Shown piece after piece: positions 1 to 49,311 of a DNA stretch of 49,311 nt. Made by a program: the position numbers and the translations under genes. This DNA comes from a virus. Lineage: Duplodnaviria; Heunggongvirae; Uroviricota; Caudoviricetes. The DNA is taken from the IMG/VR virus record IMGVR_UViG_3300010942_000265. One strand, 5' to 3'. The notes below the pieces were generated by a model that saw only the letters and a program-made list of their open reading frames with translations, was not told where the DNA came from and made no database searches. The first letter of the stretch is position 1. Each line of letters begins with the position of its first letter.

Positions 1-264
1 TGGCAAAGAAAAGAAGGTAAGAATCCTTCTGGAGGTTTGAACGCTAAGGGGGTTGCTTCATATAGAAGAGAGAACCCAGGCAGTAAACTTAAAACAGCTG
101 TAACTACTAAACCTTCAAAGTTGGCTCCAGATAGTAAAGCTGCTAAAAGAAGAAAGTCCTTTTGTGCTAGAATGGAAGGAATGAAAAAAGTTAATACTAG
201 TGCTAAGACTGCTAAAGATCCTAACTCAAGGATTAATAAGTCTTTAAGAAAGTGGAACTGTTAA
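1..264 (+). CDS. Small basic phage protein, DUF6321-like; 5' end truncated by the window
   Basis: Frame 1 is open from base 1 (WQRKEGKNPSGGLNAKGVASY...RKSFCARM...SLRKWNC), so the track's TTG start at 37 is probably not the real start. I recall these motifs from the DUF6321 family of environmental phage proteins. Confidence 0.7.
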   Translation, partial: WQRKEGKNPSGGLNAKGVASYRRENPGSKLKTAVTTKPSKLAPDSKAAKRRKSFCARMEGMKKVNTSAKTAKDPNSRINKSLRKWNC

Positions 265-277
265 AACAATATATAAA

Positions 278-907
278 ATGGCAACTACTAAAAAATGCAT
301 GAGCTGTGGTGGTTCAGCAATGAAAATGGCAAAAGGAGGAACAGCAAAAAAATCATGTCCTCCAGGATATCACTGGACGGTTCAAGGCTGTCAAGAAACT
401 CCTGAAGGTTATAAGAAACCTTTATCATCAGGAAGTTCTAAAATAGGTATTGGTACTATTTTAGCTGGAGGAGCTGGTATGATTGGTGCTGCTGTTAAAA
501 AGAAACGCGATCAGAAAAAAAATATGAAAGCTGCAGAAGCAACAGCAAAAGCTGCTAAATCTACAAGCACTTCTGCTACAGCAAAACAAAAAACAGGTGG
601 ATCTGTAAAAAAATATGCTACTGGTGGATCAACAGGAATGGTTGGTATGCCTCAGTATGGTAATAATCCAAGAACATATTCTGGAAATATGCTTCAAAAA
701 GGTGGATCATTTGCTCCTAACCGTGCAGTACAAGCTTCTTGTAAAAACGGAATGGTAAGAGATGCTAGTGGCAGATGTGTTATGGAACGCAAGATGGCTA
801 AAGGTGGTTTTCCAGATTTAAACAAAGATGGTAAAATTACTAAAGCTGACATTCTTAAAGGCCGCGGAGTTATTAAGAAAAAAGGTGGAACAGTTAAAAA
901 GAAGTAA
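278..907 (+). CDS. Lys-rich 209-aa protein with repeated xxxGG motifs; putative internal head protein
   Basis: Clean ORF with an A-rich leader. It has six GG motifs (MAKGG x2, QKTGG, YATGG, LQKGG, KKKGG), a DLNKDGKITKAD motif, two small 2-Cys loops and one hydrophobic stretch. Confidence 0.7.
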   Translation: MATTKKCMSCGGSAMKMAKGGTAKKSCPPGYHWTVQGCQETPEGYKKPLSSGSSKIGIGTILAGGAGMIGAAVKKKRDQKKNMKAAEATAKAAKSTSTSATAKQKTGGSVKKYATGGSTGMVGMPQYGNNPRTYSGNMLQKGGSFAPNRAVQASCKNGMVRDASGRCVMERKMAKGGFPDLNKDGKITKADILKGRGVIKKKGGTVKKK

Positions 908-909
908 TC

Positions 910-1386
910 ATGGCAATTAAAAAAACTACTCCTAAAAAATCTATGATGCAAGATGGAGGTTCTGCTAAAAAAAATGCACAAGCTGTTGTAAGTCAAAAAA
1001 GACTTGAAGGAGAGCGTAAATATGCTAAAATGAAGCAAGATAAAGGTATGGTTCCAGAACCTACAGTTATCAATAAAAGATATGACACTCCACAATATTA
1101 TGGTGCTACTAAAAGAACTACATATACTTATCCTAATAGTACTAAGGATACAAATAAAGGTTCAGTTTCATCTGTAGCTAAAAAAGCAACTGCTGTTGCT
1201 AAAAAGAAAATGGCTAATGGAGGAACCGTAACACCTAAAGCAGCAAAAGGTGGTGATAGTAAATGGATTCAAAAAGCAATTAATCCTGCACATAAGGGTT
1301 ATTGTACTCCAATGACTAAACCAACATGTACACCTAAGAGAAAAGCTTTGGCTATGACTCTTAAGAAAATGGCTAAAAATAGATAA
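910..1386 (+). CDS. Lys-rich 158-aa protein with GG motifs; putative internal head protein
   Basis: ORF starts 2 nt after the previous stop. Contains MQDGG, MANGG, AAKGG and a C-terminal KWIQKAI...ALAMTLKKM module of a kind common in small phage proteins. Confidence 0.7.
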   Translation: MAIKKTTPKKSMMQDGGSAKKNAQAVVSQKRLEGERKYAKMKQDKGMVPEPTVINKRYDTPQYYGATKRTTYTYPNSTKDTNKGSVSSVAKKATAVAKKKMANGGTVTPKAAKGGDSKWIQKAINPAHKGYCTPMTKPTCTPKRKALAMTLKKMAKNR

Positions 1387-1388
1387 TC

Positions 1389-2087
1389 ATGCTTAATAGC
1401 ACAATTACCATAAAGATTAAACAAAGGCTTAACAAGCTTGACAGCAATGACTATGATAACATAGAATGCTGGCAAGTAGTTGAAGCTTTTAATAAGGCTC
1501 AGGTTGAATGGACCAGGAGACAATTGCATGGTATTAATCAGGTAAGGGAAGGTGATGAGCAATCCACTAGAAGAAAAGATGATTTACAAGTATTGTTAAA
1601 TACTCAGTCATTAAACCTGGTGGATAAAGAATATTATTTTAGAGGTGATTTACCTACTGAATATTTACAATGGAAACGCGTAGATGTTTATGCTGCTAAA
1701 GACTGTTGTAGTAAAAGACGCATGACTGTGTATTTAGCTGAGGAAGGTAACTTGAATCAGTTGTTAAGAGATGCAAATAAAAGACCTGATTTTAATTGGG
1801 CGGAGACATTTGCTACCCTAAAAGGTAATCACTTAAACATATACACAAATGGTGACTTTAATATTAATTCAGCAGACTTAGTATATTACCGCCAACCAAT
1901 TAAAATACAAATACAAGGATGTGTTGATCCATATACAAATGTAGAGTCTACTACTAATGTACTATGTGAATTTAAAGATGACATCATAGAATTAATAATT
2001 GATGAAGCTGTTGCAATACTTGCCGGTGATATTGAGTCTAGTAACCAATACACAAGAGGTACTGAAGGAGCTGAACGTAACAATTAA
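1389..2087 (+). CDS. Head-tail ring/adaptor protein (crAss-type ring, P22 gp4-like)
   Basis: 232 aa. N-terminal RLNKLDSNDY...VEAFNKAQ helix pattern, YYRQP near the C-terminus and closing ELIIDEAVAILAGD helix resemble crAss-like ring proteins. Position before the auxiliary capsid-like gene fits. Confidence 0.65.
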   Translation: MLNSTITIKIKQRLNKLDSNDYDNIECWQVVEAFNKAQVEWTRRQLHGINQVREGDEQSTRRKDDLQVLLNTQSLNLVDKEYYFRGDLPTEYLQWKRVDVYAAKDCCSKRRMTVYLAEEGNLNQLLRDANKRPDFNWAETFATLKGNHLNIYTNGDFNINSADLVYYRQPIKIQIQGCVDPYTNVESTTNVLCEFKDDIIELIIDEAVAILAGDIESSNQYTRGTEGAERNN

Positions 2088-2092
2088 AAGAA

Positions 2093-2548
2093 ATGGATAA
2101 ACCAAGATTATTAAAAAGAGAGGCAGCATCAACAGCATCATATGCAAGTGCACCAACTGGCGGAGGATCTGTAGATACAATGACTGCAGCTTGTGTATCT
2201 GAACTTATGAATGCTGGAACAAGCTTCCATAAGTTACATCTTAAAATTACAGGTGCGGGTTCTTACGCAGCTCACAAAGCATTGAATGAATTGTATGATG
2301 CAATGCCAGGGCATGCAGATGATTTAGCTGAAGGTTTCCAAGGAGCATCAGAAAAATTACTTGCATATGTTGAAGTAGCACCTAGACAATTAAATACTCT
2401 TGAAGATGGTCTTAATTATATTAGAGAAATTACTGATATGGTAACTAAGCTACAAGCTAAAATGCCTTACTCAGAAATAGTAAATGATCTTGACACAATT
2501 AAGTCTACTCTTAATTCTGCTAAGTACAAATTACTTTTCTTGAAATAA
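2093..2548 (+). CDS. Ferritin/Dps-like four-helix protein (DUF5856-like)
   Basis: FHKLHLKITGAGSYAAHKALNELYDAM...ADDLAE matches the Dps-type H-x-x-H...H...E-x-Y...D-x-x-A-E pattern; ends KYKLLFLK. Confidence 0.75.
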   Translation: MDKPRLLKREAASTASYASAPTGGGSVDTMTAACVSELMNAGTSFHKLHLKITGAGSYAAHKALNELYDAMPGHADDLAEGFQGASEKLLAYVEVAPRQLNTLEDGLNYIREITDMVTKLQAKMPYSEIVNDLDTIKSTLNSAKYKLLFLK

Positions 2549-2580
2549 TTTGGAAGTTTAAAAAGTTTTTACTATATTAT
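2543..2580 (+). promoter_or_regulatory. Candidate late promoter/operator upstream of the 546-aa gene
   Basis: AAATAATT-TGG-AAGTTTAA (right arm identical to the 19830 palindrome), then TATATT 11 nt after GTTTAA. Confidence 0.45.
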
Positions 2581-2610
2581 AGTATTGTTTATTAATTAAA
2601 AAAAAGAAAA

Positions 2611-4251
2611 ATGGCTTATTTTAATCACGCGTTCAAAAAGACTTTCCTGGCTACAGGAGTATCTTTAGACACTGATGTTACTTTGCTGGATGGTACAGTA
2701 GCAGCAGCAGTTACTTCACTTGGTTTTTTAACTACACCAGGTTTACCAACTTATGCATTAAATTCATTATCTGCTCAAGCAGAAAATGGTTTTGGTCCAT
2801 ATAATAGTGGATATATCGGATACTTTGATCCAAAAACAAATTTATCATTGATACCAGAAAATTGTTGTAATGTATATCTTGCAGGTTCTGCAATTTACAC
2901 AAATGACAAAATTGGTCCTTTCCATGGTGGATATACTGAAACTAACAAATCTAAGATGATCAATCCTAGATATGTATCTCGTTTCTATACTGTTAACCCA
3001 TGTTCTCCACAAAATGAAGTATTACACGTAGGTTCTACATTCTGGACTGCAGGTGGTGGTATTTTAGATTGGAGCTCAGCAGGAGGACCAGTTGCAGGAT
3101 TAGCTCCTAACTTAGTTAATCATGCAATTGCATTAAATGGTGGTACAGGTACAGGTGCTGTTATCATTGTTGATACTGATAATACAGGTGAAGTTACATC
3201 TTGGAATATTGTTAATGGTATTGGTAAAGGATACACAGTAAATGATGTATTGACTGTACCTGGTGATACTTCTGGTGATTTTGAAATTACTGTAGATGAA
3301 GTTACTACAGCTAATGTAGATCCAATTACAGGATCAGGTGGTGTTTCTTGTTGTAAAGAATTCTTATGTGGTGAAACTTATCATTTACGTGTAGATGTTA
3401 AAGGTTCTCCAGCATTAAGATATCTTAACCACAATGCATATTACACAGCTGAAGCTTATACAGGATGTTGTCCAGCAGGTTCAATTGCTCCAACTCCAGT
3501 TGATTCAACTGAAGTAATGATCTTATGGGCTAATGCTTTATTGCGTTATCCAGTAATCAATCCATTCTTACAAATCATTGTACAAGATGAGGCTGGTGTT
3601 TTATGGTATGCTCCAGGAACTTCTGCTGCTGAATTAGCTACATTGGGTGGAAACACTTGGGATAACTATGTATCTACAGGTCACGTTGATGGAGCATGCG
3701 CAGGTATGATCATTAATGGTGCTTATGTTGACACTAAATTTGGAGATTGTACATTCCAATTAACTGATTTCTATGAAAAAGAACCAGTTAAAATTTATGC
3801 ATCTGAGGTTGACTTAAATGGTGACCCATGTACATTTGATGGAATTTGTGTAGTTCATGAGTGTTTAGGTACTCAAGCAAATGGATTAGGAGAAACAATC
3901 TTACGTGAGTTGACATTGTCAGAAGCTTACAGACAAAACTTCTTACACTCTGATTTCCGTATCCGTGAGATTACTCAAGGAAACCAAATCATTGCATCTA
4001 TCAACCGTAATGCATTGTACTACCAGTATGTTCTTCAACATAGTGTTCCACGTTTCAATAATCCATCAAGCACATTTGATAATGATCAGTACTTGTTGCA
4101 AATAGTATCATTAGATACATTGAATACATTTGCAAATAATACAGGAGCATGGTTAAGTGATTGTGGAGTATGTGAAATTGAAAAATTTGGTTGTGAGACT
4201 GATTGCAATGTACCAGTTAAATTCCCAACTGCTCCGGCAAGACAAATCTAA
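2611..4251 (+). CDS. Virion structural protein, probable auxiliary capsid/decoration protein of crAss-like phages
   Basis: 546 aa. Motif CGETYHLRVDVKGSPALRYLNHNAY, position after the ring gene, an upstream regulatory motif and a strong downstream terminator are consistent with a high-copy virion protein. Assignment is mainly by synteny. Confidence 0.55.
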   Translation: MAYFNHAFKKTFLATGVSLDTDVTLLDGTVAAAVTSLGFLTTPGLPTYALNSLSAQAENGFGPYNSGYIGYFDPKTNLSLIPENCCNVYLAGSAIYTNDKIGPFHGGYTETNKSKMINPRYVSRFYTVNPCSPQNEVLHVGSTFWTAGGGILDWSSAGGPVAGLAPNLVNHAIALNGGTGTGAVIIVDTDNTGEVTSWNIVNGIGKGYTVNDVLTVPGDTSGDFEITVDEVTTANVDPITGSGGVSCCKEFLCGETYHLRVDVKGSPALRYLNHNAYYTAEAYTGCCPAGSIAPTPVDSTEVMILWANALLRYPVINPFLQIIVQDEAGVLWYAPGTSAAELATLGGNTWDNYVSTGHVDGACAGMIINGAYVDTKFGDCTFQLTDFYEKEPVKIYASEVDLNGDPCTFDGICVVHECLGTQANGLGETILRELTLSEAYRQNFLHSDFRIREITQGNQIIASINRNALYYQYVLQHSVPRFNNPSSTFDNDQYLLQIVSLDTLNTFANNTGAWLSDCGVCEIEKFGCETDCNVPVKFPTAPARQI

Positions 4252-4271
4252 TTATTCTAACTATTAACTAG

Positions 4272-4307
4272 AAAGGGGAGCTGAGTTTCAAACTCCTCCC
4301 CTTTTTT
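4272..4307 (+). terminator. Rho-independent terminator
   Basis: AAAGGGGAG-CT-GAGTT-TCA-AACTC-CTCCCCTTT stem followed by a T run, 20 nt after the stop at 4251. Confidence 0.85.
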
Positions 4308-4318
4308 AATATTACATT

Positions 4319-4879
4319 ATGGCAAATCATGTCTTAAGTTTAGAGGTTCCTTTTGTGATGAACTCATGTGTATTAAAGATTTTTGATACAAGTGTTTATG
4401 CAGTTCCTCTTACAGTTACATGCCCTACTCTTAATATAACAGTACCAGGTTTTGGCTACTCAAATCAAATTGAGGGAGCTGTAATGACTGATTTTGTTAA
4501 TAGTGGACATATTACTCTTACAGCTTGTGATCTGCAGTTACAGACAACTAATTGCGGTTCTCAGTATGCAGATCTTCCTGATGGTATTTACATTATAAAA
4601 TATAGTGTATCTCCTAATGATCAAGTGTATGTAGAGTATAATCATATGAGAGTTACACAAGCAATGAATAAGTATTACAATGTACTTTGTGAAGTTGATG
4701 CTAATGCTTGTGAACCACCATTAAAAGTCAAACAAAGACTAGAAGAATTACGTTTGATTAAGATGTATCTTGATGCAGCAAAATCTAAAGTGGAATTTTG
4801 TCATGAGCCTCAGAAAGGAATGAGCTTATACAATTATGCTTTAAAGTTGCTAAACAAGATGAGTTGTACACATTGTTAA
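4319..4879 (+). CDS. Probable tail hub / fibre-docking protein
   Basis: 186 aa. Beta-rich N-half with LPDGIYIIKYSVSP and a helical Cys-containing C-half; syntenic with tail-hub genes of crAss-like virions. Confidence 0.5.
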   Translation: MANHVLSLEVPFVMNSCVLKIFDTSVYAVPLTVTCPTLNITVPGFGYSNQIEGAVMTDFVNSGHITLTACDLQLQTTNCGSQYADLPDGIYIIKYSVSPNDQVYVEYNHMRVTQAMNKYYNVLCEVDANACEPPLKVKQRLEELRLIKMYLDAAKSKVEFCHEPQKGMSLYNYALKLLNKMSCTHC

Positions 4880-4901
4880 AAAATTAAAAAACCAACTAAT
4901 T

Positions 4902-5123
4902 ATGGCAACATGTCCAAACTGCGGTAGTACACTAAGCTGTGGCTGTCAAAAAAGAACATTACCAAACGGTGCACAAGGATGTGCTAGTTGTTTAGGAAAA
5001 GTTGCGGGAGCAAGTAAAGCTGTTACACCTTTAGTAGCACCTAAGAAGACTCCGGTAACTATCCAAGGAAAAGCCCCTGTTTCACTTAATGTGTGGGGAA
5101 AAGATAGATATAAGAATACATAA
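4902..5123 (+). CDS. Small Cys-cluster (putative Zn-binding) protein
   Basis: 73 aa with CPNC-x5-CGC-x11-CASC. Confidence 0.6.
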   Translation: MATCPNCGSTLSCGCQKRTLPNGAQGCASCLGKVAGASKAVTPLVAPKKTPVTIQGKAPVSLNVWGKDRYKNT

Positions 5124-5135
5124 AAGTAAAAAGCT

Positions 5136-6920
5136 ATGGCTGCTGGTATTGCATATTATGAAATATTACCTTGTTGTAGTTCTTCCGGAACCGCATCAGA
5201 TTACTTTATATTACCTGTTGGACAAGTTATTACAACAAGTACAACGGGTGTTTATAATGGAACTGAGGTTACTATAAACGGATTAACTTTTTCACCTGGG
5301 GCATGTTATACAATTATACCAGTAGGAACAATGAAGGTTCCTCCTTATCTTACGGCTCCTTCATTATTAGATTATACTCCTGTTATAGATTGTGCTGCAG
5401 CTCCATGTTTATTTAAGTATTACACTTTGTATTCATGTAGTGGTTTAAATACAATTCAAACAGCAACTAATCTTACTGATTATGTAAACTCTTTTGTTAA
5501 TCTTATAGGGGAAACTGATTGCTTCTTTGTTGTGGAAGAAACTACGGGCAACTGTGATCCGGGTGGACTTGTTCCTGTAACTGTAAACACAGAGACTTCT
5601 TGTGAATGTGATTGCAACTGTTATCAGATTACAGGTACGCCTAGTTCTATATTTTATATAGATTGTGATCAAGTTCCTCAAACTATAACAGGTGCAGCTA
5701 AGATTTGTTCTTTAATTCCACCAATTGTTACTGGCGGAGAAGGGTTTGTTTATAACTACGGTCTATGTGTAGACAACACTTGTCCTGAAATTTGTTATGA
5801 ATTTACCAATTGTAAAACAGGAGAAGTACTGATTGTATCTAACACAACTTCAATTTCTACTTATTTTGTTGATGGTAAGACAGTTACATTACAAGGATAT
5901 GATGGATGTTGGACAATTGCAATAGCTCAAGAACCTTGTGATTGTGCAGTAAATGTAACAGTTCTTCAAGCTTATGATGACTGTGTAACTTGTTTACCTG
6001 TAATTGCCTATAAGTTTACTAATTGTGCTAATACTTCAATCATCAAATATAGTACTGATGATTATGAAGCATATATTGGCAAAGTAGTAAAGTTAGATTG
6101 TGGAGAATGTTGGACAGTAGAATTAATTGATTATACTCCTCCAGCTGTACAACCAATTGTAATCATAACTAGTTTTGAATCATGTACTGCTTGTAATAGA
6201 GTTTATTATCAGTTAATTGACTGTAATGGAATTGAAGATACAATTTATACTTATACAGATTTATCAGGAATTATTGGACAAACTATTAATATTCAGAGTT
6301 GTTTAACTTGTTGGAGAGTATCACTATTAACAAATCCTACACCTGAACAATCATCTATTGCAACTGAAATTACTATAACAGGTACATTTAAAACATGTGT
6401 TATTTGTAACGCTCAGATTAAATGTCAATGTTCAGTTGCATGGCCTGATGAGTCTGGTGTATTATCATACATTGACTGTTATGGTAATACAGTTAATTTA
6501 AGAGATTTGGATCCAAATACTCCTTCAGAAAAAGTATGTGTAAAAAAATGGTTAGTAGGTAGAGAACCCATTTATTTTGGAGATTGTATTGATGTGTCAG
6601 CAACAAAAGAGCCAGTATATGAATGCCCGGCACCAGTCTACCCTAAAAGATTTATAGAACCTGGTTATACTACACCTGCATGTGATACTGAGAAGTATGA
6701 AAAGATATCTTGTAAGTCAGCTGAAATATTATACAAATCAGTGTTAAGACTAAGATATGGTATATCCAATTGTTGTGATGAACCAGATGATAAATGGATC
6801 ATCAAAAAAGAACTTATAGATTTACAAGCAGCTATTGATCCAGCATATACTTGTACACCAGTACAACCATGCTGTAATAATACTCCAACATGTGGATGTA
6901 GCACTTGTAATTCTAGATAA
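5136..6920 (+). CDS. Cys-rich repeat virion protein (tail fibre/hub-associated)
   Basis: 594 aa with about 49 Cys by hand count. Four ~65-aa repeats of Y-x-[LF]-x-x-C...C-[WF]-x-[VI], three ending C-x-x-C; C-terminal LYKSVLRLRYGISNCC module. Confidence 0.6.
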   Translation: MAAGIAYYEILPCCSSSGTASDYFILPVGQVITTSTTGVYNGTEVTINGLTFSPGACYTIIPVGTMKVPPYLTAPSLLDYTPVIDCAAAPCLFKYYTLYSCSGLNTIQTATNLTDYVNSFVNLIGETDCFFVVEETTGNCDPGGLVPVTVNTETSCECDCNCYQITGTPSSIFYIDCDQVPQTITGAAKICSLIPPIVTGGEGFVYNYGLCVDNTCPEICYEFTNCKTGEVLIVSNTTSISTYFVDGKTVTLQGYDGCWTIAIAQEPCDCAVNVTVLQAYDDCVTCLPVIAYKFTNCANTSIIKYSTDDYEAYIGKVVKLDCGECWTVELIDYTPPAVQPIVIITSFESCTACNRVYYQLIDCNGIEDTIYTYTDLSGIIGQTINIQSCLTCWRVSLLTNPTPEQSSIATEITITGTFKTCVICNAQIKCQCSVAWPDESGVLSYIDCYGNTVNLRDLDPNTPSEKVCVKKWLVGREPIYFGDCIDVSATKEPVYECPAPVYPKRFIEPGYTTPACDTEKYEKISCKSAEILYKSVLRLRYGISNCCDEPDDKWIIKKELIDLQAAIDPAYTCTPVQPCCNNTPTCGCSTCNSR

Positions 6921-6936
6921 TTATTTGTATATTATA
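6917..6936 (+). promoter_or_regulatory. Candidate TATATTA promoter element upstream of the 545-aa fibre gene
   Basis: TTTGTATATTATA in a 30-nt intergenic gap; same core as at 2573, 9350 and 19868. Confidence 0.3.
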
Positions 6937-6950
6937 ATAATAGAAAAAGT

Positions 6951-8588
6951 ATGAAGCCTTTAAATTTAGATAATAGACCATGTAGTCCAATATCAAGTAA
7001 CTGTGTTATTTGGCAAGGACCAGATATTACATGTATTAACTTATGTGCAGGAGATTCAGTATCTGATGTTGTATACAAACTTGCTACAGAGTTATGTACA
7101 ATCATGGATCAATTAAAAGTATCTAATTATGATCTTACATGCTTAGGTATTAATACTTGTCCTCCTGAAAATTTTCAAGCTCTTTTACAATTACTTATTG
7201 ATAAGATTTGTGAAGCTAATGGAGTTGTAGTAGAAACACCTAAATCATCAGGATGTCCTGATTGTGTTGTAAGTGTGGCACCATGTTTTGTTGAAGGTAC
7301 ACAAACTACTATGCAATTAGTAGATTATGTTCAAATGATTGCAAATAGAGTTTGTTCTATTTTAGATCAGTTAACAATCATTAACAACCAGATTACTAAT
7401 CTTGATGACAGAGTAACTGTTCTTGAAAATACTCCTCCTCCAACATTTACATTACCAAGTATTGATACTGGGTGTTTAGCATTGTACATGGGTGGAGCTG
7501 TATCAGCACCAATTGATCAAGTATTAGATACTTTATTAAATGATCCAACTGTTGGTTATTGTTCATTAATTGATGCAACAGGTACGGGTTCTGATATTTT
7601 AGGTGTATTAAATCCTTTATGTACATTAAGCACTACAATTACTTCAGATCCTAATTGGATTGCAAGCCCTCAAACATTAGCTGATGCAGTTAATAATATT
7701 TGGGTGGCTTTATGTAATCAAGTACAAGTAACTGTAGCTGTAGAAAATACATCAAGTGTTGAGATGTTTATTACTGCAGGGCCTGATTATACTCTTAGTG
7801 CAAAAGTTATTGATACAGGATGGATTGATCTATTAGGATTTGATTATTATGATACAGCATATACTGGATCTGCATATTACAAACCACAATGTAGACGTGT
7901 AGGAAATGTTGTACACTTTAGGGGTTATTTGGTTGTTCCTTTAGCTACTTCAGCAGAAGATCTTACAGCATTAACTTATGCTTATCAATCTTCTGGTCCA
8001 GCTACTGATACATATTATTATGTTGCTCATCCATTAACAGCTACAGTAGGACCCGGCTCATGTCAAGTAAGTGCATCAGGATTTCTTAATTTTAATCAAG
8101 GAGATAATGTTATTCCTCCAGGAATTTTATCAGCTGGAGAAGCCTTAGATCAAACATATGCTAAAGGATGGAATATGTCATATAGACCTATTTCTGTAGG
8201 AGCCTATGGTACAATACTAACAGGAGTGGGAACACTTGCAATCTATACTAATGGTGTATTGCAATGGGGTGTTACAACTAATCCTGAAGAAAGTGTTTTA
8301 CAAGGAGGAACTAATTCATTTAACACTTCTCCTATAAATTATATTCAATCAATTGTTGAAGAAGGAGACTATGTGCCTAAGTTTTCTGCAGCAGGTAGTG
8401 TATATGACGCTTCAGCAGCATCAGGAACTCAGAATACAATTTTAGATTATCAATCTTCTTTAGTATATCCTTTTAGTGCTAATTCTACTCTTACATCACA
8501 GATTGGAGGTCATGGTATGAGACTTGATGGTTTAACAGCATTTATCAGTCCATGTACAACATCAACTATTGTGGGTAGACCATGTTAA
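6951..8588 (+). CDS. Tail fibre/spike protein
   Basis: 545 aa. N-terminal CSPISSNCVIWQGPDITCINL module, trimeric coiled-coil-like LDQLTIINNQITNLDDRVTVLE, and a beta-rich C-terminal head (WIDLLG...CRRVGNVVHFRG). Confidence 0.65.
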   Translation: MKPLNLDNRPCSPISSNCVIWQGPDITCINLCAGDSVSDVVYKLATELCTIMDQLKVSNYDLTCLGINTCPPENFQALLQLLIDKICEANGVVVETPKSSGCPDCVVSVAPCFVEGTQTTMQLVDYVQMIANRVCSILDQLTIINNQITNLDDRVTVLENTPPPTFTLPSIDTGCLALYMGGAVSAPIDQVLDTLLNDPTVGYCSLIDATGTGSDILGVLNPLCTLSTTITSDPNWIASPQTLADAVNNIWVALCNQVQVTVAVENTSSVEMFITAGPDYTLSAKVIDTGWIDLLGFDYYDTAYTGSAYYKPQCRRVGNVVHFRGYLVVPLATSAEDLTALTYAYQSSGPATDTYYYVAHPLTATVGPGSCQVSASGFLNFNQGDNVIPPGILSAGEALDQTYAKGWNMSYRPISVGAYGTILTGVGTLAIYTNGVLQWGVTTNPEESVLQGGTNSFNTSPINYIQSIVEEGDYVPKFSAAGSVYDASAASGTQNTILDYQSSLVYPFSANSTLTSQIGGHGMRLDGLTAFISPCTTSTIVGRPC

Positions 8589-8600
8589 AAATAAAAAATT

Positions 8601-9248
8601 ATGAGTTGTTCAAATTGCAATAATGACTGCACAGGCAGTAAAAAATGTGGATGTCAAGATACAATGTTGACTACACCTCCCGCGTATCCAACACCTGTAG
8701 GATGTTTAGCTCCTGAGACATGTTCTGAGGTATTAAATTCTGCATGTATAATGTACTTAGGAGATGATGTTTTTTGTAATCAAGATTTTGTAATAGCACA
8801 AGGAGTTTCTATTCAAACAGCAGTACAGTCAATAGTTGAATACTTCTGTGACAGATTAAATAATATTCCCGTATATGCTGTTGAGGCCGGTACTGGAATT
8901 GAAGTTACTGAAGCTACAGTAGGTACTACTACTACATATACTATTTCAAATACGGGCCCTGTTAAATTTGTAAAAGAGTTTACATCAGCTCTAGATGGTT
9001 CATCTGTAACTATCTTAGGAACTGAATTACAAGCATGCGGTATACCTAATACTTCATGTAATAATGAAACAAATAGAGGTGATTACACATACAATATATC
9101 TTATTTAGATGGAGGTACATGGTATAATATCACTAATGTACCAACAGTAGAAATTAGTGTGGTTGATGCTACGGGAGATATGACAATAATATTAGCAGCT
9201 CCTTCTTCTGGAGATCCTTTCAAAGTGAGAGTAACAATTATAGGATAA
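8601..9248 (+). CDS. Short tail fibre/appendage protein
   Basis: 215 aa. Cys-rich N-terminus with a module like that of the 545-aa protein (CSEVLNSACIMYLGDD), an AGTGIEVT linker and a beta-rich C-terminus. Confidence 0.55.
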   Translation: MSCSNCNNDCTGSKKCGCQDTMLTTPPAYPTPVGCLAPETCSEVLNSACIMYLGDDVFCNQDFVIAQGVSIQTAVQSIVEYFCDRLNNIPVYAVEAGTGIEVTEATVGTTTTYTISNTGPVKFVKEFTSALDGSSVTILGTELQACGIPNTSCNNETNRGDYTYNISYLDGGTWYNITNVPTVEISVVDATGDMTIILAAPSSGDPFKVRVTIIG

Positions 9249-9282
9249 TGTTGCAGGTTTGTTGGTTTCTGTAACAACAACG

Positions 9283-9316
9283 GCAAAGCCCTCGCACTTG
9301 CGGGGGTTTTGTTTTT
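9283..9316 (+). terminator. Rho-independent terminator closing the fibre module
   Basis: GCAAAGCCCTCGC-ACTT-GCGGGGGTTTTGT stem (with G-U pairs) followed by TTTT, after the stop at 9248. Confidence 0.8.
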
Positions 9317-9321
9317 ATACC

Positions 9322-9358
9322 TATATTTGTTAATGTCATTAATTTTTAGTATATTATT
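9322..9358 (+). promoter_or_regulatory. Candidate promoter upstream of the IHF-like gene
   Basis: TATATTTG at 9322-9329 fits the Bacteroidota -7 consensus TAnnTTTG; TTTTAGTATATTA lies at 9344-9356, just after a terminator. Confidence 0.4.
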
Positions 9359-9940
9359 ATGAAGGAATTCAAGATGCCTGACGTAAAAGCACCTAGGTTT
9401 AGACCAGATGTTTATAATGTAATGAATAAAAAGTTCTTTGAGAGTTTTAGACAGAAGTATCCAAAGTATAAAGACTTGGATGATAGAGAGTTAAAGAGAA
9501 TAGGAAAGACCTTTAATCAAACTATGTATCAAGCTGTTATAGATACAAGAGATGGAATTCAACTTCCTGAACAAATTGGATGGCTTTTTATTGGTTCATG
9601 TCAGCAAAGTAAGAAACAGAATATTGACTTTGCTAAGTCAAAGCAATATGGTGTTAAAGTTAGTAATAACAATTGGGCCACAGATGGAAAACTAGCAAAG
9701 ATATTTTTTTCAAATTTTGCGCCAAAGCATAGAATAAGGAACAGAGAGTATTGGACATTTGTTGCTTGCCGAGAATTTAAAAGAAGTGTTGCTAAAGCAT
9801 ATCCTGAAAACTGGAATATGTACCTTGCAGTTGATTCTGCAAAACAAGCTAAAGTAGCTTATGCTAAACACTTATACAAAGACATGAAGAATAAAGAAAC
9901 CGCTAAGGCTTTAGAGACATATAATGAATTTGACTTATGA
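9359..9940 (+). CDS. IHF/HU-like DNA-binding protein of the crAss-like family
   Basis: 193 aa, basic. DGIQLPEQIGWLFIG...NIDFAKSKQYG...TDGKLAKIFFS...YWTFVACREFKR follows the pattern of the IHF-like gene next to the ring and muzzle genes in crAss-like phages. The start may be Met6 (9374). Confidence 0.65.
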   Translation: MKEFKMPDVKAPRFRPDVYNVMNKKFFESFRQKYPKYKDLDDRELKRIGKTFNQTMYQAVIDTRDGIQLPEQIGWLFIGSCQQSKKQNIDFAKSKQYGVKVSNNNWATDGKLAKIFFSNFAPKHRIRNREYWTFVACREFKRSVAKAYPENWNMYLAVDSAKQAKVAYAKHLYKDMKNKETAKALETYNEFDL

Positions 9941-10599
9941 CAACAATTGGAGAAGCAATATCAAGAGTAAGAAATACATTAAAAGCTGTTAAGGAAGATC
10001 CATTTTTAACAGACCGTACAATCTATTCATCATTACTCAAGTATGCACAGACTCTCATAAAGAGAGAAGATAATCAGTTTAGGCTTATGAAGATGAGCCA
10101 GATCTTTAAGGTTATGCCTTATGTTGAACTGATTGATGTAGATAAGGTAGAAGCCGGTTGTATTGGTGTATACTCTGAATGCTATTTCAAAAGATCAAAA
10201 GAAAAGATACCAACTATTCTTAATGGAATGTTTGGGCCTATTATACGCACAGCATCATCAATTGATGGAACTGTAGAAATGTTCCGTACAGAACCAGGAA
10301 CTTGGGCATCTATTACAAAATCTACAACTTTCAAATATAATAAGAGACCATACTTCTGGTATCTTAATGGTTATATCTATGTACCTAATGTTGATTGGGA
10401 TGCAATTAGAATTGAAGCCATATTTGAAGGACAGTTAGATACATGCAGTAGTGATCCTTGCCTTATAAGACAAGATGATCCATTTGTTGTACCAGAGTAT
10501 TTATTTTCTGAAATGGAACAATACGTAGTAAAAGAATTAACCCTGACTATGTCAATCCCAACTGATGGGCCAGATGATGGTCAAAATACTCTTAGATAA
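9937..10599 (+). CDS. Tail ring protein (crAss-type)
   Basis: 220 aa, ATGA overlap with the upstream gene. DDx-type helical N-terminus (EDPFLTDRTI), YFWYLNGYIY, IRIEAIFE and C-terminal PFVVPEYL; syntenic with ring genes. Confidence 0.65.
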   Translation: MTTIGEAISRVRNTLKAVKEDPFLTDRTIYSSLLKYAQTLIKREDNQFRLMKMSQIFKVMPYVELIDVDKVEAGCIGVYSECYFKRSKEKIPTILNGMFGPIIRTASSIDGTVEMFRTEPGTWASITKSTTFKYNKRPYFWYLNGYIYVPNVDWDAIRIEAIFEGQLDTCSSDPCLIRQDDPFVVPEYLFSEMEQYVVKELTLTMSIPTDGPDDGQNTLR

Positions 10600-11639
10600 T
10601 GGATTTTAATTACACACTTAGATATAGAACGTTTGACCAATTATTGGAAGATGTTACTATAGACCTAAATACATTTGCTCTTGAAAATATGATTGAGCCT
10701 CAGCAACTTATTAAGTTAGTAAGAAAGCTGAACTATGAATTAGGGTTAAGAATTAATCAACAAAAAGAAGTTGTATTAGAAGTATGTCATGGTAAAGTCA
10801 AACTTCCTGATGATTTCTATGTGTGGAATTATGCCATGGTGTGTAATGAATATACTGAGCATGTTGGTTATGATGGAGTTGCGGGAGGTACTAACATTCA
10901 AGAGGTGCCTTATAAGGAAGTACCTAGTACTGTAGACTTTTGTGCTCCGGAAACTGTAAACTGCAGAACATGTAATTCTAACCCATGTAATCATACAGCA
11001 GCTTGTGATCTTAATCATCCTATAGTAGATCCTATTCCAACAGCATATGATCCAAACAATCCTTATGGTAATACATGTATTGCTCCGCGCGTATTCATGA
11101 ACTGTAAAGGAGAAAAGTATGAACTTATCCAGGTGATAAATCCTTCCCTTACAAGAACATATAGATCTTTAACTCCATTACGTATGGTAAGAAGCCAGGA
11201 GATTGATTGTGATTGTCCTAACTTATATTACAATACCAGAGACACAGGTTGGTTAAAAGGAGGCTTCTTGTTCACAAACTTTGAGACAGGTAGAGTGTAT
11301 GTAAACTATATGGGAGAAATGGAAGATGATCAAGGACAATTGCTTGTACCAGATCATCCACTTCTTAATGAGTATTATGAATATGCTTTGAAAAAAAGAA
11401 TCATAGAGAACCTTGCTCTTAATGGTGAAGATGTTGCACAAAGATTACAGATTTTAATTCCTGATTACAGAGCTGCAAGAAACCAAGCAATCAGTTTAGT
11501 AAACACTCCTAACTTTAAAGAAATGGAGGAGATGTGGTGGCAAAATAGACGCGCACAGTATTCTAAATACTATGATATGTTTAAATCATACCAGAGAGGA
11601 AATTACGCAAGAACTTGGAATAATAATAGAGTGATCTAA
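10599..11639 (+). CDS. Tail tubular/ring protein (portal-proximal ring-like)
   Basis: 346 aa, TAATG coupling. KVKLPDDF, FLFTNFETGRVYVNY...DDQGQLLVPDHPLLNEYYEYALK match the crAss tail tubular protein pattern; directly precedes the muzzle gene. Confidence 0.7.
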   Translation: MDFNYTLRYRTFDQLLEDVTIDLNTFALENMIEPQQLIKLVRKLNYELGLRINQQKEVVLEVCHGKVKLPDDFYVWNYAMVCNEYTEHVGYDGVAGGTNIQEVPYKEVPSTVDFCAPETVNCRTCNSNPCNHTAACDLNHPIVDPIPTAYDPNNPYGNTCIAPRVFMNCKGEKYELIQVINPSLTRTYRSLTPLRMVRSQEIDCDCPNLYYNTRDTGWLKGGFLFTNFETGRVYVNYMGEMEDDQGQLLVPDHPLLNEYYEYALKKRIIENLALNGEDVAQRLQILIPDYRAARNQAISLVNTPNFKEMEEMWWQNRRAQYSKYYDMFKSYQRGNYARTWNNNRVI

Positions 11640-14600
11640 TGGCTAAGAATAATATTCAAAATACTACAGATAACCAAACAAAGTCATTTGTTAAAGGTCT
11701 GAACAAAGATTCAGAACCTTCATATGTGACTGATGGTATGTGGACGCATGCAGTAAATGCAATGAACAATACTGCAGAAGGTGATGTTGGAACTTTATCA
11801 AATGAGACCTCAAATTTTTTGTGTTCTACTACAGGTACTACAATGCCTTCTTATGTTACACATAAGTATATCATTGGTGCTATACAAGTCTTTTCAGATA
11901 AATGGTTAATATTCACAGCTGGTCATAATTCATTAGGACAAAATGTTATGTCTGAAATTGGATTGTTTGAAGACGACTTATGTAGATACAGACCTATTGT
12001 ACAAGATGCATGTTTAAGATTTGATAAAAGATATCTTATTTCAGGAGCTTCTAGAGAAAAAGAAGATTGCTCATGGCAGGTATATTGGGCTGATGGTTTA
12101 AATCCAGATAGATATTTAAACATTGGTGATCCTAAGACTTGGCCTACTTCAGACTATTCTTGGTTAGGTGGTGGTGCTTCTAGTATGAACTATTACTCTA
12201 ATGGAACTGACACAACTTTTTTGTGGCCTGGTGTTGCTTGGAATAAAGATTGTGAAGTGATTGATAGTTGTACAATTTGTACTGAGTTAAATACACTTGA
12301 CTGTGACCATATCCGTTTAGCAAGACTAATGGAAACACCATGTCTTAATTTAAGATTAGGACAACAAGGGGGAACCATGGCAAATGGTACTTACTTTGCA
12401 GTAATTGCTTATACTATTAAGGGTCAAAAAGTAACTGATTATTTTTCTCAAAGTAATAACCAATTTGTATTTACACCAAATGATCTAGAAGGTTCTTTGG
12501 TATTAGATGTATCTGCAGATTCTGCAAACTTTGATGAGTTTGTACTTGTACTTGTACAAAATATTAATCAAGGAACCGTTGCAAAACAAATAGGATTTTA
12601 TTCAACAAAGACAACAACTATAGCAATTGACCAGGTTGATCCAAGTCTTGTTACAATTCCTATTGAGCAAATTCCTATACAGACACCAGTATTTGAAAAG
12701 TCAGATCAGATGACTGATGTAAACAATTACTTATTGCGTGTAGGACCTACATCTAAGTTTGATTTTAATTATCAGCCATTAGCAAATCTTATTCAAACTA
12801 AGTGGGCTGCAGTTGAGTATCCTGCGGATTATTATGTGCAAGGAGGTAACCACACAAATTATTTACGTGATGAAGTATATTCATTTTTTATCCGTTGGGT
12901 ATATACCACAGGTGATAAATCAGCTTCTTACCATATTCCCGGTAGAGCTCCAAGGCCTTTTACTATTCCTGGGACTTCAACTATAAAACTTGAGACAGAA
13001 GATTTAAATGTTGCTGATACTTTAGCAACAGATGATAAAGTATTTGAAGTTTATAATACAGCTTATTCTACAGGTGGTCCCTTAGTGGGAACAACATTAC
13101 CTGATGGTGGTGTTATTATTGATGTAGGTAATATGGGATATTGGGAATCTACAGAAGTGTATCCTGATAATAGACCAGATATTTGGAACTCAAGTACTTA
13201 CTGTTGGACAACTCCAGCAGGACAACAACCACAATATGACTTATGTGGTAAACCAATTAGACATCATAAGTTTCCTGAGAACTTTTTAAATAATAGTTCT
13301 AGTACAACTACAGTACATTTTAGAAATAACCCTAATCCAAGTACAACAGGTAATGAGTACTTCATTAGATTAATGGGTGTATTCTTTGAGAACATTGTAT
13401 TACCTAAAGACCAGGATGGAAATGATATTCCTGGAATTGCAGGTTATGAAATTCTAAGAGGTTCTAGAGAAGGTAATAAAACTATTATTGCTAAAGGTAT
13501 GGTTAACAACCTAAGAACTTTTACAATAAAAGGATCTGCAGCAAAAGGCCGCACAGGTTTGTATGCCAACTATCCATTTAACACAATCACCCCTATCAGT
13601 CCTAACGCAGGAGATATGACTGGGTATGATGATCCATATATGCATCAGGTGAATCAGAACATACCTTCAGACATTGTAACATTCCATTCACCAGATACAA
13701 TGTTTAGAACTCCGTTCTTATCTACTACTGAATTAAAAATATATGGTAACTTATCTGGATATTCTACACAACAGTTTATAGAACCTGATAAGCATCCTAA
13801 GTTTAAGCTATTAGCTGATACAGCAATCATACCTATGTTCTTAATGGGTATTGCTGAAGCTATAACTTCTATGATTGGTAAAAGAACTATGAATACACTA
13901 TCTGCAAATGATATGCAGTATAGTTATGATACTTCGTTAGCTGCAGGAACTATAGCCCTAATGCCAGGTGCTGTTGCAAATGTATCTATTCCTATTGTTG
14001 GTGCAGCTGTTGAAGCTTATAATGCTATAATTGGTGGTTATTATAGTTCAGGTTTTGGTTATATTGGAGATGCTCTTACTGCTTTAGCTCTTGGGTTTGA
14101 TAACACTGTTCAATCAATTGAAACAGATACACTTGTTGATATAGTTAATACAAAATCTATTATTCCTGGTTCAGGAGTAACTTCAATTCCAAAATTAGCA
14201 GGTACTATTGAATATCCAGCATATGCTTATTTACCTACACCATTAAGAATTGCAGGAGGATTAAATCAAGTATTATTTTATTTCTCTGAAGGTGCTGATG
14301 TTACATTGCAATTAATTTATGCTTTACTACCATACCGTCAGTTTGCTTTACAGCATATCTCTCATGGTTTTTATAGCAGTATGAATAAAACTCCTGTAAA
14401 CTATATCAGAAGATTTAAGATTGAGGAAAGTTTCTACATGCGCGATAATATACAAGAGATCTCAAGATACCAAGATCAATTTGGTAACTATAACTCTTAC
14501 AGCATTAATAACTTAAAGAGACCTGATTCTGTTGTAGTAAGAACTAAAACAGGTTCTTATGTGGATCCTCTTTATCCTCAAGGATTAAACATAGGACCTG

Positions 14601-17032
14601 CATTATTGGATACTGATAAATCTTTAGTTACGTTAGGGTCTGTTGTACAAGCAGGCGCGTGGGGTGGTTCTGGTTATTTTGCAGCAGGTGCTTTACCTAA
14701 TTTTGAAGATACTGAAGTACCTTTTAGTTTACCTATTGGTAGTCACTATGTTGGTCTTAAAGGAAGAGTAAGAAATCAGTATGGTCAGTTAGGTGGAATT
14801 AAGCAAATAGTGATTACTCCATGTGAGCAGAAAATTAATACGGCAGCCTTACCAGTCTATGGCCCTTATTCTTTACCTGGTTGTGTTGGAACATTCAGAT
14901 ATAAAAAGATTACATCTACTCCTATTTTATTTAACGGAGATACTTACATTAATAGATACACAGAAAAGAATACAATGTGTTTCTATTCTAATTGGTTGTA
15001 TGGTCAACCTGATGGTTATGAGTATAATTACTTCATAAACCAGATGATTCCACAAACAAGATTTAATGTAAATAATATTAAATATGATGTATCTGATTTA
15101 GGAGAAGGTTTAAACTTTTCTTCACCAAGTATACCTGGTACAGGAGCTCTTCCTACTAGATTCTATAATCTTGATTATTACAAAAGTGATAGTAGATACT
15201 ATGATTATATAGATGATGAGCCTAAAGGTTTTCCGGATACTTATCCTGGAATCTTTGGTGCCAAACAAGCTAAGTTCTATATTGCTAATTCATCTGTAAG
15301 AGATTTCTTTGTTGAATCTGATGTATTAGTTGACTTTAGAAAACAAGGAGATTTTGATTGGGAAAAACATTATGATCCATATAGATATACTTTTTATGAA
15401 ACATTCTTTAATGCTGATCCTACAATTTTAGGAAGAGGTAATGTTTACATTTATGATTATTCTTTAAGTGTTTCTAAATTGTACAATCAGTATTTCTCTG
15501 CAGGTAACTTGCAAAGCAAATACTATGATCCTAATGTAGCTAAGCTTTGTTATACATATTATCCAGATAGATTGATTTATTCTTTACCACAACAGATGGA
15601 ATCTATTAAGGATAGTTGGTTTATGTACTTGGCTAATAACTACGCGCAATTTAGATCACAGATTTCTGGAGTTAAATCAATAAACAAATCTGGTATATTC
15701 ATTACGTTCAAGAATGATAGTCCATTGATGTATCAAGGTGTTGATACTCTTCAGACTGATCTTGGTACTAAAATTACTATTGGAGACGGTGGTTTATTTT
15801 CTCAACCAGGTCAATCTGTATCTAATGCAGATAAACCATATGAGTATGGATCTTCACAAAATAGATTAAGTGTGGTATCAACTCCGGCTGGTATGTTCTA
15901 TGCATGTCAAAACCAAGGTAAGATCTTCTCTTACTCTGGAGGATTAGATGAGATTTCACAAAATGGAATGAAATGGTGGTTTATCTTATTCATGCCATAC
16001 AAACTTACAGAAGAGTTTCCTGACTACCCATGGCAAGATAATCCAGTAGCTGGTATTGGAATGCAGTCTGTTTATGATAACAACAATACTATTCTTTACT
16101 TTACTAAAAAAGACTATGCAGTAAAACCTGAATATAAAGGATTACTTACATATGTTCCAATAGATGCTAAAGGCGGGGGAGACTATTTTACATTAGAAGC
16201 TCAACATGGTTCAAGGTTTCTCCTAGGAGACCCAGCCGTATTTGATAATGCATCTTGGACAATGAGTTATGATCCAAAGAATAAGTATTGGATTAGTTTC
16301 CATGACTGGCACCCAGATCTTGTTATTCCAACTAAAGATGTATTCTTAACTACTAAAGGAACAGGATTATGGAAACATAATCAAGTTTGTTCAAGCTACT
16401 GTAACTTTTATGGTCAAGATTATCCTTTTGAAGTTGAGATACCTGTACCAACAGGACAAACTGTAACTACTTTAAAATCAATTGAGTATATCTTAGAATG
16501 TTACAGAAGATCTGCAGTTAACTGTGTAGATCAATTCCATGTTCTAGATTATAACTTTGATCATGCTGTTATATACAATAGTGAACAAGTATCAGGATAT
16601 TTAAATCTTAATTTGTTTCCAAAGAATAATGTAGCATTGAGTTTAGAATATCCTAAGCTAGGTACCAACCTATCTTCATTTGATGTCTTGTTCTCTAAAG
16701 AAGAGCAAAAGTATAAAGTGAATCAGTTCTGGGATATTACAAGTGATCGTGCAGAATTTCCTATAGGGTCTGATTATCCACCAACGGGGCCTGTGATTCC
16801 AGGAACTACAATTCTACAAGGAAACTATGACAGTAATTATATTTGGTTAACGGCTCCTGATGGTTATAGCAGAATTCTTAATCCAGCTAACATGGATTAT
16901 AATAAAGCTTTAATGCAGAGAAAAAAATTCAGACATTACCTTAATTTTATAACTTTGAGAAAAGATGTATCAGGTGATGTAAACATGATATTCAAATTAG
17001 TAAATAGTAAAAATCAATTGTCCCTTAGATAA
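11639..17032 (+). CDS. Muzzle / tail stabilisation protein (P22 gp10-like)
   Basis: 1797 aa. N-terminal FVKGLNKD...WTHAVN, LRDEVYSFFIRW, C-terminal propeller-like repeats (YGSSQNRLSVVSTPAGMFY, WTMSYDPKNKYWISFHDW); position between ring and cargo genes. Confidence 0.8.
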   Translation: MAKNNIQNTTDNQTKSFVKGLNKDSEPSYVTDGMWTHAVNAMNNTAEGDVGTLSNETSNFLCSTTGTTMPSYVTHKYIIGAIQVFSDKWLIFTAGHNSLGQNVMSEIGLFEDDLCRYRPIVQDACLRFDKRYLISGASREKEDCSWQVYWADGLNPDRYLNIGDPKTWPTSDYSWLGGGASSMNYYSNGTDTTFLWPGVAWNKDCEVIDSCTICTELNTLDCDHIRLARLMETPCLNLRLGQQGGTMANGTYFAVIAYTIKGQKVTDYFSQSNNQFVFTPNDLEGSLVLDVSADSANFDEFVLVLVQNINQGTVAKQIGFYSTKTTTIAIDQVDPSLVTIPIEQIPIQTPVFEKSDQMTDVNNYLLRVGPTSKFDFNYQPLANLIQTKWAAVEYPADYYVQGGNHTNYLRDEVYSFFIRWVYTTGDKSASYHIPGRAPRPFTIPGTSTIKLETEDLNVADTLATDDKVFEVYNTAYSTGGPLVGTTLPDGGVIIDVGNMGYWESTEVYPDNRPDIWNSSTYCWTTPAGQQPQYDLCGKPIRHHKFPENFLNNSSSTTTVHFRNNPNPSTTGNEYFIRLMGVFFENIVLPKDQDGNDIPGIAGYEILRGSREGNKTIIAKGMVNNLRTFTIKGSAAKGRTGLYANYPFNTITPISPNAGDMTGYDDPYMHQVNQNIPSDIVTFHSPDTMFRTPFLSTTELKIYGNLSGYSTQQFIEPDKHPKFKLLADTAIIPMFLMGIAEAITSMIGKRTMNTLSANDMQYSYDTSLAAGTIALMPGAVANVSIPIVGAAVEAYNAIIGGYYSSGFGYIGDALTALALGFDNTVQSIETDTLVDIVNTKSIIPGSGVTSIPKLAGTIEYPAYAYLPTPLRIAGGLNQVLFYFSEGADVTLQLIYALLPYRQFALQHISHGFYSSMNKTPVNYIRRFKIEESFYMRDNIQEISRYQDQFGNYNSYSINNLKRPDSVVVRTKTGSYVDPLYPQGLNIGPALLDTDKSLVTLGSVVQAGAWGGSGYFAAGALPNFEDTEVPFSLPIGSHYVGLKGRVRNQYGQLGGIKQIVITPCEQKINTAALPVYGPYSLPGCVGTFRYKKITSTPILFNGDTYINRYTEKNTMCFYSNWLYGQPDGYEYNYFINQMIPQTRFNVNNIKYDVSDLGEGLNFSSPSIPGTGALPTRFYNLDYYKSDSRYYDYIDDEPKGFPDTYPGIFGAKQAKFYIANSSVRDFFVESDVLVDFRKQGDFDWEKHYDPYRYTFYETFFNADPTILGRGNVYIYDYSLSVSKLYNQYFSAGNLQSKYYDPNVAKLCYTYYPDRLIYSLPQQMESIKDSWFMYLANNYAQFRSQISGVKSINKSGIFITFKNDSPLMYQGVDTLQTDLGTKITIGDGGLFSQPGQSVSNADKPYEYGSSQNRLSVVSTPAGMFYACQNQGKIFSYSGGLDEISQNGMKWWFILFMPYKLTEEFPDYPWQDNPVAGIGMQSVYDNNNTILYFTKKDYAVKPEYKGLLTYVPIDAKGGGDYFTLEAQHGSRFLLGDPAVFDNASWTMSYDPKNKYWISFHDWHPDLVIPTKDVFLTTKGTGLWKHNQVCSSYCNFYGQDYPFEVEIPVPTGQTVTTLKSIEYILECYRRSAVNCVDQFHVLDYNFDHAVIYNSEQVSGYLNLNLFPKNNVALSLEYPKLGTNLSSFDVLFSKEEQKYKVNQFWDITSDRAEFPIGSDYPPTGPVIPGTTILQGNYDSNYIWLTAPDGYSRILNPANMDYNKALMQRKKFRHYLNFITLRKDVSGDVNMIFKLVNSKNQLSLR

Positions 17033-19833
17033 TGTATAATAAAAGAGTTCTTAAGAAAGCCACAGATAACTTAGATAAAGCTAAGGCACCCGCTGCATCT
17101 AAAGATATTATTGTAGATCCTAGAGGTCAATGGGAACACCCAGGACAGAATACAAGAATACCAAGCAGTAACATTACAATGCAAGGTGTAAATTATCCTG
17201 TGTTAGGTGTAGGTTCTAACGGTCAACAACAGATGATGTATCCAGGTATGGAATATACATTTCCGGGTGCTGACTATGTAGATGAGTTTCCACAAATGCA
17301 AATGGCTAAAAAAGGTGGATCTTTAAAATCTAAAAAATACACAAGAAGTCTTGAAGGTACAAATGAGTTGTTTACTGAAAACAAATTATTAAAGAGATCT
17401 AAATCTAAAAAGAAAAAGACATTTAATCCGCGCGCAAAAGATTATCAAGAAGGTGGATATGCTGATGATTCATTTGAATTAGATTTAACACCAGAAGAAA
17501 TTGAAGAGTACGCTAAAGGAGGTTTTATCATAGAAGATATATCTGTACCTGAACTTACTAAAGCTCAAAAAGGTGCGGCAACACAAGCAGATAGTTTATC
17601 ATTATATAATAATGCACTTCAGCAACAAGCTTATTATAATACACTTAAACCCTATTATGAACCTGTATATATAGGTCCATGGCGTTATACCAATGCTGAT
17701 GTAAGAAGAGCATCAAAAGATTCTGAATATTATGATATTCCTAGTAGTTGGACGGCAAAAGAAAAAGAAAATTTTAAAAACTTTCAAAATACTATTAAGT
17801 CAAGTAATGATCCAAATGTATCATACATTACCGATTTAATTACAGGGGCTCTTGATCCAAATGCTCCAGCATTGAGATATGATAATAGAATCAAACCTCA
17901 AGGTCAAGCAGACTATATACCTAAGAGTTACACTTTTAATAAATATGTTTCTCCGGATATAAAAAAAATACAAGGTATAACTATTAAGGATAGATCTAAA
18001 CAAACAAAACATGAACGTAACTTTAATTCGTTAAGAATACAATACATGTTTGAAACAAATCCGGCTAAGCGTGCAAATTATAAAAAAGAATTATACAGTA
18101 CAGCTAAAGCTATTGGGTTTAAAAATCCAAATAAAGCAATAGATGAATGGTTGTATAGAGAAAAAAAAGATGCAGAACTTGATAAAAAATTAAAAGGTGT
18201 AAACACAACAATTCCTTATTATGACCCTATTGCAGTAAAACCAGGTAATATGCTTACACCTGCAGAAGTAAAAGAAAGAGTTAAAAAGTATGGTACTAGA
18301 GGAATTCCTGCATCAAAACTTAAAGGTATTGCTCCACCAATAGGTGGAAAAAATCCATTAGTTACAATACCAAGTGGTGCTAAATTAGGAGCTAAGAAAA
18401 AAGTTGTTATTGATCCTTATGCACACAGTAAGACAAATGTAGTACCTACAGTTATTGGTACACCGCCTGATCAAAATACCGATCCTACTAAGAAACATGT
18501 AGGCACTAATGAGATTTTAGGTTATGATGAAAATGGAAATCCTACAAGTAGAATTGAGTATATTTATGAAGATGTAAAACTTACTAAAGGATTAAAAGAT
18601 TTATCTAAATTTACAAATAGTGTACAGAATGAAATAGTTCCACAAACATTTCCTGTTCGTAATCCTGAAACAAGTAATACAGCATTTAGATATAGAGATC
18701 AATGGCAACATGTATATAAACCAGTTGAAGGAGGCTTTGAAACATTTGGTACTAAGCAAGCTACATTACCTTATGGTGAAAAACTTGGTGAACATCCATG
18801 GGAATATAACAAGTCTAATGAACTTCCTGAGAGTGGTCATCATGTTTGGATTGTAGGCAATCAGAAATACTACAATGAAGAAGAGGCTAAATCTGCTGCT
18901 GAACAATGGGATAAAGAGCATAGTTATCAATTTAAACAAGGAGGAACATTACCTAAAGCACAATTAGGTAAAAATGTTAGTTTAACTGCTTCACCATTTA
19001 GTTTAAATGCTAATGCAATTCCATTAGCAAGTAAAGTATTTGGGGAGTATAATCCTGAACTTTTATTGGGTGCCCAGCAAAATTTAAACTCACCTAATCA
19101 AGATTTTAAACATAATGCAACAGTTGATCTAGGTTTACCTTACACAGGTAAATTTGCTCCTAGTGTAAATGCAGCTTATCATGGTGCATATGATTTAAGC
19201 ACACCTGGTCAAAAATTAAGACCCACAGTCAATTCTGATTTACAAGTAGGGTACCATCCTAAACAAGGAGTTAACTTTGCTGTCACAGCTAATCCAAGAT
19301 TAGAATTTAGTAACGTAGGACAAGATACATTAAATAGAAAAAATTGGAGCCGGGGAGCATGGAAAGGTTATGTTGGATTATTAGGATCAGCAGGATACAG
19401 AGGTAAAAGTTTTGATCCTAATGATATACAAGGTATACCATCATCATGGGCTACAGTTGATCCTAAAGGAAGTAATTTCTTAATGGGATTTGGTGCTAAT
19501 GCTGGTTTTGAAGCAAGACCGTTTAAAAAGCCACTTAAACTTGGTATTGACGCTAGTATAATGGAATCACATGGTAAAAAAGCTGCTGAGCAAACAGTAG
19601 ATTCATCTCCTCATAATTATACAGGTTGGACACCTACAGTGAATGTACATGCTTCATATCCTCTTTCTGAGTTAATGAGAAAGAAACAGAATAAGACTAG
19701 AGAGCCAAACCTACCAAAAAATAGACCTAGCGGTGTACATAAGTTTAAAGAAGGTGGTATTTATCTTGATCTGAGTGAAGATGAAATTCAAGCATATGAG
19801 AAGGGTGGTTATATAGTTGAACGCTTAGATTAA
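17032..19833 (+). CDS. Putative internal (cargo) virion protein with GG motifs and a beta-barrel-like C-terminal segment
   Basis: 933 aa, TAATG-coupled to the muzzle gene. N-terminal ITMQGVNYPVLG...YTFPG module, six xxxGG motifs, two DLxxEEIxxYxKGG modules. Confidence 0.55.
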   Translation: MYNKRVLKKATDNLDKAKAPAASKDIIVDPRGQWEHPGQNTRIPSSNITMQGVNYPVLGVGSNGQQQMMYPGMEYTFPGADYVDEFPQMQMAKKGGSLKSKKYTRSLEGTNELFTENKLLKRSKSKKKKTFNPRAKDYQEGGYADDSFELDLTPEEIEEYAKGGFIIEDISVPELTKAQKGAATQADSLSLYNNALQQQAYYNTLKPYYEPVYIGPWRYTNADVRRASKDSEYYDIPSSWTAKEKENFKNFQNTIKSSNDPNVSYITDLITGALDPNAPALRYDNRIKPQGQADYIPKSYTFNKYVSPDIKKIQGITIKDRSKQTKHERNFNSLRIQYMFETNPAKRANYKKELYSTAKAIGFKNPNKAIDEWLYREKKDAELDKKLKGVNTTIPYYDPIAVKPGNMLTPAEVKERVKKYGTRGIPASKLKGIAPPIGGKNPLVTIPSGAKLGAKKKVVIDPYAHSKTNVVPTVIGTPPDQNTDPTKKHVGTNEILGYDENGNPTSRIEYIYEDVKLTKGLKDLSKFTNSVQNEIVPQTFPVRNPETSNTAFRYRDQWQHVYKPVEGGFETFGTKQATLPYGEKLGEHPWEYNKSNELPESGHHVWIVGNQKYYNEEEAKSAAEQWDKEHSYQFKQGGTLPKAQLGKNVSLTASPFSLNANAIPLASKVFGEYNPELLLGAQQNLNSPNQDFKHNATVDLGLPYTGKFAPSVNAAYHGAYDLSTPGQKLRPTVNSDLQVGYHPKQGVNFAVTANPRLEFSNVGQDTLNRKNWSRGAWKGYVGLLGSAGYRGKSFDPNDIQGIPSSWATVDPKGSNFLMGFGANAGFEARPFKKPLKLGIDASIMESHGKKAAEQTVDSSPHNYTGWTPTVNVHASYPLSELMRKKQNKTREPNLPKNRPSGVHKFKEGGIYLDLSEDEIQAYEKGGYIVERLD

Positions 19834-19875
19834 ACTTTAGAAGTTTAAGTGTTTAATTTAAAATTAGTATATTAA
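19830..19875 (+). promoter_or_regulatory. Palindromic operator/promoter upstream of the 877-aa cargo gene
   Basis: Perfect inverted repeat TTAAACTT-TAG-AAGTTTAA (19830-19848), then GTTTAA-N11-TATATT (19851-19873). Confidence 0.5.
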
Positions 19876-19890
19876 GATATATAGATAATT

Positions 19891-22524
19891 ATGGCAAAAG
19901 TTAGAATACGTAAAGCTGGTCCTGGTGAAAAAGCTGGATACTATAACAAGACAGCTATGTTCTTGAAACATGCACAGGAGGGAACTGAAGTTCAGTCTGC
20001 TGAAGGTCAAGGACAGTCAGAAGAGGAAATGGTTCAGGCATACTATCAATATGCAATGCAACAGCTTTCAAATGAGGTTGCACCTGATAAGGTGTATTCA
20101 GAACTTATTAGCAATGGTTTACCAGAACAGATGGCATATCAGATGATTACATCTCTTATGGATAAACTTGTTGAAGAAGGTGTTATTAATCCTGATTACA
20201 AAAGAGAGAAAGAAGCTCAACAACAACAAGAAGAACCTATTGCAGAAGAAGCACCAGTAGAGACAGTGCAAGAACCTGTTGCAGAAGATCCAGCAATGTT
20301 TGAAGAAAACCAAGACATGTTAGATAATGAAGAAGAATATCTTCAAGATAGATCTTATATGGCTGATGGTGGAGAAGCTTATACACAAGATGATTATGAT
20401 GCTCAAACTAATTACTTATCACAGTATGACCAAGTAAAAGATAATACTGTTGAGAATTTTAATATGGATGAGTTAATTCAAAATACTCCAGGTATTCAAC
20501 CAGGTTTAAACTTTCCAAGTTTAGATGAATATATTCCTAACTACCAAGGTTCGGATTGGTCTGATATGGATGCTTTACAAACTTCAAATCTTGAATTACA
20601 AAAAACTGGTGGTATCATTAAGAAAAAACAGTTTGTCAAAAATGTTATGTCTTTGCTTAAGAAACAAGAAGGTGGAGAAGGTGAAAAAGATACTACATTA
20701 GGTAAAGGTAATCCAATGGATACTCTTACTGAAGATGTTCAAAAACATAAATACAATTTCTTAAATGCAGTTAAAACAAAAGCTACTCAAGCTAAGACTG
20801 AAGAAATGTATGATAAGTTAAGAGAATCTAATGATCCTGCATTACAACAACTTGGTATGCAACAACAATTTCAAGTTGGTGGTATGACTGGTGGACAAGA
20901 TCCTTTGTTTAGATTTCTTGGTGGAGGTGATCAACCTGATTACTATGAGGCAGACTTTTTACCAGAGGCAGCATATGGCTATTCTACAGGAAACTTGAGA
21001 AGAGCAGAAACAGGTGAAGAAGTAAAACCAACGGTTGATACTGAAGTTATACCTAAAGCTAGAATTAATTACATACCAAACTATGTAACTGGTCCAGGTT
21101 CAGCATTAAGAAGTTTGACACCATGGAATCCATTGATTCAATCACGTAGAACAATGAATCAAGTTGGTATGCCACATATCTATGGAACTAACATACCTTA
21201 CAATGATCCATTGGCAGGAATGACTCCAGTAGCACGCCAAGTAACCAAGAGAGGTATATTTGGTAGACCAAAAAGATATACTGATATTTACTCTATACCT
21301 GGTGCTCAAGGAATGACTGCTGGTAATATTATTGCTGATGGTAATAGATTGATATTCCCACAAAGAAATGCAGAGGGGAAAGCAGATATCTCCCTACCAG
21401 AAAAACAAGAAGAGATATATTCACATGAAAGACCTTTAGCTAATTTTCTTATGAAAACTGGTATACCAGGTTTAACTCAATTGGGATCAAGAATGTATCC
21501 ATGGGAAAATAATGGAAGTGATGAAATTGTAAGTACTAACATTAATCCGGTAAGTGTTCAAGCAAATAATATACCTACACAAGGTATTAGAGGTTTTGTT
21601 AATGATCAATTAAATGTTGACTTGAATAGACAACCTTATTATGGTCCACCAACTGAGTTTGGTGAGTATGCTCCATATAATCCAGATATGATAAATATGC
21701 AGGAACGTTACGGGTTCCCAGATTATTATGAGTTTGGAGAAGGCATACCAAATACTACTATGGCTTATGGTGGATATATGCCAAGAGCAGAATCAGGTTT
21801 AACTATTAATAATCCTAATCTTCCGCAGCCCGCTCCAGCTAATCCTGATCTTGCGTTAGGTAATCAAGCTGGTCTTCTAGGAAGTGTGACACAAGGTCCT
21901 AATAGTGCATGGACAAGTATGCAATCATTTAATCAACCGGCACCGGTTAATCAAAATGCTCAGACATATAATAACAATCCTGCAAATAACATGTCAGTAG
22001 AACCAGAAAATGGTGACATGTCTGGATGTACTCCAGAACAAAAAATGGATTCTACAAGTCAATGTTATTGTTCACCTGAAGCAAGAAAGAACCCTCAAGA
22101 CAAAAGATGTTATGAAGGTGCTAATGTTGCTATTGATTTTGCATCTGGTAGATCAACTACTACTGATCCAGAAGCTATGGTTAATGTAGCTAATGCAGGT
22201 ATTAGAGGTATCACAAGAGCAATCAACAGAAGAGATGAAAACAATGCAGAATTAAACATGTATAACCAATATAATTCTAATAATCTTTATGCTTCTCAAG
22301 GTACAAGAAACCGTGGAGATTGGAATGATTTAGGTTCTATGGCAGGGCAATTCCGTTTTAATCAACAAGGCCAAGATAGAAGTGGTTTCTCTTCATACGG
22401 TAAACTAGGTGGATTCATGGAAGAAGGTGGTCAAGCTAGTTACAATGAAGGAGATGAAGTTTACATGACAGATGAAGACATTGCAAACTTCAGAGCAAGT
22501 GGAGGTCAAATTGAATACATATAA
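19891..22524 (+). CDS. Putative cargo protein (acidic, low complexity, GG motifs)
   Basis: 877 aa, Q/E/N/P/G-rich. Starts MAKVRIRK, carries many xxxGG and A-[QE]-x-G motifs; lies in the cargo-gene position. Confidence 0.55.
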   Translation: MAKVRIRKAGPGEKAGYYNKTAMFLKHAQEGTEVQSAEGQGQSEEEMVQAYYQYAMQQLSNEVAPDKVYSELISNGLPEQMAYQMITSLMDKLVEEGVINPDYKREKEAQQQQEEPIAEEAPVETVQEPVAEDPAMFEENQDMLDNEEEYLQDRSYMADGGEAYTQDDYDAQTNYLSQYDQVKDNTVENFNMDELIQNTPGIQPGLNFPSLDEYIPNYQGSDWSDMDALQTSNLELQKTGGIIKKKQFVKNVMSLLKKQEGGEGEKDTTLGKGNPMDTLTEDVQKHKYNFLNAVKTKATQAKTEEMYDKLRESNDPALQQLGMQQQFQVGGMTGGQDPLFRFLGGGDQPDYYEADFLPEAAYGYSTGNLRRAETGEEVKPTVDTEVIPKARINYIPNYVTGPGSALRSLTPWNPLIQSRRTMNQVGMPHIYGTNIPYNDPLAGMTPVARQVTKRGIFGRPKRYTDIYSIPGAQGMTAGNIIADGNRLIFPQRNAEGKADISLPEKQEEIYSHERPLANFLMKTGIPGLTQLGSRMYPWENNGSDEIVSTNINPVSVQANNIPTQGIRGFVNDQLNVDLNRQPYYGPPTEFGEYAPYNPDMINMQERYGFPDYYEFGEGIPNTTMAYGGYMPRAESGLTINNPNLPQPAPANPDLALGNQAGLLGSVTQGPNSAWTSMQSFNQPAPVNQNAQTYNNNPANNMSVEPENGDMSGCTPEQKMDSTSQCYCSPEARKNPQDKRCYEGANVAIDFASGRSTTTDPEAMVNVANAGIRGITRAINRRDENNAELNMYNQYNSNNLYASQGTRNRGDWNDLGSMAGQFRFNQQGQDRSGFSSYGKLGGFMEEGGQASYNEGDEVYMTDEDIANFRASGGQIEYI

Positions 22525-22533
22525 TTTTACAAG

Positions 22534-25500
22534 ATGTTAAAGAAAGTAAGAATTAAGAAACTCCCTCAAGCTAAGACAGGGTTTCAAGTACAAGGTTCAT
22601 TGTATAATGACGTGCCTGCTATGGGAGGTGGTGCTGATTACAATGCTTATATGGGTAAGCCAAAGCTTGAAGTTAGTAAATATATTACAGCTGTTCCAAG
22701 AGATGAAGCAAACTTAGAAGCTGAAGGTGGTGAGACTGTATTTGGTGACATCAATGGGGATGGAATGCCAGAACATAAAACTATTAAAGGCCCAAGACAT
22801 TCAGCAGGTGGTGTACCATTAAAATTGCCAGATGATACTTTTATTTTCAGTGATACTAAATCAATGAAAATTAAAGATCCTCAATTTTTAGCTGTATTTG
22901 GAAAAGGTAAAGGATCTTACACTCCTGCAGATTTAGCAAAACAATATGATCTTGAAAAGTATAGAAAGATTTTACAAGATCCAAATTCAGATGCATTAGA
23001 TAAAAAGACTGCAGAACTTATGCTTAAGAATTATACTCTTAAGCTAGGTGCTCTTGCTTTAGCTCAAGAATCTAAAAAAGGATTCCCACAGGGTATCCCT
23101 GCTGTTGCTAAACCTTATATGGAAGCAATGGGTATTGCCCCAGAGGATGTACTTCCTGAAAAACAAATCAGAGAAACTGTTGAACAATTAGATCAACAGA
23201 ACATGAATAATCAAAGAAGTGCAGCTACTATGGCTTCACCTACTGAAGAACAAGATGAACAGTATGGTAATGAAGCTGAAGAAGCACAAATGATGAATAG
23301 TGACCGTCCAGTTGCAATGCCAGAACCTGAAGTAGATGAAGAAGCTGGTATGACACCTGAAGATACACAAATGGAATTTGGGGGAATTATGTCGCAAGAC
23401 AAAGCTTTTGCTTTTCAAAATGGTGGTTGGTTGCCAGAAGAAATTGCTGTGTTTACTGGAACAGTACCGCAAGCTGCTTATGGTATGCCTATGGGAGCTA
23501 ACTCAGAAAATTATGAAGGCCGTGATAAAGAACTTATAGGTGCTGAACGTTTCTTTGCTCAAGGAGGTAATTTACCTAAAGCTCAGACTGGAGCTGAAGT
23601 AGATGTAACTGGTATGACAGATGAGCAAAAACAAAGAGCTTATCATGATGCTAGAACAAAGAATCCAGGACAACCTATTACTGTAATTGATAATGGGCAA
23701 AAAATTGGAACACTTAAATATTCAAGAAGTATTGGTGAAGATGTAGAAGGAGTAGATATGAAAATATTTGGTGATACACCAGCTTCTACTGCTGCCGCAG
23801 CTCAATATAAAATTCTTGAGAATAGTTTGAATGATCCTGAGATTGCTTCTAAACTTTGTGAAGAAACAAAGGCCGCATTAAATAATCCTAAGTCTTATGT
23901 TGGTAAATCAGGTACTCAAGGAAAAACTTGGTCTGAGAGAGGACTTGCTGAACCTGATTGTGAACAAATTAAAGCACAGTTCTTACAGCATCAAAAAAGA
24001 AATCTTGCTTTTCAAGGAAGACAAGTTGATCCTAATTTATTTACAGATACAGGCCGTGGTCTTGCATCACTTGATGAGATTGTAGCAAGAAAAGCAAGAG
24101 ATCCTCAAACAGGTAAAGTTATTTCAACAAAAGAAGAAGCAGAAAAAGCTAGAGATTACTTAAGAAAAACTTATGGTTCAGCTGGTGCTAAAGATGTTTC
24201 TATTAATGAAATATCTGGTAAAATTGGTGTACCATTAGAAACATCAACTACTGATAGAGCATTACAACAAGCTACATTCCATGGATATGCACACATGTAT
24301 GATAACATGAGTAAGTATGATCCTGAATTCCAATACAAAGCAAGAAACTTTATTGGTAACATTCAGCGTGGTGTAAATGATGAAAGTAGTATGCAAGGTT
24401 TGTTTAATACTAAGGGTGTACAGATTTCTCCTATTGATGATTTTACAGCACCTGACAAATCATACTATGGTAATACAACAGCTGGTCAATTAGCAGCGGC
24501 AGGTATTGACAAATATGATATTGAAGCATTATCTACAGAGTGTCAATGTACAGATGCACAAAAACCAGGTTATCAAGCTCCGGCTGCAGATGGTACATGT
24601 CCATGTGATAAAAAGGTAGAAGCTAAAAAATGTCCATGTCAAAAATCTGATGGTACTATTATAGATGTTGGTGTTAATCCTAATACAGGAGCATGTAATG
24701 ACTGTGTAGAAGATCAGAATGTTAATATCAATAAACCTGCAGAATGGTGGTTGCAAGATACTATTAAGACAGCGGGTGCTTTTGGTGATCTTATGAGAAT
24801 CAAAAAGTATATGCCGTGGGCTCCTAGGGTAGACCTAGAAACTCCGCGTCCTACATTCTTAGATCCTACAAGAGAACTTGCTGCTAATGCAGAACAAGCA
24901 AATATCCAAACACAAGGTCTTGGACAATTTGTTGGGCCTCAAGCGGCTTCTTCAAGAGCTTCAAGTATTCAAGGTGCTGCTGCTAAAAATGCTGCTGATA
25001 TACTTTCAAGATACAACAACGCTAATGTTAACCTTGCAAATCAATTTGAAATGCAAAGTGCAAATATTAGAAATCAAGAACAGATGGCTAATCAAGGAGT
25101 AGCTCAAAGATTGTATGATCAAAATACAATAGCTAATCAGCAATTTGATAATGCTAAAATGGCTATGAGAAATAACTTGAGAAATCAGTATACTAATGCA
25201 ATTACAAATAGAGCTAAGACAGATGCTCTTAATCAATTGTATCCGCAATATGCAGTTAGTCCAGGTACAGGTGGATTCATGAGATATACTCAAGGTCGTG
25301 ATTTAACTGGTGAAAGTTCTGGTTCAGGAAAAACTTATGATCAATGGTTAACTTATTATAGAGACCAAGGTATGAGTGAATCAGCTGCTGTTGATGCTGC
25401 TAAGAATGCATACAACTCTCAAGGCGCTGCAGTGTCAGAAGATAAAGCCGGCGTACTTAAAACAATGTATGGTAAACAAGGCGGTCAAATGAAAAAGGGT

Positions 25501-25542
25501 GGCTTTACTTACGGAGACATTACTTACCCATTTATTATATAA
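22534..25542 (+). CDS. Cargo/ejection protein (crAss cargo-protein-1-like)
   Basis: 1002 aa. EAEGGETVF...GPRHSAGGV...FIFSD module and a long Q/N/A-rich helical C-terminal region, as in crAss-like cargo proteins; starts MLKKVRIKK. Confidence 0.6.
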   Translation: MLKKVRIKKLPQAKTGFQVQGSLYNDVPAMGGGADYNAYMGKPKLEVSKYITAVPRDEANLEAEGGETVFGDINGDGMPEHKTIKGPRHSAGGVPLKLPDDTFIFSDTKSMKIKDPQFLAVFGKGKGSYTPADLAKQYDLEKYRKILQDPNSDALDKKTAELMLKNYTLKLGALALAQESKKGFPQGIPAVAKPYMEAMGIAPEDVLPEKQIRETVEQLDQQNMNNQRSAATMASPTEEQDEQYGNEAEEAQMMNSDRPVAMPEPEVDEEAGMTPEDTQMEFGGIMSQDKAFAFQNGGWLPEEIAVFTGTVPQAAYGMPMGANSENYEGRDKELIGAERFFAQGGNLPKAQTGAEVDVTGMTDEQKQRAYHDARTKNPGQPITVIDNGQKIGTLKYSRSIGEDVEGVDMKIFGDTPASTAAAAQYKILENSLNDPEIASKLCEETKAALNNPKSYVGKSGTQGKTWSERGLAEPDCEQIKAQFLQHQKRNLAFQGRQVDPNLFTDTGRGLASLDEIVARKARDPQTGKVISTKEEAEKARDYLRKTYGSAGAKDVSINEISGKIGVPLETSTTDRALQQATFHGYAHMYDNMSKYDPEFQYKARNFIGNIQRGVNDESSMQGLFNTKGVQISPIDDFTAPDKSYYGNTTAGQLAAAGIDKYDIEALSTECQCTDAQKPGYQAPAADGTCPCDKKVEAKKCPCQKSDGTIIDVGVNPNTGACNDCVEDQNVNINKPAEWWLQDTIKTAGAFGDLMRIKKYMPWAPRVDLETPRPTFLDPTRELAANAEQANIQTQGLGQFVGPQAASSRASSIQGAAAKNAADILSRYNNANVNLANQFEMQSANIRNQEQMANQGVAQRLYDQNTIANQQFDNAKMAMRNNLRNQYTNAITNRAKTDALNQLYPQYAVSPGTGGFMRYTQGRDLTGESSGSGKTYDQWLTYYRDQGMSESAAVDAAKNAYNSQGAAVSEDKAGVLKTMYGKQGGQMKKGGFTYGDITYPFII

Positions 25543-25557
25543 ACTTTTGAGGTTTAA
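25540..25557 (+). promoter_or_regulatory. Palindromic element upstream of the 1156-aa gene
   Basis: TAAACTT-TTG-AGGTTTAA, a near copy of the 19830 palindrome, overlapping the upstream stop codon. Confidence 0.45.
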
Positions 25558-25599
25558 TAAACTTTAAAAATTTTAATAGTTTTACATCAAAGATAAATT

Positions 25600-28500
25600 A
25601 TGGCAACGTATTTACAAGGAGTCACAGATTATATACCAGATTATCAGCCGTTTCAACCTGATTTAAATTTCTATGCCAATGTCTTACAGACTAAGCAAAC
25701 ACAATATGATTCTAATTGGAAATCATTAAATAATCTGTACGCGGATTTGCACAATGCAGATCTAACACATGACCAAAACATTAAGAAAAAAGATGATCTT
25801 TTAAAGCAGATTGACTTTAATTTAAAAAGAGTTACTGGGTTAGACTTGTCATTGCAACAAAATGTTGATCAAGCTACACAAGTATTTAGACCTTTTTATG
25901 AAGACAAGTATCTTATGAAAGATATGGCTTGGACTAAAAACTATTCTAATACTGTAAGCCGCGCGTTGAATTTAAGAAATGCCCAAGATGAAAAAATGCG
26001 TGCTCAGTACTGGGACACAGGTGTTAAAGAAATGCAGTACCGCAGAGAGGAATTTAAGAATTCTACCCTAGAAGAAACATTGAATATGGGTAATGTATCA
26101 TACACCCCGTATGTAAATGCTATGGAGAAATATCTTAAGTTGGCTAAAGAAACAGGATTGTCAATTGATATTAAAGATGTAGATGAATCAGGATTATACT
26201 TTGTAAGAGAGAAGAACGGAAAAGCATTGATGTCTCCTTTACAAAATCTATTCATGAGTGCTTATGCAAATGATCCTGCCCTACGGGCCGTATATGCTAC
26301 GCAATCCTATGTTAAAAGAAAAGACTATGCAGAACAATATGCAAGTAAATTCCAAGGCAATAAGGTAGAAGCTGAAAAAGAATACTTAAGAGAACAATAC
26401 AAGTTCTTACAAAACTATACAGCTAAGAAAAATGTTGATGCAAAAGAATCAGTAGAAGTAAGTAAAAATAAAGCAGCAGATGTTGAAAATGCTATCAGTA
26501 ATAAAGATGCAGGTATTTATACAGAATCATATTTAGAAAGCTTAAACAAAGGCTTAGAAGTTGATGAAACAGTTGCAAATCATGCTGAAAAATTAAATAA
26601 TGATATTAATGGAGGGACTTCTTCTACTATAACTACATCTGCTACATCTACAGATCCTAATCAATTGGATATGTCGGATATGGATTTAGCAAGATTAAGA
26701 GTAGATGCAGGTACAGCTTCAGTACTTGCTGAACAAGACATTATAGGTGCTGCATATATTTATGCATACAAAGATTATGTTTATGAAAAATCTGCTAACC
26801 CTGTAGGATTAGAAAATCTTAGACAACAAAATGCTCTTGCCAGAATTGATTATACACATCAATTAAAACAAGATGAGATGAAGTTAAAAGCTGATCTTGA
26901 TAGAGAAACTAATAGGATTAAGCAAGGAATGTCTGATGGAACTATTTGGTATGACAAAGAAGGTGAGATGCATGAAGATGACGGATCTTCTTTTGCAATT
27001 ACATTAGGTTCTCCATCTGGTTCATTTACTGATGAAATTAATATCTTAAAAGACAATTCTAATAGATATAATGAAACAATTTCCAATATGACAGGTACTT
27101 ATATTGGGAATACATTGACACGTCTTAAGAATCTTGCTGATAACGGTAAAGTAAAAGATAAAGAATTATGGAGCGCCCTATCTTGGTTAGATCCAAATAG
27201 TAAAGAAGCAGCTAAAAGATATGGTACAAAAGATGGAAAAGTTCTTCTTGATAAACTATGGAATAAGTACCAAAATAATAGTGATAAGTTTATACTTGAC
27301 TTTACTAAAACTAATCAAGTTATTAAACTTAAAAAGTTCATGGATAGTTGGGCAAATAAAAATACTGGTTATGGTATTGCTGATGATTATCATAAAGATG
27401 TAAGTGGAAAAGACATTGAAAAATATATTCGGTATAGAGATCAATCTTCTATAATTGATAAAGCTAATCATGATAAAATTAGTAATAACATTATTAAATC
27501 ACTTGATGCAAACTCTTATTTTAAAAATTTAAAATCTGAAACAAAACAAAAACTTGCTGACCTGTACATTAAGAAAGTTAAAAGTGGTTCTCAACTTGAT
27601 GAAGATACTTTCCAAACATTTGTTGATCAAAATATTAATTATGATAGAACTGGTAAGTATAAAACAGCTTTTGATAAATCCCATGAGCTTGTTTTAGGAG
27701 CAGAAGGTAATAAAAAATACAATTCTTATATAGCAGAAGAATCAAAAAAATGGAATGATAAAAACTTTTGGAAATCACCGGTAGGAAAGCAAATTGCACA
27801 AAGTCCTGCAGGTGCTGCAGTAGCATTTAATAAATATTTGGATACTAAAGCTAAAACATATCTAAATCAAAATATGACAGATGAGGGTATAAGAAAATTA
27901 CTCTCAAAAGAAGTATGGCGTAGTAATGAAGCTCTTGCTAAGAGATATGGTAAAGGTAGTGCTGAATATAAAAAACGTGCATTAAAATCACCGTATGATT
28001 ATACAGATGCTGAACTTGCAAAAGCAAAACAAAATTACGCTAAGAATTCAACTAGATTACCAATTAATTTAGGTGAGTCTAAAACAAAAGTTGCCGGTAG
28101 AGTTGCGTTTAGTGAACAAACAGGGTTAGATATGGAAGACTTGTTTGATACTATGTCTGATGCATATTTAAAAACAATTAATCAAACAGGAGACGCAGGT
28201 CTTAAAAGTTATGCAGGTTTTGTAAGAACGCAAGGAGGAAGATATTCTCTTGGAACAAATGAAGTAACTGCTAAAAAAGTTATTCTTTCCAATCCTAGTT
28301 TTGGAGGGTTTCAAGATTTTCAAGAAATTATGGCTGACATAAATAGAATTAGATTCAGTCAAGATCCAAGTAAATATGCCGTTACATATGGTGGTTTAAC
28401 TGAAACTGCTGCTAATGATTATAAATTAGATACGTCTGTTACTAAAGCTATGTTAAGAGAATTACAAATGTCTGCTGGTAGTAAAAGTAAAACGGGGGCC

Positions 28501-29070
28501 TTTATGATTGCACGCTCAGCAATTGCTAGAGAAAAAGCAGATCTTGGTGCTGTAATCATTATTCCTCCACAAGCCTTCTTAGAAAAGTATATTAAAGATG
28601 AAGAAGGTAAAACTGATTATGAGAAAATTAAAATGATTAAAGCTAACGGAATTAGTTTTATCGCACCAAGACAACAATGGACAAATAATTTTTTCCAAGA
28701 AAATGAACTTACTCCAACTGAGCAAGTTCTTAATGCTAAAGGGAAAATTGAATTTGTACATGGTGAAGGTGCAGGTAGATATACTATGGAAAAAGTAAGA
28801 AATGTTCCAGGTGTAGACTACAGAATTTCACATTCCGTAAAAAGAATCCATGAAGAAGGTTATGTTGAAGAGTTATCAGATGGATTACCACTTCAAAAAT
28901 CAGGAAATAAAATTGATGCAAGTGAAAGCGCTATTTATGATAAGTTGCAAGAAATTGCATTACATAATGCTCAAATGGTTAGACAATTTCAAAGACAAGG
29001 TAATCAAGCAGCACTTACTAGAATTAAAACATCATTTAATAAACCTCCAGTTGGCGGATACCAATATTAA
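25600..29070 (+). CDS. Large helical cargo/ejection protein
   Basis: 1156 aa with no Cys. N-terminal YIPDYQPFQPDLNFY...QYD motif; lies between cargo and RNAP-associated genes. Confidence 0.55.
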   Translation: MATYLQGVTDYIPDYQPFQPDLNFYANVLQTKQTQYDSNWKSLNNLYADLHNADLTHDQNIKKKDDLLKQIDFNLKRVTGLDLSLQQNVDQATQVFRPFYEDKYLMKDMAWTKNYSNTVSRALNLRNAQDEKMRAQYWDTGVKEMQYRREEFKNSTLEETLNMGNVSYTPYVNAMEKYLKLAKETGLSIDIKDVDESGLYFVREKNGKALMSPLQNLFMSAYANDPALRAVYATQSYVKRKDYAEQYASKFQGNKVEAEKEYLREQYKFLQNYTAKKNVDAKESVEVSKNKAADVENAISNKDAGIYTESYLESLNKGLEVDETVANHAEKLNNDINGGTSSTITTSATSTDPNQLDMSDMDLARLRVDAGTASVLAEQDIIGAAYIYAYKDYVYEKSANPVGLENLRQQNALARIDYTHQLKQDEMKLKADLDRETNRIKQGMSDGTIWYDKEGEMHEDDGSSFAITLGSPSGSFTDEINILKDNSNRYNETISNMTGTYIGNTLTRLKNLADNGKVKDKELWSALSWLDPNSKEAAKRYGTKDGKVLLDKLWNKYQNNSDKFILDFTKTNQVIKLKKFMDSWANKNTGYGIADDYHKDVSGKDIEKYIRYRDQSSIIDKANHDKISNNIIKSLDANSYFKNLKSETKQKLADLYIKKVKSGSQLDEDTFQTFVDQNINYDRTGKYKTAFDKSHELVLGAEGNKKYNSYIAEESKKWNDKNFWKSPVGKQIAQSPAGAAVAFNKYLDTKAKTYLNQNMTDEGIRKLLSKEVWRSNEALAKRYGKGSAEYKKRALKSPYDYTDAELAKAKQNYAKNSTRLPINLGESKTKVAGRVAFSEQTGLDMEDLFDTMSDAYLKTINQTGDAGLKSYAGFVRTQGGRYSLGTNEVTAKKVILSNPSFGGFQDFQEIMADINRIRFSQDPSKYAVTYGGLTETAANDYKLDTSVTKAMLRELQMSAGSKSKTGAFMIARSAIAREKADLGAVIIIPPQAFLEKYIKDEEGKTDYEKIKMIKANGISFIAPRQQWTNNFFQENELTPTEQVLNAKGKIEFVHGEGAGRYTMEKVRNVPGVDYRISHSVKRIHEEGYVEELSDGLPLQKSGNKIDASESAIYDKLQEIALHNAQMVRQFQRQGNQAALTRIKTSFNKPPVGGYQY

Positions 29071-29075
29071 TTAAT

Positions 29076-32000
29076 ATGGCTCAAGAAACAAATAGACCAG
29101 ACATTCAAAGTGATGGAATAAACGACCTTTCACAAAACAGTGAATTCATTGCACCTGCTGGAGTTGGGGTTAATTTATATAAACCTTTGGTTCAACCTGA
29201 ATTGGATATAAACCGCTTTAACTATGGTGATAAAGCAAGTGTTTCTAATCCTGCCTTAAAAATTAAAGATACTACAACAGGTTCTGCACCTTATCATCCT
29301 AAACAAGTTACAACAGCGGGATCAAAAGAATATGGTGGACTAAAAGGTGTAATGGATGGTCTTCGCGCAGAGTTATCCCAAAATGTAGATAAGAATGCAT
29401 ATAGTAAAATCTACGCGTATGATTCTTCCCCTAAAGGAGCACATAAAGCTAGATACAAAGCATACGGTCAATCTACTTATGATAAGATCGGATTCTCTCC
29501 TGAGATAGATAATGAAACATGGTTTAATGCTAATACAACAATGTATGATGACTGGAAGCGTATGGCAACACATGCTGCTTGGCCTATGATGAAACTAGGT
29601 TTTATGAGTCCAATTAAATCATACGGTAAACTTTTTGGTCAAGCAGATATTGGACAAGACTTAGCTGAAGCAAGAGACTATGAAGAATACAATGCTATTG
29701 GTTATTCTACTAAGGGTGGTATTGGCGGATTTGCTATTAACTTACAAAACTCAGCAGCATATTCTGTAGGTATTCTTGCAGAAAGCGTTGTTGAAGGAGT
29801 TCTTATTGGAGCTGCAGTAGGTGCTGTTGGTGGGGAAGGTGTAGGAGCTGTTCCTGGGGCCGTTATTGGAGGAGTGACTGAAGGATTTGGAGCATTATTA
29901 AAATTACCAACAACATTACTCAACATGAGTAAAAATCTTGGTAAGATGACTATGAATCTTAAAAAGCTTGAAAACATATCTCATGTAAGAAGTATGTTTG
30001 GTAATGCTGGTAGAGCAATGGGTGATTTTATTAATCCTATTAGTAATACTACTGAAGCTGTAATGAAATATGCTTTCAAAAATCCGGATGATCTTACTAA
30101 TCTTGCACGTACTGCAAGAACTGTAGGTGCAATGTGGCATGATGTTAAAAACATGAATGCAGCTTTATCTGAAGGAAGACTTGAAGGCGGTTTTACTGAA
30201 CAAAAAGTTTATGATGACCTTTATAATAAGTACTATGATAAATATGGTGAAGCACCAAATGATGCTTTACAAAAATCTATGCGTCAACAAGCAAAAGTTG
30301 CAGGTTTTCAAAACACTTGGAAAAACACTTTGCTTGTACATTATAGTAACAACCTAGCTTTTCCTTCAATTACTAAAGCTGGTTTTATGAAAGGTCTACC
30401 GACCTATAGTAAAACATTAGGTAAGATAGGTCCTTTCCAAGTAGTATATGATCCGGCTAAAAAAGTAGCAAGTGAGTTAGCATATTCTGCTGAGAAAGTA
30501 TCTTTAAGAAATGCAGCAAAAGCTTTAACTAAACCAGCTACATATGGTAAAACTGCTTTGAATTATTTTAAAGCAAATCTTGTAGAAGGTTTTCAAGAGA
30601 CTGCTCAAGATGTTTTATCAGAAGCAACTGAAAATTATTACATAAACAGTTTTCAAAATAAAGACCGTCAAAATTTTGAATACTCTATGGCTACTCTTAA
30701 TGCAGCCATGAAGAAACAAATAAGTGCACAAGGTCTTGAAACATTTGCTTCAGGTTTTGCAATGGGATCTATTCTTGGAATTCCCGGAGGAGTTAAAAAT
30801 TTTATGAGTGTTGGGTATAACAAATACTTCAAACACCGTAATAATTATGATGAATACATTAAAGAAAGACAAGCTGAAGTTGATAGTGTTGTTGATTCAT
30901 TAAATACAATGGATCAGAGTGCAAAACATTTCTTTGATCCAAGACTTACAAACTATACAACACAAATGCTTGCTGGTAAAGTTGCAGATGATCCAGACAA
31001 TGCAACTACAAAAGAAGCAAGAGATACTAGCTTTGCTGCTTTTCAATCAGCTGTAAGAACTTCATTAAGAACTGGAACTTTTGATATGTTTATCAAAAAC
31101 TTTGAAGGATACAAACAAGCTACTCCTGAAGAGTTAGAACAAGCATGGAGATTAGAACCAGGTCAAGGGCAAAAAGCATTAGCTTCAATTGACAAGTCAA
31201 TTGCCAGTGCTAAAACTATGGCAGCAAGATGGCAGTATGCTAAAAATAAAATGAAGCATGTTGTTAACCCTGATAACTTTAAAGAGAATACACCTGAAAG
31301 GGAAATGGCTGAAATATACAATGAAGCTTATCTTACAGGACTTGACAATCTTGTATTCATGGGAGGTGCATTTGATAACAATGCTGAAAGATTAGAAAAG
31401 ATCTACAGTAAGTTATCATCAATCCCTACAATTCAAGGTTCTAGATTCTCAGATATTGCTACTATTACTGATCCAGCAAGATTAAGCAAAGAGATTGCAA
31501 TGCTGCGTACTGATGTGCAGTTAAGTAAAGACTCTACAACTCCTGAAGGAAAAGAACAATATCAAAAACAAAAAGATCTTTTAGAAAAATTAGAAACTTA
31601 TCAAAAAGAGCAAGTTGGTGTTGCTGTAGATTTTATTCAAAAAATTAAAAATGCTCAGAAAGACATTATGCAGTCTGAGGGTATTTCTGCAAGAGAAGCA
31701 CAACAAAAAGCTGTTGATCAAGTGGTTGCATCATATGAGGCAGAAGGAGTAAATCCATTTGTTTCTTACAAAGATAGTTTTAGAAACTTACTTGATACTA
31801 TTGCAGGAAGTGAAGAAAACAAAGTTAATCTTGGTAGACAGTTAGATGATGCTGGAGGCTTTGATGATCTTTTTGAAATGTTGATGGATACACATGTTCT
31901 TAGAAATGAGAACATGAATCTAAATAAATACATTAATCTTCTTAATAGTCCAAATGATTTCTATGAACATGTTCAGAGAAACTTTGAGTGGATGAAAAAA

Positions 32001-34856
32001 CTGTATAATAACAGACAAGATCACTATGATGAAGTAATCAATAATTCAATAACAGCTATTCAAAGAAATACACTTCTTGAAGAATTAGCTGATAAAGGTA
32101 TTTATGTTGACTTAGAAGAGTTTGCTAATTGGTGTGAAGATAAATCACAATTACCAACGTACTTTATTGATCAAGCAAATAAAAGAATTATTAATCAAGA
32201 TAGTTACTTGTATGATCAGTATATTGAATTGTTTAAGTTAGCTGAAAATGCTGAAACAACAAATCCACCAAAACCAAAAAGTACAAAAGAACAAAAGCTT
32301 GAACAAACAATTGACAATTATAACAATCAAAGAGATGGTGAATTAGAAGTTGTTAAAAACGTATATGATAACTCATTAAAACAAGAGATAGGTTATACTC
32401 AAGATGAGATTGAAGAGATGCGTAATAAAGCATTAGGTGATTCAGACATGAATGCTGAAGAAGCTGCTGAAGAAATTACTCTTGCAGAAAAAGCTCTTAA
32501 GCAATTAGAATCAGATAATCATCTTGAGGTTCAAGCTGTATTTGATTTAGCTGTTGAAAAAGAAATGTTTACTCCTCAAGAGTATAACATGGCTAAAGAA
32601 GACTTATTCAGTAATGATGCAGCTCTTGAAGAAATGGCAACATTATCTCAAATGTATGTAGATGCTGAAGAGGAAGATGCAATGGATGCAGCTTCTAATG
32701 TATTCATTCTTAAACCTTTAATTGAAAAAAGAATAACTGTTCTTCAAGCATTTGTTGATGGTAGTGGTATGGATGGTATTCCTTCTTATGAAGAAACTAA
32801 ACCGTATGAAGATTACAATAAAGCTGTAGATGAAATTAATGACAAATATGATGGTCTTATAGCTGATGCTAGAAAAGAATTTGAAGATTCTACTAAGGCA
32901 GACATTGAATCTCAGAGACCTGAAGTAATGAAAGAATCTATCAAGGAAGTACAAGAGTTATTTTCCGGGAAAGATGATATTGTTCAGACTAAAAGAAACT
33001 ACATTGTTGATGGTGAACTTCATGAGAGAATGTCAAACAGAATCAAAACTGGTTATGACACTTATGGTTATTCAGGTGAAAAGGATCTTATAGATCTTTA
33101 TGATAAAACAATTGGTGCAGCTTTAGAAGATTCAAAAGAACTTGATCAAGATATGATTAATGATTTCATTGATGCATTGATTGCTGCAGATCTACCTGGT
33201 GTAAATACAAATAAATACACAGTAGATATAGTAAGAGATGAGCTTGAAACATTGATCAAAACAGATGGTACTAAGTCTAAAAAGATTCAGCGTTATATTT
33301 CTAAACTTAAATCACAGCTTAGTGATGTTGAGAATAAGTTAGCATCTGTAAAAGACAAGAGCCGTCTTGAAAGTTTGAACAGACAAAAAGCTTCCCTAGA
33401 AGAAGCAATCAAAGATGAAGAAAATGGTAAGTATGATGAACCATTTGAAATGACATCTGATAATATTAAGTCTTTCATTCTTAATACAGTAAAAGAAAAT
33501 GCATATGAAGAGTCTAGAGATGCAGGGAATATTATTGACCCTATGTTAAAAGACTATCTTGATACAGCAACTTCTGTAAAACCTAAGTGGGATAAATCTA
33601 AGATGAGCAAAGAAGCATATGATGCTTTGTTTGATGATGAGACAGGTTACCTTACTAAGTTTAAAAACATGGCAGACAATGGTGAGATTTATATTTTTAC
33701 AAAAGATCTTATTGTGCATGCTAATGATTTAGTAGATGCTGAAGGTAACAAGCTTCCTAGTGTAGCGGGTGAGATTGATATGATCATTGTTGACCGTCAA
33801 GGAAGAAAGTTCATTGTAGATTTGAAAACTGGTAAACTTCAAAAATGGTTTAACTACAAAACTATTGGTACAGATTCATTCAAGAAACAATTAGAAAATA
33901 CTTTACAGCAAACTGGTTATGCTAACCTTGCTGAAAACATGTCTGGTGATAAATTTGGAATTAAAATATTCCCTATTGAAATTGGATTTGATAAAGAAGG
34001 ATACATTGTTTCTGCCGGTGCTCCTACTAATCCATCTATTTTTGCTGGAGAAGAAGTTATTGGAGATGAGGGTACTACTCCTTATACAATATCTTTAGAT
34101 AAAGGTAACATCATTCAATACAAGAATGAAGAAACAGGGGCATATCAAACTCAGTCAATTGATGAGTTTATGCAGAATTTAATACCTGTTAAGGGAAGAA
34201 AGGCTACTCAGGTTAAGACTTCACCAACTCCGCAAAATAACATTCCTGAAAATGAAAGAGCTCTTGTAGATGATTTCATGAGTAAGATGGCTGAAATTGG
34301 GAATACTCAAAAAGGAAATACTGCTTTGGATAGTTACACAGACTTAGCTTTAGAGTTAGATGAGATGAAACCTACATTAAGTAAAGAAGCATACAACAAT
34401 ATGAAATCTCAACTTGATGCAAGAATGTCATTAACTTTTGATGAGACTGGAGATGTAGTACTTAAAATCGGAGAAATTTATATCTTTACACAACCAGTAA
34501 AAGATAAAAATATACCTGATGGCTATAGAGTTAAAGTGGATACTTTTGATGCTGAAGACCAGACAGTTACAATATCTAGAGTTGGGCCAGGTAGAAAAAG
34601 TCAACCAATAACAATGTCTATTGAAGAGTTTAATACATACGCAATGAGTGAAGAAGTAATAAACAATATGCCGGAAGAGCAAGAAGAATATATTCCTAGT
34701 GAAGAAGAAATTGAACATATTACAAATAGTATGTCAGTTACAGACGAGCAGTTATCTGATTTTGAACAACTTGCTAAATGGGAAGAAGAAGCATCTGCAG
34801 ATAATGTAGATCTTGATACTTTAAAAAATGATTTCTTTAATAATTTTAAATGCTAA
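29076..34856 (+). CDS. Giant ejected protein with N-terminal membrane-like helices and a PD-(D/E)xK nuclease domain
   Basis: 1926 aa. Gly-rich hydrophobic tract at about aa 214-278; GEIDMIIVD...IVDLKTG plus QQTGY nuclease motifs; ends FKC. Confidence 0.7.
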   Translation: MAQETNRPDIQSDGINDLSQNSEFIAPAGVGVNLYKPLVQPELDINRFNYGDKASVSNPALKIKDTTTGSAPYHPKQVTTAGSKEYGGLKGVMDGLRAELSQNVDKNAYSKIYAYDSSPKGAHKARYKAYGQSTYDKIGFSPEIDNETWFNANTTMYDDWKRMATHAAWPMMKLGFMSPIKSYGKLFGQADIGQDLAEARDYEEYNAIGYSTKGGIGGFAINLQNSAAYSVGILAESVVEGVLIGAAVGAVGGEGVGAVPGAVIGGVTEGFGALLKLPTTLLNMSKNLGKMTMNLKKLENISHVRSMFGNAGRAMGDFINPISNTTEAVMKYAFKNPDDLTNLARTARTVGAMWHDVKNMNAALSEGRLEGGFTEQKVYDDLYNKYYDKYGEAPNDALQKSMRQQAKVAGFQNTWKNTLLVHYSNNLAFPSITKAGFMKGLPTYSKTLGKIGPFQVVYDPAKKVASELAYSAEKVSLRNAAKALTKPATYGKTALNYFKANLVEGFQETAQDVLSEATENYYINSFQNKDRQNFEYSMATLNAAMKKQISAQGLETFASGFAMGSILGIPGGVKNFMSVGYNKYFKHRNNYDEYIKERQAEVDSVVDSLNTMDQSAKHFFDPRLTNYTTQMLAGKVADDPDNATTKEARDTSFAAFQSAVRTSLRTGTFDMFIKNFEGYKQATPEELEQAWRLEPGQGQKALASIDKSIASAKTMAARWQYAKNKMKHVVNPDNFKENTPEREMAEIYNEAYLTGLDNLVFMGGAFDNNAERLEKIYSKLSSIPTIQGSRFSDIATITDPARLSKEIAMLRTDVQLSKDSTTPEGKEQYQKQKDLLEKLETYQKEQVGVAVDFIQKIKNAQKDIMQSEGISAREAQQKAVDQVVASYEAEGVNPFVSYKDSFRNLLDTIAGSEENKVNLGRQLDDAGGFDDLFEMLMDTHVLRNENMNLNKYINLLNSPNDFYEHVQRNFEWMKKLYNNRQDHYDEVINNSITAIQRNTLLEELADKGIYVDLEEFANWCEDKSQLPTYFIDQANKRIINQDSYLYDQYIELFKLAENAETTNPPKPKSTKEQKLEQTIDNYNNQRDGELEVVKNVYDNSLKQEIGYTQDEIEEMRNKALGDSDMNAEEAAEEITLAEKALKQLESDNHLEVQAVFDLAVEKEMFTPQEYNMAKEDLFSNDAALEEMATLSQMYVDAEEEDAMDAASNVFILKPLIEKRITVLQAFVDGSGMDGIPSYEETKPYEDYNKAVDEINDKYDGLIADARKEFEDSTKADIESQRPEVMKESIKEVQELFSGKDDIVQTKRNYIVDGELHERMSNRIKTGYDTYGYSGEKDLIDLYDKTIGAALEDSKELDQDMINDFIDALIAADLPGVNTNKYTVDIVRDELETLIKTDGTKSKKIQRYISKLKSQLSDVENKLASVKDKSRLESLNRQKASLEEAIKDEENGKYDEPFEMTSDNIKSFILNTVKENAYEESRDAGNIIDPMLKDYLDTATSVKPKWDKSKMSKEAYDALFDDETGYLTKFKNMADNGEIYIFTKDLIVHANDLVDAEGNKLPSVAGEIDMIIVDRQGRKFIVDLKTGKLQKWFNYKTIGTDSFKKQLENTLQQTGYANLAENMSGDKFGIKIFPIEIGFDKEGYIVSAGAPTNPSIFAGEEVIGDEGTTPYTISLDKGNIIQYKNEETGAYQTQSIDEFMQNLIPVKGRKATQVKTSPTPQNNIPENERALVDDFMSKMAEIGNTQKGNTALDSYTDLALELDEMKPTLSKEAYNNMKSQLDARMSLTFDETGDVVLKIGEIYIFTQPVKDKNIPDGYRVKVDTFDAEDQTVTISRVGPGRKSQPITMSIEEFNTYAMSEEVINNMPEEQEEYIPSEEEIEHITNSMSVTDEQLSDFEQLAKWEEEASADNVDLDTLKNDFFNNFKC
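32991..33990 (+). other. PD-(D/E)xK (RecB/Cas4-like) nuclease domain within the 1926-aa protein
   Basis: GEID at 33768-33779, DLK at 33819-33827, QxxxY (QQTGY) ending at 33920. The probable N-terminal strand YIVDG..ERMS at about 33000 is separated by a helical insert. Confidence 0.7.
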
Positions 34857-34860
34857 TTAG

Positions 34861-37800
34861 ATGATCAGCTGTCCAATTACTCAGTTACCTCTTGAAAATT
34901 TTTACAAGTATGTATTCCGCGCTATTAAAGATAGACTAGGGAATGATAAATCTTTTGATGTCAATGATTTCATGGAGAAATTATTTGAAGAGTCAGTTAA
35001 AAAAGGTGATCCTGAAACTGCAGCTAAATGGTTGCAAAGTACTCCGCGCGTAATTAATTTAATTATCACAAAATCATTTAGTGATAAGATTCCTTTAGTT
35101 AAAGGGTTGGATAGCATATATGGATTAATGGCTGATTTTTCTAAACCAAACGGTGAAGGATTTCAAAATGTTCTTAAGAAATATACAAAACCTGTTGATC
35201 TGTCAAATGTAAAAGATTCAGCAGTACAACAGTTAACTCTTGAGTTTAGTACCGAAGAAGAAGAGGATGAAGAAGATCAACCAAAAAAAGAAACTAGTTC
35301 AAGAAAAGAAGCTAGACTAAAAACTCCTGTAGTTATGTCTGGTACTCTTCAATCTTTTATACCGGTTGCTCCAGATAAAAAGTCTGATACTTATGTTGAA
35401 AGACTTGATAAACCAAGAGCTCAGATTCTTACTAATCTAGGTCTTTTAGGTGATGCATTAAGCTTAGCTGATCCGTTTGCTGGAGAGTTTACTTATCAAG
35501 GAAAACAAGTAAAAGTAAAAGCTACTAACTTGTATGCTTTTTCTCAACAAAATTTTAATGACCTTGATCCCACAACTCAAAAGGAAATTAAAGATTCAAA
35601 TGCTTTAGTTGTAAAAGGAAGAAACATAGAAGGGGTGACTCAAACAGAAGGTAGAGTTATTCTTGTTGTCACAGATCAATTTGGTGAGAATTTATATTTT
35701 GATCAAGAAGGTAACCTTACAACTAAAGGTAATGGATCTCTGGTATATCAATTTATGAGAGATGTCAGAGAAACTTCAACCGGATATACAGTAAGAGATA
35801 TCTATGGTAAAGAAGAACAGTTGATGTCTGCAGAGACATATGCAGAAATGACATATGATAAAGAAATTGATGGGGACTATAAAACATATGTTGAGGAAGT
35901 AAAAGATGCTAGAGAAAAAGAACTTAAGAGATTGTTTGAAATTAGAGAGCAAGCTTTAGGTGATGATGTGATGTTAGAATTCTCCGGGATTAGTACAGGG
36001 ATTACATCTGATCTCACAGCAACAAAACTTCCCCTATCAGATTTCCTAAAGATACCTGGTTCATCAAAGAAAAGTCTTAAAACTATCCGTACTCTTAAAA
36101 AAGCAGAAGGTAGTTTTAATAAGGGTAGAGCAGTAATTAATTTGAATGGAACAGACTTCCAAGTCAATAGATCTTCTATGCCTGATAGTGTAGCTGATCA
36201 GATTGCTGCAGTTATGTTTGATCCTAATATTCCATTTGAGACTAAGAAAGATTTCTATTCTCAGTTCATTCCTGAAGACAGTGATACAATGTTAGCATAT
36301 ACTATGCGTAAACATGAGATCATTCCTGATATGATGAAACAATCTTTTAGAATTAAGCTGTATGACACAGTAGGAAGTAAAGAGGGTTTTGTTACTCAAC
36401 CTGTTTATGACTTTGTTATTTCTAAAAATGTATTAGATAAAGCTACTAAAGAACAATTAGAGTCTGGTATAAAAGCATTTAGTGATACTTTGAAACAAGG
36501 TAGAGCAAATGGTAAAGCTACTTACATGTCTTATAAATCTGACTTGTTAAACAATGAAGAGTATTTGACATTTAATCTTGGTACCAAACAAATTGAGATT
36601 GGTAACTATATTGATTTCTTAAGTACTCTTGATGGATATGTAGATTTGTTTGATGGAGACCCTGGTTTCTATAATAAACATCTATTATTTAATGAGCCAA
36701 CTGATTTAGACAAACAAGTTAAAAAAGCAACTCAAACTGAAGTATCTTCATTTGATGCAGCACTTGATGAAGCAATTAAATTTGCACTAGAAAAAAAGGC
36801 ATTGGAGAATGCTAACAAAACAGCAAATGAAATTGAAGCTGAAGTTATTGCTGCGCGTGCAATGAGCCCTGAGTTTAAAGAGCAGTTATCATTACAAGGT
36901 ACAACTGGTAAGTATGATAGTTTTTATTATACAGCTAGTCTTATCCAAGCAATTAATAGTAACCGTGACCAAAGATATACTAGAGAAACAGCTGAAGAGT
37001 TGCGCGATATTTTTAGCGGTGCTAAGTACATAAGTGGTAAACAAATTGATACTATCAATGATACTATCAATAGAGCTTTTCCTAAACCAATGCAAGAGTT
37101 GCAGAATGATATTTCAATCATTCAAGGAACTATTGAACCTGAGATGCCGGATCCAACTACAGTTAATCCATCAACTAAAAAAGGAAGCTTACGCTCAAGA
37201 GCACCAAAGAATGACAGTCTTAACCGCGCGGGTTATATTGCTGATGAGATTGGTGAAAAAGATACAGCTAAAGTACTTGACTGGTGGGATAATACTAAGC
37301 TTGGTAAAGAATTACAAAAACATATTACATTAGAACATGCATACAATCTTGTTAACTCAGATGTATTTGCGCGCTTTATAATTAGTGGTGCTACATTATC
37401 TAACCCGGATATCATGGGTAGCATTCAGATTAATAAAGCTAAAGGTTCTTTAGTAGATATTTATCATGAGGCATGGCATGCATTTTCTCAATTGTATTTA
37501 ACGCGCCAAGAAAAGTATGGACTTTATGATGAAGTAGCTAATTACAAAGATGCTGATGGTAAGCAACCCTATAAGAACATGTCTTATAAAGATATTGATG
37601 AGTTGATTGCTGAAGACTTCAGAACTTACATGAAGAAAAGCTATGTCAAAAAAGGGTCTCCTTTAAGAAACAAGTTATTTAGAAAGATCTGGAATTTTAT
37701 TAAAGCATTATTTGGACGTAAGTCAAGCAACAATACTGAAGTTGTAACAGATATAATGAATGTTCCTGCAGTAAGAGAAATGTTTGAAAAGCTTAATTAC

Positions 37801-40800
37801 TCTTCAAACAAAAAATCTTTTGTAAGATCTTATAAGGCTAATATTGATAATGCTGATTTCTTTGAATTAAATAGAGGTATCAGTAAGTTAAATAGACCTG
37901 GTGATAGTGCACTAAGTGATCAAGACTCTAGATTAATTTCTGATACTATTGATATGATTATCTCTGATATCATTGATGATTACTACAGAGAGCGCTTAGA
38001 AGAAGCAGAAGAAACAGGTAACTATAACAGCTTAAAGTCAGGAACAATTGGTTTACTATTGGATCCTGAGCACCGCGCATTTACATATGAAATTGTTAAA
38101 GAAAGATTAGTAGAAAAACTAAACTACTTTAAAGAACAATTACATTCTCAACCAGGTATTGCACCATTTAGTGAAATCAAAACATTAGAGGATCTACAAG
38201 AGAATTCTGTAGCTGTATTGAAGTCTGCTAAAGGAGAAGACAAATATGTATTCTTACAGTCTCAGATAGATGGATTTGATAATTTAAATCCTGAAATGAA
38301 GAAAGGTACTAGAGTTAGAGGTGAGTCTTGGCATGGTATTAAAATAGTTGGTGATTTCTATTCACATAAAAGTGTAAAGAAAGATAAAAGACCGGTAGGG
38401 ATAATTGTAGTTTCTAGTCTTGAGGATATTGAAGTACAATATAATAACTATGTTGCCGGTGGAGCTAAAGATTACATAGGAGTTGAGATCAAAGATATTC
38501 CTGATTATGTATTGTCGGCAGAACAAGAATTTATATTAGATAATGTTAGAATTCTTCAGGCTGCTGTAGACAACTTTGGTAATACTCAATGGGAACTTGA
38601 AGGTGTTGATCCTACAGGAACAATTGCTTATCACTTAGAAAATTCTGACTTTGACATCTCTAAGAAAAGCTATGATCTTGATGCTAGTGAGCTTGATGAA
38701 AATGGTGATGAGATTGATGAAGATGAACAAAATGAAACACATGACTCTGAAACAAGTTATGGTAGTCAAGCAGGTAGTAAAAAGTCATTGTTGCAATTAG
38801 CTTCTAAAGAAGTTGTGTATATCCTTAAAAGTTTACATAAAGTAAACCGTGAAGGAGAAGTTGCTTATAACAGATTAGGTTTTAAAGAACGCGCGGATTT
38901 CAAAAAAGTATGGAACATTGTTACTAAAACAATTGGTGGTGTAAGAAACAGAGTAGAAGCTTATGAGCTTTTAAAACAAGAAGCTAAAAACTTCCCTGAG
39001 ATTGCACAGTTAATTGAAACTAAGTTTCCGGATCCAAAGTTAATTACCAACACATTTGAACAAGATGTAAGTACTTCATTCTGGCAAACATTTGCAAAAC
39101 CAGCTGTTAAGTATTGGCAGTTTACTGTATTCCCACAATATGAAAATGTGGTTAATGCATCAACAGGAGATGTTGAACTTAGCTTAACTGGATTTGAAGC
39201 TGATGTAACACAATCATCAATTGAAGTTGACAGCACAATTAGAAAGTTTGAATCATTATTTAAAGGTAGTGTTGCAAATGATTTTATTGATAAGAATTCT
39301 GATAACCAATCAGTACTTAAATTAAATGAAGTTGTTGAAGCATTCAAGAATCCTAAACACGCGGGTCAATTAAATACTGATAAAGCTTATGAATTTGCTG
39401 CAGCATTAGGAATGAAGCTTGATGATCTTCCGGTGATTAGAAAAAGCCTTAGAGAAAAAGCTGAGTATTATGGTCTTCCATACATCTATGATGTCATCAA
39501 AGACTTCAATGATATTCAAAAATCTACTACAGCAACTACAGAACAAATTGACTTCTTAAATCAATTCATTAGTAACCCTGTTGGATTATTAAGAACTGAG
39601 ATACCAAAAGGAGTACTAAAAAGCTTCAAAAAAGAAGTTGCAGAAAAGAACATCCTTAAAAGAATTGCAGAATTACAATCTCAATATGGATATGATTCTG
39701 CTAATCCTGGTATTTTATTACCTGACGGTAACAGAGTATTTGAAAATGTAAACCATAGTCAAGTTACAGTTACTGTAGATGCAATAAACAATGTAGACAA
39801 CTTAAGTGATTTCTGGACTAGACCTGAATTCCAATTCATGTCACATTTAAAACCAGGTAAATCCTTCTTTACAATGAGATCAAAAGTTTTAGGAGCAATG
39901 TTTGACACAGCTCAGGGAACATTTGAAAGTAAAGGGAATAGATCATTAGAGCTTTTACAAACTGCAGGTACTCAGATAGCAGAAGTTGAGGGTGTTAATA
40001 CATCTGACTTAGATAAGTTAGGTAAATTCTTCCAAGAGTTACATACATTTAGCTTAGGTGGTATTGCTGAATTCATCCGTCATGCTGAGAAAAAATCAGC
40101 ATTTGGTATCAAACAACTTGGTGGTAAAATGAAAGTTATTGCCAACGGTATTACTAATGGAGTAGATCAAAACTTATACATTGATCTAAACAAGTTTACA
40201 GCGCGTCCAGGACAAGAAATAAGTGATGGAGAAATTGTTGCTGTAGGTGGATACTTCCTTGATTATATTGCTGCAGAGTTTGATAGAATCAGATATTTCA
40301 AACAAAATCCTAAAGAACTTGAAACCATCAAAGGTTACAATAGAGAAATCAAAGATGAAAACGGAAAACTTTTAGGAAGAGCTGGAGAATTTTTCAGCGC
40401 GTTTGATAATGTTCTTACTAAAGATACTAAAAAAGAACTATATGCATTAGCATCAGATCCATTAGTTGATTTACCTACTCATATCAGAAACAATCAAGGT
40501 TTGTATCTTAATATACAGAATGACATTGTTCAGTACTTTAGAGAAAAAGCTGAATCAATTAAGTCTGATTACATGAGTCAAATGCCTTATATTGATCCTA
40601 AGCTTTATGAAAAAGCTGGAGTGGAAAAAGTAAAAGGTAAATATGTTGATTCTCAAAATGCTTTGATCAAAGGTTATTTATACAATGACTGGATGCATAA
40701 GTTTGAGATGTTCAATTTATTTAATGGTGATCTTGGACAGTTTAATCATGACAAACAAGAAGCAAGTAAACGTGCTCCTGGTTCTACATCAGATGGTGAA

Positions 40801-43800
40801 GGGTTTGTTAATGATAAGTACATGCATAACTTCATCAATAATGTATTTAACAAAAACACATATGCTAAAAAATTAGCTAAAGAAACAGGATTAGACGTTG
40901 ACAAATTTGTAATGGATGGTACATTAAATACTGGAGTCATTGCAGATGCTGAAAGAAAGTCTGTTTACTTAGATGAAATGTTAGAAGCATGGGAAGAAAA
41001 ATACCGTAATGATCTTGCACCTTTATATTCTAATAAAGCTGAATTAGAAAAAGAAATAAGCAGAAGACTTGCTAAAGATGCTAAGGCTTATAAGGAAATG
41101 AAGGAATCTGATGGTGCAGCATTTATGACATTTGATGCATATAGAAGTATCAGAAAAATGGGTAATAGTTGGGGCACTGCTCAAGAAGCTTTGTATCAAC
41201 AAATTGTTAGAGGTGAAGCTGTTGATCCATTAAAAGTAAGTGAGTTCTTCCCAATCTATAAATTACATTACTATGGAGCTATTGCTAATGCTCCTATAGC
41301 TGTAACAGCAATGCACAAGTTTGCGGTTACTCCTATTATTCCAACTATTGCTGTTGAGGGTACTGAGATTTATAATCTACATGTAAAGATGATGAAAGAG
41401 AATCGTCAGTATGTAACATTTGGATCTGGTTCTAAAGTTTCCAGTCTTACAACTGATGGTAATTTTGATAACATCTTTGGTGATGACACACAAAAGTCTG
41501 TATCTATGGATGCACCAATTAGAAATAATCAAATCTATTTGGAGTATTTGAAAGATGTAACTAAAGTAGCCACTAAGCTTAAGAAAGAAATCAGCTATCC
41601 TACTCAAAAACGTGTATTATTATTGGATGGTCTATTCAATGTTGGAGAAATCATACATAAAGTACATGAAGATGTAGCAAATGAGTATAAAGATTCTGTT
41701 GAAGATTACACAGAAACATTAGCTCTTGAGTTATTAAACAAGATTGGTTATGAGTATGATCCGGCTACTGGTAAGTATACAGGTAAGTTAGATAAGTTTA
41801 TTGAACTTATCAGAACTGAATTAGGAGCTAAGGAAGTTCCTGAGCATTTGATTAAGTTATTAGATGTAACACTTGCTGAGCACTTATCAATGGACTTCTC
41901 TGTTCATCCTGAAGCTGATACACTTGAAAAAATTATTGTAAACAGAATTCAGAAAAGTGTAATCAAGCAAAAGACAAAAGGTGAGTCTATGGTTCAGGCC
42001 CCATCTACATTCTATAATGGTGTGTGGAGTAGTCCTTTTGAAAGAGATCAGGCAATTAAAAAGAATGATGCTCTTATTAAAAAATGGTTAGGAAGTAATA
42101 TCTTACCATTCTATAGAAGAGGTGACTTAAAACCTGATGGAACAAGAGAAGCAACACATGCAATGAAAGTTGCTGTACCATTAAATGGTGACTTCTTGAA
42201 CTTGCTTAAATTAAAACATCCTGATGGTAATCCTATAGGGACAGCTGAGCGCCTAAATGATCTTATCAAAACAGATTCATGGTTAGAAGAGAATAGAGAG
42301 CTTATCACTATTACAGGGCCAAGGATTCCAACTGATGCTGCTAACTCTATGGAGTTTGCTGAGATCTGGCACTTCATTGATGCTGCTGCAGGTAATACTG
42401 TAATTGTACCAACTGAGATTGTTGCTAAAGCAGGATCTGACTTTGACGTTGATAAAATCTTCTTCATGTTACCTAACATAAATTCTGATGGTACTTTAGT
42501 TAAGGCACCGGCAGAAAGTTTGGATGAGTTGACAAAGATGGTTAAGGAAAGTAATACGCTTAGTAAAAAGGAAAGAAAAGAGAAAGGATTAAAAAATCCT
42601 CAAGCTCTTATTGATCAGTATAAAAAAGCAGCACAAAACCGCTTGATTAAAAACACCAGAAACATCCTCTCCTTACCAGAAAACTATGCAAGTTTAACAA
42701 AACCTAATAACACTTACTTAGTTGAAGATGAGGTAGACTTCTATGATAAAAATTCAGCGGGTTATAACAATAAAAAGAACGCGCATGGTGAACCAGTAAG
42801 AATGAATGGTAAGACTGAAGTAATGAGTCCATCAAGAGTATTTGATATTGACTATAACTTAAGTCAACATGAATCTAACTTGTCTGGTAACTTACCGTTA
42901 GGTATTATGGCTAAGAAAAATAAAGTACATGCTTTATTCAAAAGTGTTGGTGCCATTATGCCAAAATCATACAATGCAACTGTATGGAATGATGAGACTA
43001 AAAAGTATGATGAAATTCCTGCTAAGTATAATGTAGTGCTACACATGAAGCACAATAAAACTAGAAACAGTGCAGGAGAAGAAGTTGTATCATTATCAAA
43101 TGAGAACAATGTAAATGGTGAAAAGATTGGAGATATCTTCTCTCACGGACTTCAAGGATTACTTGACCGTGCTAAGAACCCATTCCCATTCAAACTTCAG
43201 ATTGTAAAAGAAGCATTGAGTACAATCAACCACCTTATTGAATCTGGTGTAAGTGTACCAGAAACATTTGCTTTCATTAATAACCCATGGATTGTTAGAT
43301 ACATTCAAAAACAAATGTATTATGGTGGTTCTATGGCTAAGCTTCAAGCAGAACCGGTATTAAGTCATCAAGTAAAATCTAAAGCCTTAAGAGAAACTGT
43401 TAATCAGTTAGCAGAATTTGGTGGTGAGGACATGAAGAAAACTGTATTTGAACTAGCTAATTACGCTAATGACCGCAGATTAGCAGATGTTCTTGATATG
43501 CTTAAAACAAAGAACTTAGATACTAAATATCTGGTTACTTTATTTGATGCTGATAGCAAACAACTAGTACAAAGACTTGTTACAGGAAAAAGAATGTTTG
43601 ATAATAAAGGTTTTCCATTTGATACTATCATGGAAATAAAAGAATTTGAATCAGACAAAATGGAGTATGAGTTAAAAACATACTACGCTAAATCTTCCGG
43701 TATTGCAAATAATGATAACTTCTATTATGCTGCAGAGGCTGCTTGGAGAAGAGCTTTTGGTGATAAAGAATACTTATCAGAAGAAGAATTAAAAGATCTT

Positions 43801-46800
43801 GTAGTTGGTGGTCTTAAACCAAGTATCCAAAATCTAGCTATCTTAATGCACATGATGCAGTTGGAGAAACAATTCAATGGAATGGATCAGCTAGAAATGG
43901 CCTTTAGTCCAGATACTGGTTTAATGGATACTACACTTCAGATCAAGAAGAGAGACAATGCCTTTAAAATGTTTGAGAGTGAGCAATCTAAAATTGATAA
44001 TGATTTCTTAAATAGATTGAGACATAATTCAATTTTGTCTTCATTCTACAAGAGTGATATGATCTTAGATCTTGTTGTTCCGTTGTTTTCTTTAAGGTTA
44101 AATGATTCTATCTCAGGATTTATTGAAAGAAAAATAGATCAAAATAGAGATATGATCAGTCAAAAGTTTGGGCCAGGTGTTAAAGGACAAGAAAGATTTA
44201 TCAACATGTATAACAATGCTGTTGTAAACTACATCTTCCAAAATACAATGTCTAACTATACTGATGAGAACGGGCAACCAGTTGTCCTACCAGAAGTAGT
44301 ACATAAGATGCCAGTTATTCAAGTCAAAAAAGGCCCAGCTGTATCAATTGTTAATGATGAAGTAAAAGTAAATCTAGAACAAATTACAAATGATTATGAC
44401 ACTAGAATTTTCTTAAGTTCTAATAATACAACTGAAGGTAATGCAGCTAATAATCTGGATACGTTTAACCCTGATCAGAATCCTTTCCCAACATTTGCTA
44501 GTTATTTAAAATTTGTTGTAGAGAAAGAGTACTTGAAAACAGGATACACTAAAGAATCTTTGGCAACAAACAAAGAGTTTATTAAGTTATCTAATCAAGC
44601 AGGTTCTCAAGATCTAGGTTATGATAAATACATTACTCAAAGAGCTTTGATGAATAGCTTTAACCGTGCTTTCATTATGGGTACTACTAAATACTCATAT
44701 ACAACTATGGTTATGGATATCATCAATGAGTTTGAGGAAAGTAATATCAAAGAAAACTTCCCTGTGTTAGCTCAATTAGCTCCAGCTAAATTTGTTAAAG
44801 AAGTAAATGTATTAGAACTTAATGATAAGGCAACGGCTAAAGGTGCTGTAGCTGATGATTACTATAAAAACTTAAAACAGTTAGGTGACATCACAGTAAG
44901 AAAAGTACAAAACAAAGAAGACAACAAAAGAATTAGTGAAGTATTTAAAAACTTCTCTATGCTTATGTTCTATCAGCATGGTATGGGTTATTCTAAATTA
45001 GGATTTGTAAAAGTTCTAGATCCGGAAGCCTTTACTGAGATCATGCAAAATGCATCAAACGCTTTCTTAAACAATGACTTGTCAGAACAAACATTTGAGA
45101 GAATTTATACTAGACTAAATACTAAGAGTCCATTTAAAAACTACACAGTTGATCCAAATAACATGGATGATATTGAGTCAGTTGAAGCATTTATCTCAAC
45201 GTTTTCTGAAGATGACTTTGCAGGTATGGAAGATTTCTTAGGTACACCAGCAGTTAATCAACCAGAAAATCAACCTACAGATTTATCAACTTATACAAAC
45301 CATTCAGGTGGTGCTTATGGTGGTGATACTTTTTGGGATATAATTGGTAGAGAGTTTGGTGTAACTAATCATAAGCATTATAGAGATGCTGGTAATACAT
45401 CTTTATCTGCTCAGTTAAGGAGGGCTGGTGTTGAAGCTGAAGTTCTTACTAAAGATCAAATGGATAAAGCTAGGACTGAAGTAGAAACATTACTTGGAGA
45501 AAAATATCCTGATACATTGCAAGGAAACTTACAAGTCAGAAACTATTATCAAGTAGCTAATGCAGATGCTGTATATGCTGTTGCTGAAATTGTGCCGTCT
45601 ACAAAACCTGAAGTTTTTGGTGGAACCAATACTGCTATTCAATTAGGAATAAAATTGGGTAAACCAGTCTATGTATTTGATTTAGATACAAAAAAATGGT
45701 ATACACAAGATAAATCATTTCTTGAAACAGGTTATGATGAAACTAAACATGAGTGGAATTATAATGGTTGGATGGAAACAAGTACACCTACTCTTACTAA
45801 AAACTTTGCTGGTGTAGGATCAAGAGATATTGAATCTTATAATGTAAAAAATGCAGAAGGTAAATGGGTACCAAGACCAAAATATAAAGGTATAGAAGTT
45901 GAAGAAGCTGCTAAACAAGCTATCAGAGAGGTATATGAGAATACTTTAAGTCAATCTGCAGAGATTACTCAACCTGCAAATATGGTTAAAGAAGGAGTAC
46001 AAGAACTATTTGATACTAATCCAGAATTAGCCTCTGTAGGAACACCTCAGCAATACTCTCAATACTTAGATACAGTGTTTCCTAATAGTAAAGTAAAAGA
46101 TATTCTTTATCATGGTGGAGATTTATCAAATATTGTTTCTCGTGAGCTACCGACTTTTTTCACTAAGGATATAAACTATGCAAATCTTTTTACAGGAGTA
46201 TCTGCAACGTCTGATGAAAAAAGAATACGTATTAAAGGTGCAACATATACAATTGATTCTATTGAAGAATTAGGAGATGAAAAATATGAAGTAACTACAA
46301 AAAATAATAAAAAGTTTATAGTAGGAAAGTTTGCAGAGTATTATACTGTTGATCCTATTCACGGATTTGAATCATCTAAAAAACCAATTACTGAATATAA
46401 CAAGCAAAGAAAAACAACATCTTCTGTATTTAAAGCTATTGTTAATGTTATCAATCCAGCTTATGTAAATGAAAATTCTTTTGAGAATTTTAAAAGCATA
46501 AAAGAAAAACTTACTGAAAATGATTCTATTATAGGTGAAGAAACAATTGACACTGTAAAAAGAGGAGCTAATAAATTTACAGCTGAAGGAGAAAGTATAG
46601 GAGTGTTTTCACCAGAACAGATTCATATACTAGGAAATAATGAAGATATAGAAGGATTTAAACAATTTGTACAAAGTGGAAATACCGTTCAAACTGTGGA
46701 TTCTTCACCAACAGCTATGATATCTGAATTTTATAATAGCTTAACTGAAGATCAGAAACAGATATTAGGTAACTTAGATGAGTTAATTGCTACATATGAA

Positions 46801-46860
46801 GATGTACCATTTACTTATTCACAGGAAGAATATATTGAAAGTTTAAAATGTAAGTTGTAA
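34861..46860 (+). CDS. Giant virion-packaged single-chain two-barrel RNA polymerase, multidomain (zincin + RNAP + SLOG + ART-like)
   Basis: 3999 aa. RIPT...GNTVIVPTEIVAKAGSDFDVDK matches the crAss-like vRNAP catalytic region (DFDID in phi14:2 gp66); also HEAWH, HSGGAYGGD and YHG...FF...VFSPEQI motifs. Confidence 0.9.
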   Translation: MISCPITQLPLENFYKYVFRAIKDRLGNDKSFDVNDFMEKLFEESVKKGDPETAAKWLQSTPRVINLIITKSFSDKIPLVKGLDSIYGLMADFSKPNGEGFQNVLKKYTKPVDLSNVKDSAVQQLTLEFSTEEEEDEEDQPKKETSSRKEARLKTPVVMSGTLQSFIPVAPDKKSDTYVERLDKPRAQILTNLGLLGDALSLADPFAGEFTYQGKQVKVKATNLYAFSQQNFNDLDPTTQKEIKDSNALVVKGRNIEGVTQTEGRVILVVTDQFGENLYFDQEGNLTTKGNGSLVYQFMRDVRETSTGYTVRDIYGKEEQLMSAETYAEMTYDKEIDGDYKTYVEEVKDAREKELKRLFEIREQALGDDVMLEFSGISTGITSDLTATKLPLSDFLKIPGSSKKSLKTIRTLKKAEGSFNKGRAVINLNGTDFQVNRSSMPDSVADQIAAVMFDPNIPFETKKDFYSQFIPEDSDTMLAYTMRKHEIIPDMMKQSFRIKLYDTVGSKEGFVTQPVYDFVISKNVLDKATKEQLESGIKAFSDTLKQGRANGKATYMSYKSDLLNNEEYLTFNLGTKQIEIGNYIDFLSTLDGYVDLFDGDPGFYNKHLLFNEPTDLDKQVKKATQTEVSSFDAALDEAIKFALEKKALENANKTANEIEAEVIAARAMSPEFKEQLSLQGTTGKYDSFYYTASLIQAINSNRDQRYTRETAEELRDIFSGAKYISGKQIDTINDTINRAFPKPMQELQNDISIIQGTIEPEMPDPTTVNPSTKKGSLRSRAPKNDSLNRAGYIADEIGEKDTAKVLDWWDNTKLGKELQKHITLEHAYNLVNSDVFARFIISGATLSNPDIMGSIQINKAKGSLVDIYHEAWHAFSQLYLTRQEKYGLYDEVANYKDADGKQPYKNMSYKDIDELIAEDFRTYMKKSYVKKGSPLRNKLFRKIWNFIKALFGRKSSNNTEVVTDIMNVPAVREMFEKLNYSSNKKSFVRSYKANIDNADFFELNRGISKLNRPGDSALSDQDSRLISDTIDMIISDIIDDYYRERLEEAEETGNYNSLKSGTIGLLLDPEHRAFTYEIVKERLVEKLNYFKEQLHSQPGIAPFSEIKTLEDLQENSVAVLKSAKGEDKYVFLQSQIDGFDNLNPEMKKGTRVRGESWHGIKIVGDFYSHKSVKKDKRPVGIIVVSSLEDIEVQYNNYVAGGAKDYIGVEIKDIPDYVLSAEQEFILDNVRILQAAVDNFGNTQWELEGVDPTGTIAYHLENSDFDISKKSYDLDASELDENGDEIDEDEQNETHDSETSYGSQAGSKKSLLQLASKEVVYILKSLHKVNREGEVAYNRLGFKERADFKKVWNIVTKTIGGVRNRVEAYELLKQEAKNFPEIAQLIETKFPDPKLITNTFEQDVSTSFWQTFAKPAVKYWQFTVFPQYENVVNASTGDVELSLTGFEADVTQSSIEVDSTIRKFESLFKGSVANDFIDKNSDNQSVLKLNEVVEAFKNPKHAGQLNTDKAYEFAAALGMKLDDLPVIRKSLREKAEYYGLPYIYDVIKDFNDIQKSTTATTEQIDFLNQFISNPVGLLRTEIPKGVLKSFKKEVAEKNILKRIAELQSQYGYDSANPGILLPDGNRVFENVNHSQVTVTVDAINNVDNLSDFWTRPEFQFMSHLKPGKSFFTMRSKVLGAMFDTAQGTFESKGNRSLELLQTAGTQIAEVEGVNTSDLDKLGKFFQELHTFSLGGIAEFIRHAEKKSAFGIKQLGGKMKVIANGITNGVDQNLYIDLNKFTARPGQEISDGEIVAVGGYFLDYIAAEFDRIRYFKQNPKELETIKGYNREIKDENGKLLGRAGEFFSAFDNVLTKDTKKELYALASDPLVDLPTHIRNNQGLYLNIQNDIVQYFREKAESIKSDYMSQMPYIDPKLYEKAGVEKVKGKYVDSQNALIKGYLYNDWMHKFEMFNLFNGDLGQFNHDKQEASKRAPGSTSDGEGFVNDKYMHNFINNVFNKNTYAKKLAKETGLDVDKFVMDGTLNTGVIADAERKSVYLDEMLEAWEEKYRNDLAPLYSNKAELEKEISRRLAKDAKAYKEMKESDGAAFMTFDAYRSIRKMGNSWGTAQEALYQQIVRGEAVDPLKVSEFFPIYKLHYYGAIANAPIAVTAMHKFAVTPIIPTIAVEGTEIYNLHVKMMKENRQYVTFGSGSKVSSLTTDGNFDNIFGDDTQKSVSMDAPIRNNQIYLEYLKDVTKVATKLKKEISYPTQKRVLLLDGLFNVGEIIHKVHEDVANEYKDSVEDYTETLALELLNKIGYEYDPATGKYTGKLDKFIELIRTELGAKEVPEHLIKLLDVTLAEHLSMDFSVHPEADTLEKIIVNRIQKSVIKQKTKGESMVQAPSTFYNGVWSSPFERDQAIKKNDALIKKWLGSNILPFYRRGDLKPDGTREATHAMKVAVPLNGDFLNLLKLKHPDGNPIGTAERLNDLIKTDSWLEENRELITITGPRIPTDAANSMEFAEIWHFIDAAAGNTVIVPTEIVAKAGSDFDVDKIFFMLPNINSDGTLVKAPAESLDELTKMVKESNTLSKKERKEKGLKNPQALIDQYKKAAQNRLIKNTRNILSLPENYASLTKPNNTYLVEDEVDFYDKNSAGYNNKKNAHGEPVRMNGKTEVMSPSRVFDIDYNLSQHESNLSGNLPLGIMAKKNKVHALFKSVGAIMPKSYNATVWNDETKKYDEIPAKYNVVLHMKHNKTRNSAGEEVVSLSNENNVNGEKIGDIFSHGLQGLLDRAKNPFPFKLQIVKEALSTINHLIESGVSVPETFAFINNPWIVRYIQKQMYYGGSMAKLQAEPVLSHQVKSKALRETVNQLAEFGGEDMKKTVFELANYANDRRLADVLDMLKTKNLDTKYLVTLFDADSKQLVQRLVTGKRMFDNKGFPFDTIMEIKEFESDKMEYELKTYYAKSSGIANNDNFYYAAEAAWRRAFGDKEYLSEEELKDLVVGGLKPSIQNLAILMHMMQLEKQFNGMDQLEMAFSPDTGLMDTTLQIKKRDNAFKMFESEQSKIDNDFLNRLRHNSILSSFYKSDMILDLVVPLFSLRLNDSISGFIERKIDQNRDMISQKFGPGVKGQERFINMYNNAVVNYIFQNTMSNYTDENGQPVVLPEVVHKMPVIQVKKGPAVSIVNDEVKVNLEQITNDYDTRIFLSSNNTTEGNAANNLDTFNPDQNPFPTFASYLKFVVEKEYLKTGYTKESLATNKEFIKLSNQAGSQDLGYDKYITQRALMNSFNRAFIMGTTKYSYTTMVMDIINEFEESNIKENFPVLAQLAPAKFVKEVNVLELNDKATAKGAVADDYYKNLKQLGDITVRKVQNKEDNKRISEVFKNFSMLMFYQHGMGYSKLGFVKVLDPEAFTEIMQNASNAFLNNDLSEQTFERIYTRLNTKSPFKNYTVDPNNMDDIESVEAFISTFSEDDFAGMEDFLGTPAVNQPENQPTDLSTYTNHSGGAYGGDTFWDIIGREFGVTNHKHYRDAGNTSLSAQLRRAGVEAEVLTKDQMDKARTEVETLLGEKYPDTLQGNLQVRNYYQVANADAVYAVAEIVPSTKPEVFGGTNTAIQLGIKLGKPVYVFDLDTKKWYTQDKSFLETGYDETKHEWNYNGWMETSTPTLTKNFAGVGSRDIESYNVKNAEGKWVPRPKYKGIEVEEAAKQAIREVYENTLSQSAEITQPANMVKEGVQELFDTNPELASVGTPQQYSQYLDTVFPNSKVKDILYHGGDLSNIVSRELPTFFTKDINYANLFTGVSATSDEKRIRIKGATYTIDSIEELGDEKYEVTTKNNKKFIVGKFAEYYTVDPIHGFESSKKPITEYNKQRKTTSSVFKAIVNVINPAYVNENSFENFKSIKEKLTENDSIIGEETIDTVKRGANKFTAEGESIGVFSPEQIHILGNNEDIEGFKQFVQSGNTVQTVDSSPTAMISEFYNSLTEDQKQILGNLDELIATYEDVPFTYSQEEYIESLKCKL
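37330..37720 (+). other. Zincin-like metallopeptidase domain (HExxH)
   Basis: HEAWH at 37465-37479 with downstream ELIAEDF at 37600-37620 supplying a third-ligand Glu. Boundaries approximate. Confidence 0.75.
40690..43310 (+). other. RNAP catalytic core region
   Basis: LFNGD, KRAPG, ESDGAAFM, RIPT and DFDVD (42439-42453, aa 2527-2531). Boundaries approximate. Confidence 0.8.
45289..45945 (+). other. SLOG-superfamily (Smf/DprA/LOG-like) nucleotide-binding domain
   Basis: HSGGAYGGDTFW...RNYYQVANADAVYAV...GGTNTAIQLGIKLGKPVYVFD...FAGVGSR. Confidence 0.7.
45985..46671 (+). other. ADP-ribosyltransferase-fold (ART-PolyVal-like) domain
   Basis: ELFDTNPEL...ILYHG...TFFTKDINYA...AIVNVINP...DSII...ESIGVFSPEQI, with a ~60-aa insertion. 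Confidence 0.55.
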
Positions 46861-47783
46861 TGAGTTGTATTAACAAAGCAGACAAAGCATATAAAGCCCT
46901 GCAGAGTGTCTATGGTGATACTCTTGCAGAAGCTTTTGTTCGTGGGTATCCTTCAAACAAAGGAAAGACACAGGACATGGAATATGACATTCCTAATAAG
47001 AGACAAGTTAAAGATTGGCTTACTGAAGAAAAAAGAAACATTCCAAGGTATATTAGAAGGGCAATGGAACTCAATCCTTATATGTCAGAAAGTGCTCTTA
47101 AAAGCATGCTTAAAGGAGTTATCAGTAAACGTGATGATGCTTATTTTATTACAACTGGTAATTTGTTTTCAGGATTCATGTCTATGAACCAAGAAATTTT
47201 TGATACAGTTTACACTCCTAATCTGGGTGTAATGCAAAAGTTACAGAAAGAATATCCTGATATCTTTACACTTAAGAGTACAAGAACTGAACATAGAATT
47301 GTAGTTGAGATTAACCCAAGAGTAAAACCTTTGTATGATAATACTGAGGAAGATCTTGAAGAGGTTGATCCTGTTGATACTGCAGATAGTATGCAGGAAA
47401 GCATGCAAGTTTATCAGTCTATTATAGAAAAAAATAATGGACGTAAACCTGTAGAGTTTATGTCTGGTAATTTAAAATGGCAGTTAAACAAAAATGGTTT
47501 ATACAATCTTGTAGATAAGTTTACAAATAGTGTTTACATGAGAAACATAGATTTAGAAACTGGTGAAGTAGTCCCAGAAATAGATCCAGGTACTCCGGTA
47601 AATGAAGCAAAAAGAGATAGAATATTCAGATCTGTAATGCAAATGATCAAGGAGCAAAAATTAGATGAGTATCTTGCTGTAAAAGGTATTGATACTGCAG
47701 ATATTTATGAGTCTTTGAGAGATGCTAAAACTGATAGAGATTTAAATAAAGTCATAGAAACATTATTAAAAGCAATATGTTAA
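46860..47783 (+). CDS. 307-aa protein in the ejected-protein cluster, function unknown
   Basis: TAATG coupling to the RNAP gene. Begins MSCINK and ends LLKAIC; these are its only two Cys. Confidence 0.7.
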   Translation: MSCINKADKAYKALQSVYGDTLAEAFVRGYPSNKGKTQDMEYDIPNKRQVKDWLTEEKRNIPRYIRRAMELNPYMSESALKSMLKGVISKRDDAYFITTGNLFSGFMSMNQEIFDTVYTPNLGVMQKLQKEYPDIFTLKSTRTEHRIVVEINPRVKPLYDNTEEDLEEVDPVDTADSMQESMQVYQSIIEKNNGRKPVEFMSGNLKWQLNKNGLYNLVDKFTNSVYMRNIDLETGEVVPEIDPGTPVNEAKRDRIFRSVMQMIKEQKLDEYLAVKGIDTADIYESLRDAKTDRDLNKVIETLLKAIC

Positions 47784-49311
47784 GTTGTCCAAGAAAAACA
47801 AGTAGAGAGTGGCAAGATGTTCTTGCAAGAGCTCAGGGTAATGAAGATGAAGCAAGAAGAATTTGGATTGAAGAAGAGTTTGAATTCAATCCGGATTTGA
47901 ATGTTAAAGTTACTGATGAGAACTATGAGGATGAGCGTGAAGGAGAGCCTGGTCAAGAAGAACTTGAACCAACGGATGACTTTGCTGGATTACTACAAAG
48001 AATTAAAATCTATGTTAATAGACAGATTGAAATTCTAAACAGTAAGAAGATTGCTAATGTGAAGTACAAACAAAGTCAGTTAAGAGAGTTGTTGAATGCT
48101 ATTGAGACTATGGATGGTGTTGCTTCAATTAATATGTTTGTTAAAGATGCATATGACAAAGCTCAACAAGTAGAAAGAAGATTTGCTAAACTGTTAAGTA
48201 ATAAAAAGAACATGAGTTCTAAGGAAATCATGATTGAATTAACAGGTATTAATGACTTTGCAAATAGTTATTCTATTTTGGATGAGATTGATTCTGCAGA
48301 TATCATGAACTACTTTACAACTAAAGCTGGTGTTGAAGATAGTTTTGGCCCTATGACTCCTCAAAAGATGTTAACGGATGCTATTAAGATCAGAGACAAG
48401 GTTAAGAAAAAAGTAGTAACAGAGGCTATTCCTTTGATGGCTGAGTATTTGGTGGAGTACAAGTCTACCCTACAAGACAAAACCATTCCTGAAGAAGTAG
48501 CTAGAATGGAACAACAAATCCAAGACATTGAAGCTAACACTAGAATGTCTGATAAAAGAAAAGCAAAAGAAATTAAAAAGCTTCAAGATAGACTAAAGCT
48601 TTTTGAAGGATTTGATGTTGATCAAGGATCCATGGAAAAGATTCTAAAGATGGCTAATAGAGATGAAGGAGTCCTTGACTTTTTAGTATCTCCTCTTATT
48701 ACATCTTCAGACAGTGCATTAGCTTTGTTTGCTAAGTCTATTAAATCTCAATTAGAATTTGCTAGACAAAAAGATATCAAAGTTAGAGATCAGTTGATTG
48801 AAGCTTTCCAAAAGTATAAACCTACAGCTCCTGCAGGATCAGATAATACTGCTAAGTTTAATCAAGGTCTTTATGAAGAAATAGAGATTCCTGTATATGA
48901 CAAAGATGGTACTGTTTCTGGAACAAGAAAAGAAGTACAGTTTGTACAAAAGTTTGATATGAATAAATTCAATCAGGCTAAAAAAGCATTCTTTGAAAAA
49001 TTAGGCCCAATGCCACAAAAAGCTGGAGAAAAAGCTACTAAGGAAGAGTCAGCTAAAATTAAGGCTTGGTGGGCAGAGCGCAACAAATGGTTTAAAGAGA
49101 ATACTCAACCAAGACCTAAAGAAGAAAGAGATGCTATCATTTCACAAATGCAGAAAGATAAAGATAACAAACTGATTAGTGAAGATGATTATAATAAATG
49201 GTTAAGAAAGAATGTCAATGAATATCAAGGTGTTGTCACATACTTTGATGACTTGGCTACTCCATCTAATAACTATAAGAGTCAGAAATGGAATGAAATG
49301 TATGACTCAAA
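47777..49311 (+). CDS. Large helical protein, 3'-truncated (probably the next giant ejected protein); absent from the ORF track
   Basis: I translated from ATG 47777 (MLSCPRKTSREWQDVLARAQGNEDEARRIW...) to the window end: 511 codons, no stop. It overlaps the previous stop by 7 nt. Confidence 0.85.
   Translation, partial: MLSCPRKTSREWQDVLARAQGNEDEARRIWIEEEFEFNPDLNVKVTDENYEDEREGEPGQEELEPTDDFAGLLQRIKIYVNRQIEILNSKKIANVKYKQSQLRELLNAIETMDGVASINMFVKDAYDKAQQVERRFAKLLSNKKNMSSKEIMIELTGINDFANSYSILDEIDSADIMNYFTTKAGVEDSFGPMTPQKMLTDAIKIRDKVKKKVVTEAIPLMAEYLVEYKSTLQDKTIPEEVARMEQQIQDIEANTRMSDKRKAKEIKKLQDRLKLFEGFDVDQGSMEKILKMANRDEGVLDFLVSPLITSSDSALALFAKSIKSQLEFARQKDIKVRDQLIEAFQKYKPTAPAGSDNTAKFNQGLYEEIEIPVYDKDGTVSGTRKEVQFVQKFDMNKFNQAKKAFFEKLGPMPQKAGEKATKEESAKIKAWWAERNKWFKENTQPRPKEERDAIISQMQKDKDNKLISEDDYNKWLRKNVNEYQGVVTYFDDLATPSNNYKSQKWNEMYDS

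Follow-up and report, generated by a model that had tools for sequence, protein, structure and literature searches.

The window analyzed here is the whole stretch of 49,311 nucleotides from IMG/VR virus record IMGVR_UViG_3300010942_000265, and four consecutive plus-strand genes run to its end (Table 1). The encoded proteins, which we call A, B, the adaptor and C (1926, 3999, 307 and 1144 aa), contain 7 cysteines in 7,376 residues, compared with ~3% cysteine (164 of 5,465 residues) in the non-cargo proteins of the same window. Six of the seven lie no more than four residues from the termini at the gene junctions, one at each of the six, and the outer two termini carry none, a placement with a binomial chance of 4.7e-14; the positions of the N-terminal cysteines hinge on the start calls, for which the first ATG was taken. 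The residues and coordinates reported for these cysteines by the first-pass annotation are exact. The seventh cysteine, Cys1020, is internal to protein A and is counted against the chain reading developed below. Protein C is cut off by the end of the window and was completed from a second contig (L094) that is identical across an overlap of 2,452 nt; its N-terminus reads MLSCP, its C-terminus in the full-length protein lacks cysteine, and past it the coding strand flips. At junction 3 the ATG of the downstream gene overlaps the upstream cysteine codon, and the downstream cysteine codon falls within a few bases of the stop. The tail of protein A is the same in a close relative (L012), and its C-terminal cysteine is kept in L014–L018.

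Table 1. Features of the four-gene block, in window positions; junction roles are those proposed in the text.
Feature	Position	Strand	Details
Protein A, proposed chain member 1	29076..34856	+	1926 aa; Cys1020 and Cys1926 (last residue); N-terminus without Cys
Cys1926 codon (TGC), C-terminal half of junction 1	34851..34853	+	Protein ends FFNNFKC
Protein B, crAss-type virion RNA polymerase carrying additional domains	34861..46860	+	3999 aa; Cys4 and Cys3997 only
Cys4 codon of B, N-terminal half of junction 1	34870..34872	+	Protein begins MISCP
Catalytic GSDFDVD (DFDxD) of two-barrel RNA polymerase, residues 2525-2531	42433..42453	+	Alignment A2, invariant columns
DprA-like domain of B, residues 3477-3623	45289..45729	+	phrog_768, E 1.3e-9
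C-terminal tail module of B, last ~50 aa	46708..46857	+	Conserved block of alignment A5; AF2; Cys3997 codon 46849-46851
Adaptor ORF	46860-47783	+	307 aa; Cys3 (begins MSCIN), Cys307 (ends LLKAIC)
Adaptor N-terminal domain, residues 1-158	46860..47333	+	Begins MSCINK; Cys3 codon 46866-46868; putative partner of B tail (junction 2)
Adaptor C-terminal domain, residues 177-307	47388..47780	+	Ends LLKAIC; Cys307 codon 47778-47780; putative junction 3 donor
Protein C, proposed last chain member	47777..49311	+	First 511 of 1144 aa in window; lone Cys4, codon 47786-47788
"CPN" N-terminal head module, ~45 aa	47777..47911	+	Putative junction 3 acceptor; alignments A3, A4

Identity of the four proteins

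The largest of the four proteins, B, was labeled an RNA polymerase (RNAP) in the first-pass annotation, and this label is correct: the columns of its GSDFDVD motif are invariant in an alignment with phi14:2 g066, crAss001 gp50 and three Suoliviridae, and BLAST matches it to the RNAP core of phi14:2 g066 (residues 898-1379, E 1e-15), the structurally characterized virion RNAP gp66 (Drobysheva et al.). The RNAP core of B is nonetheless only ~24% identical to that of the closest GenBank phage. In Pfam and PHROGs B matches a DprA-like domain only, a domain that tblastn also finds in N4-like virion RNAPs, and a phmmer search of B against PDB sequences returned nothing. The same Pfam and PHROG searches give zero matches for A, the adaptor and C, which leaves the earlier description of A as a nuclease unsupported; Foldseek likewise found nothing significant in the PDB for the adaptor model.

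Relationships to characterized crAss-like phages are clearest for protein C, whose 1144-aa orthologue from L001 (85% identical in the first 220 residues), used as the query, matches crAss001 gp49 (E 5e-58) and phi14:2 g065 (E 7e-50) over ~850 residues. Protein A has one weak BLAST match to crAss001 gp47 (E 9e-5), and part of the C-terminal region of gp47 aligns with the N-terminal part of B rather than with A (E 2e-4). We also considered whether the adaptor could be a split-off N-terminal end of gp49/g065 and found this unsupported, as hhalign of the adaptor profile against their N-terminal 400 aa found no match. The ORFs upstream of the block match PHROG virion structural families, and the block closes the virion structural module. 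The best explanation is that these four genes specify the cargo of a crAss-like phage that has diverged deeply: A, the virion RNAP B, the adaptor and C. By homology with crAss001 and phi14:2 proteins studied by mass spectrometry, the four proteins are most likely packed in the particle and injected; crAss001 gp47, gp49 and gp50 are virion components by this method, and structural disulfides are present in the crAss001 virion (PMC10172136). With the phi14:2 (g067-g066-g065) and crAss001 (gp47-gp50-gp49) blocks, the window shares the DFDxD two-barrel RNAP core and the topology of its terminal cysteines; it differs in having four proteins and three junctions, a 3999-aa B with a DprA-like domain and the additional 307-aa adaptor.

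Terminal cysteines in relatives of the window

Both adaptor cysteines are invariant: all 40 full-length homologues, down to 45% identity, contain exactly Cys3 and a cysteine at the last or next-to-last position. In phi14:2, g067 ends with its lone cysteine, g066 carries two (C3 and C2179), and C3 is the single cysteine of g065; in crAss001 the equivalent residues are C2339 of gp47, C5 and C2404 of gp50, and C5 of gp49. Three Suoliviridae (cr113_1, cr130_1 and cr272_1) encode a fused A+B giant that ends with a C-terminal cysteine, and the protein that follows it begins M..CPN. Across 78 IMG/VR loci, which are all the usable ones and were translated with genetic code 11, the two cysteines are both present at 110 junctions, both absent at 37 and discordant at 1; because the loci are phylogenetically related, this table exaggerates the number of independent events. 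At the single discordant junction a cysteine sits 19 residues before the end of the protein. The survey counts 36 internal cysteines in 443,196 residues and 227 termini bearing cysteine.

Fusions, breaks and insertions of genes follow the same pattern. Fused A+B proteins lack an N-terminal cysteine and are nearly free of internal ones. In two members of the window's own clade (L018 and L016), halves of the adaptor are fused to B or C, with no cysteine at the fused point and zero internal cysteines. Where the RNAP gene is split by a group I intron (cr108_1) or a gene by a frameshift (L080), the break bears no cysteine. Conversely, cysteine pairs persist across inserted genes (L053, L062 and L039), and gp47 of crAss001 lies on the strand opposite to gp50, yet the pair is kept. 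On the tree, at least four changes between split and fused states are needed, of which well-supported branches force only one. The pattern therefore stands in each of the places where it was looked for, namely conservation in homologues, co-occurrence at junctions and loss on fusion, and these support the first-pass proposal of a chain in which matched tags at the termini join the proteins in the order of their genes.

Two finer details of that proposal are not general. Of 99 distinct junctions from relatives, 16 have the S-C shared by the N-termini of the window and 25 have a lysine just before the C-terminal cysteine; the placement of the C-terminal cysteine at the end of a helix agrees with AF2 for two of three proteins (adaptor Cys307 and B Cys3997). 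By its conservation in adaptor homologues, the terminal-cysteine pattern is under purifying selection. The rule also holds across the phage order (Crassvirales), the phages checked by name being phi14:2, crAss001 and the three Suoliviridae, with Intestiviridae (p-crAssphage, NC_024711, JQ995537) outside this named set.

Junction modules and the adaptor

The cysteines are embedded in larger conserved modules. The tail module of B has the sequence pattern ...FYNSLT.EQ..LGNLD.L...Y.DVPF.Y..EEYIESLKCKL and is modeled by AF2 as a small bundle of helices, the last of which contains Cys3997 (pLDDT 85-94 for the last 50 residues, <50 upstream). The head module of protein C, M-x(1-4)-C-P-N-x-x-S-x-E-W-K-x-L-x4-G-E-x2-A..., retrieves 1,136 clusters (50% identity clusters) at E<=1e-3 in a profile search, and C-P falls inside the first 8 residues in 146 of the 150 best clusters.

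The adaptor combines two such modules. Its N-terminal domain recurs at the start of the last cargo protein of two loci, L016 (hmmsearch E 3e-44) and L081 (hmmsearch E 1e-42), as BLAST also finds, and its C-terminal domain recurs at the end of the L018 RNAP protein (hmmsearch E 2e-24; BLAST E 5e-20). AF2 predicts two separate domains with a disordered linker between them (pTM 0.44, a low value) and a helix (292-306) that abuts Cys307. By these matches, the 307-aa protein consists solely of a head module joined to a tail module and is purely an adaptor, one that turns a junction of KCKL (stop) and MSCINK into one of KAIC (stop) and M..CPN. When adaptor residues 177-307 were co-folded with residues 1-60 of C, using alignments for both, the score was 0.02 in a run made without control pairs, and we read it neither for nor against docking.

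A proposed disulfide-linked chain and its alternatives

A solved structure offers a precedent for a bond between such termini. In the cryo-EM structure of the pre-ejectosome of cyanopodophage A4 (A-4L), the C-terminal helix of gp27 lies in a cleft of gp26 and Cys1715 of gp27 forms a disulfide with Cys5 of gp26 in the virion (PNAS 2025, PMC12002296), so the first-pass statement that nothing of the kind had been described is not strictly right. We find in the A4 genome (KF356198) that these are the only cysteines of the 1717-aa gp27 and the 1114-aa gp26. As in the window, the two ejection proteins are encoded by consecutive genes. The lone cysteine of the upstream A4 protein lies 3 residues from its C-terminus, on a long terminal helix, and that of the downstream protein at residue 5; this signature (a lone C-terminal cysteine and a cysteine at residue 3-6 downstream) occurs at all three window junctions. 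A4 has one link between two proteins, repeated as a five-fold ring around the portal axis and reported as a local stabilizing detail, whereas the window would have three links in series that pass through the polymerase and a dedicated adaptor, in a pattern that is order-wide and gained or lost with splits and fusions. The likeness may reflect convergence, because phmmer found no match at E<=10 between any of the cargo proteins and A4 gp26-gp29.

N4-like Schitoviridae provide a second comparison, since cysteine is suppressed in their ejected proteins gp50/gp71, gp51/gp72 and gp52/gp73 (PMC11445570). They resemble the present phage in having giant ejected proteins purged of cysteine, a virion RNAP among them, and in some cases a DprA-like domain; they differ in having zero cysteines where here one is kept per facing terminus. 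We found no description of terminal-cysteine pairing in the literature on crAss-like phages, and the accounts of the phi14:2 and crAss001 cargo blocks consulted here do not mention their cysteines. The cargo is not resolved in the 2023 crAss001 atlas, which describes no disulfide among the cargo proteins (PMC10172136), and a 2026 N4 paper also calls the crassvirus cargo unresolved.

With the A4 bond as a model, we propose that each junction is a two-part docking cassette, formed by a helical tail module at the upstream C-terminus and a head module at the downstream N-terminus, each half holding the sole cysteine permitted in its region. In the assembled virion the C-terminal cysteine of one protein would most likely bond intermolecularly with the cysteine at residue 3-6 of the next, and the terminal pairs would thus link A to B, B to the adaptor and the adaptor to C as a reversible polyprotein. 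The separate polypeptides would then behave as a single N-to-C thread, packaged 1:1, that exits via the tail in order and dissociates in the reducing cytoplasm, and the purging of the remaining cysteines would avoid wrong bridges. We regard this linkage as fairly probable given the junction patterns and the A4 example; the disulfide chemistry is inferred from A4, and the order of ejection and the reductive release would follow from the model. Gut crAss-like phages infect strict anaerobes and are assembled in the cytoplasm, which counts against disulfide formation. The docking domains of PKS/NRPS systems offer an analogy only, in that short, swappable C- and N-terminal modules on consecutive products would order assembly; their contacts are non-covalent and cytoplasmic, in contrast to the redox-sensitive covalent latch proposed here inside the virion, and Pfam reveals no homology of the four proteins to known docking-domain families.

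The same modules could instead dock non-covalently, or be halves of split domains, with the cysteines serving another role: they might, for instance, sense redox state or thiols and so trigger release, be modified, or attach the protein to a third partner such as the portal or inner capsid. The modules (~45-160 aa) do far exceed the cysteine itself and are gained and lost as units, and the CPN head alone is a family of 1,136 clusters. The cysteines, however, match one-to-one per junction (110 to 1) and are always absent from the outer termini of the chain, as bonding between partners predicts; a third-party target would require neither, and we consider these other roles unlikely. A further variant has the facing modules dock while their two cysteines share a metal ion (Zn, Fe or Cu), perhaps joined by further ligands or by another copy of the junction. 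It would fit the pairing, conservation and co-loss equally well and needs no oxidant in an anaerobic host, and histidine adjoins the cysteine in some tails (NHCKGGK in cr130_1, KHCKN in cr272_1 and KALCH in P0026/P0027). Each junction offers two cysteines only, however, with no third or fourth ligand conserved in alignments A3-A5, and the sole solved example of the signature is a disulfide (PMC12002296), so that a metal bridge seems improbable.

Closure of single proteins, in which B and the adaptor become rings and the cysteine of A pairs with that of C, would draw on the one cysteine that B and the adaptor each have per end. Phages with fused A and B, however, retain the C-terminal cysteine of B and the N-terminal cysteine of C, which are not partners under ring closure; in this one-pair architecture (AB/C) the two remaining cysteines are exactly the cognate pair of the chain, which single-protein closure cannot explain. 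The bond in A4 is moreover intermolecular, and the low pTM, separate domains and disordered linker of the adaptor model speak against a ring as well; we judge ring closure very improbable. Two further ideas can be set aside: a nucleotide signal at the junctions (translational coupling, promoter or terminator) that would yield the cysteine codons incidentally, as tight gene packing and the overlap of the junction 3 cysteine codon with the next ATG might suggest, and chance (~5e-14). The cysteines are kept in opposite-strand partners (crAss001) and across inserted genes, the spacing between genes varies from -4 to +68 nt with either TGT or TGC as the codon, and it is the protein sequence that is conserved, over modules of 45-160 aa.

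Returning to the disulfide-linked chain, we suggest more tentatively, as something that could well turn out either way, that crAss-like phages, and perhaps podophages like A4, build a reversible polyprotein from interchangeable, disulfide-latched two-part cassettes, with adaptors that only join one cassette type to another. For annotation, the terminal cysteines allow true protein ends to be told from breaks caused by introns or frameshifts, make chain members that lack other homology recognizable and define the CPN head as a large uncharacterized family of N-terminal modules. The rule bears on how podophages pack huge proteins at fixed ratios and eject them in order through a narrow tail, and it points to a redox switch by which active RNA polymerase would be freed only inside the cell. 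If the cassettes can indeed be inserted, lost and moved, giant cargo could be split, fused and reshuffled while stoichiometric packaging and ordered ejection are retained.

Cysteine placement and identity of the cargo proteins

The four consecutive cargo proteins of this crAss-like phage—A, the RNA polymerase B, a 307-aa adaptor and C—carry nearly all their cysteines at ends that face a gene junction (see table). Translation bore out all the coordinates that the first-pass annotation had given for the four ORFs. A public contig that matches the window at 100% across the shared 2,452 nt supplies the rest of C, which is 1144 aa long with Cys4 only and ends in ...SFESSFFK before a strand switch; the whole chain, 7,376 residues long, thus has 7 Cys; six of them occupy the six inner termini, and the two outer termini lack Cys (binomial chance of this placement 4.7e-14). 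The one internal residue of the chain is Cys1020 of A; A of the close relative L012 (L numbers denote loci of our IMG/VR survey) likewise has one internal Cys, and A of more distant relatives has none. Two proteins upstream of the chain (933 and 1156 aa) have no Cys, and Cys content is about 3% in the window's first fourteen, non-cargo proteins. Three very Cys-rich proteins in the structural module stand in sharp contrast to the Cys-free cargo block; a PHROG search of two of them returned no match.

Coordinates of cargo proteins and associated features in the window and in related loci
Feature	Sequence	Coordinates	Length (aa)	Cys	Termini
A	window	29076-34856	1926	1020, 1926	...FFNNFKC (stop)
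Cys1020 codon of A	window	32133-32135			
B	window	34861-46860	3999	4, 3997	MISCP... / ...IESLKCKL (stop)
DprA-like domain of B	window	45289-45729			
Region of B matching L060 linker	window	~45988-46707			
Adaptor	window	46860-47783	307	3, 307	MSCIN... / ...LLKAIC (stop)
C	window	47777 to window end	511+	4	MLSCP...
Cys-rich protein	window	5136-6920	594	49 in all	
Cys-rich protein	window	6951-8588	545	20 in all	
Cys-rich protein	window	8601-9248	215	12 in all	
Linker	L060	14797-15780	328		
Inserted gene	L053	10024-10641			
Inserted gene	L062	1675-2460			
Inserted gene	L039	11711-13050			
Group I intron	cr108_1	15559-15877			
Break in the A+B gene	L080	9545-9585			

On sequence grounds B is a crAss-type virion RNA polymerase: residues 2000-2545 align with the core of phi14:2 g066 (E 1e-15), and when B is aligned with its counterparts in phi14:2, crAss001 and three Suoliviridae, the catalytic GSDFDVD motif shows no variation. 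The DprA-like domain near its C-end recurs by tblastn in N4-like virion RNAPs (Klebsiella phage Pylas, Alteromonas phage PT15-A5) and in jumbo phages, which points to an accessory module common to ejected polymerases. C, queried through its L001 orthologue, is a homologue of crAss001 gp49 (E 5e-58) and phi14:2 g065 (E 7e-50). A has only a weak match to crAss001 gp47 (E 9e-5), and its earlier label as a nuclease found no support. Genes upstream of the cargo block match virion structural families. Even the nearest GenBank phage shares only 24% identity in the RNAP core, and the lineage is therefore a deep, uncultured crAss-like one.

Conservation, co-occurrence and loss of terminal cysteines

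The terminal Cys, as had been anticipated for orthologues, are conserved. Among 45 database matches to the adaptor, all 40 full-length homologues (45-100% identity) have exactly two Cys, at residue 3 and at the last or next-to-last position; the other five are partial or differently bounded. The cleanest case is phi14:2, in which the single Cys of g067 (1797 aa) is its last residue, g066 (2180 aa) has Cys 3 and 2179, and g065 has one at residue 3. Named relatives agree: crAss001 has C2339 only in gp47 (2341 aa), C5, C1334 and C2404 in gp50 (2412 aa) and C5 only in gp49, and in the Suoliviridae cr113_1, cr130_1 and cr272_1, where A and B are fused into a giant of 4328-6386 aa with TAG read as Gln, the fusion has a Cys at its C-end and none at its N-end, and the next protein begins M..CPN.

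An RNAP-core alignment search recovered 80 IMG/VR loci (22-82% identity), of which 78 were usable, all with code 11. We scored a junction for Cys in the last 10 residues upstream and the first 8 downstream, inside the Cys-poor block. The paired occurrence predicted by the first-pass annotation was found: both Cys are present at 110 junctions, neither at 37 and one only at a single junction, where the upstream Cys is 19 residues short of the C-end. The 37 comprise small Cys-free proteins before A and two pseudo-splits. Fisher's test on this table gives 4e-34, which overstates independence because the loci are related. Cys occur at 227 termini, and 36 are internal to the block among 443,196 residues. 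Across L012-L091, all 113 both-Cys junctions place the N-terminal Cys at residue 3, 4, 5 or 6, never 2; in these loci 0-8 residues follow the C-terminal Cys.

The pairs also vanish where neighbors are fused, as proposed: the fused proteins of L016 and L081 lack internal Cys, and fused A+B proteins lack the N-terminal one. The RNAP tree requires at least four split/fused changes, and its well-supported branches force only one. False protein ends bear no Cys. In cr108_1 (NC_055878.1) a group I intron (Rfam RF00028, 80 bits) cuts the RNAP gene within the catalytic GSD/YDIDK motif, with no Cys at the break; in the annotation the two gene halves are independent hypothetical proteins. In L080, nearly identical to the fused L078, a frameshift that probably arose in sequencing or assembly splits A+B into two overlapping frames, and again no Cys stands at the break. 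A 243-nt gap in a comparable position in L086 may hold an intron.

Proposed docking modules and their rearrangement

The AF2 model of the adaptor has two domains (1-158 and 177-307) joined by a disordered linker, with helix 292-306 adjoining Cys307. By profile and BLAST searches, the long last protein of L016 and L081, which also holds a C-like region and has no internal Cys, begins with the N-domain, and the polymerase protein of L018, followed by a full C homologue, ends with the C-domain. Because the adaptor domains sit in these proteins, one clade contains three arrangements: B with the tail (putative C-terminal docking) module, then C; B, then C with the head (putative N-terminal docking) module; and B, a separate head-tail protein, then C. 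Across all three, Cys occur only where the polypeptide truly ends.

The C-terminal ~50 residues of B are confidently predicted to be a helical module, with Cys3997 in the final helix. The ~45-aa "CPN" head of C is found in 1,136 clusters of a 1.84-billion-protein library, with C-P within the first 8 residues in 146 of the 150 top matches and 15 internal Cys in the 96,524 residues of 54 long matches. At least five other clades have linkers of different length (about 170, 290-330 and 506-534 aa), all with a Cys at either end. The linker of the distant relative L060 matches B just before its C-terminal tail (77% over 43 aa, 42% over 113 aa), far above the ~26% identity of the two RNAP cores, suggesting a recent module exchange.

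Probable linkage mechanism and relation to known systems

In cyanopodophage A4, the consecutive genes of gp27 (1717 aa) and gp26 (1114 aa) encode one Cys each, at 1715 and 5, and cryo-EM places the gp27 C-terminal helix in a gp26 cleft, held by a Cys1715-Cys5 disulfide (PMC12002296). Virions of crAss001 contain other structural disulfides and carry gp47, gp49 and gp50 as cargo (PMC10172136). Since the A4 bond matches the pattern seen here and crAss001 virions hold both disulfides and this cargo, we consider a chain of intermolecular disulfides the most likely reading, with moderate confidence. The main alternatives are a metal bridge in place of the disulfide and a non-linking role for the terminal Cys. 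A DNA-level signal in the Cys codons at the junctions is excluded, because crAss001 gp47 keeps its Cys on the opposite strand from gp50, the pairs persist across small inserted Cys-containing genes in L053, L062 and L039, intergenic distances range from -4 to +68 nt with both Cys codons in use, and the conserved stretches are protein modules of 45-160 aa. The inserted genes are possibly homing endonucleases. Closure of single proteins into rings by their own N- and C-terminal Cys fails where A and B are fused before C, an architecture that leaves only two Cys, the pair facing the junction.

Cys depletion of ejected proteins was already known in N4-like phages (PMC11445570), and a head-to-tail disulfide in A4; we found no description of the terminal-Cys rule for crAss-like phages in the searchable literature. 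Whereas A4 has a single link, the window phage is predicted to have a chain of three. As read from the genomes, this chain and the pure two-module adaptor are new, as is the within-clade natural experiment in which cassettes and their Cys are gained and lost together. Chained by disulfides, the cargo proteins would constitute a reversible polyprotein, one that would be reduced after entry.
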